A stretch of DNA of 64,000 bases. It comes from Vulcanimicrobiota bacterium (GTDB lineage: Bacteria > Vulcanimicrobiota > Vulcanimicrobiia > Eremiobacterales > Eremiobacteraceae). The position numbers and the translations under genes were made by a program. Under the pieces are notes generated by a model that searched no databases, was not told the origin of the DNA, and saw nothing but the letters and a program-made list of their open reading frames with translations. Below are positions 1-64,000 of the stretch, piece after piece. Location of the stretch: the NCBI GenBank assembly GCA_963812135.1, contig CAWETU010000001.1, positions 928,001-992,000 on the forward strand, written 5' to 3'. Each line of letters starts with the position of its first letter. The first letter of the stretch is position 1.

Positions 1-21
1 GTGATGCTCAGACTCGCGGAC

Positions 22-2820
22 CTAGATGTTGACGTCGAGCCGGAACCGCCCGAACGACGTCTCTGAGCTCAGCGCCGGATCGCGATCGTAATGGCGCTGG
101 TAATTGAACTCGAACCCCGGCGCGAACTGCGGCGTGACGTGCCACGAGAGCAGGCCGGTGAGCGTCGCCGTATGGCCACCGGCCGTGAGCGCGCTCATGT
201 TGACGTTCGTGAGCACGAACTTGGTCTCAAAATTGCGCGTGCCCGGCGAGAGCGGCTGGCCGCTCGTATTGGCGGCGGCCCGGCCGCCGAACGTGAACCC
301 GTAGTTGACCGTCTCCGTGACCGTGCCGGTGGACGCTGCGCTCGTCGTGTCCGTCGCGTTGAGGCCGGCGCCCAGCGTATGCGCGCCGTTCGTGTACTGG
401 TAGGTCACGACGCCGGTGCGCGTCGTCGAATACGATTCGGGCGCGAGCGAGTCGCTGACCGCTGATAGCGTGCCGGTCACGGCGATGCTCGATATGCCGC
501 TTTTCGAAATGCCGACGTTCACCGTCTTCGTGACCGCATTGGATCCAGGCGCCGCGGCCGTGTCGCGTTCCAGACCGAACGTGACGCCGGCCCATTTCGG
601 CGTGATGTTGAACGTCGCGTTCGCATTGGTGGTGTCGGAGAACAACGAACGCACGGCGTCGTGTCCGTACGTGACCGCGAGCGTTGAGATCGGCGAAGTT
701 TGCATGTTCAGCGCGGCGGCCCCGCCCGCGCGATCCGACAGCGCCGATGCGCCGCTGAGCGTGCCGAATTGCGGTCCGGCGTTATGGTACTGCACGTCGA
801 GACTCGTCGCGCCGAGCGTGTACGTGAGATCGGTCTGATCCACAGAGTCGTTGAGGGCGGGCATGCCGCCCGTCTCCGGCTGCGTATTGGACCGGCCGCC
901 GGTCAACAGAGCCCGCAGATGCGGCGTGAGCTGCTCGGTCCACTCGAAGACGCCGGCGCTGACGTCGAGCGGGCCCATCGTCCCCGTTTGCACGAATTTG
1001 TTCACGTTATCCTGATTTCGCGAAAACGCGACTCTAAACGAGTCCGCGCCCGCTTCCCATGCTTTGATCACGTCAAGAAGCTCGCCGGTCCGCTCGGTCG
1101 TGTCCTCGCTCGGCAGCTGGAAGTAGCCGCCGCCGCCGTGGAAGGTCCAACCCGACATCAACGCATACGTGGCGTCGACGCCCCGTATCGTCTCCTTGCT
1201 GCCGATGACTGAGGGCATCGCGGCGTCGGTGCGCCCGACTACATCTTTGAATGTCAGCGACGGTGTTGCGGGCGCCGGAGCGGGTGCCGGCGCCGGAGCC
1301 GGCGTGGGCTGCGGCGTCACCGCCGGCGGCGCTTGTTGCGGCGCCGAACCGCCTGTGGTGGTCTGGCCAGCCGGCGCTGGCGTCGGTTGCGGCGTCGCGC
1401 TCGTGGCGGCGATCGAATCGGGCTGCGCGTCCATCGACGACGTCTGGGTCGGGGATTGCGGCGGCTTGGTCGCGGGAGCCGTCGCCGAGCCTGACGGCTC
1501 TGGCGTCTTCATGCCACCTGGCGACGGCGTCGCTTGCGGCGAGGGCAATGGAGCCTCACTATTGGTCGGCGGCGGTGGCACGTGGCCGCTGTCCCCTTGC
1601 GTCGTCGTCGACGAGGGTGCGGCAGTTGCGTCCGGCGCGGTGATCGGCGCCGGCGTGGCCGACTGAAGTACGACGAGCGGATCGACTTTTTTGGACACGG
1701 GGTCGAACAGGCCGGTCAACAGAAGCTCTTCGGTCGACCACTCGACCGCGGTCGTCATGCCAAGGTTGACGTTGTAGCCGCCGCGATTGGTGCCCGAGTT
1801 CGTCAGGATCGCGCCGCTCGCATGGAACGCGTTGTTGATATGCGGCGCCGGATCTGGCCCGCCGATGATCTGCAGCGGCTGAGCCCGGCCGACCGCGACG
1901 GTGCCGCCTTGATTGACGCGCACGTACACGCGCACGACGTAGTTCCCACCCGCGTCCGCCGGCACGGTATAGGGGATCATCACGGTCTGCACGCTGTTGA
2001 CGTTTTGCTGCGTGAACGGCAGCGCGAATGGATCGCTGCGCTGGATGACGTTGCCCTTCGTGTCGGCAAGCTCGACGATCGCTTGCAACGGGCTGACGCC
2101 GGTCGGTCCAAGCACGAACGGCGTGAAGATCCGATAGGTCAGCGCGATCGATGTGTCTGCGCCCGCGAGCACGGGCGAGCCGACCAAGAACGACGAGTAG
2201 ACCTGACCGATCGGCACGTTGACGGGATTGGCTGAGACCGAGACCACTGCGCTCGCGAAGGTCACGCCTTCGCCGACCACCAGCAGGCGCGCCGTGTAGA
2301 CGCCCGGGTTCTGGTACCGATGCACGATTTGATTGAAAGCGGCAGGCGCGGGCGCCGACTGGCCGTCGCCGAAGTCGACGAATGCACCCGGCAACGGCGC
2401 GCCCGTCGTCGCCGTGAAGTTCACGGCTTGGCCCGCGATCACACTCGACGGATTCGCCGTCAGCGAGAACGTCGCTGGGTTCAGGATCGTCACCGAAGTC
2501 GTGGCGATCGGAAGGGGGTTGCCGGGCCGGAACAGAGTCACCGTGAAAGTGCCGGGATCCCCGTAGGAGTGCATGGCCACCGCGGGATACGCCGGCCCGG
2601 TATCTTGTGAGAACCCGTCGCCGAAATGAATAATCGTCGGTACCCCGGCCGGACCTATGACGGTGAATGAGATCGTCTGTCCGACAAGGGCGATGTTGGC
2701 GTTCGGCGTGACACTCTGGGCGTTCGCGACGACCGGCACCGACCACGCGATAAGGACCAACGCAGCCGGCAGCGCGATGCGGCGCACAAAAATGAAAAGA
2801 CCGCGCGTGAGATGCTGCAT
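22..2820 (-). CDS. Secreted PKD-domain protein with a Pro/Thr-rich insert and a probable C-terminal beta-barrel
   Basis: Signal peptide (..VVANA/Q). Two PKD-like repeats (HFGDG..HSYGDPGTFTVTL and DFGDG..HRYQNPGVYTARL). The Gly/Thr/aromatic-rich C-terminal half has alternating residues and ends RFRLDVNI. Confidence 0.65.
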   Translation of the reverse strand: MQHLTRGLFIFVRRIALPAALVLIAWSVPVVANAQSVTPNANIALVGQTISFTVIGPAGVPTIIHFGDGFSQDTGPAYPAVAMHSYGDPGTFTVTLFRPGNPLPIATTSVTILNPATFSLTANPSSVIAGQAVNFTATTGAPLPGAFVDFGDGQSAPAPAAFNQIVHRYQNPGVYTARLLVVGEGVTFASAVVSVSANPVNVPIGQVYSSFLVGSPVLAGADTSIALTYRIFTPFVLGPTGVSPLQAIVELADTKGNVIQRSDPFALPFTQQNVNSVQTVMIPYTVPADAGGNYVVRVYVRVNQGGTVAVGRAQPLQIIGGPDPAPHINNAFHASGAILTNSGTNRGGYNVNLGMTTAVEWSTEELLLTGLFDPVSKKVDPLVVLQSATPAPITAPDATAAPSSTTTQGDSGHVPPPPTNSEAPLPSPQATPSPGGMKTPEPSGSATAPATKPPQSPTQTSSMDAQPDSIAATSATPQPTPAPAGQTTTGGSAPQQAPPAVTPQPTPAPAPAPAPAPATPSLTFKDVVGRTDAAMPSVIGSKETIRGVDATYALMSGWTFHGGGGYFQLPSEDTTERTGELLDVIKAWEAGADSFRVAFSRNQDNVNKFVQTGTMGPLDVSAGVFEWTEQLTPHLRALLTGGRSNTQPETGGMPALNDSVDQTDLTYTLGATSLDVQYHNAGPQFGTLSGASALSDRAGGAAALNMQTSPISTLAVTYGHDAVRSLFSDTTNANATFNITPKWAGVTFGLERDTAAAPGSNAVTKTVNVGISKSGISSIAVTGTLSAVSDSLAPESYSTTRTGVVTYQYTNGAHTLGAGLNATDTTSAASTGTVTETVNYGFTFGGRAAANTSGQPLSPGTRNFETKFVLTNVNMSALTAGGHTATLTGLLSWHVTPQFAPGFEFNYQRHYDRDPALSSETSFGRFRLDVNI

Positions 2821-2922
2821 CTAAAAACACCCGAGGCCGTGTCGTGGACCAACCGAGTCGTCGTCCGGCGGACGTGCGCCTGTTCCAATGATTCGCCGTC
2901 CTTTCCTTTGAAAGTCCTGGCG

Positions 2923-5595
2923 ATGAGCTCGCGCTTGCTTGCTATTTGCGTTGTCACGTCGATGTTCGCAGTACCCGCGTCCGCGCGCGGCGATGTCACC
3001 GCCACCGCCGCCACGCTTTCGAACGGTTTGACCGTGATCGTCGCGCCGGTGCACGCCGCGCCGGTGGCGACGGTCGGCGTGCTGTATAAGGCCGGCTCGC
3101 GCGATGAGACGCCGTGGACGACGGGCGTGGCGCATCAGGTCGAGCACATGATGTTCAAAGGCACAACCGACCTGCTCAAGCCCGGCGACATCGACCGGCG
3201 ATTCTACGACAATCAAGCGACGACGGACCAGGACTCGACGTACTACTACGAGTCGTTCCACAAGGACGAGCTCGCGAGCGCGTTGGAAGTCGAAGCCGAT
3301 CGGATGCTCAACGCGGCGATCGATCCTGCGCAGTTGCGCGCCGAGAACGCCGTCGTGCTTGCCGAGCTGGAGAACGCCGACAACAGCCCAGCCGAGCTGC
3401 TCGATGAACAGGTCGGCGCGACCGCGATGCAAGCGCATCAGTATCACTGGCCGACCATCGGTTGGAAGAGCGTGGTCGCCACCTTCGCCACGCGGCGCGA
3501 CCTCGTCTACGATTTCTACGCGCACCACTATGCGCCGCAGAACGCCGTGCTCGTGGTGGCGGGCGACGTCGACGCCGACGCGGCTATGGCGCTGGTCCAT
3601 CATTATTTCGACGGCGTCGCGCAGCGGCCGGTTGCGCCGCTCGAGCGCATCGTCGAGCCGCGCCAGGCAGGAGTGCGCCGCTTCAACATCTCGGGTGCCG
3701 GCTCTTCGGACCGCATCGAGATGGCGTATCACGTGCCAGGCGCGTTCGGCGAGGATGGTTACGTCCTCCAAGTGCTCGATGCGGTGCTCGCGACCGGGCA
3801 ATCATCGCGTCTGTATCAATCGCTCGTCGGTGGCGGCTACGCTACCGATCTCACCACGACTCCCAATCAGACGGTCGACCCATTCATCTACACGATTTCG
3901 GCGACGCTGTCGGACGGCGTCTCGCACGACAGTGCGCGAGCCGTCGCCGAGCGCGAGCTGCGCGATCTGGCCGATACCCCCGTCTCCGACGCCGACCTGC
4001 GCAAGGGCAAGAAGCAGGTCATCGCGAGCTACGTCTATAGCCACGACGGCATCGAGGCGCTGGCGCAATCGCTGGCGCGCTGGCAGGCGTGGACGGGCGA
4101 CTGGCACAACGACGCGCGTTTCGCAGCGCGCATCGAGGCGGTGAGCGCGGCGCAGATCAGACAGTTCGCACGCCGTTATCTGGTTTCCGACAACCTCACA
4201 ATCGGCACGTACACCGCGCGAAGCTCCGGAGCGCCTGCGCCGCGCACGCGCGTCCACGGGCATCGGATGCCCGAGCGCGTGCGCATCAGGCCCTTCGCGC
4301 CGGCGCGGCTGGGCTCGCGCTCGATCGCGGCTGCCACCGAGGAGTCTTCAGCCGGCGGCCCGCAGCGCTTCGTCTTGCCGAACGGCATGATCTTGATCGT
4401 TCAAGAGAATCACGCCAACGCCAGCGCAGTCATCGAGACGAGCACGCAGGCGGGCAGCGCATTCGACCCGCCGAGCGAATCGGGACTTGCCGCGCTGACG
4501 GAAGAAATGCTGATGCGCGGCACGACGAACAGGCCCTACGACCGGCTGCAGAGCGCGTTCGACTTGCTGGCGCTCACCGTCAATGCGGCCAATTCTATGT
4601 CCGACGCGACGTTTTCGACGCAGATGCTATCGGCGGATGAGCCAAAGGCGATGGCGTTGCTCGCGGACATCTTGATGCACCCGGCGTTCGATCCCATCGA
4701 TTTCACGCAAGCCAAGGAACAGCTCATCGCGGACCGGCGCAGCGATCGCGACGATCCGGCCGTCGTCGCGCGCGACGCGCTCTTCCGCGCGCTGTATCCC
4801 GCCTCGAATCCGTGGTCGCAGCCGAGCGTCGGAACGCCAGATGGCCTCGCGCGCGTGCGACTCCGCGACGCGGTCAGCGACTATCGCGCGCACTACGGTC
4901 CGAACGACACCGTGGTCGTCGTCACGGGCGACGTCGAGGCGGATGCGATCCGCGCGCAGGTCGCCGGCATTTTCGGGAACTGGGCGCGCATCAAGGCGCA
5001 GACGATCGAATTGCGAGGCCCGGTGGCGCCGGTCGCCAGACGGATCGACGCGACCGTCGCGGGGGCGGCGCAGGTCGAACTGTACGCGGGCGCGCCTGGG
5101 CTGCCCCAAGGCGCGACGGACTACGATGCGGCGCAACTGATGAACTTCGTGCTCGGCGGAGGATCGTTTATCTCAAAGATGCTGCACCAGGTGCGCGACG
5201 TGGACGGCTACGTCTACAACATCGAGGCGCGCTTCGCCGACAGCGCGGCCGGCGGCGGGCCGTGGGTCATGTCGTTCGGCGCGAACCGGCGCGACGCAGA
5301 CAAGGCGCTTGCCGAATCGATCGGCCAGATGCGCGCGCTGCAGCGCGACGGCGTCAGCGACGCCGAGCTGGCGGACTACCGGCGCCTGGCGGCTGACGCG
5401 GTGATCACCGGCGAGCTGAGCGATCAAGGTCTTGCCGACGAGCTGCTGAGCGACGAACTGCTCGGACTCGGCCTCGACCACGCGCAACGCCTGCCGCAGA
5501 TCTACGGCGCGATCGCGCCCGCGCAGATCCAAGCGGCCGCGCAGAAATATCTTCATCCGGATGCGTTGACGGTCTCCACCGCTGGCCCGCCGTAA
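2923..5595 (+). CDS. M16 (pitrilysin/insulinase) family zinc peptidase with two fused halves
   Basis: HxxEH motif (AHQVEHMMFKG), LSNGL and LPNGM starts of each half, HYAPQNAVLVVAGD. The start is moved to ATG 2923, which begins a signal-peptide-like segment. Confidence 0.9.
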   Translation: MSSRLLAICVVTSMFAVPASARGDVTATAATLSNGLTVIVAPVHAAPVATVGVLYKAGSRDETPWTTGVAHQVEHMMFKGTTDLLKPGDIDRRFYDNQATTDQDSTYYYESFHKDELASALEVEADRMLNAAIDPAQLRAENAVVLAELENADNSPAELLDEQVGATAMQAHQYHWPTIGWKSVVATFATRRDLVYDFYAHHYAPQNAVLVVAGDVDADAAMALVHHYFDGVAQRPVAPLERIVEPRQAGVRRFNISGAGSSDRIEMAYHVPGAFGEDGYVLQVLDAVLATGQSSRLYQSLVGGGYATDLTTTPNQTVDPFIYTISATLSDGVSHDSARAVAERELRDLADTPVSDADLRKGKKQVIASYVYSHDGIEALAQSLARWQAWTGDWHNDARFAARIEAVSAAQIRQFARRYLVSDNLTIGTYTARSSGAPAPRTRVHGHRMPERVRIRPFAPARLGSRSIAAATEESSAGGPQRFVLPNGMILIVQENHANASAVIETSTQAGSAFDPPSESGLAALTEEMLMRGTTNRPYDRLQSAFDLLALTVNAANSMSDATFSTQMLSADEPKAMALLADILMHPAFDPIDFTQAKEQLIADRRSDRDDPAVVARDALFRALYPASNPWSQPSVGTPDGLARVRLRDAVSDYRAHYGPNDTVVVVTGDVEADAIRAQVAGIFGNWARIKAQTIELRGPVAPVARRIDATVAGAAQVELYAGAPGLPQGATDYDAAQLMNFVLGGGSFISKMLHQVRDVDGYVYNIEARFADSAAGGGPWVMSFGANRRDADKALAESIGQMRALQRDGVSDAELADYRRLAADAVITGELSDQGLADELLSDELLGLGLDHAQRLPQIYGAIAPAQIQAAAQKYLHPDALTVSTAGPP

Positions 5596-5599
5596 GGGG

Positions 5600-7033
5600 C
5601 TAGAGCGTGGACGACACCAGCGACACGAAGATCTGCGGGATCACACCAAGCGCGATCACCCCGGCGACGCCGACGCCGATCGGGATCCACGAGAGCAGCG
5701 AGTTGCCGATGGTGACGGGTTGTTCGCCTTCCAGCGGCGCGAACATCAGATACACGACCTTGAAGTACGCGTAGAACGACACGAGCGACCCGATCACGAG
5801 CGCGAGTCCGAGCGCGACGCCCCACGGACCGGCGCCAAAGCCTTGTTCGAGCAGCAACACCTTCCCGAAGAACCCCGCGGTGCCGGGGATCCCCGCCAAC
5901 GAGAACAAGAACAAGGACATCGCCACCGCGACCCACGGACGACGGTAGAACAGGCCGCGGTAGGCGTCCAGATCGGCGTGCGCTTCGTCGCCGTCACCGA
6001 GCAGCGCGATGACGGCGAACGCGCCGAGGTTCATGAACGCGTAGGCGACGAGATAGAACAGCAGACTCGATAGTCCGTACGCGCCGACGCCCGCGAGCGC
6101 CACGACCATGAAACCGGCTTGCGCGATGCTCGAGTACGCGAGCAGGCGCTTGAGATTGCGCTGGCGCAACGCGCCGAAGCTTCCGACCAGCATCGAGAGG
6201 ATGGCCATCAACCAGAGCGGCACGAGCGCGATGCTATCGTGGCCGAACGCGGTATAGATGAAGCGCGCGAGCACGGCGAAGGTCGCCGCCTTCACGGCGA
6301 CCGTCATGAACGCGGTGATCGCCAGCGGCGAGCCCTCGTAGACGTCCGGCGTCCACAGGTGGAACGGCGCGAGCGCGAGCTTGAATGCGATCCCGACCAA
6401 CAACAGCGCGAAGCCTGTGACGAACAGCGGCGAGAGAGCGGCGGCGGCGGGCGCCAGCGCAGCGATCGACACGCTGCCCGCAGAGCCATACAGCAGCGCG
6501 GATCCGTAGATGAGGAAGCCCGATGCGAGCGAGCCGAGCAGCACGTACTTGAGCGCCGCCTCCTCGGATGCGGGTCGCGGATAGCCGGTGCCGGCGAGCA
6601 CGTACAACGCGAGCGACAACTGCTCGAGCCCCAAGAAGATGCCGATGAGCGTCGTCGCGCCGGCCATGATCAGGCCGCCGATCGTGCAGAAGATCAGCAA
6701 CGCGGTGTACGAGCCCGGGTTGCCGCCATCATCCGCGTTGCGCAGCGACGAGAGCAACAGCGTCACCGCGAGCGTCAGGATGAGCACCGCGGAGAAGCTC
6801 CACGAGAAGCGGTCGGTGGCGAACGCGCCGTTGAGCGTCGTTTCGCTGCGCCCGTACAGCGGCGCCATGAAGAAGAACGCTGCCAAACAGCCGGCGATGC
6901 CGATGCCGTACAGCACCGTGCGCGCGACGATTCGGCTGACCAAGTCGACCATCAGCGCGAGCAGGCCGGCGACCGCCAGCACCAGGATCGGCGCCAGCAT
7001 CTGCATGTCGAAGCTCACGCCGGCGACGTTCAT
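5600..7033 (-). CDS. nuoN: NADH-quinone oxidoreductase subunit N
   Basis: EAALKY, FKLALAPFHLWTPDVYEG and KRLLAYSSIA motifs. Last gene of the operon. Confidence 0.95.
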   Translation of the reverse strand: MNVAGVSFDMQMLAPILVLAVAGLLALMVDLVSRIVARTVLYGIGIAGCLAAFFFMAPLYGRSETTLNGAFATDRFSWSFSAVLILTLAVTLLLSSLRNADDGGNPGSYTALLIFCTIGGLIMAGATTLIGIFLGLEQLSLALYVLAGTGYPRPASEEAALKYVLLGSLASGFLIYGSALLYGSAGSVSIAALAPAAAALSPLFVTGFALLLVGIAFKLALAPFHLWTPDVYEGSPLAITAFMTVAVKAATFAVLARFIYTAFGHDSIALVPLWLMAILSMLVGSFGALRQRNLKRLLAYSSIAQAGFMVVALAGVGAYGLSSLLFYLVAYAFMNLGAFAVIALLGDGDEAHADLDAYRGLFYRRPWVAVAMSLFLFSLAGIPGTAGFFGKVLLLEQGFGAGPWGVALGLALVIGSLVSFYAYFKVVYLMFAPLEGEQPVTIGNSLLSWIPIGVGVAGVIALGVIPQIFVSLVSSTL

Positions 7034-8490
7034 CCGTGCGCACCCGTCGAGATGTGCGAGGTCGCGGTCTGACCCGGCGACGGGATGCGGTCATTGAGCC
7101 ACGCCGGCCAGATGCCGAAGAAGAAGATCGCGACCAGCAACGGCACCATCAGCCAGAATTCGCGCGGACGCAGGTCGGCGATCGGCCCGACGTCGGGCGG
7201 CACGCGCAACGGGCCGTGCATCGAGCTTTGGAACAGCCGCAGCGCGTAGGCCGCCGCCAGCACGACCGCGATCAGCGCGAGCGACGTGTAGAGCGGCTGC
7301 GTCTGCCAGGCGCCGAGCAGGATCAAGAACTCACCGGCAAAACCGGACAAGCCGGGCAGACCGAGCACGGCCATCGCCGCGATGAGCATGAACACCGCCA
7401 AACGCGGGGCGCTTGCAGCGAGACCGCCGAATGCGCCGAGATCGCTGGTGCCGGTGCGCATCTCGATGAAGCCGAGCAGCAAGAAGAGCGCTGCGGCGAT
7501 GATCCCGTGGCTGACGATCATGAGGATGCCCGCGGGGATCGACGTGAAGTTGAACGCGAACAGCGCAAGGAGCACAAGGCCCAGGTGCGACAGCGATGAG
7601 TATCCGACCAGCGTCTTCGCGTTGTTCTCGACCATCGCGACCAGCGCGCCGTACAAGATGCTGCACACCGCCAAGACCAGCATCGCCGGCGCGAAGTAGT
7701 GTGCCGCTTCCGGGAACAACGGCAGCGCGAAGACGATGAAGCCGTAGAGCCCGGCCTTGCTCTGCACGCCGGACACGATCGCCATCATCGAGGTCGGCGT
7801 TTGTGTGTAGGTCGGCGGCATCCACGCGTGCAGCGGGAACACCGGCGTCTTGATCAGGAACGCGAACGCGAACGCGGCGAACAGCCAGCGGCCCAATTCC
7901 GGCGTGAGATGATACGTGTTGCCCAGCACCTCGAAGGTGTGCGCGTTCAGCACGAGACCGATGACGCCCGCCAAGAGCACCAAACCGCCGGCAAAATTGT
8001 AGATGAGGTAGATCCACGCGGCGCGCCGCGCCTGCGGCGTGCCCGTGTAGCCGACGAGCACCAAGAACACCGGGATCAGCATCAAATCCCAGTAGATGTA
8101 GAAGAGCAGCAAGTCGCCGGCGGTGAACAAGCCGAGCAGCGTCCACTCGAAGAGCAACAGCAAGACGAGATAGCCGCGCAACCGCTGCGTGTCGGCATAT
8201 GCGAACGCCGCCCAGACGGCGGGCACGGCGACGAACGTCGTCAGCAGCACGAAGAACAAGCTGAGGCCATCGACTCGGACGTGATAGTAGGCCGCAACCG
8301 CGCCGTGGATCCAGTCCAGCGATTCGTTCACGACGCCCGCAGGCGCCAGCGGCAAGAGGATGAGCGAGAGCGCGAACGTGCCGAGCGCGCCGGCGAGCGC
8401 GATTCCCTTGAGCAACGCCGTGTTGCCGCGCGGGATGCACAGCAGCACCAGCGCGAAAAGCACGGGCAGGAAGACGAGCGCGCTGATCAC
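7030..8490 (-). CDS. nuoM: NADH-quinone oxidoreductase subunit M
   Basis: VDGLSL, IKTPVFPLHAWMP and GLPGLSGFAGEF motifs, plus gene order. Confidence 0.95.
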   Translation of the reverse strand: MISALVFLPVLFALVLLCIPRGNTALLKGIALAGALGTFALSLILLPLAPAGVVNESLDWIHGAVAAYYHVRVDGLSLFFVLLTTFVAVPAVWAAFAYADTQRLRGYLVLLLLFEWTLLGLFTAGDLLLFYIYWDLMLIPVFLVLVGYTGTPQARRAAWIYLIYNFAGGLVLLAGVIGLVLNAHTFEVLGNTYHLTPELGRWLFAAFAFAFLIKTPVFPLHAWMPPTYTQTPTSMMAIVSGVQSKAGLYGFIVFALPLFPEAAHYFAPAMLVLAVCSILYGALVAMVENNAKTLVGYSSLSHLGLVLLALFAFNFTSIPAGILMIVSHGIIAAALFLLLGFIEMRTGTSDLGAFGGLAASAPRLAVFMLIAAMAVLGLPGLSGFAGEFLILLGAWQTQPLYTSLALIAVVLAAAYALRLFQSSMHGPLRVPPDVGPIADLRPREFWLMVPLLVAIFFFGIWPAWLNDRIPSPGQTATSHISTGAHG

Positions 8491-10418
8491 TGCGCCGCTC
8501 CTGCGCCGGATCCGTAGACCAAGAAGAAGTAGATGAAGAGCAGCACGGCCGCGCCGATGACGAAGGTCAGACCGTAGCGGCGCAGATAGCCCGTCTCCCA
8601 GCGGGTCGAGATCCTGCCGAAGAACCCTCCTATGCGCACCGCCAGCGCGGGCAGCGCGTCGACCGCATCGATCTCAAACGAGCTGCCCAGCGCCACGGCC
8701 AGCGCATACGTCGGTTTCTCGAAGAGCCAGTGATAGAGCGGATCGATGTAATACGCGTTGCTGAGCAGCGCGTGCACGCCGGCAAGGCTCTTGCGCGCCG
8801 CGGCGGCGACCTCAGGCCGCCATTGATACGCCAGCCAGGCGATTGCGATGCCCGCGAACGAGATGAGCAAGACGCCGAGCGAGAGCCCACCGTTGAACTC
8901 GGCCAAGCTCTGCGGCATGCGCGCGTCGCCGAACGTGCTCGCCAGCATCGCCGAGAGCTCGTCGTGGTGCGGCAAGACCAGCCAGCCGCCGATCAGCGAC
9001 AGCACCGCGAGGATGCCGACCGGCACGGTCATCGTTCGCGGCATGTCGGCGTGCACCGCATGTTCGCCGCGATACGCGCCGCTGAAGAACGTCAGGAACA
9101 CGAGGCGGAACATGTAGAACGCGGTGAGACCCGCGGCGAGCACGGCAAACGCGAACAGATACGGATGGTTCGAGGTCAGCGCGGCCTCGAGCACGGCGTC
9201 TTTGGAGAAGAAGCCTGCGAACGGGAAGATGCCCGCGATCGCCACGGTGCCGACGAGAAACGTCCAGAACGCAAACGGCAACTTGGCCGCCAGCCCGCCC
9301 ATCTTGCGGATGTCCTGTTCGCCGCCCAGCGCGTGGATGATGATGCCGGCCGCCATGAACAGCAGCGCTTTAAAGAACGCGTGCGTCATGAAGTGGAAGG
9401 CGCCGGCGGCGTATGCCCCGACGCCGACGGCTAAGACCATGTAGCCGATCTGGCTCATCGTCGAGTACGCCAAGACGCGTTTGATGTCGTACTGCACGCA
9501 ACCGACCGTCGCTGCGAACAAAGCGGTCGCTCCGCCGACCACCGCCACGATCTCGGCGGCGACCGGCGCGTTGTCGTAGATCGGATGCGATCGGGCGACG
9601 AGATAGACGCCGGCGGTGACCATCGTCGCCGCGTGGATCAAAGCGCTGACGGGCGTCGGGCCTTCCATGGCGTCGGGCAGCCAGGTGTGCAGCGGCAGCT
9701 GGGCCGATTTGGCGACCGCGCCGACGAAGAGCCAGATGCCGATCCAAGTGAGCGCCGGCGTGCCGATCGCCGCGACGTGGCTGAAGACGTTTTGGTACGA
9801 GACGCTGCCGACGTGCGCGTACATGAGGAAGATCGCGATCATGATGCCGACGTCGCCGATGACGTTCATGATCAACGCCTTGCGCGCCGCCAGCACCGCG
9901 ATCGGCCGATCGTAATCAAAGCCGATGAGCAGGTACGACGCCAGTCCGACGCCGCCCCAGCCGACGAGCAGCCACAAGAAATTGTCGGCCATCACCACCA
10001 GCAGCATCACGAACACGAAGAAGTTCATGTACGAGAAGAACGTGCGATAGTTCTTGGACTCAGCCATGTAGCCGACGGAATAAAGATGGATCAAGAAGCC
10101 CACGCCCGTGATGATGAGCATCCATAACAGCGCGAGCGGATCGATCAGCAGCCGGAACGAGATGATGAGGTTCGGCGGCAGATGGGCCCAATAGCCGGCG
10201 AAATGGCTATGGCTGTACAGCGCCTGCTGCCCCGGCGACAGTCTGAAGATGACGAACGCCACGCCGACCGTGAGCAGGAACGATAAGCCGATTGACAGAT
10301 TGGCGATGTACGCCGACGCCGTGCGCTGCACGTATTGGCCGAAGATCGCGATCGTCAGCGCGCCGATCAGCGGGAAGAACAAGATGAGCGGCGCGGCCGA
10401 GAGGAAGAAGTTCTCCAT
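8487..10418 (-). CDS. nuoL: NADH-quinone oxidoreductase subunit L
   Basis: KSAQLPLHTWLPDAMEGPTPVSALIHAATMV and THAFFKALLF motifs. Confidence 0.97.
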   Translation of the reverse strand: MENFFLSAAPLILFFPLIGALTIAIFGQYVQRTASAYIANLSIGLSFLLTVGVAFVIFRLSPGQQALYSHSHFAGYWAHLPPNLIISFRLLIDPLALLWMLIITGVGFLIHLYSVGYMAESKNYRTFFSYMNFFVFVMLLVVMADNFLWLLVGWGGVGLASYLLIGFDYDRPIAVLAARKALIMNVIGDVGIMIAIFLMYAHVGSVSYQNVFSHVAAIGTPALTWIGIWLFVGAVAKSAQLPLHTWLPDAMEGPTPVSALIHAATMVTAGVYLVARSHPIYDNAPVAAEIVAVVGGATALFAATVGCVQYDIKRVLAYSTMSQIGYMVLAVGVGAYAAGAFHFMTHAFFKALLFMAAGIIIHALGGEQDIRKMGGLAAKLPFAFWTFLVGTVAIAGIFPFAGFFSKDAVLEAALTSNHPYLFAFAVLAAGLTAFYMFRLVFLTFFSGAYRGEHAVHADMPRTMTVPVGILAVLSLIGGWLVLPHHDELSAMLASTFGDARMPQSLAEFNGGLSLGVLLISFAGIAIAWLAYQWRPEVAAAARKSLAGVHALLSNAYYIDPLYHWLFEKPTYALAVALGSSFEIDAVDALPALAVRIGGFFGRISTRWETGYLRRYGLTFVIGAAVLLFIYFFLVYGSGAGAAQ

Positions 10419-10726
10419 CAGCCTCTCATGATCGAAATGTCGTCGACGTCGGCATTGTCACGGCGCCGGAACACCATGACGACGATCGCAAGGGAGATCG
10501 CGGCTTCCGCCGCGGCGACGGTGATCACCAAGAACGCGAATACCTGCCCGGTCATGTCGACGAAATCGCGCGCGAAGGCGATGAACGCGAGGTTGCCGGC
10601 GTTCCACATCAGCTCGATCGCCATCAGCATGGTGAGCGGGTTGCGCCGCAGCAAGAAGCCGACCGTACCGGTGATGAACAGCGCGGCTGACAGCTCGAGG
10701 TAGAGGTTGAGCGGTACTTGCGGCAT
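10418..10726 (-). CDS. nuoK: NADH-quinone oxidoreductase subunit K
   Basis: 102 aa with RRN..MAIELM and TVAAAEAA motifs. Confidence 0.95.
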   Translation of the reverse strand: MPQVPLNLYLELSAALFITGTVGFLLRRNPLTMLMAIELMWNAGNLAFIAFARDFVDMTGQVFAFLVITVAAAEAAISLAIVVMVFRRRDNADVDDISIMRG

Positions 10727-10728
10727 CG

Positions 10729-11235
10729 CTAGAACCGCAGCTCTTTGCGACCGGCCATCATGACGACGCCGACGATCGCGATGAGCAGGATGAAGGCGGT
10801 GACTTCGAAGGCGAACACGTGCGTCGTCAAGAGCTGCTGGCCGAACGTCGCAACCGTACCGAGGTCGGCGGTCGGCGCCGCGGCCGATTGCGCCCAGGCG
10901 ACGCGCAGGCCCGCGCCCATCACCGCGAGCGCGGCCAAGCCGGCGATGACCGATGGCGCGGTCTGGAACGCGAGGCGGCCCGCGCCGCGCTCGATCGGCT
11001 GCGCCCCGATCGTGAGCAGCGCGATCACGAAGAGGAACAACACGAGGATCGCGCCGGCGTAGATCAAGATCTGCATCATCGCCAAGAACTCGGCGGACAG
11101 CGTGAGGAACAAGACGCCGAGCGCCGTGAAGTTCACGATGAGTCCGACGACCGAATGCACCGGCTGGCGGCTTGCGACCACCCAGATACCCGACGCGATC
11201 AGCACGACCGCGCAGACCCAGAACAAGACGATCAC
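10729..11235 (-). CDS. nuoJ: NADH-quinone oxidoreductase subunit J
   Basis: PVHS, AEFLAMMQILIYAGAILVLFLF and FEVTAFILL motifs. GTG 11235 overlaps the nuoI stop (GTGA). The upstream part of the track ORF is a shadow of nuoI. Confidence 0.93.
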   Translation of the reverse strand: MIVLFWVCAVVLIASGIWVVASRQPVHSVVGLIVNFTALGVLFLTLSAEFLAMMQILIYAGAILVLFLFVIALLTIGAQPIERGAGRLAFQTAPSVIAGLAALAVMGAGLRVAWAQSAAAPTADLGTVATFGQQLLTTHVFAFEVTAFILLIAIVGVVMMAGRKELRF

Positions 11236-11813
11236 GTCGCGTCCGCCCCCGAGGTCGCGGAGGTAGCGGTCGGATTTATCCGACCATCCGCGTCGGCCGT
11301 CGCGGTCGAATTTATTTGACCGACTCCCGGATCGGTCTCGACGCCTGACTCGGTGTTCGCCAGATGCTGCGTGTAGGGGTCGCGCACGAGGAGCTTGTCC
11401 TTGCCGAAGACGAGGCGTTCGCGGGTGAAGTCGGCGATGTCGAAGCGCGGCGTCAGCACGATCGCGTCCGTCGGGCACGCCTCTTCGCACCAGCCGCAGA
11501 AGATGCAGCGCAGCATGTCGATCTCGTAGCGGTAGCCGTAGCGCTCGCCCGGCGACACGGGTTTGGCGGGATCGTTCTCCGCGCCGATGACCGTGATGGC
11601 GTTGGCGGGGCACGCGACGGCGCACAGCTCGCAGCCGATGCAACGTTCCATGCCGTCGTCGTATTTGCGCAACTCGTGCACGCCGCGGAAACGCTCCGGA
11701 TGCGGATATGGCTCGCGCGGATAGTCGATCGTCGACTTCTTGCGGAACAGATATTTCAGCGTCGTGCCCAAACCGATGACGATGCCTGCCGCGGCCTTGA
11801 ACGGATTGATCAT
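11232..11813 (-). CDS. nuoI: NADH-quinone oxidoreductase subunit I, with a C-terminal tail containing two REP-derived peptides
   Basis: CIGCELCAVACP and CIFCGWCEEACP 4Fe-4S motifs. ATG 11813 overlaps the nuoH stop. Confidence 0.95.
   Translation of the reverse strand: MINPFKAAAGIVIGLGTTLKYLFRKKSTIDYPREPYPHPERFRGVHELRKYDDGMERCIGCELCAVACPANAITVIGAENDPAKPVSPGERYGYRYEIDMLRCIFCGWCEEACPTDAIVLTPRFDIADFTRERLVFGKDKLLVRDPYTQHLANTESGVETDPGVGQINSTATADADGRINPTATSATSGADAT
11263..11286 (+). repeat. REP-like palindrome family 1, copy A (in nuoI)
   Basis: GTAG CGGTCGGAT TT ATCCGACCA, with a compensatory A-T to G-C pair in the stem. Reads GRINPTAT in nuoI. Confidence 0.85.
11299..11322 (+). repeat. REP-like palindrome family 1, copy B (in nuoI)
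   Basis: GTCG CGGTCGAAT TT ATTTGACCG, 36 nt from copy A. Reads GQINSTAT. Confidence 0.8.
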
Positions 11814-12820
11814 GCGCCCGTCCCCCGCAGCGCGACCAGCGCCGCCGTCACCAGCAGATTGAGCGCCGCGATCGGCAGCAGCACCTTCCAGCCGAATGCC
11901 ATGAGCCGGTCGTAGCGCAGCCGCGGCAGCGTCGCGCGCAGCCAGATGAACGAGAAGAGCAATGCAGCGACCTTGACCAAGAACCAGAAGATCGACAGCC
12001 ACGGGACGACGGAGACGAACGGGCCGTCGCCGCCGCCGAGGAACAGCAGCGTCGCGATCGCCGAGACGGTGATCATGTTGACGTATTCGGCGACGAAAAA
12101 CGTGCCAAAGCGCAAGCTTGAATACTCGGTGTGGAATCCGGCGACCAGCTCGGTCTCTGCTTCGGGCAGGTCGAACGGCGCGCGATTCGTCTCGGCGGTC
12201 GCCGTGATGCCGTAGATGAGGAACCCGATCAGCTGCGGGATGATGAACCAGACGTGATGCGCGCTCTGGGCCGAGACGATGCCCTGCAGATCGGTGGTGC
12301 CGGCAAGGATCAGCACGCCGACGATTGATAGTCCCATCGCGAGCTCGTACGAGATCAACTGCGCGGTCGAACGGATCGCGCCGAGCAGCGACCACTTCGA
12401 TTGCGAAGCCCAACCGCCCAGCGCGATGCCGTAGACGCCGATCGCGCCCATCGCGAGCAGGAACAAGATGCCGACGTTCGGGTTGGCGATCGAGATGGGC
12501 GTGCCGTCCGGGAACGTGCCGAAGGGGATGACCGCGTATGCCATGAGCGCGGTGAGCACCGCGAGCGCCGGCGCGATCTTGTAGATGAACGGGTCGGCGG
12601 TGGCGGGTGTGAGATCTTCTTTAAGGACGAGCTTGACGGCGTCCGCCGCGGGCTGCATCAGACCCCACGGTCCGCACCAGATCGGTCCGACGCGCAGCTG
12701 GAACCACGCGAGCAGCTTGCGCTCGAACAGCATCAGATACGCGAATGACGTCACCACGATGAAGATGAGCAGGCCTGCCTTGATCGCGATGACGATCGCG
12801 AGCGCGAGAGCCGGATTCAC
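11810..12820 (-). CDS. nuoH: NADH-quinone oxidoreductase subunit H
   Basis: ERK..Q.RVGP, AETNRAPFDLPEAETELVAGFHTEYS and LPRLRYDRLM motifs. Confidence 0.97.
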   Translation of the reverse strand: MNPALALAIVIAIKAGLLIFIVVTSFAYLMLFERKLLAWFQLRVGPIWCGPWGLMQPAADAVKLVLKEDLTPATADPFIYKIAPALAVLTALMAYAVIPFGTFPDGTPISIANPNVGILFLLAMGAIGVYGIALGGWASQSKWSLLGAIRSTAQLISYELAMGLSIVGVLILAGTTDLQGIVSAQSAHHVWFIIPQLIGFLIYGITATAETNRAPFDLPEAETELVAGFHTEYSSLRFGTFFVAEYVNMITVSAIATLLFLGGGDGPFVSVVPWLSIFWFLVKVAALLFSFIWLRATLPRLRYDRLMAFGWKVLLPIAALNLLVTAALVALRGTGA

Positions 12821-15195
12821 GCGGTCGCCTCCTCGCGCACGGCCGGCGTCACGATCACGCGACCGGAACCCGACGCGTCGAGCAACCGGTTGACGGGCGC
12901 TTGCGGCATGTCCGCGATGACGAGCACCGAGCCGACCGGGGCACTCGAATCCACGCGCGCGGCGACGGTGATCGAGCCGTTGCTGCCCGAAAGCGTGATC
13001 ATGCGCCCGTCGGCGATGCCGAGCAGCAGCGCGTCATCCTCGTGGAACACGGCGCACGGCGTAGGCCGCATCGGCGCGATACCGGGGTCGTGGGCGGCGG
13101 CACCACCGCCAGCGTAGAGCTTCGGGATCGAAATCACGGTGAACGTCTTGCGCTGAGCGTCGAGCGTGTCGCCGTGCTTGGCCGCCAATGGGGCCACCTT
13201 GGGGCGCGCGAGCGACGCGCTTGCGGGCGCGGCGCGGCGCGCGGCGTCGAGCCGCGCGAAAAGCCAATCCGGGTCGGCGGAGAGCATATCGGCTTTGCCC
13301 ATCGCCTGTGCGATCGACGCCAGGATGGCGGCGTCCGTCGCGACATGCACCGGCGCCTCGACGGCCTGCGCAAACGGTTGTTGCCGGCCTTCGAGGTTCG
13401 TCACGTGGCCGCGCTTTTCGGCGAACGAGGCGGCGGCGAACACGACATCCGCGTACGAAGCGGTCTCCGTCATGAGCTGATCGGCGACCGCGAGAAACGG
13501 AACCGTCTCGAGCGCTTTGCGTGCGAGCGCCCCATCCGGATACGTCAGCGCCGGATTTGCGCCGGCGATGAACAGCGCATCGAGCTTGCCGTCGGCCGCC
13601 GCTTGCAGCATTTCGCCGGTCGTGAGTCCAGGCGTCGCCACCCCGACGTATCCAGGACCAAGATTTGGCACGCAGCCTGCCGCTTCGGCGCCGCGCGAGT
13701 TGCCCTGGCTGCCGACGACGAGGATGCCGGCCGCGCGGCCCTTGGACACCAGCGTCTCGATGAGCCGCTCCAACGCAGCGGCCGCAGCGGTATTGCGTCC
13801 ATTATGGATCGCGACGACTTTGCTCGCGTTCGCCAACGCCGATGTGAGTTCGCCCGTGAATCCGCCGGCCGGCTGCGCGCCTTGCGCGAGCGCGTCGGCG
13901 AGGGACTCCATCAGGCCGCCGATGGCGTCGCTCGTGTGCTCGATGTACTGGAACGGCACGGTGATCTGCGGTTTGAAGGGCCCGACGAAGATGAGCTGTG
14001 CGCCGCGATGCGACACCGCGCGCCGCACGCGCAGGTCGAGGATCGGCGCCTGCTCGGCGGTCACCGCGCCGAAGACCACGATGAGCGATGCGTCGTCGAT
14101 GTCGGTCAGCGTCGCGCCGAAACGTGCCGGCGACGCGAATTTTTGCGAGCGCACGCGGTGATCGATGTTGTTCGTGCCCAGCACGTCGCGGGCCAAGCCT
14201 TGCAGTGCGAACGCTTCTTCATCCGAGAGACGGCCGCCGCCGATCACGCCGACGCGGCCGCTGCGCGCGGCGATCCCGAGTTTCTCGGCGGTCAAGGCCA
14301 CCGCTTCGGCGAATGACGCGGGTTCGAGATCGCCGTCGCGCCGCACGAGAGGCTTGCGCAAGCGCGCGGGTTCGTACATATAATTGAAGGTGTAACGCCC
14401 GCGGTCGCAGATCCATCCGCCGTCGACCTCGGGGTTCTCGCGGGTGAACGTGCGCATGATGTGTCCGAAGCGCGAGTCGATGCGATAGTTGCAGCCGACC
14501 GAGCACTGCGTGCACACTGAATCCGCGTGGCCGAGGTCCCATGGCCGGGCACGGAAGCGATACGCCTTGCTCGTGAGCGCGCCGACCGGACAGATCTCCG
14601 TCGTGTTGCCGGAGAAATACGACGCGTAGTCGCCGCCGTCGATCGTGCCGATCAGCGATTGGTGGCCGCGTTCGACCACGACGAGGTTACGCTCTTGCGC
14701 GATCTCGTCGTCGAAGCGCGTGCAGCGCCGGCATAAAATGCAGCGCTCTTCGTCCAGCACGATCGTCGGGCCGAGGTCGACGCGTTTTGGCTTATGCAGC
14801 TTGGGCTCGGTCAGCCGGCTGGCGCCCGGGCCGTACTCCATCGTGAAGTCTTGCAGATCGCACTCGCCGCCCTTGTCGCAGATCGGGCAATCCAAGGGAT
14901 GATTGAGCAGCAAAAACTCGAGCACGCCGCGACGCGCTTCGGCGACTTTCGGAGACATCGTGTGGACGACCATGCCTTCGGTCACGCGCGTCGCGCACGC
15001 GATCTGCAGCTTGGGCGTCTTCTCGATCTCGACCAGACAGATGCGGCACAGGCCGACCGGTGCCATCTTCGGGTGGTAGCAATACACGGGTACCTGGGTG
15101 CCGAGCGTTTTTGCCGCTTCGACGACCAGCGTGCCATCCGGCACGTTGACCTCTTGGCCGTCGATCAGCAGCTTCACCATCTTCGGTTCGCTCAT
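12817..15195 (-). CDS. nuoG: NADH-quinone oxidoreductase subunit G
   Basis: YCYH, CRIC, HPLDCPICDKGGEC, CILCRRC, CPVGAL and the extra CTQCSVGC..ICDRGR cluster motif. ATG 15195 overlaps the nuoF stop. Confidence 0.95.
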   Translation of the reverse strand: MSEPKMVKLLIDGQEVNVPDGTLVVEAAKTLGTQVPVYCYHPKMAPVGLCRICLVEIEKTPKLQIACATRVTEGMVVHTMSPKVAEARRGVLEFLLLNHPLDCPICDKGGECDLQDFTMEYGPGASRLTEPKLHKPKRVDLGPTIVLDEERCILCRRCTRFDDEIAQERNLVVVERGHQSLIGTIDGGDYASYFSGNTTEICPVGALTSKAYRFRARPWDLGHADSVCTQCSVGCNYRIDSRFGHIMRTFTRENPEVDGGWICDRGRYTFNYMYEPARLRKPLVRRDGDLEPASFAEAVALTAEKLGIAARSGRVGVIGGGRLSDEEAFALQGLARDVLGTNNIDHRVRSQKFASPARFGATLTDIDDASLIVVFGAVTAEQAPILDLRVRRAVSHRGAQLIFVGPFKPQITVPFQYIEHTSDAIGGLMESLADALAQGAQPAGGFTGELTSALANASKVVAIHNGRNTAAAAALERLIETLVSKGRAAGILVVGSQGNSRGAEAAGCVPNLGPGYVGVATPGLTTGEMLQAAADGKLDALFIAGANPALTYPDGALARKALETVPFLAVADQLMTETASYADVVFAAASFAEKRGHVTNLEGRQQPFAQAVEAPVHVATDAAILASIAQAMGKADMLSADPDWLFARLDAARRAAPASASLARPKVAPLAAKHGDTLDAQRKTFTVISIPKLYAGGGAAAHDPGIAPMRPTPCAVFHEDDALLLGIADGRMITLSGSNGSITVAARVDSSAPVGSVLVIADMPQAPVNRLLDASGSGRVIVTPAVREEATA

Positions 15196-16487
15196 GCCAC
15201 ACCCGCCACTGCCGCTTTGAGCGGGCAGCCGCCTTGCGTCACGTGCGCCTTGAACTCGTCGGGGAAGCGGCGTAACACCGACAGCAAGAACGGCATGATC
15301 GAGTCGCCGAGCGGGCACAGGTTCGTGCCGGTCAAGGTGTTGTTGATGACGCCGAGCACGCGCAGGTCTTCATCGGACCCTTCGCCCGCTTCCAGTCGCG
15401 ACACCATGCGCGCGACCCACTGGCCGCCTTCGCGGCACGGCGTGCACTGGCCGCACGATTCGTGCTCGAAGAAACGCGTGAGCGTCTTCGCGCAGCGCAC
15501 CATGCATGCGGTGTCATCCATGACCACGAAGCCGCCCGAACCGAGCATCGTGCGCTTGGCCGCGAGCGAATCGAAGTCGATGCCCACGTCGAGATCTTCC
15601 GCGAACAGCGCCGCGGAGGACGCGCCGCCGGGTTGGAAGGCTTTGAGGGTGCGCTTGGGCAGCAAGCCGCCCGCATATTCCTCGATCAGCTCGCGCGCGG
15701 GGATGCCGAGCGGCACTTCATAGTTGCCGGGCCGGCGGACGTGGCCGCTGACCGACATGATCTTGGGGCCAGGCGATTTCTCGGGCCCGATCGCCGCGAA
15801 CCACGGCGCACCGCGCTCGATGATGTGCTTGACGTAGCCCAGCGTCTCCACGTTGTTGATGACCGTCGGCATGCCGTAGAGTCCGGCGATGGCGGGGAAC
15901 GGAGGCTTGAGGCGCGGCTCGCCGCGCTTGCCCTCGATCGATTCGAGCTGCGCGGTCTCCTCGCCGCAGATGTACGCACCCGCGCCCCGGTGGATCACGA
16001 CGTTCAGGGAGTAATCGGTGCCGAGGATGCGTTCGCCGACGTAGCCGCGCTGCGTCGCCGCGTCGAGCGCCCGGCGGAAGATGCGCGAACCCTCGAGGAA
16101 TTCACCGCGTATATAGATGTAGGCTTGCGTCGAGCCGATGGCATACGCCGCGATGACCAGACCTTCAATGATCTGCAGCGGCGTCTGCTCGAGCAGCATG
16201 CGGTCCTTGAACGTCCCTGGCTCGGCTTCGTCGCAATTGCAGACGAGGTAACGCGGCCGTCCGTCTTTGGGCAAGAAACCCCACTTGCGGCCCGTCGGGA
16301 AGCCGGCGCCGCCGCGCCCGCGCAGGTTCGAAGCCGTGATCTCGGTGGTGACCGACTCTGGCGTCATCTCTTTGAGCGCCTTCTTGAGCCCGGCGAATCC
16401 GCCGTCGCGCTCGTACACGTCGATGTCGGTCAGGTCCAACTGCCCGATGCCCTTCATGAGGACCGGTTCAAATGTCGCCATCGTCAT
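15192..16487 (-). CDS. nuoF: NADH-quinone oxidoreductase subunit F
   Basis: LRGRGGAGFPTG, NCDEAEPGTFKDR, GAGAYICGEET and ESCGQCTPCREG motifs. Confidence 0.97.
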   Translation of the reverse strand: MTMATFEPVLMKGIGQLDLTDIDVYERDGGFAGLKKALKEMTPESVTTEITASNLRGRGGAGFPTGRKWGFLPKDGRPRYLVCNCDEAEPGTFKDRMLLEQTPLQIIEGLVIAAYAIGSTQAYIYIRGEFLEGSRIFRRALDAATQRGYVGERILGTDYSLNVVIHRGAGAYICGEETAQLESIEGKRGEPRLKPPFPAIAGLYGMPTVINNVETLGYVKHIIERGAPWFAAIGPEKSPGPKIMSVSGHVRRPGNYEVPLGIPARELIEEYAGGLLPKRTLKAFQPGGASSAALFAEDLDVGIDFDSLAAKRTMLGSGGFVVMDDTACMVRCAKTLTRFFEHESCGQCTPCREGGQWVARMVSRLEAGEGSDEDLRVLGVINNTLTGTNLCPLGDSIMPFLLSVLRRFPDEFKAHVTQGGCPLKAAVAGVA

Positions 16488-16978
16488 TCGGCCGGCATCG
16501 CCGGTTGCGGCAGTTGCGAGCTCCAAGTGTCGAGCAGCGCGTCAAACGCCGGCGCGGTGACGTCATAGTGGAACTCAAGGTTGTGCTGCAGGCACGGCGC
16601 GCGGTCGCACGCCGCCAAACACTCGACCTCTTCGTAGTAGAACTGCCCGTCGGCCGATGTCTCGAGATGGCCGATGCCGAGGCGGCGCTTGATGTGGTCC
16701 TGCAAGTCCTCGGCGCCGCGCAGCATGCACGACATCGTGCGGCACACCTGGATGATGTGCTTGCCGACCGGCTCCTTGAAGAGCAGCGTATAAAAGGAAG
16801 CGATCGATTCGACCTCGCCCGGGGTGATGCCGACCACCTCGGCTGCGTCGCGCATGGCTTGGGTGGTCACGTAGCCGTCCTGCGCTTGGCAGAACTGCAA
16901 GAACGGGATCAGCGCGGACTGCGGCTTCGGGTAGCGCGCCATGAGCTCGCGCGCGCGCTCGGCGCGTTCGGGCGTCAT
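16484..16978 (-). CDS. nuoE: NADH-quinone oxidoreductase subunit E
   Basis: SFY, VCRTMSC and ECLAACDRAP 2Fe-2S motifs. ATG 16978 overlaps the nuoD stop. Confidence 0.95.
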   Translation of the reverse strand: MTPERAERARELMARYPKPQSALIPFLQFCQAQDGYVTTQAMRDAAEVVGITPGEVESIASFYTLLFKEPVGKHIIQVCRTMSCMLRGAEDLQDHIKRRLGIGHLETSADGQFYYEEVECLAACDRAPCLQHNLEFHYDVTAPAFDALLDTWSSQLPQPAMPAE

Positions 16979-18207
16979 CGGTCGACCTCGCCGAACACCG
17001 GGTCCAAACTGCCGATGATCGCCACCACATCCGCCACGAGGTTGCCCGGCGCCAGCTTGCGCAGCGCTTGGAGGTTGTAGAACGATGGCGGGCGCCAGCG
17101 CACGCGCCACGGCTTGTTGCCGCCTGCGCTCGTGACGTACATCCCGAGCTCGCCGCGCGGGCTCTCCACCGATTGATAGATGTGGCCTTCCGGCACGTTG
17201 AAGCCCGACGACACGAGTTTGAAGTGGTGGATCAGCGCTTCCATCGAGTGTTGGATCTCGGTCTTGGGGGGCGGCAGGATCTTGCGGTCGCTGATCGTGA
17301 CCGGTCCGTCCGGAAATTTTTCGCGCGCTTGCTTGATGATGCGCCACGCTTGATACATCTCGTCGAGCCGCACGACGAAGCGCGAATAGCTGTCGCCGCC
17401 CGTGTGCGTGCAGATGTCGAAATCGTACGTCTCATAACCGCTGTACGGCAGCGCCTTGCGCACGTCGTACGGGATGCCGCTGCCGCGCAGGATCGGTCCG
17501 GTCATGCCCCAATCGATCGCCTCTTGCGGCGTGATCACGCCGACGCCGATCAGACGATCCATGATGATGACGTTCTTCTCGAGGATGGCGCGCATATCGG
17601 TCAGGCGCTCGGGGAAAAGGCCGATGAAGTCGTCCAACTTCGCGAGGAAGCCCTTGGGCACGTCGATGGCGAGGCCGCCGATGCGGAACCAGGACTGATG
17701 CATGCGCGCGCCCGTGACGAATTCCATGATCTCGAGGATGCGCTCGCGCATCTCGAACGCGTACATGAAGATCGATTGCGCGCCGAGATCCATGGCGTGC
17801 GTGCCGAGCTGCACCAAGTGGCTGGCGATGCGCGTGAGCTCGGTGAACATCACGCGCAGCACTTGGGCGCGCGGCGGGATGTTGTCGATGCCGAGCAGCC
17901 GCTCGGCAGCGAGCACGTAACACAGGCTGTTCGAGAGCGGCGCGAGGTAATCGGCGCGATCGACGACGGTGACCGCCTGTTGCCAGAAAAGATTCTCGGC
18001 CTGTTTTTCGATGCCCGTATGAAGGAAGCCGATCTCGGGCTCCGCGGTGACCACCGTCTCGCCGTCGAGCCGCAACATCACCCGCAGCACGCCGTGCGTG
18101 CTCGGATGCTGCGGTCCCATCGACAGGACGAGCGTATCGCGCTCATCGCCCGGCGTGGCCGTCACATCTTTTTCGGCTTCGAACACCGACAGATCGGTGG
18201 TGCTCAT
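16975..18207 (-). CDS. nuoD: NADH-quinone oxidoreductase subunit D
   Basis: [19 protein letters not shown] and C-terminal GEVDR. Confidence 0.97.
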
Positions 18208-18800
18208 TTGGTCACCACCGGCGGCACGGGACCGGGCAGCCCGCCGGGATTGAAGCGACGGTTGAGCCCGCGCAGCGGATAATCTTTACGCAGCGGATAG
18301 CCTTCCCAATCGTCGGGCATCAGAATCCGTCGCAGGTCCGGATGGCCGTCAAACCGGACGCCGAACAGATCCCACACTTCACGCTCCGGCCAGTTCGCGT
18401 TCGGCCACCGGCTGCACAGCGAGGGCACGACCGGATCGATATCGCTCGGGAAGACTCGCAGCCGGAATCTTTCCGGCACCAATGTAGCGGTCGAATTTAT
18501 TCGACCGGTCGCTTCCTTGCGTTCGGCCCTTTGGATGCGCTCGAGCGGGAACGCGAGGAAATGATACGAGATCTCAAAGCGCGGCGTGAGCGGGAGGTGG
18601 TCGGTGCCGCCGATATCGAGCAAATGGTTGAAGCCTGCCGCGCGCGCCAGGTCGACGGCAGCGAGCAGTCCGGCAGCCAAGATCGCGGCTTCGTCCATGT
18701 CGGCGGCTGAGACCGCCTCGACGAACGACGGGCCGAGCGATTGCGCGAGCTGGGCGAGAAGCGCTGAACTCGCAGCGCGTCCGGCGACGGCCTCAGGCAC
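18204..18800 (-). CDS. nuoC: NADH-quinone oxidoreductase subunit C, with a loop insertion containing a REP-derived peptide
   Basis: RFEISYH and [37 protein letters not shown] motifs. Confidence 0.95.
18484..18507 (+). repeat. REP-like palindrome family 1, copy C (in nuoC)
   Basis: GTAG CGGTCGAAT TT ATTCGACCG, a perfect 9-bp stem identical to copy E. Reads GRINSTAT. Confidence 0.9.
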
Positions 18801-19275
18801 GCGCCAGCACGTTGGCCTTGCCGCCGGCTTCGATCTCGCGCCGCAGTTGCATGAGCGCGTAGATCAACGCGTCGGGGCTCGGCGGGCAGCCGGGGACGTA
18901 CACATCGACGGGCAAGATCGAATCGACGCCCGGCAAGATGGCGTAGTTGTCGAAGATGCCGCCGGACGACGCGCATGCGCCCATCGAGATGACCCATTTC
19001 GGATCCGGCATCTGCTCGTAGAGCTGGCGCAGGATGGGCGCCATCTTGTTCGCGACACGCCCGGACACGATCATGAGATCGCTTTGGCGCGGCGACGAGC
19101 GGAAGACCTCCGCGCCGAAGCGCGACGTGTCGTAGCGCGGCGAGACGATGCTCATCATCTCGATCGCGCAGCATGCGAGGCCCATGGTCATCGGCCAGAT
19201 CGCGGACGTCTGCGCCCAGCGCGTGAATTCATCGAGTTTGGTGGTGATGAACGGCTGCTGCGGGCTCATCTCCAT
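18793..19275 (-). CDS. nuoB: NADH-quinone oxidoreductase subunit B
   Basis: [25 protein letters not shown] and [10 protein letters not shown] motifs. The start is ATG 19275 or 19269. Confidence 0.97.
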
Positions 19276-19625
19276 GAGAAACCGCCCTTCTTCCAGACGT
19301 ACGCGTAGCCGATGCCAAGCACGACGATGAACGCGACCATCTCGAGCAATCCGAACGTGCCGAGCTGGCGCAAACGGACGGCCCATGGATAGAACGACGC
19401 CGCTTCGACGTCGAAGATGACGAAGAGCATCGCGACCAAGTAGAAACGCACGGGGAAGCGCCCGACCATCGGCGAGGTCGGGGGCACGCCGCACTCATAC
19501 GGTTCGAGCTTTTCGACCGTCGGGCGCTTCTTGGTGAAAATGCCAGGCACAATAGCGATGAGCGTCGCCACCACGACGGCGACGACGAAATAGATCAGGA
19601 TGGCGGACCAGGCGGATTCGGGCAC
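19266..19625 (-). CDS. nuoA: NADH-quinone oxidoreductase subunit A
   Basis: [19 protein letters not shown] and YVWKKG motifs. AGGGGA ribosome-binding site before the GTG. Confidence 0.96.
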
Positions 19626-19695
19626 GGTTCCCCTGTATGGCCCCGCGCGTTAGCGTGCGCGGGGAAGAATTACGCTTTGCGAGACGTCCGCTGAG

Positions 19696-19715
19696 TTTGT
19701 GAAAATATTCCCAAA
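19696..19715. promoter_or_regulatory. Putative Rex operator upstream of nuoA
   Basis: TTTGTGAA-AATA-TTCCCAAA is one mismatch from the Rex consensus TTGTGAA-W4-TTCACAA and lies about 70 bp upstream of nuoA. Confidence 0.65.
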
Positions 19716-19740
19716 GTCCCCCCGTTCGAACGCCTCGCCC

Positions 19741-19764
19741 CGGTCGAATAAACTCGACCGCTAC
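19741..19764 (-). repeat. REP-like palindrome family 1, copy D (overlaps the cysteine synthase stop codon)
   Basis: Minus strand GTAG CGGTCGAGT TT ATTCGACCG. The TAG of GTAG is the stop codon at 19761-19763. Confidence 0.85.
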
Positions 19765-20762
19765 AAGAACTCGAGGCCGGTGGCGGTGGGCGTCAAGTGG
19801 TTCTCCGCCAGCCACTCTGCGTTGTACAGACGGGACATCGAGCGCGCCCCGCCGTCGCACAAGATGGTGACGACATTGCTCCCGGGAGGGCAGTCCTTAG
19901 CCACGCGTGCGGCGGCGGTCACATTTACGCCGGACGAGCCACCCAAGAACAATCCTTCCTCACGCAACAGGTAGTGCACCATCTCGACCATCGACCGATC
20001 GTCGACGCGTACCGCGTCATCGGCTCGGGCGCCTTTGAAGTTGTCGGTGATCCGCTTGATGCCGATGCCTTCGGCGATCGACTCGCCGACGACGTCGAGC
20101 ATGCCCGCCGTGATGTAGCAATACAGAGAGGAGCCGAGCGGATCGGCGAGCACGCAGCGGATATTCTGATCGCGCTCTTTCAAGTAGGATGAAACGCCGG
20201 CGAACGTGCCGCCCGTCCCCGCCGCGGCGACGAACGCGGCGATCGATCCGCCGTTGTCCGACCAGATTTCAGGTCCCGTCGTCTCGTGGTGCGCGCGCCG
20301 GTTGGCAGGGTTATTGAACTGGTCGGCCCACAACGCGCCGGGAATCGATTGAGCGATGCGCTGCGCCACGTGATAATAGTTGTTCTCGTCCGCGAACGGC
20401 ACTGAGGGCACGATGCGCACGTCGGCGCCGAGGACGCGCAACAGGTCGAACTTCTCGGACGATTGGTCGTCGGGGATGACGATGATCGTGCGATACCCGC
20501 GCGCGTTGCCCAACAACGCCAGCGCGATCCCGGTGTTGCCAGCCGTGCCTTCGACGATTGTTCCGCCCGGCTTGAGCGTGCCCGCCGCCTCGGCGGATTC
20601 GATGATGAATTTCGCCGCGCGGTCCTTGACCGATCCGCCGGGGTTGAGATGTTCGGCCTTGCCGAGGATGTTGCGGCCAAGCGCGTCGGACAGGCGCGGG
20701 ATGCGGACGAGCGGCGTATCGCCGACCGTTGCGAAGAGATCGCGCTTGATGCCGCCCGCCAT
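19761..20762 (-). CDS. Cysteine synthase (PLP-dependent, CysK/CysM family)
   Basis: GKAEHLNPGGSVKDR, EGTAGNTG and GTGGT motifs. Confidence 0.93.
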   Translation of the reverse strand: MAGGIKRDLFATVGDTPLVRIPRLSDALGRNILGKAEHLNPGGSVKDRAAKFIIESAEAAGTLKPGGTIVEGTAGNTGIALALLGNARGYRTIIVIPDDQSSEKFDLLRVLGADVRIVPSVPFADENNYYHVAQRIAQSIPGALWADQFNNPANRRAHHETTGPEIWSDNGGSIAAFVAAAGTGGTFAGVSSYLKERDQNIRCVLADPLGSSLYCYITAGMLDVVGESIAEGIGIKRITDNFKGARADDAVRVDDRSMVEMVHYLLREEGLFLGGSSGVNVTAAARVAKDCPPGSNVVTILCDGGARSMSRLYNAEWLAENHLTPTATGLEFL

Positions 20763-20809
20763 GTCGCCAAAAGGCTACCCACCGGTTGCGCGGAATACCT
20801 GCGACTGCG

Positions 20810-21763
20810 ATGCATGCACGCAAGATCATTATCATCGGCTCCGGACCTGCGGGTCTGACGGCGGCGATCTACGCCGCGCGCGCCAACCTCGCGCCGCTGA
20901 TGTTCGCGGGAGGACTCTACGGCGGCCAGCTCATGCTCACGAGCGACGTCGAGAACTATCCGGGCTTTCCCGAAGGCATCCTCGGGCCAGAGCTGATGGA
21001 GCGTTTTCGCGCGCAAGCGGAGCGTTTCGGAGCCGTCATCCGCAACGACGACGTGACCCGCGTCGATTTCTCGTCGCAGCCGTTGAAGGTCTGGGTCGGC
21101 GACGAAGAGCATCACGCGACCGTCGTCATCGCCGCGACCGGCGCGTCCGCGCAATGGCTCGGCTTGCCGAACGAGACCCGCTTGCGCGGCCGCGGCGTGT
21201 CGAGCTGCGCGACGTGCGACGGCGCTTTCTTCAAAGAGAAGGACATTATCGTCGTCGGTGGCGGCGACACGGCGCTTGAGGATGGGTTGTTCTTGACGCG
21301 TTTCGGGCGCAGCGTGACGGTCGTGCATCGGCGCGACACCTTGCGCGCGTCAAAAATAATGCAGCAGCGCGCGTTCTCGCATCCGAAGATGTCGTTCATC
21401 TGGAACACCGTCGTCGAGGACATCGAGGGCGAGCGCAACGTGACGGCCGCGAAGCTGCACGACCTTGAGACGGGGATGGTGACGGTTCGTCCGTGCGACG
21501 CCGTCTTCGTGGCGATCGGCCACGTGCCGAACACCGAGATCTTCGCGGGACAACTCGAGCTCGATCACAAGGGCTACATCGTCTCACCGGACGGGGTGCG
21601 GACCAACGTCGAGGGCGTCTTCGTGGCCGGCGACGTCCAGGACACGCGCTACCGGCAGGCGGTGACCGCCGCCGGACTGGGTTGCCGCGCCGCAATGGAA
21701 GCCGAAAAACATCTCGAAACTATTGAGAGCCAGGCGCATCACGCCTCTGCGGCGGCGCATTAG
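20810..21763 (+). CDS. trxB: Thioredoxin-disulfide reductase
   Basis: GSGPAG, VENYPGF, GVSSCATCDG, VVGGGD and YRQAVTAAG motifs. Confidence 0.96.
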   Translation: MHARKIIIIGSGPAGLTAAIYAARANLAPLMFAGGLYGGQLMLTSDVENYPGFPEGILGPELMERFRAQAERFGAVIRNDDVTRVDFSSQPLKVWVGDEEHHATVVIAATGASAQWLGLPNETRLRGRGVSSCATCDGAFFKEKDIIVVGGGDTALEDGLFLTRFGRSVTVVHRRDTLRASKIMQQRAFSHPKMSFIWNTVVEDIEGERNVTAAKLHDLETGMVTVRPCDAVFVAIGHVPNTEIFAGQLELDHKGYIVSPDGVRTNVEGVFVAGDVQDTRYRQAVTAAGLGCRAAMEAEKHLETIESQAHHASAAAH

Positions 21764-21861
21764 CACGCCTTAAGCCCAGAGGGCGGTACAGCCGATAATT
21801 AATGTAAGCGGCCGCACAGCGGAACCGTCTTTTCCTTGGATCAGGAGCAGATACCGAACGT

Positions 21862-24276
21862 ATGAGTGAGCAGCAGCCCGGCCAGGCATCCGCGCACGGC
21901 CTCGAGCAAGCCCGGGCCGAGATCGCCGCAGGCAATACCGCCGCGGCCGGCTCCCTCGTGCGCCAAGCCGTCGGGCGCTCCGATACGTCCCCCGCACAGC
22001 TCGCTGAAGGCGCGCGCATCGCCGCCGACCTCGGCATGGAAGAAGCGTTCGGCTGGTTCATGCGCGCGGGCAGATTGCAGCTCGACGCCGGCGACGTCGA
22101 CGCGTCGCGCGCGGCGTTCGAAGCGGCCCGCGCATTGGACGAGAAGAACTACGAGCCGATCTTCGAGATCGGGCGCGCCGAAATCGCCGCGGGCAACAAA
22201 GCCGCGGGACTCGGGCGATTCGCCGAAGTCCTCCGTAAGTCGAACTACACGTTTGTCCCCGCGCTGTTCGAAGCCGGCTGCGTCTACGAAGCCGACGAGC
22301 AAGTCGATCAAGCCATCCTGACCTTCAAGCGCATCGTCGAGCGCGACAAGAGCCACGCGCAAGCCCTCGCGCATCTCGGCCGCCTCTATCGCATCAAGCA
22401 GATGGCGACGGAAGCGACGGCCTATCTGCTGCAGTCTGCAGAAGCGGCGCGCAAGGTCATGGAGTACGAGCTTGCGCTGCAGTGCGCACGCGACATCCTC
22501 GAGTTCGACCCCGGCAACGCGCGCGCGCGCGGGTTGGAATCGGAGATGGAGAAAATCGCGCCGACACCGCGCGATCGCCCGGCTCAGAAACCGCAGCCGA
22601 AGCCTGCACCTATGCCGCCACCGCCGCCGATCCAACAAGTGGCGGCTACGGTCGTGCCGCCGGACTACAAGCTCATCGAGCAGCAGTCCAAGGCGACGCT
22701 CGAACTCGCCCAAGTGACGGCCGCGATAGCGGAGACCTACAAGCAGCGGCTCGCGATCGAAGAGCAGATCAAAGCGGCGCAGAGCACGTTGGCGTCGGTC
22801 GGCGAGGCCAAGGCCGGCGCCGATCAGGAGCTCGCCTCGATCAAGGCGCAGCTCGACAACGTCGCCAAAGCGCGCGCCGCCGAAGAAGCCACGTTGGACG
22901 CACTGTCGGCGAAGCTCGAGCAAGCCCGTCAAGGTCTGGTGGAGATCGAAGCGCTGCACGAGACGGTCAAACAAGCCGACGAACAGCGCGCCGGAATCGT
23001 CAAGTCGATCGAGCAGCTCTCGACGGATGCGGCGGGCGTCCGCTCGCGCGCCGACAAGGCGAAGACCGACGCGGCTGCGGTCGAAAAATCGTTGCTCGAA
23101 GTCGCCGCCGGTTTTGCAGCGTTGCGCAAAGACGCCGAAGGCGCGAAGTCGCTGCTCGATGACGCGAAGTCGCAAGCCGAGCGCGCGAAGGCCGATGCGA
23201 TCGCCGCCGAAGCGACCATCGCGAAGGCACGCGAAGCGTTCGAGAAGAGCAAGTCACAAGTCGACGCGGCTGAGAAACGCATCATCGAGGCGGCGGCGCA
23301 CGCGCACGCGGTTGGTGCCGACTCCACCACCGCGCTGGGCGCGCTTGGGGAAGTCGAGGGGCTCATCGCTTCGACGATGGCCGCCCACAAAGGCATCGAA
23401 GACGCAGTCGCGCAGCTGCGCGCGCTTGCGGTCGCCCTGACCGATCGGCGCAAACAGACCGAGGCCACCCTCGCCCAGATCCAAGGTCTTGGCGAGCCGC
23501 AAAACGTCGGACTGACCGACGCCGACATCGCCAAGCTCGAAGCCGGTCTCGCCGCGGCGATCGAAAAAGCCACCGCCGCCTCGAAGCAGGCTGCGCAGGC
23601 TCCATCCGCTCCGCCCACGCCGCCGCCGGCCGCCGCCGTCAAGCCGAACGGCGCCTCGACTGCGCCCGACGTCGCGGTCGGCAAGGCCGCAGCGAAAGCC
23701 GAGCCGGCCAAAGCCGAGCAGGCGAAGCCCGAGCCTGCCAAAGCGGAAGCTCCCAAGGCCGAGCCGCCCAAAGCGGAAACGGCGAAAGCGCAACCTGCCA
23801 AAGCCGAGCCCGCGAAGCCTGAGCCAGCCAAAGCAGAAGCGCCCAAGGCGCCTGCTGCGAAAGCCAACGACAACACGCCGCATGGTATCTTCGCGCGCGG
23901 TATCGCACAACTCGAAGAGAACAAGCCGCAAGATGCGCTCAAGACGCTCGAGCCGCTGCAGGCGAATCCGGAGTTCGCGGTGCTGGTCCAGACCGCGATC
24001 GGACGCTGCTACGCGCAGCTCGGCAACCTCGACGAAGCGCTGGCGCGTTATGCGAAGGCGCTCGAAGTCTCAGGCCACCCGGAAGAGCAATATCACGAGG
24101 CCCTGTATTACATGGCTGCCGCGCACGAGAGCCGCAACGACGACGAGTCGCGCGAGCTCGCGACCTGGGCGCTCGAAGAGATCTTCGCTGCCAATCCCAA
24201 GTATCGGGATGTCGGCGCGCGCCTCGACTCGCTCAAAGCGAAAGCCGGAAAGGCCGCGGCCGGCGGTCCGGCCTAA
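21862..24276 (+). CDS. TPR / coiled-coil / low-complexity / TPR protein
   Basis: N- and C-terminal TPR-like helices flank a long Ala/Glu/Lys heptad region and 5-aa KAEPA-like repeats. Confidence 0.75.
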   Translation: MSEQQPGQASAHGLEQARAEIAAGNTAAAGSLVRQAVGRSDTSPAQLAEGARIAADLGMEEAFGWFMRAGRLQLDAGDVDASRAAFEAARALDEKNYEPIFEIGRAEIAAGNKAAGLGRFAEVLRKSNYTFVPALFEAGCVYEADEQVDQAILTFKRIVERDKSHAQALAHLGRLYRIKQMATEATAYLLQSAEAARKVMEYELALQCARDILEFDPGNARARGLESEMEKIAPTPRDRPAQKPQPKPAPMPPPPPIQQVAATVVPPDYKLIEQQSKATLELAQVTAAIAETYKQRLAIEEQIKAAQSTLASVGEAKAGADQELASIKAQLDNVAKARAAEEATLDALSAKLEQARQGLVEIEALHETVKQADEQRAGIVKSIEQLSTDAAGVRSRADKAKTDAAAVEKSLLEVAAGFAALRKDAEGAKSLLDDAKSQAERAKADAIAAEATIAKAREAFEKSKSQVDAAEKRIIEAAAHAHAVGADSTTALGALGEVEGLIASTMAAHKGIEDAVAQLRALAVALTDRRKQTEATLAQIQGLGEPQNVGLTDADIAKLEAGLAAAIEKATAASKQAAQAPSAPPTPPPAAAVKPNGASTAPDVAVGKAAAKAEPAKAEQAKPEPAKAEAPKAEPPKAETAKAQPAKAEPAKPEPAKAEAPKAPAAKANDNTPHGIFARGIAQLEENKPQDALKTLEPLQANPEFAVLVQTAIGRCYAQLGNLDEALARYAKALEVSGHPEEQYHEALYYMAAAHESRNDDESRELATWALEEIFAANPKYRDVGARLDSLKAKAGKAAAGGPA
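23695..23864 (+). repeat. Degenerate 15-nt tandem repeat encoding K-[AP]-E-x-[AP]
   Basis: Translates to KAEPAKAEQAKPEPAKAEAPKAEPPKAETAKAQPAKAEPAKPEPAKAEAPKAPAAKA. Confidence 0.8.
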
Positions 24277-24279
24277 CGC

Positions 24280-25893
24280 GTGACGAACGCCAACCGCAAA
24301 CGCCAACTCGCGGTCGAGACCGCGGCCAAAGAAGGGCTGCGCGCCTCCGTGCCGCTCTATATCGCCGCAGCCGAAGCGTTCGCGCAAGAAGACCGGCCGG
24401 CGCAGGGCGTCGAGCTGCTCGGCGAGCTGCTGCGCGCCAAAGAGAAACGTCGCGGACTGCTCGGCCGCGTCGAGAAGAATCCGCTCGGGCCCGAGCGCGT
24501 GCGCGTGGCGACGAAATATTGCGAGTTCTCCCGCACGACGTCGCCGACCGAAGATTCGTTGGAGATGCTCGCCGATCTGGCCACCGAGTTCAGCGATGTC
24601 GCGATCGTGCGCCGCGCGAACGCCGACGCGCTGCGCAATGCGGGTTATGCCTCCGATTCGATCGATGAATACCGCTACTGCTGGAAGCTCGAGCCTGACG
24701 AAGGCGACATCCCGGTACGGCTGAGCGAGCTGTATGCCGCTCTCGGCCGCAACGATGAGGCGATCGATCACCTGCGCAAGGGCATCGCGCTCCACGCGGC
24801 GAGCGGACAGTTCGAGCAGGTCGCCGATCGCGCGATGCGGTTCATCGACATCAATCCGGACGAGTTGGACGACGTCTTCAGTTCGATGGCGCTGCTCCCG
24901 GGCGACGTCCTCAAGAAACACGTGCCGTCGCTCGATCATCTCGGGGTCTTGGTGCGTCGCGATCCGTCGCGTGAGCCCGAGTGGCGCACGCGGATGGAAC
25001 AGCGGCTCGTCGATCTCTACGCGCGCGTGCTCGAAGCCGACAACCGCAACGGCGCCGCGCGGCGCGGGATCAACGTGCTAGGTCCGCAGTATCTCGCAGA
25101 AGTCGAGAGCAAGCTGCGCAACGCTCCCAAGCCAGCGCCTGTCGCAGCTGCGGCGCCGGCCCCAGCCGCCGAACCGCCCCCAGCGCCGGCGCCGCCAGCG
25201 CAAGCACCGACTCCGCCAGCGCAAGTACCGGCCGCGCAAACTCCGCCAGCGCAAACGGCCGCAGCGCCCGCGAAACCGGAACCGTCTGCGCCGCAAGTTG
25301 CTGAAGCCGAAGAGTCGGCCGCTCCGGAGCTCGTTGAGAAGTCGCCGGGCGAACTCGTCACTGAAGAAACTCCAGAGATCGCCGCCGCGGCCGAGACCGC
25401 ACCGCAAGCCGCAGCGGCCGAGACTAAGGAAGCGACACCGCCTGCGGCGGCCGCTCCGGCGCCCGCAGCCGCGACACCGGTACCAGCGGCTGCGTCTACC
25501 CCCGCTGCTGCACCAACGCCGGCCGCTGCGCCAACGCCGGCTGCTGCGCCAGCACCGGCTCCGTCACGCGCGATCTACGCGTTCGCGTTACGCAAGGCGC
25601 AAGAGCAATACGACGCCGGAAGCTATGAAGAGGCCGCGCAGGCCTGCGATCGTATACTGAAACGCGGTGACATCCCCGAGGTGCTGACGCTCCTCGCGCA
25701 TTGCTACATGAAGCTCGAGCGCAAGCCCGATGCGGTGAAAGCGTGCCTGCGATACGCGGACGCGCAAGCCGCAGAAGATCCGACCAAGGCGCTCGATGCG
25801 CTGACCGAGCTCATCAAAGAGCTGCCGGACGCAGCGCTCATCCTTCGCCGCTCGCAACTGCTCACGAAGATCCGTCAAGTCGAACGCGTCTAA
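24280..25893 (+). CDS. TPR protein with a Pro/Ala-rich linker
   Basis: TPR-like segments (LSELYAALGRNDEAIDHL and KAQEQYDAGSYEEAAQ) and PAAAPT repeats. Starts 3 nt after the previous stop. Confidence 0.75.
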   Translation: MTNANRKRQLAVETAAKEGLRASVPLYIAAAEAFAQEDRPAQGVELLGELLRAKEKRRGLLGRVEKNPLGPERVRVATKYCEFSRTTSPTEDSLEMLADLATEFSDVAIVRRANADALRNAGYASDSIDEYRYCWKLEPDEGDIPVRLSELYAALGRNDEAIDHLRKGIALHAASGQFEQVADRAMRFIDINPDELDDVFSSMALLPGDVLKKHVPSLDHLGVLVRRDPSREPEWRTRMEQRLVDLYARVLEADNRNGAARRGINVLGPQYLAEVESKLRNAPKPAPVAAAAPAPAAEPPPAPAPPAQAPTPPAQVPAAQTPPAQTAAAPAKPEPSAPQVAEAEESAAPELVEKSPGELVTEETPEIAAAAETAPQAAAAETKEATPPAAAAPAPAAATPVPAAASTPAAAPTPAAAPTPAAAPAPAPSRAIYAFALRKAQEQYDAGSYEEAAQACDRILKRGDIPEVLTLLAHCYMKLERKPDAVKACLRYADAQAAEDPTKALDALTELIKELPDAALILRRSQLLTKIRQVERV

Positions 25894-25905
25894 CGCGCTC
25901 CAGGG

Positions 25906-26724
25906 TCACGGAGCGAAGGTGTAATAGATCCTGTAGGTCTCGGTCGCGGGTCTGCCGTCTATCTTCGGCGGTAAGAACGAGCTGCGTGACGCCGCGGCGA
26001 GCGCCGCCTGATCGAGCGCCGGATGACCGGCCGACTTCTCCAAACGTTGCGAGATCACGTTCCCCTTGGGGCCGACGGTCACGAGCACCTGAGCGGTGCC
26101 TGAGGCGCTCTGTTCACGCGCGATCTCCGGATAATCAGGTTGCACGCGGTTTGCAAAACGCGCGTCCACCACGATCTGCGGCGCATACACCGCTTCGCTC
26201 GGCGGCGTGGTCGCAGGCGGCGCGGTGGCGGGCGGCTGCGTGGGCGGGTTCGTGAGCGCGGGCGCCGGCGTCGGCGGCAGCGAGAAGACGTTGCCGGCAG
26301 CCGCGATGCTGAGCGGTTTCGCGGGGCGCGTGGCGGGCGCCGTTTTCGGTTTGGGAGTTTTCTTGGGTCCGGGCGTCGGCGTCGGCGTCGGCACCGGCGT
26401 CGGCGTCGGCACGGGGGTTGCGGTCGGCAGCGGCGTCGGCGTTCCGCCGATCAGCGGCAAAACCGGCTTGAGCGGATGAAACGCCACGACATGCGTCGAC
26501 ACGACCGCCTTGGGCGTCGGCTTTGGAGTCGCGGCATGGAACATGTTGGTGACGCTGCTGAAGTCAGGTTTGGCATATACGACGTATGCGCCCGCGCCGA
26601 CCAAGACGAGGACCGCGACCGCAGCGAGGGTGCGGACGCGCGTTCTGGATTCTTTCCGCCGACGCCGCTCTTCGCGGTCTTCTTTGAAGCTGCGGCGGAT
26701 CGGCGCGCCGGGGGTGAAGCTCAC
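25906..26724 (-). CDS. TonB-family protein
   Basis: Single transmembrane helix, Pro-Thr repeat linker and a TonB C-terminal domain (QPDYPEIAREQSASG..SAGHPALDQAAL..FLPPKIDGRP). Confidence 0.85.
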   Translation of the reverse strand: MSFTPGAPIRRSFKEDREERRRRKESRTRVRTLAAVAVLVLVGAGAYVVYAKPDFSSVTNMFHAATPKPTPKAVVSTHVVAFHPLKPVLPLIGGTPTPLPTATPVPTPTPVPTPTPTPGPKKTPKPKTAPATRPAKPLSIAAAGNVFSLPPTPAPALTNPPTQPPATAPPATTPPSEAVYAPQIVVDARFANRVQPDYPEIAREQSASGTAQVLVTVGPKGNVISQRLEKSAGHPALDQAALAAASRSSFLPPKIDGRPATETYRIYYTFAP

Positions 26725-26744
26725 GCGGAGATGCCTCCTGTGGG

Positions 26745-26767
26745 CCCGAGCGAAGCTCGGGTACTAC
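26745..26767 (-). repeat. REP-like palindrome family 2, copy upstream of the TonB-family gene
   Basis: Minus strand GTAG-TA-CCCGAGC-TTC-GCTCGGG. Confidence 0.7.
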
Positions 26768-26824
26768 CTTTGAATATCGTCAAAAATGGGGTTCGAGTTT
26801 ACGACCCGCGCGGGACGCGCGTTG

Positions 26825-27991
26825 TTACAGCTGGATGGGTAGTGTGTGCGCCAGCGTCCTGAAGGTGCGCACCCCTGTGGCGAGCGCCCTCTCGTCGAGC
26901 CGGAACTCGGGTGAATGGGTCATCGCCGGATCAGCCACTCCCGCAAATCCGACCCCGAGCCGAAGATAGCAGCCAGGCGCGCGCTGCGCGAAATAGGCGA
27001 AGTCCTCGGCGCCCATGCTCGGTCGAGGAATCGCCTCGACGGTATCGCCTGCGTCGTTCAAGATCGAGACGATGCGCTCGACCAGCGCGGGATCGTTGAT
27101 GACGCTCGGGTAGCCGAACTCGAAGTCGATTTCGTAGGTGGCGCGATGCGCGTCGCAGATCCCCTTGACCATGCGTTCGAGACGCGCCGGTATGCCTTTG
27201 CGCACGTCCTCGTCCAGGCAGCGGATCGTTCCTTCGAGCACGGTCTGATCGGCGATGATGTTGCGCCGGTATCCGCCTCGGATGAGGCCGATCGACATGA
27301 CGACCGATTCCAGGGGGTCGACTTCGCGACTGACGATGCGTTGCACCGCGCCGACGATCTCCGCGGCGATCGGGATGGTGTCCACGGAGCCGTGCGGATA
27401 CGCGCCGTGCCCGCCGCGGCCACGCACGGTGATCGCAAAATCATCGCACGACGCCGACATCGCGCCCGGTTTCGTGGCAAGCGTGCCTGCCAGCAGGAGC
27501 GGTGACACGTGGATCATGACGACCGCGTCGACCTTCGGTGCGTCCATCGCTCCGGCCTCGATCATCGGCAGTGCGCCGCCTGGCCCTTCCTCAGCTGGTT
27601 GAAAGAAGAACTTGATCGTGCCGGCGAGCGTCGCGCGTTCCTGCGCCAGCGACACGGCGGCGCCGAGCAGCATCGCGGTGTGCGCGTCGTGACCGCACGC
27701 ATGCATCACGCCAGGGACTTTCGATGAGAACGGCTCGCCGCTTCGCTCGTCGAGCGGCAGCGCATCCATGTCCGCGCGAAACGCTAACGTCTTGCCAGGC
27801 CGTCCGCCCTTGAGTACGCCGACGATACCGGTCTTCGCGACGCGCGTCGTCTCGATGCCGGCCGCGCGCAGCGTCTTCTCGACGAGCGCGCTGGTGCGTT
27901 CTTCTTCGAAGCCGAGTTCCGGATGCTCGTGGATGCTGCGCCGCCAGCCGACCACATCCTCGAAGACGCGCTCGAGCGCGGCCTCGGTCAT
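26825..27991 (-). CDS. M20 family amidohydrolase
   Basis: HEHPELGFEE, RADMDALP, MHACGHDAH, FQPAEE and MGAEDF motifs. Confidence 0.93.
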   Translation of the reverse strand: MTEAALERVFEDVVGWRRSIHEHPELGFEEERTSALVEKTLRAAGIETTRVAKTGIVGVLKGGRPGKTLAFRADMDALPLDERSGEPFSSKVPGVMHACGHDAHTAMLLGAAVSLAQERATLAGTIKFFFQPAEEGPGGALPMIEAGAMDAPKVDAVVMIHVSPLLLAGTLATKPGAMSASCDDFAITVRGRGGHGAYPHGSVDTIPIAAEIVGAVQRIVSREVDPLESVVMSIGLIRGGYRRNIIADQTVLEGTIRCLDEDVRKGIPARLERMVKGICDAHRATYEIDFEFGYPSVINDPALVERIVSILNDAGDTVEAIPRPSMGAEDFAYFAQRAPGCYLRLGVGFAGVADPAMTHSPEFRLDERALATGVRTFRTLAHTLPIQL

Positions 27992-29316
27992 GCGAACAAC
28001 GGCTCTTTGGATTCGCGCCCTTGCGCCATCGTCAGCTCGATCTGCGCCGCGAGTTTGGGCAGACCGTCGTCGAGGACCTCGCGACCGTTCTCGGTGATCA
28101 GCACGTCGTCTTCGATGCGCACGCCGATGCCTTTGAAGCGCTTGTCGACATCGAGGTCATCGCCGACGTAGAGTCCGGGTTCGATCGTGACGATCATGCC
28201 CGCCTTGAGCTCGCGCCAATCACCTTGCGCGCGATAGAAGCCGACGTCGTGCGTGTCGAAACCCAAGAAATGACCCACGCGGTGGGGCAGGAACGGTTTG
28301 TGCGCGCCGTTCTCGATCACAGCGTCGTTGGATCCTTTGACTAGCCCGAGCTCGCGCAGCCCGTCGATGAGGATGCGTTGCGCGGCGTCGTTGATCTCGC
28401 TGTTGTATTTCACGCCCGGTTTACATTTTTCGATGGCTGCGACGTTGGCGGCGAGCACGATGTCGTAGATGGCGCGCTGCTCCGGCGAGAACGTGCCGGA
28501 GATCGGCCACGTCCGCGTGATGTCGCCGTTGTAATAATCGACTTCGGCGCCTGCGTCGACGAGCACCAAGGCGTCGTCCGGGACCCGATCGCGATTCGCG
28601 GTGTAGTGCAGATAGGTCGTGTTATTGCCGCCCGCGACGATCGAAGGATACGCGTTTGATTCCGCGCCAAGGCTGGTGAAGGTGTAGTCGACGATCGCTT
28701 GGATTTCGTACTCGTGCATCCCAGGCCGTGCGTGGCGCATGGCTGCCAGATGACCGGCCGCCGAGATCTCGACCGCGCGCCGCATGCCCGCGATGTCGGC
28801 AGATGATTTGAACACGCGCAGCTCGTGCAGGATCGGGCTCGGGTCGAGGACATTGATCGCGCCGTGGTCGCCGCGCCGGCGCGCGACACGCGCGTTGACG
28901 ACATGCTCGCGGATGCGCCGCTGGAATTCCTCGCCGCCGCTCCAACCGTAATAGAGGTTATCCGACGAGTCGAGCAGCTCCGGCAGCCGTTTGTCGAGCT
29001 CGTCGATCGGATAAGTCGCGTCGATGTGGAGCGCTTGCGCGGCGCGTTCGACGCCGAGGCGTTTGCCTTCCCAGATCTCGCGATCTCGATCGAGTTGGCG
29101 CAAGAAGAGAACCGATTTGGTCTCTTTGTGATTGGGCGCGAGCACGAGCACGCTGTGCGGCTCGCTAAATCCGCTCAGATAGTAGAAGTCTGAGTCTTGG
29201 CGGTATGGATAATGGCCGTCGTTGGAGCGGATGACTTGTGGCGCGCTTGGAAAAACGGCGACCGCGTCGCCGATGCTCTTGGTGAAGGCGGCGCGCCGCC
29301 GTTCGAATTCGGTCAT
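27988..29316 (-). CDS. pepP: Xaa-Pro aminopeptidase (M24B)
   Basis: YRQDSDFYYL, DAGAE..GDITRT, HFLGFDTHD, TIEPG and GVRIEDD motifs. Confidence 0.93.
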   Translation of the reverse strand: MTEFERRRAAFTKSIGDAVAVFPSAPQVIRSNDGHYPYRQDSDFYYLSGFSEPHSVLVLAPNHKETKSVLFLRQLDRDREIWEGKRLGVERAAQALHIDATYPIDELDKRLPELLDSSDNLYYGWSGGEEFQRRIREHVVNARVARRRGDHGAINVLDPSPILHELRVFKSSADIAGMRRAVEISAAGHLAAMRHARPGMHEYEIQAIVDYTFTSLGAESNAYPSIVAGGNNTTYLHYTANRDRVPDDALVLVDAGAEVDYYNGDITRTWPISGTFSPEQRAIYDIVLAANVAAIEKCKPGVKYNSEINDAAQRILIDGLRELGLVKGSNDAVIENGAHKPFLPHRVGHFLGFDTHDVGFYRAQGDWRELKAGMIVTIEPGLYVGDDLDVDKRFKGIGVRIEDDVLITENGREVLDDGLPKLAAQIELTMAQGRESKEPLFA

Positions 29317-29324
29317 CGTGCTCC

Positions 29325-30164
29325 TTACAAACCGCGCGCTTGGCGCAAGTACTCAACGGTATGACGGATATGCTCGCCGTCGCCGGCGCCCGGCGAGCGG
29401 CGTAGGTAGGTCTCGAGATCCTCGATGGCGCGGTCGTAGCGATGCAGGCGCGCGAACAAAATGCCGCGGTCGCGCAGCTCGGTCGGATCGTCCGGATCGA
29501 TCGCGAGCTGCAATTCGATCGCCGCAAGCGCGGCGACGTAGTTCTTGGCTTGGCTCAGGCTGTTCTTCAAATTGAGCAGCACGCGCTTGACGATGGTGCG
29601 GTGCGAGACCGGCTCGAGGAACTCGTCGCGCCACGTGATGCGCCCGCGATACAGCTTATCCACGAGCGCGACGCACTCGGGCACGTCGAGCACCGCGCCG
29701 CCCTGGAATGGATCGATGAACAAGCGGCTCGACGGGTCGGGAAAGCGGACGACGAAATGCCCCGGCAGACCCACGCCGGCGAGCGTCAAACCGACGCGCC
29801 GCGCCGTCTCCATCAGCACGATCGACAGGGTGATCGGGATGCCGATGCGCCGGTCGAGCACGCTCGAGAGCAAGCTGTTCCCGGGTTCGTAGTACGCGCT
29901 GTGGTTGCCGCGGAAACCGCCCTCGCCGAACAGAGTGCGCAACACGCCGTCGATGCGCGCGTAGGGGTCGCTGGAATTGCCGGCCGCCTTAGCGGCGCGC
30001 GCCGCAAGCGCGTCAAGCTTGCGCGCATAGCGGTCGGGCTCGACGCCGGTATCGAACACCGCGGCTGAAAGCAGGCACGCGGTGTCGAGCGGCAGATCGA
30101 CGCTCTCCTCGTCGCACCGTGCGACAAGATTAGCGAAACGTTGCCCGGGCACTAACGGTCTCAT
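29325..30164 (-). CDS. SirB1 / transglutaminase-like TPR protein
   Basis: FRGN..YY, GIPITLS, GLPGHF, IDPF and ELRDRG motifs. Confidence 0.88.
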   Translation of the reverse strand: MRPLVPGQRFANLVARCDEESVDLPLDTACLLSAAVFDTGVEPDRYARKLDALAARAAKAAGNSSDPYARIDGVLRTLFGEGGFRGNHSAYYEPGNSLLSSVLDRRIGIPITLSIVLMETARRVGLTLAGVGLPGHFVVRFPDPSSRLFIDPFQGGAVLDVPECVALVDKLYRGRITWRDEFLEPVSHRTIVKRVLLNLKNSLSQAKNYVAALAAIELQLAIDPDDPTELRDRGILFARLHRYDRAIEDLETYLRRSPGAGDGEHIRHTVEYLRQARGL

Positions 30165-30240
30165 CGGGAGCGTCCCCTTCTCGGCACCGCGCGCTCGCCC
30201 CTAGCGGGTAGGCGCGCCAGCGAACCAGAAATCGCGTCAC

Positions 30241-31398
30241 ATGCGCGTCGACGCCGATGCTCTGCTCGCGCGGCGAGCGGAATTCCCTATCCTATCGACC
30301 TGCACGTATCTCATCAGCAACTCATTGGGCGCCGTGCCTGCGCGCACGAGGCAGCGCTTGGCGGATTATGCGGAGAGCTGGGCGGTGCGCGGCGTGCTGG
30401 CATGGGATGAATGGCTTGGTGTGGCTCGGGCCGCGGGCGATCTCGTGTCGCGGCTCATCAACGCCGGCCGCGACGAGGTCACACTTTTTCAAAACGTGAC
30501 GATTTGCGAGTCGGTGCTGATCTCGTGCCTCGATTTCTCAGGACGGCGCAACAAGGTCGTGTATTCCGACCTTGAGTTCCCGACGGTCCACTATGTCTGG
30601 CAGGGGCAAACGCAGCGTGGCGCGCGCACCGAAGTGATAAAGAGTCCCAACGGCATACACGCCGACATCAAGGCGCTTTGTGACGCCATCGACGAGACGA
30701 CGATTGCCGTGCCGATCTCGCACGTGCTGTTCCGCTCGAGCGCCATTTGCGACATCGCGCCCATCGTCGAAAAGGCCCACCGCGTGGGCGCGTTCGTGTT
30801 CCTCGACGTGTTCCAATCGATCGGCACCGTGCCGGTCGACGTCCAGGCGCTTGGCGTCGACGCGGTCGTCGGCGGTTGCCTGAAGTGGCTGTGCGGCGGC
30901 CCGGGCGCTGCCTTCTTGTGGGTACGGCCGTCGCTCTACGATCGCCTGAACCCGGCGATGGTCGGCTGGTTCGGTCACAAGCGGCCGTTCGATTTCGATA
31001 TGGGCGCGTTCGAAGGCGCCGACGATGTGTGGCGTTATGCCGGTGGCACGTCGAACGTGCCGGCGCTATACGCAGCGCGCAGCGGGCTGGAGATCATCAA
31101 TGAGGTCGGCGTCGACGCGATACGCACGCGTAGCATCGAGCTGACGTCGCTGCTGGTCGAGCTGGCGCAACACCACGGCCTGTCCGTGCGCTCTCCGTTG
31201 GATGCTGCCCGTCGCGGCGGTCACGTGACGCTTGACCTCCCGAATGCGCAACATGCATGCGATGAAATGATCCGCCGCAGCTTCATGGTCGATTTCCGGC
31301 CGAATGCCGGCATCCGCATCGCCCCGCATTTCTATAACTCACATGACGAGGTCGAGGCCGCCGTGCGCGAGCTGGTGGCGATCCGCGATGGCCACTGA
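30241..31398 (+). CDS. Kynureninase-like class V PLP enzyme
   Basis: YLISNSLG, EFPT, DVFQSIG, GGCLKWLCGGPG, GWFG and RRGGH motifs. Confidence 0.8.
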   Translation: MRVDADALLARRAEFPILSTCTYLISNSLGAVPARTRQRLADYAESWAVRGVLAWDEWLGVARAAGDLVSRLINAGRDEVTLFQNVTICESVLISCLDFSGRRNKVVYSDLEFPTVHYVWQGQTQRGARTEVIKSPNGIHADIKALCDAIDETTIAVPISHVLFRSSAICDIAPIVEKAHRVGAFVFLDVFQSIGTVPVDVQALGVDAVVGGCLKWLCGGPGAAFLWVRPSLYDRLNPAMVGWFGHKRPFDFDMGAFEGADDVWRYAGGTSNVPALYAARSGLEIINEVGVDAIRTRSIELTSLLVELAQHHGLSVRSPLDAARRGGHVTLDLPNAQHACDEMIRRSFMVDFRPNAGIRIAPHFYNSHDEVEAAVRELVAIRDGH

Positions 31399-32659
31399 CG
31401 TCGTCGTCGTCGTTGGCGCAGGCCCAGGCGGCTCGGCGGCGGCGCACTGGCTTGCACGCGCCGGCGCCGACGTCGTGATGCTCGAACGCGCACGCTTCCC
31501 GCGCGACAAGAGCTGCGGCGACGGCGTCACTGCGCACGCAGTCGACATTCTCGCGGATATGGGCGTGCACTTCGACGATTTTCAGGGCAAGGGCGCGCGC
31601 ACGTTCGGCGGCTTGATCGGCGGGCCCAGCGGCGACACGTTTGCGGCCGATCCGCCGCCGCATCCGAGCGGTGCGAAAGTGGAATGCTGGGTCGTGCCGC
31701 GCGCGTTGCTCGACGAGCGCTTGGCGCGGGCAGCGGCGACGGCTGGCGCGGTGCTGCGCGAAGAGACGGCGTTCGCGGGCATGACGCGGCGCGCCGGCGG
31801 ATGGCGCGTTGAATATACCGACGCCTCGGGCGCGGGCACGATCGACTGCCAGCTCGTCATCGGCGCCGACGGCGCGCATTCAGCCGTCGCGAAATCACTC
31901 GGCCTGCAAGAAAATCCGCCGCCGCATCTGGGCTACGCGCTGCGCGGCTACTACGAAGGCGTGCAAGGCTTGAGCGACAAGCTTGAGATCTATTACTATG
32001 ACAAACACACATTGCCGGGGTATGGCTGGATCTTTCCGGCGGGCGACGGGCTCGCGAACGTCGGCATCGGCATCTTCGTCGGCGAGCTGCGCCGCTCGAA
32101 GAAGAAGATGCGCGAACTGCTTGACGAGTTTCTCGCGCATTCGCCGCGCATCGTCGAACGCTGCGCAGGCGCGAAGCCCGTCGGCCGCGCGATCGGCTGG
32201 CCGTTGCCGGTGTCGAGCGCGCACCGGCCGACTGTGTTCGATAATGCGATGCTCGTCGGCGACGCGGCTTCACTGGTGGACCCGCTGACCGGCGAAGGCA
32301 TCTACACCGCGCTCGTGTCAGGCCGTAGCGCTGCCCGCGCGGCGTTGGGAGCGCTGGCGTCGGGCGACGCGTCGCACGCAGCGTTGCGGATCCACGAGCG
32401 CGAATGGCGGGCCGAAGCGGGCGGCTACCTCTCCAGCGGGCGGCTGCTCAAGAATCTTGCGAAGAGCCCGGCGCTGCTCGACCTCATCATCCGCCGTGCG
32501 GCGCAAAGCGAGTACTATGCGAGCCGCGCGATCGGTTACGGCCTCGGGACGCTCGACCGGCGGCGCGCGCTGCGCTCGATCGTCATGAAAGCCATCTTCA
32601 ACCCGTCGTTTTTCAAGGTCCGCAGGCGGGACGAGGCGATGCCAGCTGCGGGCGGTTGA
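31388..32659 (+). CDS. Geranylgeranyl reductase family flavoprotein
   Basis: GAGPGG, FPRDKSCGDG, GADG, GYGWIFP and GDAA..DPLTGEGI motifs. Confidence 0.88.
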   Translation: MATDVVVVVGAGPGGSAAAHWLARAGADVVMLERARFPRDKSCGDGVTAHAVDILADMGVHFDDFQGKGARTFGGLIGGPSGDTFAADPPPHPSGAKVECWVVPRALLDERLARAAATAGAVLREETAFAGMTRRAGGWRVEYTDASGAGTIDCQLVIGADGAHSAVAKSLGLQENPPPHLGYALRGYYEGVQGLSDKLEIYYYDKHTLPGYGWIFPAGDGLANVGIGIFVGELRRSKKKMRELLDEFLAHSPRIVERCAGAKPVGRAIGWPLPVSSAHRPTVFDNAMLVGDAASLVDPLTGEGIYTALVSGRSAARAALGALASGDASHAALRIHEREWRAEAGGYLSSGRLLKNLAKSPALLDLIIRRAAQSEYYASRAIGYGLGTLDRRRALRSIVMKAIFNPSFFKVRRRDEAMPAAGG

Positions 32660-32695
32660 AACTTTTCCTCGAAGGTACCATTAAGGTAGGACGCT

Positions 32696-33130
32696 ATGAC
32701 GAATGAGCCCGCCATGACCAACGACCCCACCCAAGCCCAGCTTCCGCCGCCGCCGGTCATGCCAGTGGAACGGCCATTGCCGGACCGTCTTCAAGCCGAG
32801 GCGCGCACATGGGCGATGCTCTGCCACCTTTCGTCCATCAGCGGCTACATCGGCTTGCCGTTCGGACATTTGATCGGACCGCTCATCGTGTGGCTGGTCA
32901 AGAAGGACCAGTTTCCGCTCGTCGATGACCAGGGTAAGGAATCGCTGAACTTCCAGATCTCGATGACGATCTACGGCGTCGTCGCGCTGATCCTGTCCTT
33001 TTTGCTCATCGGGATCCCATTGCTGGTCCTGATCGCGCTCGGAGACCTCGTGTTCGTGATCATCGCTGCGATCGAGGCGAATAAAGGCGTTCCGTATCGC
33101 TATCCGTTCACGATCCGCTTTTTGACTTAA
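32696..33130 (+). CDS. DUF4870-type membrane protein
   Basis: WAMLCHLS, GPLIVW, GKESLNFQI and YRYP motifs. Confidence 0.85.
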   Translation: MTNEPAMTNDPTQAQLPPPPVMPVERPLPDRLQAEARTWAMLCHLSSISGYIGLPFGHLIGPLIVWLVKKDQFPLVDDQGKESLNFQISMTIYGVVALILSFLLIGIPLLVLIALGDLVFVIIAAIEANKGVPYRYPFTIRFLT

Positions 33131-33842
33131 GAAAGCGTTTCGCGCTCGGGCACAGATCGACGAGCACGCAGCGCGCGCACTCCGGATTGCGCGCGTGACA
33201 GACCTCGCGGCCGTGATGGATCAGCCAGTGATGCGCCTGCGACCACTCTGCCCGCGGAACCACTTTCATCAGCTGACGTTCTGACTGCGCAGGCGTGCGC
33301 GCGCGCGTAAGACCGGTTCGATTCGCGACGCGGAAGACGTGGGTGTCGACCGCGATCGCATCTTGCGCGAATCCGACGGCCAGCACGACGTTGGCGGTCT
33401 TGCGGCCGACACCCGGCAGCTCCAGTAGCTGCTCCATCGTGTTCGGCACTTTGCCGTCGTGGTGTTCCACGATGAGGCGGCTCGCCGCGATGATGTTCTT
33501 GGCTTTGGTGGTGAACAGCCCGCACGTCTTGATGAAAGGTTCAAGGTCCTCAGGCTCCGCCGCTGCCATTGCCTCGGCGGTCGGATAGCGCGCGAAGAGC
33601 GCCGGCGTCACCATGTTCACGCGCGCATCGGTGCATTGCGCCGAGAGTATGACCGCGACGAGCAGTTGGAACGTGTCGCCGTATTCCAGCGCGGTCTCGG
33701 CATGGGCGTACGTCGTGTGCAGGCGCTCCAGGATCGCTGCGTCACGCTGCGCTTTTGTCAGGGCAGGGCGGCGCGCGTCCTTGTCCGGTTGAGCGCGACC
33801 AGCCCGTCGCGTTCGAGATCGAGCAGCAGATCTTCCAACCAC
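33108..33842 (-). CDS. nth: Endonuclease III (start uncertain)
   Basis: LSAQCTD, LPGVGRKTANV, VDTHV and CHARNPECARC..C Fe-S motif. Confidence 0.95.
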   Translation of the reverse strand: MVGRSAARSRTRRAGRAQPDKDARRPALTKAQRDAAILERLHTTYAHAETALEYGDTFQLLVAVILSAQCTDARVNMVTPALFARYPTAEAMAAAEPEDLEPFIKTCGLFTTKAKNIIAASRLIVEHHDGKVPNTMEQLLELPGVGRKTANVVLAVGFAQDAIAVDTHVFRVANRTGLTRARTPAQSERQLMKVVPRAEWSQAHHWLIHHGREVCHARNPECARCVLVDLCPSAKRFLKSKSGS

Positions 33843-34657
33843 GGCAAGTCGCTTTTGCCAAAGCCTACTTTTACCTGCGGTCCGAGGCGCATGAGGTCCA
33901 TACTGCGGGCGTCGACAAGCGCGCGGATGACGCGGCCGCGCTGTTGCCGCCTCGAGCCTTCAAACCGTTCCGTTCGGCCTGTAGCGGTCGAATTTATTCG
34001 ACCGGCGCCCCGACGTTTGAACGCGCACGCATTGCGCAACGGACACTCCGCGCAAGCGGGCTTCGCCCGGCAGAACATCGCGCCGATATCCATCAGCGCG
34101 TGGTTCCACGTCGCCGCATTTCTTGGAAGGACGCCAGCCGCGAGACGCCATGCTGTCGCGTCATCCGCACGGTCGACGCCGAGCAGCGCGCGCGACAGCA
34201 CGCGGCGCACGTTGACGTCAACCGCTGCTTCGCGCGCGCCGAACGCGAAGCTCGCGATCGCGCCTGCGGTGTAGCGCCCGATACCGGGCAGCGATCGCAA
34301 CGCGTCGATTTCGCGCGGCATGCGGCCGCCGTGATGCGCGACGATGTCGCGCGCGCACTGCCAGAGATTTCGCGCGCGGCGATTGTACCCAAGGCCAGAC
34401 CAACAACGCAAAACGTCGCGCAGCGGTGCCTGCGCGAGCGCGCGCGCCCTGGGAAAGCTTTTCAAGAACTCATGGTACTTTGGAATGACGCGAGACACTT
34501 GCGTCTGCTGGAGCATGATCTCCGAGACCAAGATCGCATACGGATCTCGCGTACGTCGCCAGGGCAGGTCGCGCCGATGGCGCCGATACCAGCGCAACAC
34601 GAGTCGCCGTATTGGAGCGGTCGAGTTTACTCGACCGTTCGTAGCTGTCGAATTCAT
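33758..34657 (-). CDS. mutY: A/G-specific adenine glycosylase, short form
   Basis: RDLPWR, SEIMLQQTQV, WSGLGY, LPGIGRYTA, VDVNVRR and an Fe-S Cys motif. The preferred start is ATG 34657 (AAGGG upstream, just after the PhzF stop), and TTG 34687 is the alternative. Confidence 0.92.
   Translation of the reverse strand: MNSTATNGRVNSTAPIRRLVLRWYRRHRRDLPWRRTRDPYAILVSEIMLQQTQVSRVIPKYHEFLKSFPRARALAQAPLRDVLRCWSGLGYNRRARNLWQCARDIVAHHGGRMPREIDALRSLPGIGRYTAGAIASFAFGAREAAVDVNVRRVLSRALLGVDRADDATAWRLAAGVLPRNAATWNHALMDIGAMFCRAKPACAECPLRNACAFKRRGAGRINSTATGRTERFEGSRRQQRGRVIRALVDARSMDLMRLGPQVKVGFGKSDLPWLEDLLLDLERDGLVALNRTRTRAALP
33981..34004 (+). repeat. REP-like palindrome family 1, copy E (in mutY)
   Basis: GTAGCGGTCGAATTTATTCGACCG, identical to copy C. 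Reads GRINSTAT just after the Fe-S motif. Confidence 0.9.
34614..34637 (+). repeat. REP-like palindrome family 1, copy F (mutY N-terminus)
   Basis: GGAG CGGTCGAGT TT ACTCGACCG, with a compensatory A-T to G-C pair. Reads GRVNSTAP. Confidence 0.85.
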
Positions 34658-34664
34658 GCGACCC
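34641..34664 (+). repeat. REP-like palindrome family 1, degenerate copy G (spans the probable mutY start)
   Basis: GTAG CTGTCGAAT TC ATGCGACCC, 27 nt from copy F. Reads GRMNSTAT. Confidence 0.7.
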
Positions 34665-35447
34665 TTAAACGTGGATCGCGCCTTCAAGATACAGCGCGGC
34701 GCGCCCGGCGATATTTACGCGATCGCCGCGATCCTCGCAGAATAGCTCGCCGCCGCGTTTGGACAGCTGCAGGGCGCGCAACGGATTGCGATTGAGACGC
34801 TTCGACCAATATGGGATCAGCATGCAATGCGCGGAGCCTGTGACCGGGTCTTCCGGTATGCCTTGCTTCGGCGCGAAAAAGCGCGACACGAAATCCACGT
34901 CCTTTCCGGGCGCCGTGCAGATGAACGCGCGCACGTCTTCGATCTCAGCCAAACGGGCCGTGTCGGGTTTGAGCGCCCGGATCTCAGCTTCGCTGCCGAA
35001 CACCGCCATATAGTCCGTTCCCTTGAAGACGGCTTCGGGTTTCGCACCGAGCGCGTCGATCAGCCCGGGCGGCGGTTCGCTGCGGACGGCAGGCACGGCG
35101 GGAAAATCCATGACCAACGTGTCGTCTTGCCGGCTCACGCTCAACGGACCGCTTTTCGACGAAAACGTCACTGAGGTTCGCGATGGCTCCAGGATATTGA
35201 ACACCGCGTAGGCGCTTGCCAGTGTCGCGTGGCCGCACAGCGCGACTTCGACTGCGGGCGTGAACCAGCGGATCGCGTACTGGCCGTTAGACGGCACGAT
35301 GAACGCAGTCTCAGAAAGGTTGTTCTCCAAGGCGATCGACTGCATCATCGCGTCGGGCAGCCACGCGTCGAGCGGACACACGGCGGCCGGATTGCCGCCG
35401 AAGACCTTTCCGGTGAAGGCATCGATTTGATACAACGGAATCTTCAT
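34665..35447 (-). CDS. PhzF family epimerase/isomerase
   Basis: QIDAFT..GNPAAV, NLSETAF, LCGHATLAS and EDPVTGSAH motifs. Confidence 0.93.
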   Translation of the reverse strand: MKIPLYQIDAFTGKVFGGNPAAVCPLDAWLPDAMMQSIALENNLSETAFIVPSNGQYAIRWFTPAVEVALCGHATLASAYAVFNILEPSRTSVTFSSKSGPLSVSRQDDTLVMDFPAVPAVRSEPPPGLIDALGAKPEAVFKGTDYMAVFGSEAEIRALKPDTARLAEIEDVRAFICTAPGKDVDFVSRFFAPKQGIPEDPVTGSAHCMLIPYWSKRLNRNPLRALQLSKRGGELFCEDRGDRVNIAGRAALYLEGAIHV

Positions 35448-35495
35448 GCTCGCCGGGCTTCGCTGCTGAAGCCGGACGTCATTTTGGACACGTGG

Positions 35496-36308
35496 ATGAG
35501 CGCGCGCATCTGGCTTGGTGCTATGGGATGGCAAGAAAAGGACTGGGTCGGTCCTTTCTATCCGGTCGACACGACGCCGAAAGATATGCTCGCGCAGTAC
35601 GGCCGTTCGCTCTCGTCCGTTGAAGTCGACTCATCGTTCTACGGTCGGCCGCGCGCCACAACCGTCGATGAATGGAATGCCGCTGCGCCGGCGGATTTTC
35701 GCTTCTCGCTGAAAGTGCCGCGTGAAGTGACGCACAAGCGGCGCTTCAAAGATGTCGGCGAATACTTCGGCTTCTTCGTGGAGCGCGTGCGCACGCTCGG
35801 TCCCAAGCTCGGGGCGATCCTGATGCAATGCCCGCCTGACTTCGGGCCGTCGGCCGGCAATCGCAGCAGTTTATTCGAATTCATCGACACGTATGCCCCG
35901 GGCGATGTGAAGCTCGCGCTCGAGCTGCGCGACGCCGGCTGGTTCGACGATGCGCTGTTTGCGCTCGCACGCGAGAAACGCGTGGCGGTTGTGGCTGCCG
36001 AGAGCGAACGTTTCGATGTCACAGCCGCGTCAGACATCCTACGTAGGCAGCGTGGCGGCGCCGACTTCCTCTACTGCCGTTGGATGAGCGATGTGCCGTT
36101 CGAGCATTTCGATCAGATACGAGTGGACCGCAGCGAATCGCTCGCGGCCTGGGCTGCGGTGCTGGCTGAAGAACGCAAGCACGTTGCCGATATCTATGGA
36201 TATGTCAGCGATGATTACGCCGGTCACGCCCCAGCGACGGTCCGCGATCTACTCGCTCGACTCGGCGAGAACGCGCCGCCCGACATCACCACGCCGACGC
36301 TCTTCTGA
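35496..36308 (+). CDS. DUF72 family protein
   Basis: W.G.FYP, VEVDSSFY, FRFSLK.P..VTH, LG..L.QCPP and ALELR motifs. Confidence 0.88.
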   Translation: MSARIWLGAMGWQEKDWVGPFYPVDTTPKDMLAQYGRSLSSVEVDSSFYGRPRATTVDEWNAAAPADFRFSLKVPREVTHKRRFKDVGEYFGFFVERVRTLGPKLGAILMQCPPDFGPSAGNRSSLFEFIDTYAPGDVKLALELRDAGWFDDALFALAREKRVAVVAAESERFDVTAASDILRRQRGGADFLYCRWMSDVPFEHFDQIRVDRSESLAAWAAVLAEERKHVADIYGYVSDDYAGHAPATVRDLLARLGENAPPDITTPTLF

Positions 36309-36378
36309 CGGCGCTCACGCAGGAAGCCGCTCCACCTGATGGAAACATGCTGAAACGGGGAAAGGTATCTTCTAAAGC

Positions 36379-38208
36379 GTGATCCTCAACGACATCGAGG
36401 TCCTCTTCGGCGGCCAAGCCGGCGACGGCAGCCTTACGACCGGCGACCTCATCGCCACGGTCTTCAAGCGCATGGGCCTTGACGTCTACACGTTCAAGGA
36501 CTTCCCGTCGCGCATCCGCGGCGGCCACACGAATTACATCATCCGCGCGGGCGAGCACCCGCACTATGGCGTCGCCGATTACATCGACGCGATGATCGCG
36601 TTCGATCTTGAGTGCGTCGAGAAGCACATCGACGAGATGCGCCCTGGCGGATTTGTCATCTTCGATAACACGGATGAGCAGTTGACCGATGCGGTGCGGC
36701 GTGCCGACGTGCGCTACTACGAAGTGCCGCTCGCGAAAATCGCTAAAGAAGTGCTCGGACTCGAGCTCGTGCGCAACACGATCTCGCTCGGCGTCTTGAG
36801 CCAGCTCACCGGCATGGATCCGGCGATTGTGCGTCAGCTGGTCACGCGCCAATACGAGCGCAAAGGCGAGAAAGTCGTCAACCAGAACATCGGCGCAGTC
36901 GAAGCGGGCGAGAACTACGTCAAAGAACATTTCGCGGACGCGCCGAGCGGTTACGGACTCAAAGCCAAGCCCGACGTCAATCGCCTCATCATGATGGGCA
37001 ACGACGCGATTGGCTATGGCGCGCTGGCCGCGGGCTGCCGCTTTATGGCCGGCTATCCGATCACGCCGGCGACCGACATCCTCGAATGGATGGCCAAGCA
37101 CGCGCCCAAGTACGGCGGCGTGGTCATCCAAGCCGAAGACGAACTCGCCGCCATCAACATGGTCATCGGCGCGGCCTACGCGGGCACACGCGCGATGACT
37201 GCAACCTCCGGCCCAGGCCAGGCGCTCATGACCGAAGGCATCGGCCTTGCGGGCGTCACCGAGACGCCGATCGTCGTCATCGAGTGCGCGCGCGCCGGGC
37301 CGTCCACCGGCATGCCGACCAAGACCGAGCAGAGCAACCTCAACCATCTGATCTTCTCGGGGCACGGCGAGATCCCACGCGTGGTGCTGGCACCTGGGTC
37401 GGTCGAGGAATCATTTTACATCACCGTGTCTGCGTTCAACCTCGCCGAGAAGTATCAAGTGCCGGTATTCATCATCAGCGAGCAGGCGCTGTGCCAGAGC
37501 AAGGAGACGACGCCGAAGCTCGACCTCTCAGCTGTGACCGTCGACCGCGGCAAGCTGCATCGCAATGGTCCGCTGACGTTTGGCGAGTACAAGCGCTACG
37601 AATTCACCGAGGACGGCGTTTCGCCGCGCGCGATCCCGGGCACCGAAGGCGGCATGCACCTCGTGCCCGGATCCGAACACAACGACATGGGCGTGATCAC
37701 CGAAGATGCGCGCAACCGCGTGAAGATCATGGACAAGCGCATGCACAAGCTCGAGTCCATGCGGCCGGACCTGCCCAAGGCGATCGTGCACGGCGACCGC
37801 AGCGCGGGCGTCGCGTTCATCGGGTACGGCAGCAACCGCGGACCGATCAGCGAGGCCCAAGACAGGCTCACAGAAGCGGGCATTCCCTCACGCTTCTTGC
37901 AGCTGCGCACGCTGTGGCCGTTCCCCGAAGACGAAGTGCGCGAGTTCCTCAAATACGCGCACCATATCTTCGTGGTCGAGAACAACATGACCGGACAAGT
38001 GGAGCGGCTGGTGCGCTACGTGACCGGACCGTTGCCGAACATGCACCGGGTGCTCAAGTACAACGGCCGCCCGTTCCGCCCGATCGAGATCATCGAAGCG
38101 GTGCTGAAGATCGTGCCGCACACCAACGGCGCCGTCCCCGATCGCGCGAGCGCGATCGTAGAACCCGAGCGAAGCTCGGGTGCCGGTGCGAGCGCAGCTC
38201 GCGCCTAA
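36379..38208 (+). CDS. 2-oxoacid:ferredoxin oxidoreductase alpha subunit (gamma-alpha fusion)
   Basis: GGQAGDG, SRIRGG, GYPITPAT, QAEDE, ATSGPG and RAGPSTGMPT motifs. Confidence 0.95.
   Translation: MILNDIEVLFGGQAGDGSLTTGDLIATVFKRMGLDVYTFKDFPSRIRGGHTNYIIRAGEHPHYGVADYIDAMIAFDLECVEKHIDEMRPGGFVIFDNTDEQLTDAVRRADVRYYEVPLAKIAKEVLGLELVRNTISLGVLSQLTGMDPAIVRQLVTRQYERKGEKVVNQNIGAVEAGENYVKEHFADAPSGYGLKAKPDVNRLIMMGNDAIGYGALAAGCRFMAGYPITPATDILEWMAKHAPKYGGVVIQAEDELAAINMVIGAAYAGTRAMTATSGPGQALMTEGIGLAGVTETPIVVIECARAGPSTGMPTKTEQSNLNHLIFSGHGEIPRVVLAPGSVEESFYITVSAFNLAEKYQVPVFIISEQALCQSKETTPKLDLSAVTVDRGKLHRNGPLTFGEYKRYEFTEDGVSPRAIPGTEGGMHLVPGSEHNDMGVITEDARNRVKIMDKRMHKLESMRPDLPKAIVHGDRSAGVAFIGYGSNRGPISEAQDRLTEAGIPSRFLQLRTLWPFPEDEVREFLKYAHHIFVVENNMTGQVERLVRYVTGPLPNMHRVLKYNGRPFRPIEIIEAVLKIVPHTNGAVPDRASAIVEPERSSGAGASAARA
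38158..38181 (+). repeat. REP-like palindrome family 2, copy in the oxidoreductase alpha C-terminal tail
   Basis: GTAG-A-ACCCGAGC-GAA-GCTCGGGT, read in frame as VEPERSSG. Confidence 0.7.
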
Positions 38209-38216
38209 AGGAAACC

Positions 38217-39113
38217 ATGGCCACTCAACTGACCCCCAAAGATTTCGCGACCGCCACGCCGTCGTGGTGGTGCGCCGGGTGTGGCGACTTCGGCGTGCTT
38301 GCCGCTCTCAAGCAGGCGTGCGCCGAGCTCGGACTGCAGCCCAAAGACGTCGCCTTCATCTCGGGCATCGGCTGCTCGGGGAAGATCTCCGGCTATCTTC
38401 ATTCATATGCGTTCCACGGCGTGCACGGACGTGCGTTGCCGACGGCCACCGCGGTCAAGCTCGCGAACCGCGATCTGACGGTCATCGTCGCGGGTGGCGA
38501 TGGCGATGGCTACGCGATCGGCGCCGGCCACTTCTTGCACGCGGTGCGCCGCAATCCGAACATGACGTACATCGTGATGGACAACCAGACCTACGGCCTG
38601 ACCAAAGGGCAATCGTCGCCGACCAGCATGTTGGGATATCTGTCGGGCACGAGCCCGGCTGGCAATCCGGATGCGCCGCTCAACGGACTCGCGGTCGCAC
38701 TCGCGGCCGGCGGCACGTTCATCGCTCGCGCCTTCTCGTCGGAGCCCAAAGCCATGGTCGAAATGATTGTGGAGGCCGTGCGTCACCCGGGATTTTCTAT
38801 CGTCGAGGTGATGTCGCCGTGCGTGACCTTCAATAAGGTCAACACGTACAAGTGGTTCAAAGAGAACGTCTACCACATGAGCGACGTCGAGAATTATGAT
38901 TCTACCAACCGCGCACGAGCGTTTGAGATCTTGATGCAGACCGGCAAGATCCCGCTTGGCGTGTTCTACCGTGAGACGCGGCCAACATTCGACGATCTAA
39001 CGCTCAAAGATGGCACCGCGATCGCGAACCTAGATATAGAGAGCATCAACCCGATCGCTCGCTGCGCTCCAAGAAGCTTACACGTAGTCGGTCCCAACCC
39101 AAATATCCGTTAA
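38217..39113 (+). CDS. 2-oxoacid:ferredoxin oxidoreductase beta subunit
   Basis: WCAGCG, SGIGCS, HGR, GGDGD..DNQTYGLTKGQ and SPCVTFN motifs. The C-terminus may be frameshifted (alternative stop at 39087). Confidence 0.93.
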   Translation: MATQLTPKDFATATPSWWCAGCGDFGVLAALKQACAELGLQPKDVAFISGIGCSGKISGYLHSYAFHGVHGRALPTATAVKLANRDLTVIVAGGDGDGYAIGAGHFLHAVRRNPNMTYIVMDNQTYGLTKGQSSPTSMLGYLSGTSPAGNPDAPLNGLAVALAAGGTFIARAFSSEPKAMVEMIVEAVRHPGFSIVEVMSPCVTFNKVNTYKWFKENVYHMSDVENYDSTNRARAFEILMQTGKIPLGVFYRETRPTFDDLTLKDGTAIANLDIESINPIARCAPRSLHVVGPNPNIR

Positions 39114-39118
39114 CCGCC

Positions 39119-39148
39119 AAAAAAAAGACGACCGCGTAACGGTCGTCC
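39119..39148 (-). terminator. Intrinsic terminator between convergent genes
   Basis: GACGACCG-5 nt-CGGTCGTC hairpin with an A-run on its left, which is a U-tail on the minus strand. Confidence 0.75.
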
Positions 39149-39171
39149 TCTCGTTTGGGTTGGCGCGTGGT

Positions 39172-40131
39172 CTACGGGCCAAAGGCGAGCGAGAATGGGA
39201 AGCTCAATCCGTTCTGGAGCAAGCCGATCTGCGAAGAACTGCCCGCCCCGAATGGCGGCACAAAATCGCCGATGCCGAACTCGTTGGTGCCTAATGGCGG
39301 GGGCGGCGGTGCGGGACCATCGGCTCCGAACGTGGTCCACAGGTTGCCTGCCGCATCCGTGGTCGAATTGAGCGCTTCGCGCGCCGGCAATTGCCGGTTG
39401 CGAACGTTGCGGATTGGTCGACGCGTACGTGCCGGCGGATGCAGCCGATGGCTAGCTCCGTCGCCTGGCCGACATTAGATTGTAGTGCAACGATGCCGAT
39501 GCCACCAGTGAACGTCGGCATGTTCATTGGCGGACGGCGTGTTAACACCATCGTGAAGGGGGGCTGAAAACACGACAACCTGTTGGAATCCGAACGAATG
39601 GGACAACATGTGGCCAGAACTATCAAACACCACACCGACTGGTCGCATCCGAAAGCTGCCGTGGACATCGCTCAAAGCTGGAGCTTGCGCACCGGCGGCA
39701 AACGGCGGGACGAATTTCATCAATTGCTGGCCTAACTCGTCGCCGACCCAGAGGTTGCCGGCCGCATCGAAACTGATCCCTTCCGGAGTGCCCGCGCCCG
39801 TTATTGGACCGATGACCAGAAATGGCAGTGCTCGTGGCCGAAACCGGCGATTTGTAGACGCTAATCGTTTGGTTGAATGAATTGGAGACGTAGAGGTTGC
39901 CCGCCGAATCAAAGGCGACGCCGAACGGGATCTCCAGCGCCGGCAATCGTGAAGCTACGGCATAGATGTCGACGCTATCGGCTGGTTAAACACCAGCAAC
40001 CCATTGTTCAGGTCTGCGACAAACAACTGCGCCGATGCAGGCGGTGGAATCGAGATAACGGGACTCTTCGAGCAACCCGCGATCGCTGCGAAAGAGAGCA
40101 CGCCAAGCACGAAAAGACCAAATCGTTTCAC
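39172..40131 (-). pseudogene. Frameshifted NHL-like beta-propeller lipoprotein (paralog 1)
   Basis: GGAGG ribosome-binding site and GTG 40131, then MKRFGLFVLGVLSFAAIAG/CSKSP lipobox. Repeats PFGVAFDSAGNLYV, PEGISFDAAGNLWV and PVGVVFDSSGH are spread over several frames. Ends FPFSLAFGP. Confidence 0.75.
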
Positions 40132-40484
40132 AGGAAACCTCCATGCGGCTCATCGTCGTCGGGAGCCATTCGGCGCCCTATCGTCTAGGCCTTGCAGAGG
40201 TCATTGAAAACCGCCGGCGGGGCCTAGGGGGAATCCAGCCGACCGGGCCTGAGGACTATCGGCCCCGCGAGTGTATTAGGGACTGAACGCCGCGCTCGGA
40301 TTGCCGATACGGGTAAGCAGAATGCCGGATTGCGACCCTCCGAACCGCCTAGGGTCGGCTGGCGCCAGGGTCAAGGTCTCAGGCGGGACGATACCCCGCA
40401 CCCGAAGCGTGTAGGAAAGCGCGGCAGGCGGTGGAATCTGGGGTGGGACGCGATTTCGACAGCGCCCTGATAAGGAGTGCCACT

Positions 40485-41409
40485 GTGCGATTATTTGCTA
40501 CTCGAGCATTATTTTTTCTGCTGTCAACAGCAGCGATCGCCGGGTGCTCCAAGAGCCCCACAATCAGTATTCCGCCGCCGCCGCCGCCCAGAATGTACAT
40601 GGCCGATTTGAATACCGGCCTCCTGGCGTTCAGCCAACCAGTTGGGGCGACGAGCACGCCGCTATTCTCGCTTATCTCAGGAACCCAGGATTCGGGTCTC
40701 GCGGTTGACAGCACCGGCCGGCTCTTCGTCTCGCACTATACTACCTCGACGATCGACGTCTACACGCAACCCATCACTGCGACGAGCATTCCGAGTTTCA
40801 CGATCGGTCCGGTGGCGATCGGAAACATCTCCGGGATCACCATCGACTCGCACGGAAATCTCTGGGGCGCCTCCGAGTTCTCCCACGAGCTCTTCATGAT
40901 CGCGCCGCCGTTCGCCGCTGGTCCACACGCCAGAGCATTTCCAGGGTCGCACGTCTCCCGGGCGGTGGCAGTTGCCTCGACCTTGCCAAAAGCCAAGAGC
41001 CGCTAAAGACAGCGGAAACCGGGTTCGGGGCCGTTCACATTCCCCGGTCCCAAGTCTGGCGGGGACATCACGCTTCCGACGAACGCAGCTGGGCTTGGCA
41101 TCGATACGCACGACCATCTCATCATCGGCCTCGATGGTGGCAAGGTGAACGAAATGAAACCGCCGTTTTCGCCACCGGCAACACGCCGGCTGCTTTATCA
41201 CGGCGCCGATCATCAACGGTGGCCCCACGTCCGAACCGCTGCACTCTGCATTCGATGCAACCGGCAACCTATACGTTCCATACGGCGCACACGGCTCAGC
41301 GACTGCGGGGCTTGGGGTGTACGCGCCGCCGTTCGGCGGGAGCAGCGCTCCGATTTTCGTCTTGAACGCGGGCATGAGCTTCCCGTTCGGCGTGGCTTTC
41401 GCCCAGTAA
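40485..41409 (+). pseudogene. Frameshifted NHL-like beta-propeller lipoprotein (paralog 2)
   Basis: TAAGGAG ribosome-binding site and GTG 40485, then AAIAG/CSKSP lipobox. Repeats GLAVDSTGRLFV, GITIDSHGNLW and AFDATGNLYV fall in changing frames. Ends FPFGVAFAQ. Confidence 0.75.
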
Positions 41410-41430
41410 CCCCCAACCATACGAAGGCTT

Positions 41431-41463
41431 GAGCCGCCGTGCTATCACGGCGGCTTCTTTTTT
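41431..41463 (+). terminator. Intrinsic terminator
   Basis: AGCCGCCGTG-CTAT-CACGGCGGCT hairpin followed by a T-run. Confidence 0.85.
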
Positions 41464-41492
41464 GAAGAGCCCCTTTAGCCTAGCGCGAGGGG

Positions 41493-42078
41493 ATGGTGGA
41501 AAAAGCCAGCGAAGCCGCTGGGCGGTGAAACAACGAGGTGGCGATCATCGGAGGAGGGGTCGCGGGCCTCTCCTCGGCGATTTTCTTGGCCCGCGCCGAC
41601 GTGCGGGTGGCGGCCTTCGATCAATCTGAATCAAGCCTGTATCGGGTCTCGAAAGTGAATAACTACTTGGGATTCCCCGATGGCATCAGCGGGGCCGAGC
41701 TTATAGACCTTGGCCGCCGCCAAGCTGCACGCTTCGGCGCCGAGGTCAGCGACGAAAATGTGACGTCCTGCGCCCCTGCCGAGGGAGGCTTTGAGGTGAC
41801 GGCCGACGCGCGGCGCGCCTACGCCGACTTCATACATCCTCGCTTCCAACAAGCGCACCGATATCGCCCGGTCACTGGGGCTGGAGCTCGGCGGCTTCGG
41901 CAACAAATTCGTCGGCGTCGATGCCGACGGTCAAACGGCCGTCGATCGTTGCTATGCCGCTGGCCGCATCACTGGGCTCCCAAGTCAAGCGATCGTCTCA
42001 GCGGGTGACGGCGCCAAAGTCGCGATCGCGATCATCCAGCGGATCCGCGGCGGATATTATGTCGACCACGATACGTAG
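41493..42078 (+). pseudogene. Short thioredoxin-reductase-like FAD oxidoreductase, frameshifted
   Basis: IIGGGVAG and NNYLGFPDG are in one frame. After about 41835 another frame gives ILASNK..VDADGQT..CYAAG..SQAIVSAGDGA..YYVDHDT-stop. There is an in-frame TGA at 41526. Confidence 0.8.
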
Positions 42079-44479
42079 CGAACGTTCGGCGCTGATCCGC
42101 ACCGTGCTGGTTGTGCTGTTCGCGATCGTGCTGATCTTGATTGCGCTGCTCGCGTGGTTCATTCGCGCGCCGATCCCAAAGGTGGACGGCACGATACTCG
42201 TCAGCGGGTTGCAGGGGCCCGTGACCATTCGGCGCGACGATCGCGGCACGCCGCACATCGAGGCGCAGAACGAAGATGATGCATTTTTCGCCGAAGGGTT
42301 CGCTTGCGCGCAAGATCGACTCTGGCAGATGGACACTTTACGGCGCCAGGCCGAAGGCCGGCTCTCGGAATTCGCCGGACCGGGAGCACTCGTGATCGAT
42401 CGCTACATGCGCACGCTTGGGCTGATGCACGCGGCTGAGGCGGATGTGCGTTCCCTCGATCCTCGTTCGCGTGCGGCACTCGACGCATACGCGGCTGGCA
42501 TCAACGCGGCCGCAGAATCGCATCCGCTGCCAATCGAGTTCAAGCTGCTCGGCTATGGCTGGGAGTCGTGGCGTCCGGTCGACACGATGGCGATCGTCGC
42601 GCTCATGGCGCAGCGGCTCGACGACCAGTGGTACTACATGGACGTCAAGGCCGCGCTCGTCGCCAAGTTCGGGCCGCAGGTCGCCGATGCGCTCGTCGAC
42701 ATGCAGATACCGAGTCTCGAGCACCACATACCTGGTTACGATCGCGTTGTGGCGCAGATACCGCCAGCTGCGCTCGCGGGCACACCCAAGCTACGCTTGG
42801 GTGCCACATTGCCGCAATCACTGTTCGCGTTTGCGGATCCGACGGCGCACGAGCGCGGCACCGGATCCAACAACTGGACGGTGTCGGGTACGAGGACGTC
42901 GACGCGCAAGCCAGTCCTCTCGAACGACACCCATCTCGGCCGCACGCTGCCGAGCACGTGGTGGATCGCCGATCTGCACGGAGGCGCGCTCCACGTCGCG
43001 GGCTTCACCTTGCCGGGCTTGCCCGGCATCGTCCTCGGACATAACGAGCGCATTGCGTTCGGCGTGACAAGCGCCGAAGAAGCCGTCGAGGATCTGTACA
43101 TCGAGCGATTCCGCTCGACCACCTCGGATGAATACATGGCCAACGGCGTGTGGCGTAAGGCCGAACACCGGATTGAGCGCATCGGGGTCAAAGGTCAGCC
43201 TGACGACGTGCTCGACGTCTTGGTCACGCGTCACGGTCCGATCATCCGGCGGGATGGCACGCGCGGCCTTGCGCTTGCTTGGACGATACTGCGTGGCGCA
43301 GGCGGATCTCAATCAATACTCGCTCTTGATATGGCCGGCAATTTCAAGCAATTCCGCGCGGCATTGGCCCGGCAAGTCGGTCCTGTGTTGAACTTCGGTT
43401 ATGCCGACGTCGACGGCCACATCGGCTATCAGGATACCGGCGCGGTGCCGCTTCGAGCGAACGGCGACGGTTCAGTACCGGTTGAAGGTCAAGATGACCG
43501 GTACGAGTGGCGCGGCAACGTGCCGTTTGACAAATTGCCGCATGCGCTTGATCCTCCAAGCGGCTTCATCGCGACGGCGAACAACGAACTGGTGACCCCG
43601 GCGTATCGCCCGCAGTTGTCGACATATTTCGAACCGCCGTTCCGGGTGGATCGAATCGCGCGCAGGCTCTCCGCCGCCAATGGCGCGTCGCCGGCGGCGA
43701 TTGGCGCCATCCAAGCCGATGTGTTCGACTATCCGCGCTGGCGGCTCGCGCAAGCCACGGCGCGCTTGCTCGCAACGTCGCCCGATCCGCAGCTGCGCGC
43801 GCTCGCGCCACAGCTTAGCGCGTGGAACGGCATGATGAATGCGTCGAGCCGCATCCCGACCTTCCTCGTGTTAGAAGACGAAGCGCTTGCGCAAGATGTG
43901 CTCGCGTCGCGCCTTGGGTCTGGCCTCTTCGCGAATTACGACGAGCACTATTGGAGAATCGTACCGCTGCTGCGCGTGCTCGATGGCGATCGGCGCCTGA
44001 GCACGATCGGCATCACGCGCGCCGCTGTCGAAGGCGCGATTGTCCGCGCGGCACGCACCGCGGCCCGGAAGGTCGGAACGGCGACTATCAACGGTTCGTG
44101 GAGATTGGAGCGCTGGGGTTCGAAAAACGCGGCGATTTATCGTCATCCGCTGTCGGTGAAATGGTTCTTGGGTTTCTTAAGTCTGCCGCCCGTGCCGCAA
44201 CCGGGCAGCGGCTTTGCGGTCTATGCGGCCAAGCCCGATCACGGGCCGTCAATGCGCTTGGTCGCCGATCTTTCGGATTTCGATAAGACGTCGATGCTGC
44301 TGACCCTCGGCGAATCCGGCGTATATAGCGATTCGTACTACGACGATCAGCTCGACGACTATACGGACGTGCGCATGGTTGCGGCCCCGTTCACACCGGC
44401 CGCCGTGCTCGCGGCGACGCAGCACACGCTGGTGCTGAAACCCGAGGTTCAAGCCACCGCGGCGACTACAGGGCGCTAG
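42059..44479 (+). CDS. Penicillin acylase family (S45, Ntn hydrolase) protein
   Basis: N-terminal transmembrane helix, RDDRGTPHI, AQDRLWQMD, GSNNW (catalytic Ser), SNDTHL, TANN and GPSMR motifs. Confidence 0.93.
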   Translation: MSTTIRSERSALIRTVLVVLFAIVLILIALLAWFIRAPIPKVDGTILVSGLQGPVTIRRDDRGTPHIEAQNEDDAFFAEGFACAQDRLWQMDTLRRQAEGRLSEFAGPGALVIDRYMRTLGLMHAAEADVRSLDPRSRAALDAYAAGINAAAESHPLPIEFKLLGYGWESWRPVDTMAIVALMAQRLDDQWYYMDVKAALVAKFGPQVADALVDMQIPSLEHHIPGYDRVVAQIPPAALAGTPKLRLGATLPQSLFAFADPTAHERGTGSNNWTVSGTRTSTRKPVLSNDTHLGRTLPSTWWIADLHGGALHVAGFTLPGLPGIVLGHNERIAFGVTSAEEAVEDLYIERFRSTTSDEYMANGVWRKAEHRIERIGVKGQPDDVLDVLVTRHGPIIRRDGTRGLALAWTILRGAGGSQSILALDMAGNFKQFRAALARQVGPVLNFGYADVDGHIGYQDTGAVPLRANGDGSVPVEGQDDRYEWRGNVPFDKLPHALDPPSGFIATANNELVTPAYRPQLSTYFEPPFRVDRIARRLSAANGASPAAIGAIQADVFDYPRWRLAQATARLLATSPDPQLRALAPQLSAWNGMMNASSRIPTFLVLEDEALAQDVLASRLGSGLFANYDEHYWRIVPLLRVLDGDRRLSTIGITRAAVEGAIVRAARTAARKVGTATINGSWRLERWGSKNAAIYRHPLSVKWFLGFLSLPPVPQPGSGFAVYAAKPDHGPSMRLVADLSDFDKTSMLLTLGESGVYSDSYYDDQLDDYTDVRMVAAPFTPAAVLAATQHTLVLKPEVQATAATTGR

Positions 44480-44925
44480 ATGAGTTTGACCAAATCCACT
44501 AGCGTGATCGGGCGACCGCCGACGACGTCGGGTTCTTCGATATCGGCTTGGTAGCCCAACGTTTCGAAAAAGGATCGTGCCTCGAGGTGTTTGGGGATTT
44601 GCACGAATACGGCGCTTGCGCCGGCGCCGCGGGCGCCGGCCTCGACCGCGTTGACCAATGCTTTGCCGGCGCCGCGACCACGCGCTTGCGGGATAACGGC
44701 GATGCGAAACAACCAGATGACGTCACCCTGCCGGTCGAACAGCGCCACGCCGACATCTTTGGATTCATCGTTGATCACGAACGCTCCGGTGGTCTCGCTG
44801 CGCAAGAAGCTTTCGATATCGCCAAGCGTCGGTTCGGCCGGTGCGAGCGTTCCATCGTCACCGCTTTGTTCGAGCACGTGGTGGATCGCCAAGGCATCGC
44901 CGTCTTGGGCTCGACGCACTCGCAT
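44476..44925 (-). CDS. GNAT family acetyltransferase
   Basis: IAVIPQARGRGAGKALV and ARSFFETLGY motifs. Confidence 0.85.
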   Translation of the reverse strand: MRVRRAQDGDALAIHHVLEQSGDDGTLAPAEPTLGDIESFLRSETTGAFVINDESKDVGVALFDRQGDVIWLFRIAVIPQARGRGAGKALVNAVEAGARGAGASAVFVQIPKHLEARSFFETLGYQADIEEPDVVGGRPITLVDLVKLI

Positions 44926-44943
44926 GGAGGAATGCTTTAGCTC

Positions 44944-45297
44944 GTGATACGGCTGCGCCTTCGGGTCATGATCTCGGGTTTCAATCAAGCCGTCAGCGAA
45001 TACACGCTCGCGCGCCTTGAGATATCCGCCGCGCATCCACGAATCGTCGCGCCGCCGGTGATCGATCGGCTTGGGGTACAAAACCGGCCCGACGACAGCT
45101 CCCGCGTGTGGCGGTTCGCCGTGCGGCAAGTGCGGCTGGCCGACACGTACGTGCGCACGGGCGCAAGCGCCGTGGCGCGCCGCCACGGCGCGTGGGCACG
45201 CCTCATCGCCGCGTTCGGCGAATTGCGGATGTACGCGGCTGGTATCGAAGTGCTGCACAGCGCTCGCACGCACGCGCGCCGTAAGCCATCGACGTGA
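44944..45297 (+). CDS. Hypothetical protein
   Basis: Fills the gap, and its stop overlaps the next start (GTGA). No motif recognised, start uncertain. Confidence 0.45.
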   Translation: MIRLRLRVMISGFNQAVSEYTLARLEISAAHPRIVAPPVIDRLGVQNRPDDSSRVWRFAVRQVRLADTYVRTGASAVARRHGAWARLIAAFGELRMYAAGIEVLHSARTHARRKPST

Positions 45298-46169
45298 TCG
45301 AGCGCGTCGCCGTCATTGGTGCCGGCACGATGGGCAATGGCATCGCCCATACGCTCGCCGTCGCGGGTTACGAGGTCGTGCTTATCGATGCTGCGAGCGA
45401 AGGTCTCGCGCGCGGGCTCGCCACGATCGAAGCGAATCTTGAGTCCGGCGTCGAGCGCGGCAAGCTGACCAAGGACGCCGCGCTGGCGGCGCGCGCTCGC
45501 ATCACGCCGGCATCGTCGAGCGACGCGGCAGCCGGTGCCCAGCTGGTCATCGAAGCGGTGCCTGAGGATCTCGGGCTCAAGCATTTGGTGCTGCGAGAAC
45601 TTGAAGAAGTGTGCCCGCCAAGCACGGTGTTCGCGACGAACACGTCGGCGCTGTCGATCACCGAGATCGCGGCTGCGTTGCAAGATCCGTCGCGGGTCGT
45701 GGGGATGCATTACTTCAATCCCGCGCACATCATGAAGCTCGTCGAGATCGTGCGCGGGCTTGAAACGTCCGATGCCGCGGTTGCCAGCGCGCTCGAGGTG
45801 GCTACGCGTTCGGGTAAAGAGACGGTGATCATCAACGAAGCGCCCGGATTCGCCACCAGCCGCATCAACGCGATGATCGGCAACGAAGCGTTTTACATGT
45901 TGCAAGAAGGCGTGGCCTCGGCGCGGGATATCGACAAGGCGCTCAAGCTCGGATTGAATCATCCGATGGGACCGTTCGAGATGATCGATCTCGTCGGGCT
46001 GGACACGCGCTTGAAAGTGCTCGAATATCTGCATCAGTCGTTGGGCGAGAAGTTCCGGCCGTGCCCGTTGCTGGTGAAATACGTCAAGGCCGGCCGGCTC
46101 GGCCGCAAGGTGGGCAGGGGCGTCTACGACTATCCGAAGGAGGGCGCGTCATCGAATACTTCCACTTGA
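45294..46169 (+). CDS. 3-hydroxyacyl-CoA dehydrogenase
   Basis: GAGTMGNG, IEAVPE, ATNTS, GMHYFNP and NHPMGPF motifs. Confidence 0.95.
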   Translation: MIERVAVIGAGTMGNGIAHTLAVAGYEVVLIDAASEGLARGLATIEANLESGVERGKLTKDAALAARARITPASSSDAAAGAQLVIEAVPEDLGLKHLVLRELEEVCPPSTVFATNTSALSITEIAAALQDPSRVVGMHYFNPAHIMKLVEIVRGLETSDAAVASALEVATRSGKETVIINEAPGFATSRINAMIGNEAFYMLQEGVASARDIDKALKLGLNHPMGPFEMIDLVGLDTRLKVLEYLHQSLGEKFRPCPLLVKYVKAGRLGRKVGRGVYDYPKEGASSNTST

Positions 46170-47032
46170 TCTTTTGGCTGCTCGTATTCATCGGCGTGCC
46201 GCTGTTCTTAGGCGGCGTCGGCTTGCAACGAGGCGGCAGCGCGGAAGTGGGCGGCGTCGTGCGCTGGATCGGCGGCATGTGCGCGGCGATCGGTTTCGTC
46301 GGCGGCGTGAGTTTGCTGAGCGGCGGTCTCAATCTGGTCGGGTTGCTGGCGGTCGTCGCCGCATATTTCGGCGAGACGGCGCGGCAAAATCAACGCATCG
46401 GGTTCCGGCTGCTGGCGATCGGGCTCGCACTCGGGGCGGTGAACGAACTGCCTGGCCGCGGCGGCGAGTGGCTTACGACGCTGGCGATCATCGCGGCGCG
46501 GACTCGGTTTGGCAGCGCTCCTCAACACGTTGGTCCGAAGGCCATCAGCATCGACTACATAGGCCTGATCCTGCACCTGCTGGCATATTGCGGCGTCGCG
46601 CTCGTGATCGGCGGTGGTATCGCTTGGCTGCGTGGTGAGCGGGGGGTTGCTCCAACCGTTGTCGCGATTGGCGCTGTCTGTATCGTGCCACAAATCGTTG
46701 TTGTCCTCTGGGATATCGCGCGCGTCGAATCAGGCGATCGTCCGCAGCGGTTAATATTGGGGGTGGGATGGGCGGTTCTGGGTGTGATTTGGTTGTGGTT
46801 ATCCATCAAGAAAAGTGGGCTTCAAAGGTCGTTTGCCGTCGCGAGCGTCGCCGCGTATCTCTTGTTGGCGGCGTACTCGGTCGTGCCTTTGAATTCAGGC
46901 TGGGTTCTCAATGCGTTGCTGGTTTCGCTTATGGCTAGCATGGTTGCAGTGATTGGAATTGCCGTGGCCATCGCTCGGGAAAGAAGACGCGCGCAAGCCA
47001 ACCAAGATTGGCCGGCCACTCAAATCCGGTAA
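46166..47032 (+). CDS. Hypothetical multi-pass membrane protein
   Basis: Many hydrophobic segments. Probable TTG start overlaps the upstream stop (TTGA). Confidence 0.6.
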   Translation: MIFWLLVFIGVPLFLGGVGLQRGGSAEVGGVVRWIGGMCAAIGFVGGVSLLSGGLNLVGLLAVVAAYFGETARQNQRIGFRLLAIGLALGAVNELPGRGGEWLTTLAIIAARTRFGSAPQHVGPKAISIDYIGLILHLLAYCGVALVIGGGIAWLRGERGVAPTVVAIGAVCIVPQIVVVLWDIARVESGDRPQRLILGVGWAVLGVIWLWLSIKKSGLQRSFAVASVAAYLLLAAYSVVPLNSGWVLNALLVSLMASMVAVIGIAVAIARERRRAQANQDWPATQIR

Positions 47033-47988
47033 CGGCGCACGCCTTCGTCGGCAGCCGTTTTGACCTCGCCGCGTAGGCGCATGTACTCAAGGTGCGCGAC
47101 GACCTCGACCATCGCAAAACGCACTTCGTGCGTCGAAAGTTTGTCGCCCCAGAAGTGGCGCACGATGTCATACGCCGTGACGCCTTGTCCATCGCTCGTA
47201 GCGACCTTCGTTCGAATGCCCGTCAACCGCTCATCGTGATGTTTTCGGAACTGGCCGATTCGCTCTGGTAATGCGGTGTAACTATCGCCGTGACCGGGCA
47301 GCACCGTGTATGCGGCTTCACGCTCGAAGCGCCCGAGCGACCACAGAAAATCTTCGAGCGGATTCGGCCGGCACTCAGGATACAGCCCGATGTTCGGGGT
47401 GATCGTCGGCAGCAGGTGATCGCCGCAGAAGATGACGCGCGCGTCGTCGTCGACCAGGACGTAGTGGAAATCGCTGTGGCCGGGCGTCCACACGACCCGT
47501 AGGCGGCGATCGCCCGCGGTGACGACCTCGCCCTCGGCGACGTGTTCAAACCGCTCCGGCAGCTTCACGGCGCGCCGCAACATGCTGACGGCCTGCACCA
47601 TTCCGTCGGCCACCTCGCCGTCGGCACCGTGCCGGCGCGCATACCAGGCCCAATCGCCGAGAGGCTCCGTGCCCCAGACGTAGCGTGCACGTCGCTCTTC
47701 GTCTGCCATCAAGAAGATCCGAGCGCCAGCGGCCGCGCGGCGGCCGGACATACCGATGTGGTCCGGATGCATGTGGGTCACATAGACCCGCTCGATGTTC
47801 GATTCTGCGACACCAAGCTCGCGGAGCTGCTCGTCGAACGCCGCCCGAGCTTCGGGCGTGTCGATGCCGGTGTCGATCAGCGTGTAGCCGTGGGCTCCGC
47901 GCAACAGGTATAGGTTGACTTCGCGCAGGCGGAACGGCAGCGGAACTTTGATGCGCCAGAGATCGGGCGCGACCTGATCAGGCGGCAC
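47020..47988 (-). CDS. MBL-fold metallo-hydrolase
   Basis: LIDTG, THMHPDHIG, TPGHS, GDHLLP and LPGHG motifs. Confidence 0.92.
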   Translation of the reverse strand: MPPDQVAPDLWRIKVPLPFRLREVNLYLLRGAHGYTLIDTGIDTPEARAAFDEQLRELGVAESNIERVYVTHMHPDHIGMSGRRAAAGARIFLMADEERRARYVWGTEPLGDWAWYARRHGADGEVADGMVQAVSMLRRAVKLPERFEHVAEGEVVTAGDRRLRVVWTPGHSDFHYVLVDDDARVIFCGDHLLPTITPNIGLYPECRPNPLEDFLWSLGRFEREAAYTVLPGHGDSYTALPERIGQFRKHHDERLTGIRTKVATSDGQGVTAYDIVRHFWGDKLSTHEVRFAMVEVVAHLEYMRLRGEVKTAADEGVRRYRI

Positions 47989-48853
47989 GGCTACGCTCCG
48001 CGCTTGTCTTGAAGAATACAAGCGCGCCGTCGCTCAGCAACGCATGATACTTCTCGAACAGCTCTCGCGCGCGCGTGCCGAGCCAACCGCGCGGCAAGAG
48101 CTCGGCCGGCAGATCGGGATCGATGAATGGGAAATGCCGGAAATCGTGCGTGAGCGCGAAGCGATGGACGAACGCGGCTGAATCGGGGAGCGCGCGCTTT
48201 CGCCGGCGCGCGGCGTCGCGCGCGTACAGCGGCGCATAGTGCTTGATGAAGCGCTTATAGCTCGTCGCTATCTTCTTGAGATCCCAGCAGCGCCGCACGA
48301 GGTCAGCAGCACTGACCGGGCCATCGAAGCGTGCGTTGAAGATCCGAGCGAAACGCTCAACGCCGTGGTCGCGCACGAGCGCGGCTGCTTCCGCCGCGAC
48401 GTCGCGCGGACTGACGTATGTGCCGCCGCCGAGCGGTCCGAACCCCAACCAGGCGAGTTGCTTGCGCAGCCGGTCGCGATGCGCGCGCTGAGCTTCTGGA
48501 ATCGCGTAGGTCAGCAAGCACCATTGGCCGTTCCACGCCCCGCGCCGCGGTTGATAAATGCGCTGCGTGCCCTCTTCCATCAGCGCGCGTCCTCGTTCGG
48601 TGAGCGCATAGAACGAACGATTGCCTTCGCGCCGCGCTGTCAGCCAGCCGTCCCGAGCCAGCCGCGCGACGGCCGAGCGGACCGCCACCTCCGAGATCCC
48701 GAAGCGGGCGCCGAGCGCCACGAGGCTGCCGAGCCACAGGTCGACCCCGCGCGGATACGCATAATCACCGTACAGCGTGAACAACATCGAGCGCGGCCGC
48801 AGCGGCGCGATGCCGGGGAATGGGGAAAGCGTGCGAGGGGTGCTGCGCGGCAT
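47978..48853 (-). CDS. paaX: PaaX family transcriptional regulator
   Basis: SMLFTLYGDY, VRSAVARL, W.GQW, LAWLGFG and DPDLPAELLP..W.G motifs. Confidence 0.92.
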   Translation of the reverse strand: MPRSTPRTLSPFPGIAPLRPRSMLFTLYGDYAYPRGVDLWLGSLVALGARFGISEVAVRSAVARLARDGWLTARREGNRSFYALTERGRALMEEGTQRIYQPRRGAWNGQWCLLTYAIPEAQRAHRDRLRKQLAWLGFGPLGGGTYVSPRDVAAEAAALVRDHGVERFARIFNARFDGPVSAADLVRRCWDLKKIATSYKRFIKHYAPLYARDAARRRKRALPDSAAFVHRFALTHDFRHFPFIDPDLPAELLPRGWLGTRARELFEKYHALLSDGALVFFKTSAERSRAA

Positions 48854-48935
48854 GCCGTTGAATCCTAGCCTTAAGTGTGGCAAATTTCGGCCGACCGTGC
48901 GAATTATAGCACAAAGTCCCTGAGGAAAGAAACCG

Positions 48936-50048
48936 ATGTCGCGCATCAAGACATTTGACGATTGGGTGCAGGTGTTCCACCAGTGGCAAAAAGATCTGGA
49001 CATCGATCCGGAAGTGTTCAACCGCGTCCTGGGCGGTTATACGCTGGAGGCGAAGTACGCGGAGTCGCGCAGCGACGAGATCGAGTTCGGCGAGTTCGCG
49101 GGGCAGCGCAAGTGGGATAAGGTCTTAGAGATCCCGGACCAGCGCATGCGCGACGCGGTGCTGAGCATGATCATCTATCAGGGCGACACCGAGTTCGCAT
49201 CCAACGAGCAGCAGCGCAAGCTCCTTTCCACCGCACCGTCGGAATACGACCTGTATTCGATCTGTCGCGTGTTCATCGAAGAGACGCGTCACGGCTATCA
49301 GATGTGCCATCTGCTCGTCAACCATTTCGGCAACGACGGCCGCATCGAAGCGGGGAAGATGCTCGAACGGCGCGCGGACCAGGGGACGCGGCTGCTCAAC
49401 GCGTTCAACAGTCCGGTCAAACACTGGCTCGATCTGTACGCGTACCAGAATTACATGGACCGCGACGGGAAATTCCAGCTGCAGATGCTCTCGCACTCAG
49501 GATTCCGCCCGCTCTCGATGAGCATGGGCCCGATGCTGCGCGAAGAATCGTTCCATCTCGGCACCGGACTGACGGGCCTCAAGCGAGTGGCCAAAGCGGA
49601 TGTCGTGCCGATCAGGATCCAACAGAAGTTCCACAACAAATGGCTGTCCGGCTCCCTTGACCTGTTCGGCAACGATCACTCGTCGAGCGCGGTCTGGGCC
49701 TACATCTGGGGCATCAAGGGCCGCCCGGAAGAAGACAAAGAAGAGAACGACGCCGACAAAGAGCTGCTCAACGACTACGCGCGCCGCCAATACTATCAAG
49801 AGTGCGCCAAGCTCGTCGACCAGGTCAACTCGGTGATCCCCGGCGATGAGAAGATCTATACCGCCGACATCCGCTTCAACCGGCAGATCGGCGAGTTCGC
49901 CGGCAAGCCGTATTCCGTGGATGGACGCCTGCTCGACCGGGACGAGTTCGAGAAGCACCTCAAAGAAGTGCTGCCCAACGACGATGACGAAAAAGAGCTG
50001 GCAGAGATTTTCAAGCGCGACGATTGGGTCGCGCCAAAAGCGGCGTGA
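48936..50048 (+). CDS. BoxB-like diiron aroyl-CoA oxygenase/epoxidase (ferritin-like PaaA/BoxB family), short form
   Basis: QGDTEFASNEQQR, TAPSEYD, EETRH, DRDGKFQL, REESFH and DLFG match BoxB-type signature blocks as recalled. Confidence 0.8.
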   Translation: MSRIKTFDDWVQVFHQWQKDLDIDPEVFNRVLGGYTLEAKYAESRSDEIEFGEFAGQRKWDKVLEIPDQRMRDAVLSMIIYQGDTEFASNEQQRKLLSTAPSEYDLYSICRVFIEETRHGYQMCHLLVNHFGNDGRIEAGKMLERRADQGTRLLNAFNSPVKHWLDLYAYQNYMDRDGKFQLQMLSHSGFRPLSMSMGPMLREESFHLGTGLTGLKRVAKADVVPIRIQQKFHNKWLSGSLDLFGNDHSSSAVWAYIWGIKGRPEEDKEENDADKELLNDYARRQYYQECAKLVDQVNSVIPGDEKIYTADIRFNRQIGEFAGKPYSVDGRLLDRDEFEKHLKEVLPNDDDEKELAEIFKRDDWVAPKAA

Positions 50049-50896
50049 TGCCCGAGGAGACAACCGTGGCCACCAAGATCGAGACCGACGCGCAGACCAA
50101 CGGCAAGACGCTGGTCACCTATCGCAAGGAAGGCGACCACATCGCGGTCGTCACGCTTGACGATCCGCCGGCGAACACATACACGCACGAGATGATGCGC
50201 CAGCTCGACGACGCCATTTTGCAAGCGCGCTTCGACAAAGAGGTGCAGGTCATCGTGCTGACCGGCTCAGGGGAAAAATTCTTCTGCGCGGGCGCGAACA
50301 TCGGCATGCTGCAGAAAGTCGACCCGACCTTCAAGTACTATTTCTGCCTGCACGCCAACGAGACGCTGACCCGTCTCGAGCAGACGCCAAAACTCGTGAT
50401 CGCGGCGCTCAACGGCCACACGGTCGGCGGCGGCCTCGAGATCGCGCTGGCGTGCGACATGCGCCTGGCGCGCAAGAACGCCGGCAAGATAGGCCTCCCC
50501 GAAGTGGCACTCGGCGTTCTGCCAGGCACCGGCGGCACGCAACGCCTCACACGCACGGTCGGCCGGAGCAAAGCGCTTGAGCTGATGGTCACCGGCCGCA
50601 CCTTCTCGTTCGAGGAGGCGCAAGAGCTCGGCCTGGTGACCGAGATCTTCGAGGGCCACGCGGATTCGTTCTTCAAGGACGTCATCTCGTACGCCAAACA
50701 GTTCACGACGCCGAACAAGGCTGCCAAGGCCGTCGGCAACATCAAACGCTCGGTGGTCTCGGGCGGCGAGGTGCCGTTCTCCGAGGCGCTGTCGATCGAA
50801 CGCGAACTTCAGCAGCTGCTCTTCCAGAGCAGCGACGCGAAGGAAGGCCTCAACGCGTACGTCGAGAAGCGCATGGCCAAATTCACGAACTCGTAA
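50048..50896 (+). CDS. Enoyl-CoA hydratase/isomerase (crotonase) family protein
   Basis: FFCAGANI, GGGLEIALACD and GLPEVALGVLPGTGGTQRL motifs. ATG overlaps the previous stop. Confidence 0.93.
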   Translation: MPEETTVATKIETDAQTNGKTLVTYRKEGDHIAVVTLDDPPANTYTHEMMRQLDDAILQARFDKEVQVIVLTGSGEKFFCAGANIGMLQKVDPTFKYYFCLHANETLTRLEQTPKLVIAALNGHTVGGGLEIALACDMRLARKNAGKIGLPEVALGVLPGTGGTQRLTRTVGRSKALELMVTGRTFSFEEAQELGLVTEIFEGHADSFFKDVISYAKQFTTPNKAAKAVGNIKRSVVSGGEVPFSEALSIERELQQLLFQSSDAKEGLNAYVEKRMAKFTNS

Positions 50897-50909
50897 ACGC
50901 GAACCCGAT

Positions 50910-50959
50910 CTAGGACCCGAGCGATCTCGGGTGTGTGCCCGAGCGAACGCTCGGGCACA
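50910..50959 (+). repeat. Tandem pair of family 2 palindromes
   Basis: CTAG-G-ACCCGAG-CGAT-CTCGGGT followed by TGTGCCCGAGCG-AA-CGCTCGGGCACA. Confidence 0.7.
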
Positions 50960-50984
50960 GCATTATGCAGGTGAACGCAGTCGC

Positions 50985-51905
50985 GTGAAATCGAAGCTCA
51001 TGACGATGCGCGAAGCGGTCGCGCAGCACGTACCTGACGGATCTTCAGTCGCGCTCGGGCTTGCACTTGAAGCGCTTATCCCGTTCGCCGCGGGTCACGA
51101 GCTGATTCGCCAGAACAAGCGCGATCTCACGCTCATCGGGCCAATCTCGGACATCTTGTTCGACGAGCTGATCGGCGCGGGCTGCGTGCGCACGGTGATC
51201 GCTGCGTGGGCGGGCAACGTCAGCGCGGGGTTGGGCTACAACTATCGGCGCGCGGCCGAGGACGGCGTGCCCAATCCGATCCATATCGAAGATCACTCCA
51301 ATTTCTCGATCGCGCTCAGCCTGCTGGCGGGCGCGCTCGGCGTGCCGTTCATACCGGCGCACACGCTGCTCGGCTCCGATATCCTCAAGACAAATCCGAA
51401 TCTGCGACCCGCATCGTCACCGCTCGACGGCGAACAGGTCTTGCTCGTGCCGGCGATCACGCCGGATGTGACCATCCTTCACGTGCAGCGCGCCGACGAA
51501 TTCGGCGGCAACCACTGCTGGGGCAATCTCGGCGTGAGCGAAGAGGGTGGGCTCGCCGGCAAGACGGTGATCATCTCGGCAGAAGAGATCGTCAAACCCG
51601 ACGTCATCAAGAGCGACCCGAACCGCGTCTTGGTGCCGGCACAGCGCGTGAACGCGGTGGTGCACGAACCGGGCGGCGCCCATCCGTCGCCCGTGCAAGG
51701 CTATTACGGGCGCGACACGGACTTCTATCACGAATACCACAAACAAAGCAAGACCGCGGCCGATTTCGAGCAGTGGCGGCAGCGCTGGATCGGCGCAATC
51801 GGTTCACGCGCAGTCTATCTCAAGTTGTTGGGCGCCGCGCGCTGGCGCGCGCTGGCAGTCAAACACCAAAAGCCTGCGGCACCGGCCAACTTCAGCGCAA
51901 CGTGA
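50985..51905 (+). CDS. CoA-transferase subunit A (glutaconate CoA-transferase-like)
   Basis: PFAAGHELIRQ, LIGAG, AGALGVPF, PDVTILHVQRAD and HPSPVQGYY motifs. Confidence 0.88.
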   Translation: MKSKLMTMREAVAQHVPDGSSVALGLALEALIPFAAGHELIRQNKRDLTLIGPISDILFDELIGAGCVRTVIAAWAGNVSAGLGYNYRRAAEDGVPNPIHIEDHSNFSIALSLLAGALGVPFIPAHTLLGSDILKTNPNLRPASSPLDGEQVLLVPAITPDVTILHVQRADEFGGNHCWGNLGVSEEGGLAGKTVIISAEEIVKPDVIKSDPNRVLVPAQRVNAVVHEPGGAHPSPVQGYYGRDTDFYHEYHKQSKTAADFEQWRQRWIGAIGSRAVYLKLLGAARWRALAVKHQKPAAPANFSAT

Positions 51906-52667
51906 AGGCACCATACACTCCCGCGGAGCTGATGGTCGTCGCTGCGGCGCGCGAGATCAAAGATGGCGAAGTCGTCTTCGTCGGGATGCGCTTGCCGCTC
52001 ATCGCCTTCGCGCTAGCCAAACGCGCGCACGCGCCCGACGCGATCGGGTTCTTCGAAAACGGCGTCTTGCGCGACACTCCATCGAACGAGCTGCTTTACA
52101 CGATGGGCGACCCGCCCAACATCGAGGGCGCTATGATGTGCTGTCGCATGACTACCGTCATGGGGCTTATGCAGAAGGGCGAGGTCGATCTCGGCTTCCT
52201 TGGCGGTGCTGAAGTCGACAAGTACGGCAACATCAACACGTCGTACATCGGCGACCCGCATAAACCCGAGGTGAAGCTGCCGGGCAGCGGCGGGCGCCGC
52301 GGACATCGCGTCACTGGCGCGCCGGTTCGTGGTTATCATCGAGCACAATGATCGGCGGCTGGTCGAACGGGTCAGCTACGTCACCTCGCCCGGCAACGGC
52401 GACGGCTCGCATTGGCGCGCGAACGAGGGGCTGCCACGCGGCGGACCGGCAGCGATCATCACGACGATGGGCGTGCTGCGCTTCGGCTTCGAATCCGGCG
52501 AAGCGTATCTCGACACCATTCATCCAGGCATCGCGGTCGAAGAGGTCAAGGCGAACACTGGTTGGCCGCTGATGGTGACACCGGTGCTCAAAACGACGCC
52601 GGAGCCGACGGAAGAAGAATTGCGCATCATCCGCGAGATCGATCCCAAACGGTTTTGGACGGCATAG
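51902..52667 (+). CDS. CoA-transferase subunit B, with a +1 frameshift near 52292-52294
   Basis: ELMVVAAAREI, FENG, GFLGGAEVDKYGNIN and LPGSGG, then continues in another frame as AADIASLARR..VSYVTSPG..NTGW. Confidence 0.85.
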
Positions 52668-52680
52668 TTTAATACAAAAC

Positions 52681-52711
52681 TGTAGCAAAGCAGCTACAAA
52701 TATGTTATACT
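52681..52711 (+). promoter_or_regulatory. Extended -10 promoter (probably leaderless) with an upstream inverted repeat
   Basis: TG-T-TATACT at 52703-52711, 7 nt before ATG 52719, with no ribosome-binding site. TGTAGC-N6-GCTACA at 52681-52698. Confidence 0.65.
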
Positions 52712-52718
52712 ACGCTTC

Positions 52719-53042
52719 ATGGATGGGCTTTTCGGTTCTCGCCTGAGGAGTGATACGTTGGTGGCTGTTGGCCGACTTGGCTCAACGTATGCTTCTGAAT
52801 TGGCAAAGCTGTTGCGAAGGCGTCCCATAGAAATCCAGCGCGCTCTGAGGTCTCTCGAGCAAGCGGGCTTGATCGTGACGCGCCGCATCGGTACAGTGCG
52901 GCTTGCCGAACTCAATCGGCGAAATCCCGACTATCCAGAATTGCTGGCGCTCTTGCTCAAACTAAGCGAGAGGCCTCTTTACCGCGAGCTGTGGGGCCGA
53001 ATCGGTCGCCGTCCGCGCTCGATGGGCAAGTCTCCGCGGTGA
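52719..53042 (+). CDS. Winged helix-turn-helix protein
   Basis: LFGS..R, YASELAKLL and IQRALRSLEQAGLI..RRIG motifs. Confidence 0.8.
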   Translation: MDGLFGSRLRSDTLVAVGRLGSTYASELAKLLRRRPIEIQRALRSLEQAGLIVTRRIGTVRLAELNRRNPDYPELLALLLKLSERPLYRELWGRIGRRPRSMGKSPR

Positions 53043-53618
53043 ACATCAAAGGGTCTTCGTTGCTCGAGATAGCCGCTCTGGCCAGCAAGCAGCTGGCCCA
53101 AGACGGCATCGAATCCGCCGTGGTCGGTGGAAGCGCGATCACCGCATATGTTCAAGGTCACGTCCCATGACATTGATTTCGCAGCCATCAACGGAACAAC
53201 GCGCCGTGCCTTCGGGGAATCCTTGGCCAAACTTGGATTTCGAACCGAAGGTCGCGATTTCGTCCACCCACACACGAGTTTCTCCCTTGACTATGTCGCT
53301 GACACACCATTTGTCGATCAACGCGCGATTCACAAATTCACGACTTTGACAACGGTGATGGGGCCGGTTCGAGTTCTGAATTTCGAGGATGCGATCGCGG
53401 ACAGAATCGCAGCGTTCTTGCAGTGGTCGGATTCTCAGTCCCTGGAAGTCGCCGAGCGCGCGGTTGAGGCGTACTCGCAGAGGATTGCATGGAAATCCAT
53501 CGAGCGAGCCATCGATCTATTGGATGCAAGCGGAACTGACGGCGGGCCGCGCCTTGCATTGGCGAGGCGCCGGCTCGAGGGCGCCTGGCGACGGTCTCGG
53601 CGGTCCGCGCAACAATAA
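53039..53618 (+). pseudogene. Nucleotidyltransferase-fold protein, frameshifted near 53150
   Basis: GTG 53039 overlaps the wHTH stop. VVGGSAITAYV is followed by a frame change to TSHDIDF, together giving a GGxA..TxDID-type motif. Confidence 0.65.
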
Positions 53619-53696
53619 ATATTGGGCAATGCTCTACTTTGGCTCGCGTTTCGCTGACAAGGTCGAGGTCCGCGGTTTAGAGTAGACTTTAGGTGC

Positions 53697-53760
53697 GGCG
53701 GTGGAGTCCGCCCGCGCGCTTATCGAAGCCCGAACCGCCGACCACGGCCGATGACTCCTG
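53697..53760 (+). ncRNA. Fluoride (crcB) riboswitch
   Basis: GGCGGTGGAGTCCGCC..AACCGCC..GGCCGATGACTCCTG matches the crcB pattern. GGCGG/CCGCC stem and GGAGT/ACTCC pseudoknot. Lies 35 nt before the antiporter start. Confidence 0.88.
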
Positions 53761-53795
53761 AGCACGTTTGTCGTTAACGCTCGGGAGGTCGTGCC

Positions 53796-55019
53796 ATGCA
53801 TCCTTTTTTCAACGCATCGGTTCTTGAAAATACCTGGCTCATAGCGGCGCTATGGATGGTGCTCGCCTTTATCGGCGCGCTCATATCGGTCAGGCTGAAA
53901 ATCTCGGCGGCGCTCGTGGAGATCGCGCTCGGCATGCTCGCCGGCAATCTCATCGCGCTCACCACGAATAGCTGGATCGATTTCATCGCAGGTTTCGGCA
54001 GTATCATGCTCACGTATCTCGCGGGGGCTGAGATCGATCCAGACGTGATGCGACGCCAATGGCGGCCGGCTGTCCTCATCGGCGCAGTCTCCTTCGCCTT
54101 GCCGTTTCTCGGTGCACTCGGCTACTCGCTGTTCGTCAGCCACTGGTCACTTGAGGCGTCCAAAGTCGCTGGCGTCGCTATGTCGACGACGTCCGTCGCC
54201 GTCGTCTACGCCGTGATGCTCGAATCGGGCCTCGCCGGCAAACAATTCGGCCAGTTGATCCTTGCAGCGTGCTTCATCACGGATCTGGGCACCGTGCTTG
54301 CGTTGGCCCTCCTCTTTGCGAACTACGATGCGTGGCTCGTCTTGTTCGTCGGCGTCTCCGTGGTGGCGGTGCTGCTCGTGCCCAGATATCTGCCTGCGGC
54401 ATTCATGAAGATGGGCGACCGCGTGAGCGAACCCGGCACGCGACTGCTGTTCGCGATCATCCTGACACTCGCGGGTCTCGCGACGCTGGCGAAGAGCGAG
54501 GGCGTTTTGCCGGCGTATGTGCTCGGTTTCGCCTCGGCCGGTTTCTTGTTGTCGCACTTTGAATTCGCGCGACGCTTGCGTACGACGACGATGAGTCTGT
54601 TGACACCGTTCTACTTCATCAAGGCGGGCACGCTCGTGTCGGTCGTGCAGGTCTTCGCGGCATTCAAGACGGTGCTCGCGCTCTTCGCGGTCAAAGTGCT
54701 TGCAAAGGTGCTCGGCATATGGCCGGTTGCCCGCCGTTTCGGTTACTCCACGATCGATGCCACGTACCTGACGCTCATGATGGCCACCGGCCTGACGTTT
54801 GGCACCATCTCCGCGCTCTACGGCTTAAGCCACCACTACATCGACCAGCTCCAGTACAGCGCGCTCGTCACCGTTGTCATCGCGACCGCCATCATCCCCA
54901 CTTTGATCGCACAGATCCACTTCCCGCCGACGCAAGACGTGTTAGAGGCCGAGTCGGGCGGGCTTGAAGAGATCGAGGTCAGCTATGGTGGAACAGCGGC
55001 GTCTGCGCCAAGCCGTTGA
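53796..55019 (+). CDS. Cation:proton antiporter (CPA2-like)
   Basis: GGAGG ribosome-binding site, polytopic membrane protein, YLAGAEIDP, STTSVAVVY, ACFITDL and TPFYF motifs. Confidence 0.88.
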   Translation: MHPFFNASVLENTWLIAALWMVLAFIGALISVRLKISAALVEIALGMLAGNLIALTTNSWIDFIAGFGSIMLTYLAGAEIDPDVMRRQWRPAVLIGAVSFALPFLGALGYSLFVSHWSLEASKVAGVAMSTTSVAVVYAVMLESGLAGKQFGQLILAACFITDLGTVLALALLFANYDAWLVLFVGVSVVAVLLVPRYLPAAFMKMGDRVSEPGTRLLFAIILTLAGLATLAKSEGVLPAYVLGFASAGFLLSHFEFARRLRTTTMSLLTPFYFIKAGTLVSVVQVFAAFKTVLALFAVKVLAKVLGIWPVARRFGYSTIDATYLTLMMATGLTFGTISALYGLSHHYIDQLQYSALVTVVIATAIIPTLIAQIHFPPTQDVLEAESGGLEEIEVSYGGTAASAPSR

Positions 55020-55614
55020 TGATGAACTGGATCGCCAGCGCGGACAAGATGATGCCGAGCAGCCGCGTCAACACGCCGACACCCGTCCGGCCGATCCACT
55101 TCAAGACCAGCGTCGCGCCGCGCATGCACAGCCACGTCGCCACCAACGCCAACGCATACGCGGCGTAGACGATCGTCGTCTTCGCGGTATCGCCGCGGCT
55201 AAGGTTCACGAGCAGCAGCACCGTCGCGATCGTGCCGGGACCCGCGATCATGGGAATCGCCAACGGGAAGATCGCCGCGTTCTCGCGCTCGATCGCCTCG
55301 CGTTCTTCCTCAGGCTTGGCGCGGGCGCCTGATGGCCGCGCGAAGAGCATGTCGATCGAGATCAACAACAGCAAGATGCCGCCGGCGATCGAAAAGGCGG
55401 GCAACGTGATGCTCAAGTACGTGAGCACGTAGCGCCCGACGAGCGCCATGAAGTAGATGACCAACGCGGCCACGATCACTGCGCGGTCGATCATGCGACG
55501 CCGCGCATCAGGCGGCGCCGACGCTGTCACAGACAACGACAACGGGACCATGCCGACCGGATCGATGATCGTCAAGGCAGTGGCAAACGCGGTGATGGCG
55601 AAGTGCAGCTCCAC
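54979..55614 (-). CDS. MarC family membrane protein
   Basis: IIDPVG, FSIAGGILL, FPLAIPMIAGPG and TRLLG motifs. Confidence 0.93.
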   Translation of the reverse strand: MELHFAITAFATALTIIDPVGMVPLSLSVTASAPPDARRRMIDRAVIVAALVIYFMALVGRYVLTYLSITLPAFSIAGGILLLLISIDMLFARPSGARAKPEEEREAIERENAAIFPLAIPMIAGPGTIATVLLLVNLSRGDTAKTTIVYAAYALALVATWLCMRGATLVLKWIGRTGVGVLTRLLGIILSALAIQFIINGLAQTPLFHHS

Positions 55615-55636
55615 GCGTCGCTAGTTCGCGACGGGG

Positions 55637-58330
55637 CTAGCGGCCTCCACCCGACTCGACGAGCGCGACGAACTTCTCGACCAGTTTGGGGTCAAATTGC
55701 GACCCGGCGCGGGCGCGCAACTCGCGAACGGCTTGTTCGTACTCGATGCGCTTGTGGTACGGCCGGTCGATGACCATGGCCGAATACGCGTCGATGAGCG
55801 CGACGATGCGCGCCAGGACCGGGATCTTGTCGCCGGCGAGGCCGTCCGGATAGCCTTTGCCGTCCCAACGCTCGTGATGATACCTCACGGCCTTGGCGGC
55901 GTCGGCAAAGCCAGGGATGTTCTCGATCAGCATCGCGCCGATGGTGACGTGGCGCTTGATCAGTTCGTATTCGGCGGGTGCCAGGCGCCCCGGCTTGGCC
56001 AGCAGGTTCGCGGGGAGCGCGATCTTGCCCACGTCGTGCAGCACGGACGCTCGCAGCAGCGAGTCCATGTCCTCTTTCTTAAGCGCCAGCGCGTTGCCGA
56101 ATTCGCGGGCGACGCGGTTGACGTGTTCGAGGTGGCTGCGCGTCGAGCGGTCGCGCGCCAGCAGCGCGGCGAGCAGCTCGGAGACGAGCCCGAAGTCGCC
56201 TTCGAGTCGCAATTGCGTCGTGCCGATGCGCTGCAAACGGGTGGCCGGCCGGCCCATGCGTTTGCTTTGGTACAATGCCGCGTCGGCCTTGGCGATCAGG
56301 TCAGCGGGCGTCTCGGCATCTTGCGGGAACAGCGCGTAGCCGATCGAGCATTTCACTGGGATCGCCGAGCCGTCGGCCAGGCGCAAGTCGCGCTCCTCGA
56401 GCTCGGCAGTGACGCGGTTGATGATGGTCTCGGTCTGCTCGCGCGTGGTCTCCGGTAGCACGACCATGAACTCGTCGCCGCCGTAGCGCCCGACGACGTC
56501 GGTCGAGCGGACGGCGCCCAACAGCACGCTTGTCACCATCTTGAGGGCGTCGTCGCCCACCAAGTGGCCGTACGTGTCGTTCACGTTCTTGAAATTATCC
56601 AGGTCCATCATGACGGCGGCGACCGTTTGGCCGGTCGTACGCGAGCGGCGCAGCTCTTCCTCAAGCCGCGTCTTGAGGTAACGGTGATGGTAGACGCCGG
56701 TCAGCGGGTCTTGGTCGGCGCGCGACTCGGCTTGGTCGTACAGCTGGGCGTTTTGGACGGCCACGGCCAGCTGCTCCGCGATCGCGGTCAGCAGGCGGAC
56801 ACTCGAGTCGTCATACGCGTTCTCGCGATAGGCCTGTGCGGACATCACGCCGATGCATTTGTTGCCCAAACGCAGCGGGGCCATCGCCAGCGAGCGGACG
56901 TTGCTCGTACTGTCGGTCCCGATGACGCCGTGCGGCTGGTTGTCGATCTCTTCAAGCGTCTGGAACACCAGCGTGCGGTTCGACGCCATGACGCGCTCGG
57001 CGATCGAGCTCTTCATCGGCGTGTCGCCCGGCTCCATGACGTTGTTACCTTCGATGAAATACTCCATGTGCAGCGCGTTGCCGTCTTCGGTGCGCAGGGC
57101 CACGAAGAAGCCGGGCGCTTCGATCACGCGTCGCACTTCTTCGCACACGGTCTGATACAGCGTGCGCAGGCTCAGCTGCGCCGCCAGCGCACGAGAGACC
57201 TCGGCGAGCATCTTGAGCTCGCGGGCCCGCTGGTCGGCTTGGACGACGGCTTGCGAGTTCTCGACCGCGATCGCGGCCTGTTCCGCGACGGCGACCACCA
57301 GGTCGCGATCGCGTTCGGAGTACGCATGTGGCCGCGAGCTCTGGACCGAGATGACGCCGATCGTGCGCGCGCCGATGCTCATCGGCACGACAAGCGCGGA
57401 CACGACGTCATCGCTGTTCGCGTCGCCGTGCATGATGTTAGGATAGGGCTTCCAGTCTTCGGGCGTGCGCATGAGCAGCGGCACGCCTTCGCGGAACACC
57501 TGGCCGCACAGCGAGCCTTGCAGCGGCATCGGCTCGACGACGTCGAGCACGCGATAGTGGTCGACGCAATACGGGATGGTCATCAGGCCCTGTTCCCAGG
57601 AACCCAGCGCCACCCAGAACGTCGACGCGTCGAGAACGCCCCCCAGCAGGCGGTGCAAACGATGGAAGAGCCGGCGCAGGTCGCGTTCGGACGCGAGCGC
57701 TCGCGCAGTCTCGAGCATGAGCCGCAGCTCTTGGCTGCGCGCGCGCGCTTCTTCGGCGGTGTTCTTGTTGCGAACCACGAGCGCGCCGACGTCGGCCGCG
57801 GCGGCGACGAACTCGAGCTCTTTCTCGCCGAAGACGCCGTCGCGCGGATTGCGCGTCGCGATATAGCCGAGATTACGGCCGTCATGGCGGATCGGCGCGA
57901 TGATCACCGAGCCGATGTTGGTCAACATGGTGCCGCGACTGGCAAGCGTCTGCGGCGCGCCGGCGGGCCGGCCGAACTGTAGCGCGCGTCCGGCGCGCAT
58001 CGCTTGCGCGACGAAGCCGCGCTCGATCACCGGCAGCGAATTGCGATCGTCGAGATTGCGTTGATAGCGGATGCGGAAGCCGTCGCGCGCGGTTGGATCG
58101 GCGGTGGCGGCGACAAGGATCGGCGTGTCGATGTACGAGCGCAGCGCGGTGTGGACGTGGCTGAAGAACTGTTCTTCCGGATGCCCAGCGGCAAGGGAAA
58201 GCAGCTGTGCGTAAAACGAGGACTCCCAGGGCAGCGTCGGTGTCTCGGAGCGGAGCAGCGGGTTGAAGCCCGTTGTCGCCGGCGTAGCCGGCCTCCACGC
58301 CGAAGGAACGCCTTTCCCTGGCTGTGGCAA
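55637..58330 (-). CDS. Multi-GAF, GGDEF and HD-GYP c-di-GMP signalling protein
   Basis: Three GAF-like segments, DPLTG, DLDNFK.VNDTYGH, RSTD I-site, RYGGDEF, LHDVGK and HHERWDGKGYP. Start uncertain. Confidence 0.92.
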   Translation of the reverse strand: MPQPGKGVPSAWRPATPATTGFNPLLRSETPTLPWESSFYAQLLSLAAGHPEEQFFSHVHTALRSYIDTPILVAATADPTARDGFRIRYQRNLDDRNSLPVIERGFVAQAMRAGRALQFGRPAGAPQTLASRGTMLTNIGSVIIAPIRHDGRNLGYIATRNPRDGVFGEKELEFVAAAADVGALVVRNKNTAEEARARSQELRLMLETARALASERDLRRLFHRLHRLLGGVLDASTFWVALGSWEQGLMTIPYCVDHYRVLDVVEPMPLQGSLCGQVFREGVPLLMRTPEDWKPYPNIMHGDANSDDVVSALVVPMSIGARTIGVISVQSSRPHAYSERDRDLVVAVAEQAAIAVENSQAVVQADQRARELKMLAEVSRALAAQLSLRTLYQTVCEEVRRVIEAPGFFVALRTEDGNALHMEYFIEGNNVMEPGDTPMKSSIAERVMASNRTLVFQTLEEIDNQPHGVIGTDSTSNVRSLAMAPLRLGNKCIGVMSAQAYRENAYDDSSVRLLTAIAEQLAVAVQNAQLYDQAESRADQDPLTGVYHHRYLKTRLEEELRRSRTTGQTVAAVMMDLDNFKNVNDTYGHLVGDDALKMVTSVLLGAVRSTDVVGRYGGDEFMVVLPETTREQTETIINRVTAELEERDLRLADGSAIPVKCSIGYALFPQDAETPADLIAKADAALYQSKRMGRPATRLQRIGTTQLRLEGDFGLVSELLAALLARDRSTRSHLEHVNRVAREFGNALALKKEDMDSLLRASVLHDVGKIALPANLLAKPGRLAPAEYELIKRHVTIGAMLIENIPGFADAAKAVRYHHERWDGKGYPDGLAGDKIPVLARIVALIDAYSAMVIDRPYHKRIEYEQAVRELRARAGSQFDPKLVEKFVALVESGGGR

Positions 58331-58470
58331 GTTCTTAATCGCTCACGTCCTACTTCCGATTAACCGGGGTTCTCTATGTGACCGGGAGCAACGCCGTTTT
58401 GTGACATTTCTTAACGAGCAGTCGAGCGACCTCAAGGGGGCCCAAGGGGGCTGACCGAATCCCGAGCCGC

Positions 58471-58803
58471 GTGTTCCGCTCTATTGGACTTATCGTCATT
58501 GTTTTGGTCCTCGCCACAGGCTGTAACGTCCCTCCGCCCACCACCATCAAACCCGGGACGCTCCAGGGGGTGGTGACCGGGCCACAGGGACCCGTCGCAG
58601 GCGCCACGATCAGCGTGACCCCCACCGACAACTCCTACCATACCGGGCAGGCTGACTCGACTGGCTTTTACCAAGTCGCGGGCATCCCGGCCGGCTCGAT
58701 CGTGTTCACCGTGTCGGCGCCAGGCTATCAGACCTACACGGGCAGCGCGACCATCAACTCGGACGCCACGACCGTTCAGAACGTCAGCTTGAGCCTGAGC
58801 TGA
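58471..58803 (+). CDS. Small lipoprotein with a carboxypeptidase-regulatory-like beta-sandwich
   Basis: Lipobox ATG/C, G.V..PVAGATI, DSTGFY and VSAPGY motifs. Confidence 0.8.
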   Translation: MFRSIGLIVIVLVLATGCNVPPPTTIKPGTLQGVVTGPQGPVAGATISVTPTDNSYHTGQADSTGFYQVAGIPAGSIVFTVSAPGYQTYTGSATINSDATTVQNVSLSLS

Positions 58804-60100
58804 CCTTGGATCTGGCGGCGTAGGCTTCGTCGAGCACTTCCACCAGATGTTTGACCTTCGTCCGTAGACCGCGTTCGAGCATGCCGGCTTGGATCTGCAT
58901 GTGGCAGCCCGGATTGCCGGTCACGAGATAGTCGGCGTTGGTCTCCTCGATCGCATCGAGTTTTTCCGCGAGGATCTTCGCCGACATCGCCGGTTGCGTG
59001 AGGCTGTACACGCCCGCCGCACCACAGCACCGGTCGGCGAAGGCGAGCTCGATGTAATCCAGCCCAGGGATCCCCTTTAACAACGCGCGCGGCTGGTTGC
59101 GGATGCGTTGCGCGTGTGCCAAGTGGCACGCGTCTTGATAGGTGACCCGTTTGCGCAACTCGCCGAAATCCGTGCGCACGCCAAGATCGAAGAGCAGCTC
59201 GCTCGCGTCTTTGACTTTGTTTGCGAAAGCGAGAGCCCGCTCGGCGTACTGCGGATCGTCGCGCAGCAACTCGCCGTACTCTTTCATGACCGCGCCGCAA
59301 CCGGCCGAATCGAGGACGATTGCGTCGACGTTGGCGCGCTCGAACGCGTCGATGTTGCGCCGCGCCATCACCTTGGCATATTCGCGTTCGCCGGCATGGA
59401 CGTTGAGCGCACCGCAGCACCATTGCTCGCGAGCGATCACGACCTCGCAGCCGTTGTGGCGCAACACGCGGGCCAACGCTTCGTGCACGTGACCGAACAG
59501 CGAACCCATCACGCAGCCGACGAACAGCCCGACGCGCGCGCGTCGCTCGCCTTCGGCGGGAATCGTCTCGGGCAACGCGCCGTGCGCGCCGCTGCCGTTG
59601 CGCGGGATCATGTCGAGCATCTTGCGCATGCGGCCGGGCGCGATCGCAGCTGCAAACGAAGCGAGCCATGGCAAACGTTGGAGCACGCGAGCGGGCGCCA
59701 TCATCAATTTGAAAAGACGCTCGTTGGGCAGCAGCCGCTCGAACGCGAGATGCCGGAAGCGGCGCCAGCCGCGGCGCTTAGTGGTCAGTTCCCCACGCTG
59801 CTCGACCTGATAGCGGCCGTATTCCATAAGGCGACCATACGGCACGCCGGACGGGCAGGCGGTCTCGCACGCGCGGCAGCCCAAGCAGACATACAGATGC
59901 TCGGCCAGGTGCTCGTCGATGTCCGCCACGCCGTCAGCGACCTGTTTCATAAGGAAGACGCGGCCGCGGGGGGAGTCCGCCTCGACCCGCAGCTCACGGT
60001 ACGTGGGACATGCTTGTTCGCACAGCCCGCAGCGCGTGCAGCGCCCGAGGTCGTCGTCCGAGGGCCGTTCGGGCCCCGCGTATCCCTTCGGCTCGATCAC
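58784..60100 (-). CDS. glcF: Glycolate oxidase Fe-S subunit-like protein
   Basis: CTRCGLC..CP, SPRGR, CLGCRACETACP, two CCG domains and YQDACHL. Confidence 0.88.
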   Translation of the reverse strand: MIEPKGYAGPERPSDDDLGRCTRCGLCEQACPTYRELRVEADSPRGRVFLMKQVADGVADIDEHLAEHLYVCLGCRACETACPSGVPYGRLMEYGRYQVEQRGELTTKRRGWRRFRHLAFERLLPNERLFKLMMAPARVLQRLPWLASFAAAIAPGRMRKMLDMIPRNGSGAHGALPETIPAEGERRARVGLFVGCVMGSLFGHVHEALARVLRHNGCEVVIAREQWCCGALNVHAGEREYAKVMARRNIDAFERANVDAIVLDSAGCGAVMKEYGELLRDDPQYAERALAFANKVKDASELLFDLGVRTDFGELRKRVTYQDACHLAHAQRIRNQPRALLKGIPGLDYIELAFADRCCGAAGVYSLTQPAMSAKILAEKLDAIEETNADYLVTGNPGCHMQIQAGMLERGLRTKVKHLVEVLDEAYAARSKVSSGSS

Positions 60101-60103
60101 GCG

Positions 60104-61426
60104 CTAGATACCACCGAGAAATCCGCCGGGATCGAAGATGCCGGATGGATCAAGCTGCGCCTTGAGCCGGCGCTGCAGCTTCATGGGCGTGTGCGCCGGT
60201 AGCGGCGCGATGAATTCTTCGCGGCGCGCGGCGGGCGCCGAGAGATACTCGGCGGTCCATTGATTGGCGGCACATGCCTGCCATAGCATCGCGGGATCCG
60301 CCGATGCCGACGCGAGCGGCACGGACGCGTACACGACGCCCGCATATGGGTGCGCGGTGATCTCCGCCTCAGCCCACGACGTCCGTACGGCCGCTGCGAG
60401 CGCAAACGTTTGCGCCGGCGGCGCGACCAGCTTTGCGATGACGTAAGTCTCGGGGTCGTACGCGGCGCCACCTGCGAGCTCGGCGACGTCAGCCCAGGTC
60501 TGATCCACGAGCTCGTCGGGCAGATCGCGAATGGCGGCTGCGCCCGTCTCCTTGCAGATCGCCGCGGCGCCGTCGAATTGCGCATTGGTCGCGGCCCGCG
60601 AACCGCCGCATCGGACCACGAGCGTCCAGGGCGGCGGAGCAGCGCCCCGCAGAGTAGTGACGCGCTCGGCGGTCCGCTGGTCGTGGAGCGTCATCGCGAG
60701 GACGAACAAAGGCGAGGCGGAGATGGCAGTCGCGGCGGCGCACGCGCCCGCACAATCGGCATACGAGGCGACGAGCATGCGCTGCGCAGCGGGCAGCGGC
60801 GCCACTTTGATGATCACCTCGCCGATGAGTCCGAGCGTGCCGCGAGAACCGATAAACGCTTTGTGGGTGTCGTAGCCCGCGACGCTCTTGACCACTTTCG
60901 CGCCGCTAAACGCGACGAGCCCATCCGAAAGCGCGACGCGCATGCCGAGCACGTTGTCGCGCAGCGCGCCGTAACGCTGGCGCAGCGCGCCGTTCGCGTT
61001 GCTTGCGAGCGTGCCGCCCAACGTCGCGGTGGCGGCGAACGGAACATCGCTCGGAAAATGCTGTCCGTGCCTGCGCAGCTCGAATTGCAGATCGTGCATC
61101 GGCGTGCCGGCGGCGACGGTCGCGGTGAGGTCGCCTGGTTTGTGGTCGAGCACGCCGCGCAGCTCGGAGGTGTCGAGCACGGCGTCGAAGTCGGCGCGGC
61201 GCGGGGGGCGGTTCGATTTGGAGCCCGAGCCGCGGATCACGACCGTCGCGCGTTCGTCAGCGACGATCTTGATCGCAGCCGCGGCTTCGGCGACCGTGCG
61301 CGGCGAGAGCGCGAGCTTGGGCTGGACGCCGCCGACCGCGAAGCGCGCGCAGTCGTCGGGATGCACGCGGAAGCGCTCGCCGAGCACATCGCGCAAGGCG
61401 ACGGTGAACGGAGTCGATGCGAGCAT
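60104..61426 (-). CDS. glcE: Glycolate oxidase FAD-binding subunit-like protein
   Basis: ATLGG, VVKSVAGYD, GSRGTLG and LDPSGIFDPG motifs. Lies between glcD and glcF. Confidence 0.82.
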   Translation of the reverse strand: MLASTPFTVALRDVLGERFRVHPDDCARFAVGGVQPKLALSPRTVAEAAAAIKIVADERATVVIRGSGSKSNRPPRRADFDAVLDTSELRGVLDHKPGDLTATVAAGTPMHDLQFELRRHGQHFPSDVPFAATATLGGTLASNANGALRQRYGALRDNVLGMRVALSDGLVAFSGAKVVKSVAGYDTHKAFIGSRGTLGLIGEVIIKVAPLPAAQRMLVASYADCAGACAAATAISASPLFVLAMTLHDQRTAERVTTLRGAAPPPWTLVVRCGGSRAATNAQFDGAAAICKETGAAAIRDLPDELVDQTWADVAELAGGAAYDPETYVIAKLVAPPAQTFALAAAVRTSWAEAEITAHPYAGVVYASVPLASASADPAMLWQACAANQWTAEYLSAPAARREEFIAPLPAHTPMKLQRRLKAQLDPSGIFDPGGFLGGI

Positions 61427-61435
61427 GGCGCGCGC

Positions 61436-62887
61436 CTAGAAGGCAGCCCCGGCCGCGGCCGCGACTTCAGGAGCGAGCGTTTGCAGTCGCCGCGACGATT
61501 CGCCGCAGCGCCTGGAAGTGGGGAACATCTTGCGCGGGTTGCACAAGCCGTGGTTGCCGAACGCGAGCTTGACGCGCGTCATGAGTTCGAGGTCGCCCGG
61601 CGTGAACTGCATCGCCATGCAGTCGCGTTTCTCCATGCCGACGCCGTGTTCGCCGGAGACGCTGCCGCCGCGCTCGACGCACGCGCGCAGGATCGCCTCG
61701 CCGGCGACGACCGCCAGCTCGACGTCGCCCGGCTTCTTCTCGTCGAACAGGATCAGCGGATGAAGATTGCCGTCGCCCGCGTGGAAGACGTTGCAGATGC
61801 GCAAGCCGTATTTCTTGCTGATCGCCTCGATCTCGCGCAGCATCTCGGGCAGCAGGCTGCGCGGGATCACGCCGTCCTGGACGTAGAAGTTGCGGCTCAG
61901 GCGGCCCATCGCGCCGAACGCCCCTTTGCGGCCCTTCCAAATGCGCTCGCGTTCGTCGGCGCTTTGCGCGAGGCGAACCTCGCGCGCGTGGTTGCGACGG
62001 CACACGTCGCGGACCGCTGCCGCGGTTTCGTCCACTGCCGCGTTGAGCCCGTCGACTTCGATGATGAGAATCGCTTCCGCGTCAGTGGGGAAGCCCGCGT
62101 GCGCGAATGCCTCGATCGCGCCAGTCGAAACGCGATCCATCATCTCTAGCGCGCCGGGGATGATTCCCGCGGCGATGATCGCCGACACCGCTTGCGATGC
62201 GTCTTCGACTGAGTCGTACACCGCGAGCATCGTGCGCGACGCTTCTTGGATGGGCGTGAGCTTGACGACGATCTTGGTGGCGATGCCGAGCGTGCCTTCC
62301 GAACCGACGAACACGCCGAGCAGATCGTAACCCGGTGTGTCGACGGTCTTGCCGCCGAGCCATACCACGTCGCCTTCGGGCGTGACGATCTCGGCGCCCA
62401 GCGTGTGGTTAGTCGTGACGCCGTAGGCGAGGCAATGCAAGCCGCCCGAATTCTCGGCGATGTTGCCGCCGATCGTACAGGCAGCTTGGCTGGATGGATC
62501 GGGGATGAAACACAGGCCGTCGGCTTTGGCGGCAGCGCTGATGTCGGCATTGACCACGCCTGGCTCGACGACGGCCAAGCGGTTCGCGACGTCGATCTCG
62601 AGGATCCGATGCAGACGCGCGGTCGAGATGACGACGCCGCCCGCCTCGGGCACGGCGCCGCCAGACAAGCCGGTGCCTGCGCCGCGCGCGAGATAGGGGT
62701 AGCCGCGTTCGTTGCAGGCGGCGACCACGGCGGCCAATTCTTGCGCGCTGCCGGGCAGCACGACGACCTCGGGCAACGCCTGATCGACTGACCCGTCGTA
62801 TTGGTAGCTGTGCAGGTCCCGAACCGACGACAGCGTGTGTGAGGCGCCGACGATACCTGCGAGGCGTTTGACAAACGCAGCATCCAT
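61436..62887 (-). CDS. glcD: Glycolate oxidase FAD-linked subunit-like protein
   Basis: RGAGTGLSGG, PDPSS, GGNIAENSGG, GSEGTLG, FHAGDGNLHP and GEHGVG motifs. Confidence 0.9.
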   Translation of the reverse strand: MDAAFVKRLAGIVGASHTLSSVRDLHSYQYDGSVDQALPEVVVLPGSAQELAAVVAACNERGYPYLARGAGTGLSGGAVPEAGGVVISTARLHRILEIDVANRLAVVEPGVVNADISAAAKADGLCFIPDPSSQAACTIGGNIAENSGGLHCLAYGVTTNHTLGAEIVTPEGDVVWLGGKTVDTPGYDLLGVFVGSEGTLGIATKIVVKLTPIQEASRTMLAVYDSVEDASQAVSAIIAAGIIPGALEMMDRVSTGAIEAFAHAGFPTDAEAILIIEVDGLNAAVDETAAAVRDVCRRNHAREVRLAQSADERERIWKGRKGAFGAMGRLSRNFYVQDGVIPRSLLPEMLREIEAISKKYGLRICNVFHAGDGNLHPLILFDEKKPGDVELAVVAGEAILRACVERGGSVSGEHGVGMEKRDCMAMQFTPGDLELMTRVKLAFGNHGLCNPRKMFPTSRRCGESSRRLQTLAPEVAAAAGAAF

Positions 62888-62942
62888 GAGCAACGCTCAG
62901 ACTTCGCGCACACGGATGGGTACGCCCTCCGCGTGAGGGTGC

Positions 62943-63314
62943 ATGCGACGAGAGGGCAAGCAGGATGCTGGGCGAACAGTAGCGCGCTTTATGCAGATAG
63001 AACGCGTCGAGTGCACGCCGCGGCGAGAAGTCTATAATCCGGGCGACGTCCTGAATATCGCCGTTCGGTTCGCGCGCGGGTTCGTCGGCCAATGCGAGGT
63101 AGGCCTGGTGAAACGCAACGGGCCTCCGCCGCCGGACTTTCCGCGCAACGTCCTCGCCCGCAGCAGCGACCGGTTGTACGAAGGCCAAGTACAGGTCCGC
63201 GAGGACCTGGTCGGCTCGTGCGTCCTCATGCTCCGTTTGGCACCGGTCAAGGGTGTGACGGAGACGCTGCCGGGTGGGGATACCATCTTCGAGGTGCGGC
63301 CGATACGCCCCTGA
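62943..63314 (+). CDS. Hypothetical protein
   Basis: GAGGG site before the ATG. Beta-rich small protein with no family recognised. Confidence 0.55.
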   Translation: MRREGKQDAGRTVARFMQIERVECTPRREVYNPGDVLNIAVRFARGFVGQCEVGLVKRNGPPPPDFPRNVLARSSDRLYEGQVQVREDLVGSCVLMLRLAPVKGVTETLPGGDTIFEVRPIRP

Positions 63315-63416
63315 AGGAGACGCCCCCGCGGTCCACAAACGGCGCGCAACGATTCGAGCGGAGCAACCGACGATCCATCCCCCTGATAACTCTCCCACTG
63401 CCTTGGAGGACATACG

Positions 63417-63788
63417 ATGAGGCGGAAATCCAAAAAAGGCGCAACAAAAAAGAAAGCGCCGGCCAAGAAGAAGAGCGCCAAGCGATCGGTAAAGCGGTCC
63501 GCGTCGAAGCCCAAGCGTTCGACGGGCCGCGCGAAAAAAGCCGCGGCGCCGAAAAAGAAAACGGCCAAAGGCGGCAAGACCAAAGCCGCGACGAAATCAC
63601 CGAGCAAGAGCGGTACGAGCAAGCGCGCGACGGCGCCGGCACCGAAACCGATCGCGACGACCGTGCTGGACGACAATGGCGCCGCCGGCGAGCTGGTCAT
63701 CGAGGAATACGAGGACGAAGAAATCGAGGAAGAGCCGTTCGGCGAGGAAGAAGAAGAATTCCACCCGGAGCATTCCGAGGAGTTCTAA
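63417..63788 (+). CDS. Histone H1-like basic protein with an acidic tail
   Basis: GGAGGA ribosome-binding site, Lys/Ala/Ser-rich N-terminal two thirds and Glu-rich C-terminus, followed by a terminator hairpin. Confidence 0.75.
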   Translation: MRRKSKKGATKKKAPAKKKSAKRSVKRSASKPKRSTGRAKKAAAPKKKTAKGGKTKAATKSPSKSGTSKRATAPAPKPIATTVLDDNGAAGELVIEEYEDEEIEEEPFGEEEEEFHPEHSEEF

Positions 63789-63797
63789 AGGAGACGA

Positions 63798-63829
63798 TAA
63801 GCGAGGCCCACGGGGCCTCGCTTAGTTTT
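63798..63829 (+). terminator. Intrinsic terminator between convergent genes
   Basis: TAAGCGAGGCCC-ACG-GGGCCTCGCTTA followed by GTTTT. Confidence 0.75.
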
Positions 63830-64000
63830 GCGCCGCGATCGGTGCGGTAGCTTCCGGTTCCTTCGCGTACGCTTCCCGGGTGTCGGGTAGGCCTGCAAAA
63901 GCACCGAGCCGGTAGAGCGCGTACAACGCGCCGATTCCGACCAGTTGCACCAGCAACACCGGGATGCCGGCCTCGGGACCAAAGCTGCCGCCGGTGAGGA
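63822..64000 (-). CDS. 3' end of a probable CPBP (CAAX protease-like) membrane protein, cut by the window edge
   Basis: Manual translation gives LTGGSFGPEAGIPVLLVQLVGIGALYALY..AAQN-stop. LTGGxFGPE is typical of this family's C-terminus. Confidence 0.65.
   Translation of the reverse strand, partial: LTGGSFGPEAGIPVLLVQLVGIGALYALYRLGAFAGLPDTREAYAKEPEATAPIAAQN

Follow-up and report, generated by a model that had tools for sequence, protein, structure and literature searches.

A GTAG-headed REP family, mainly extragenic, with a preferred reading frame inside core genes of an Eremiobacteraceae genome

The window analysed here is a 64,000-nucleotide stretch (positions 928,001 to 992,000 of contig CAWETU010000001.1, assembly GCA_963812135.1) from a Vulcanimicrobiota soil bacterium, hereafter G000 (2.79 Mb, 6 contigs, 98% complete), which the source names of its closest NuoC homologs place in Ca. 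Eremiobacterota. It contains seven copies of a 24-nt REP element (family 1) in or beside nuoI, nuoC, mutY and a cysteine synthase gene, and two copies of a second REP family. Positions below are those of the window.

11232..11813, minus: nuoI host gene (TIGR01971 and NF004537 over cut-off)
11263..11286, plus: family-1 REP in the C-terminal tail of nuoI, antisense, GRINPTAT
11299..11322, plus: family-1 REP with GTCG head, antisense in the nuoI tail, GQINSTAT; in tandem with the 11263 copy, period 36
18204..18800, minus: nuoC host gene (NCBIfam, PDB relatives, NuoC homologs)
18484..18507, plus: family-1 REP matching the consensus exactly, antisense, at residues 99–106 of NuoC in a variable loop
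19741..19764, minus: family-1 REP; the cysteine synthase gene 19761–20762 takes its TAG stop from the head
33758..34687, minus: mutY host gene, longest frame, start uncertain (NCBIfam and PDB relatives)
33981..34004, plus: exact family-1 REP, antisense, in the linker that follows the MutY catalytic domain
34614..34637, plus: family-1 REP headed GGAG, at the N-terminus of mutY, antisense, GRVNSTAP
34641..34664, plus: decayed family-1 REP abutting the stop of the upstream gene and containing a possible mutY ATG
38158..38182, plus: family-2 REP, sense, in frame near the C-terminus of gene 36379–38208, VEPERSSGA
42783..42807, minus: decayed family-2 REP, antisense, in frame within gene 42059–44479, TPKLRLGAT

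The window also holds a candidate fluoride riboswitch at 53688–53767 on the plus strand (RF01734, just above the gathering score), which precedes gene 53796–55019.

Sequence comparison across the 64-kb window found a family-1 copy at each of the seven positions proposed in the initial annotation, where none is expected by chance: 100 shuffles of the window gave no match, and three base shuffles of the 2.37 Mb contig gave no hit with ≤5 mismatches. The 18484 and 33981 copies match the consensus exactly, and the others carry one (19741–19764), two (11299), three (11263 and 34614) or four (34641) mismatches. Translations confirmed that the six gene-associated copies lie antisense in one frame and encode the reported peptides; the tandem spacings of 36 and 27 nt and the openness of four of the six frames were likewise borne out. 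The description of the element as GTAG-headed fits five of the seven copies, but not those at 11299 (GTCG) and 34614 (GGAG), and the proposed hairpin of 9 bp plus 2 nt is replaced by a fold with a 4-nt loop (hairpin z about −3). The element has no match in Rfam. NCBIfam and PDB relatives agree with nuoI, nuoC and mutY as hosts, though only NuoI scores above a curated cut-off.

Comparison with orthologs revealed empty sites at the NuoC, NuoI and MutY loci, so that the peptide is not ancestral there. The 11263 copy, the second in the nuoI tail, is missing in five congeners, among which the 11299 copy is common to G006 only; the 34614 copy is missing in G005, G006 and G002. The best PDB hits to MutY stop at residue 223–227, before the 33981 insert. 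Orthologs of mutY begin immediately behind the upstream gene, where the 34614/34641 pair sits here, and an ATG within the 34641 copy, just behind the upstream stop, may be the mutY start, in which case GRMNSTAT may be only partly translated. The three mutY copies are all antisense in the longest frame, as first described, but the 34641 copy possibly straddles the start. At the same junction, genome G001 (locus L041) has an inverted pair of its other REP family.

The NuoC copy is identical in G000, G005 and G006. In the NuoC model its peptide forms a coil between strands 75–83 and 110–117 and is the least confident block of the core. Loop length varies from 8 to 37 residues among the homologs that could be parsed (93 of 121), 13 of which carry a GRINST-type peptide, and near-identical backbones bear GRMNSTAT, VGVELIRP (another frame) or PELRSGTT (family 2). 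Two further loop peptides in the set P0012–P0022, RAQERGTT and RALERGS, resemble additional REP families. Host proteins are functionally unrelated enzymes, and in a Pfam scan covering 55 of 61 host orthologs, a hand count placed 27 of the 36 G005 host sites that have a Pfam hit beyond the limits of the best domain match. Together with the NuoC coil and the nuoI and mutY tails, this upholds the earlier placement of coding copies in loops and termini.

Genome-wide, a weight matrix detected 211 copies in G000 and none in the reversed genome. The 208 copies above a stricter score were classified using our own gene caller and homology to G005, of which almost the whole genome was covered, and ambiguous copies near starts were excluded from frame counts. 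These 208 comprise 101 intergenic copies, 37 that overlap a stop codon, 18 close to a called start and 52 coding copies in 39 genes, a few coding copies being tallied as intergenic because of frame breaks in the assembly; the corresponding G005 numbers (n = 183) are 92, 25, 14 and 52. One AddA-like gene (C1 2,157,000–2,161,500) shows two frame changes relative to its intact G005 ortholog, probably assembly errors, one of them directly ahead of a triple REP array. Contigs C3 and C4 (20 kb each) have ends 89–99% identical to C1 1.929–1.949 Mb and are strain variants or duplicates.

The family had been proposed chiefly to colonise genes. Instead, 156 of the 208 copies lie outside genes or at a gene edge, as expected of REP elements, and density is about 23-fold lower in coding than in non-coding DNA (0.021 vs 0.48 copies per kb). 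Most copies are single (164/208, 79%), with 38 in tandem and 6 with an inverted partner; 57 are exact. Inverted partners within 200 bp are equally few in G005 (6/183), so most copies are not in the inverted doublets that define REPINs. The head is GTAG in 162 of 198 strong G000 copies and GGAG in 120 of 177 G005 copies. Among six congeners, three are rich in the element (101, 139 and 124 copies at ≤2 mismatches), two have one copy and one (72% complete) has none; none of the 34 other genomes sampled has a match.

The initial annotation held that a single frame is used exclusively. GRINSTAT is indeed the commonest reading of the 52 coding copies (33), but 19 read otherwise: VAVEFIRP (6), a stop-mutated frame (5, in one gene), RSNKFDRY (4), SGRIYST (3) and one other. 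Counted over independent sites and the four open frames, GRINSTAT accounts for 28 of 41 in G000 (p = 7e-9), and it exceeds the other open antisense frame by 28:4 in G000 and 23:1 in G005. In the latter genome it takes 23 of 47 sites and MERSNLFDR 9, because the GGAG head opens a fifth frame. Pooling G000, G005 and 135 metagenome loci (80 sites, 70 genes) gave 44, 15, 12, 11, 4 and 2 by frame, and motif counts in the called proteomes agree with the preference (20/25 in G000, 23/42 in G005). The GRINSTAT frame leads in both chromosome sectors described below (12/16 and 18/32).

With real flanks, the open frames are 64–93% stop-free (47–58% for the fifth frame of G005), and stop avoidance was rejected as the cause, in line with the earlier claim of a bias beyond it. 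Base composition of host targets was rejected as well, as it predicts the opposite of what is observed. A general antisense insertion bias was also discarded: where neighbouring genes share an orientation, the copies between them are more often sense (41:23 and 38:17), a comparison confounded with the strand polarity of the sectors.

The second GTAG REP family has 48 copies in G000 and none in the control, is about 25 nt long, in many cases with another hairpin-like stretch behind it, and is nearly absent from G005. Of its 20 coding copies, 16 read sense as V-x-PERSSG and 4 antisense as TPELRSG, a strand-frame contrast with family 1 (p = 0.0003) which makes frame preference family-specific. 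In both families the winning frames are those without aromatic or Cys residues, a post hoc observation. Across 14 frames, frame share falls with the count of aromatic plus Cys residues (rho −0.78, post hoc, on non-independent points) and rises with a scale of insertion propensity built on 1820 ortholog pairs (rho 0.55). Hydropathy is no predictor of frame share (rho −0.19).

Anchoring in G005 succeeded for 157 of the 208 G000 copies: 64 are shared, 6 lie in opposite orientation and 87 sites are empty. At 59 unique shared sites, the head base in one genome does not depend on that in the other (T in G000 and G in G005 at 40 of 58; p = 0.6), and there is partial inheritance of inner variants (p about 0.003). 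Immediate flanks of shared sites are 38–43% identical, vs 27% when shuffled and about 80% further out, and metagenome relatives at 90–95% flank identity keep the length at only 4 of 29 shared sites. Metagenome alignments include tandem gains adjoining a resident copy, and net gains are often about 30–36 nt with variable flanks among the alignments listed. We infer insertion beside resident copies followed by collapse. Capture of donor flanks was also considered, and yielded no convincing pairs with both flanks alike save in duplicated regions. At one candidate site (C5 ~279,780; also L307 and L324), three alleles with flanks 92–98% identical differ in orientation and linker beside a terminator-like hairpin.

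No RAYT was found in G000 by PF01797, by a family-specific six-frame profile or by an alignment search lacking a positive control, nor in the congeners G005 and G006 or in 135 metagenome loci containing the element. Y1 genes do occur in 14 of 24 genomes of the family (a tally that includes the unpublished G016), all four tested pass the NF047646 RAYT cut-off, and most RAYT loci are flanked by GTAG/GGAG hairpins. The base before the head is T in 134 of 198 G000 copies and at 52 of 75 positions at RAYT loci. In the sister genus g4, the 26-nt hairpins flanking RAYTs differ from the family-1 element mainly by one extra base pair; g4 genomes (G009, G018, G024) hold 243–472 copies of this REP and one or two RAYT genes each, and 26-nt and 24-nt sister variants flank NF047646-passing RAYTs in other genera. 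The GTAG head, the copy number and these near-identical hairpins support the proposed RAYT-type assignment; a RAYT flanked by such sister hairpins is seen in g4, and none was found in G000, G005 or G006. Judged by sequence, family 1 belongs to the RAYT-type REPs but is an orphan, its mobiliser being presumed.

We consider it the most probable reading, at roughly 0.65, that a RAYT-spread REP is mostly purged from genes, that copies in aromatic-free frames survive in loops, and that the peptide is a tolerated by-product. Counts, frames, sites and the turnover pattern were computed, and we infer RAYT action, a selective filter, turnover steps and translation. A short REP resembling group 3, spread by a RAYT absent from the assembly, would insert with a few variable flanking bases, often beside a resident copy. 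Most genic insertions would be purged, leaving those that keep the frame in linkers, tails and already variable loops; survival would favour frames without aromatic residues or Cys, namely GRINSTA(T/P) in family 1 and V-x-PERSSG and TPELRSG in family 2. At occupied sites, turnover would proceed through replacement or through tandem gain with collapse. On this reading, purifying selection would retain in-frame, aromatic-free inserts in permissive loops. Two counts from G005 speak against it: the near-identical peptides MERSNLFDR and RSNKFDRS differ 9:1, a gap for which a peptide filter alone does not account, and the GRINSTAT frame takes just 8 of 20 sites found in G005 only.

The frame bias could instead be mechanical or historical, with insertion chemistry or a junction kept at ancestral sites fixing the phase and little selection on the peptide. 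The favoured head phases (sense 0, antisense 2) set the conserved T at the third codon position in both families, 25 of 31 multi-source sites retain their frame, and a NuoC sister has PELRSGTT for GRMNSTAT with flanks and phase alike. Sites found only in G000 nevertheless remain biased (17/24), targets with a host T or A in third position are expected least often (share 0.16), and the two families pick opposite strands; we consider this explanation unlikely. A role for the hairpin itself in DNA or mRNA (pausing, stability, protein binding), with the frame reflecting what the protein allows, appears very improbable. Compensatory changes (28 of 72 in G000 coding GRINSTAT copies), persisting rare codons and the inner variants retained at orthologous sites would suit it, but intergenic copies carry compensatory variants just as often, active subfamilies would be expected to spread such variants when copied, and more than half of the anchored sites are empty in G005.

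That GRINSTAT was selected as a tag or modification site on many proteins seems scarcely probable, and selection on the peptide, one of two options in the initial annotation, is not supported. The peptide does occur in core proteins of three congeners and recurs among the NuoC homologs, with the NuoC copy unchanged in three genomes. It has, however, been gained or lost at least six times on the NuoC tree, near-identical backbones bear other frames or families, 6 of the 31 multi-source sites mix frames, and the T-to-P change tracks the head variant of the genome. Loops at orthologous positions differ in content: some have GRINSTAT, some another frame or another REP family, and some no insert. 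Hosts share no function, and synonymous changes show no excess in a test of low power (8:11 coding vs 15:21 intergenic). Contigs from sequencing runs, mostly short or mixed, listed no RNA piece spanning a coding copy and yielded no usable signal of expression or alleles. The peptide itself is probably unimportant, and we favour its survival as a by-product of RAYT-driven spread.

The strand polarity of the copies is unexplained by this favoured reading. On C1, 107 copies lie on the minus and 10 on the plus strand between 0.99 and 2.37 Mb, and 25 and 36, respectively, between 0 and 0.99 Mb, sector limits that were set after inspecting G000. The syntenic sector of the collinear G005 genome (C3, C4 and part of C5) shows 105:10, and 70:8 at sites not matched as shared; family 2 shows 23:3 in the same sector. 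Polarity persists where 67% of genes are on the plus strand (28:3 minus to plus) and where 33% are (66:6). Gene strand switches near 1.55 Mb, dnaA lies at 0.31 Mb and the turning points of gene-linked word skew are near 0.30 and 1.53 Mb, so the one-strand sector (~1.4 Mb, about half the chromosome) seems to span the likely terminus; origin and terminus are estimates rather than mapped points, the parS pattern and KOPS having located neither. Lagging-strand targeting like that of IS200/IS605 would switch orientation between replichores, which is not seen in the 28:3 and 66:6 counts, and in its simple form does not predict a sector spanning the terminus. A RAYT of G001 (L010, G001:C3) with its own, different 26-nt REP maps to C1 1,000,865, near the sector edge and about 9 kb past the window, at a site that is unoccupied in both G000 and G005; the position may be a coincidence, since the RAYTs found in other genera map elsewhere.

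A more speculative proposal, which we regard as possible though doubtful, is that these REPs are single hairpins that retarget their own sites, swap families in loops and go in from or onto one fixed DNA strand over half the chromosome regardless of replichore. If so, orientation would be a fossil record of an undescribed one-stranded DNA source starting near 1.0 Mb, where the empty counterpart of the G001 RAYT site lies, for which one-way chromosome transfer or strongly asymmetric replication would be candidates. For the question of how REPs spread in vivo, this genus offers hundreds of natural insertions as empty, filled, inverted and swapped alleles, a sister genus holding cognate-like RAYTs, and a polarity over half the chromosome for any model to explain. 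Taken as a natural insertion scan, the coding copies also point out permissive loops, among others in complex I, CarB, PurL, DnaE and L4.

The RPE-1 element of Rickettsia is much longer than the family-1 REP. Such long elements had been named as a precedent for in-frame coding insertion; nearer ones are the short intragenic GTAG REPs of Di Nocera, De Gregorio and Rocco (2013, PMC3733652), who tabulated in-frame copies in core genes. Their entries include 70 Opitutus terrae rows (among them a complex I subunit, PurL and E2) and a CGTC REP in Rickettsia NuoC, and the paper already describes stop codons supplied by GTAG and offers a neutral loop/linker explanation. All seven GTAG-18 rows of its table start VGPALA, so that by our own reading a one-frame pattern is visible there. 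The inserts it describes are over half dimers or groups, with head-to-tail dimers rare, whereas single copies prevail here, with 38 in tandem and 6 inverted-partnered. RPE-1, as cited in that paper, is likewise inserted in frame in functional genes, but unlike family 1 has no GTAG head. The sections of PMC3733652 drawn on here do not analyse frame bias, ortholog turnover or strand polarity, nor do they name Eremiobacterota among the phyla. Partial displacement of older REP variants by newer ones is suggested in a portion of PMC3686654, so the idea of turnover is not wholly new. The literature searched, mainly open-access, held nothing on point for REP frame bias, Eremiobacter with REP or RAYT, concerted change at orthologous REP loci or REP strand polarity; turnover at orthologous sites and polarity over 1.4 Mb are apparently unpublished.

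Group 3 TnpA-REP/REP systems, as far as described in the consulted part of Corneloup et al. (2021, PMC8266576), likewise have a short perfect palindrome straight after GTAG, and the TTTA loop of Marinomonas Mb is identical to the loop here. Family 1 differs from that group in having no cognate enzyme in the assembly, a frequent GGAG head, and A more often than C two bases before the head. Pseudomonas REPINs are similarly RAYT-linked hairpins in hundreds of copies, but in the account of Bertels and Rainey (2011, PMC3116915), in the portion used, 61% are doublets and singlets are seen as remnants, in contrast to the 79% singlets here, with 57 exact copies. The coding GRINSTAT copies are a real, biased example of a known intragenic REP kind, and what sets the G000 REPs apart is their singlet habit, their apparent in-place swaps and their half-chromosome polarity.
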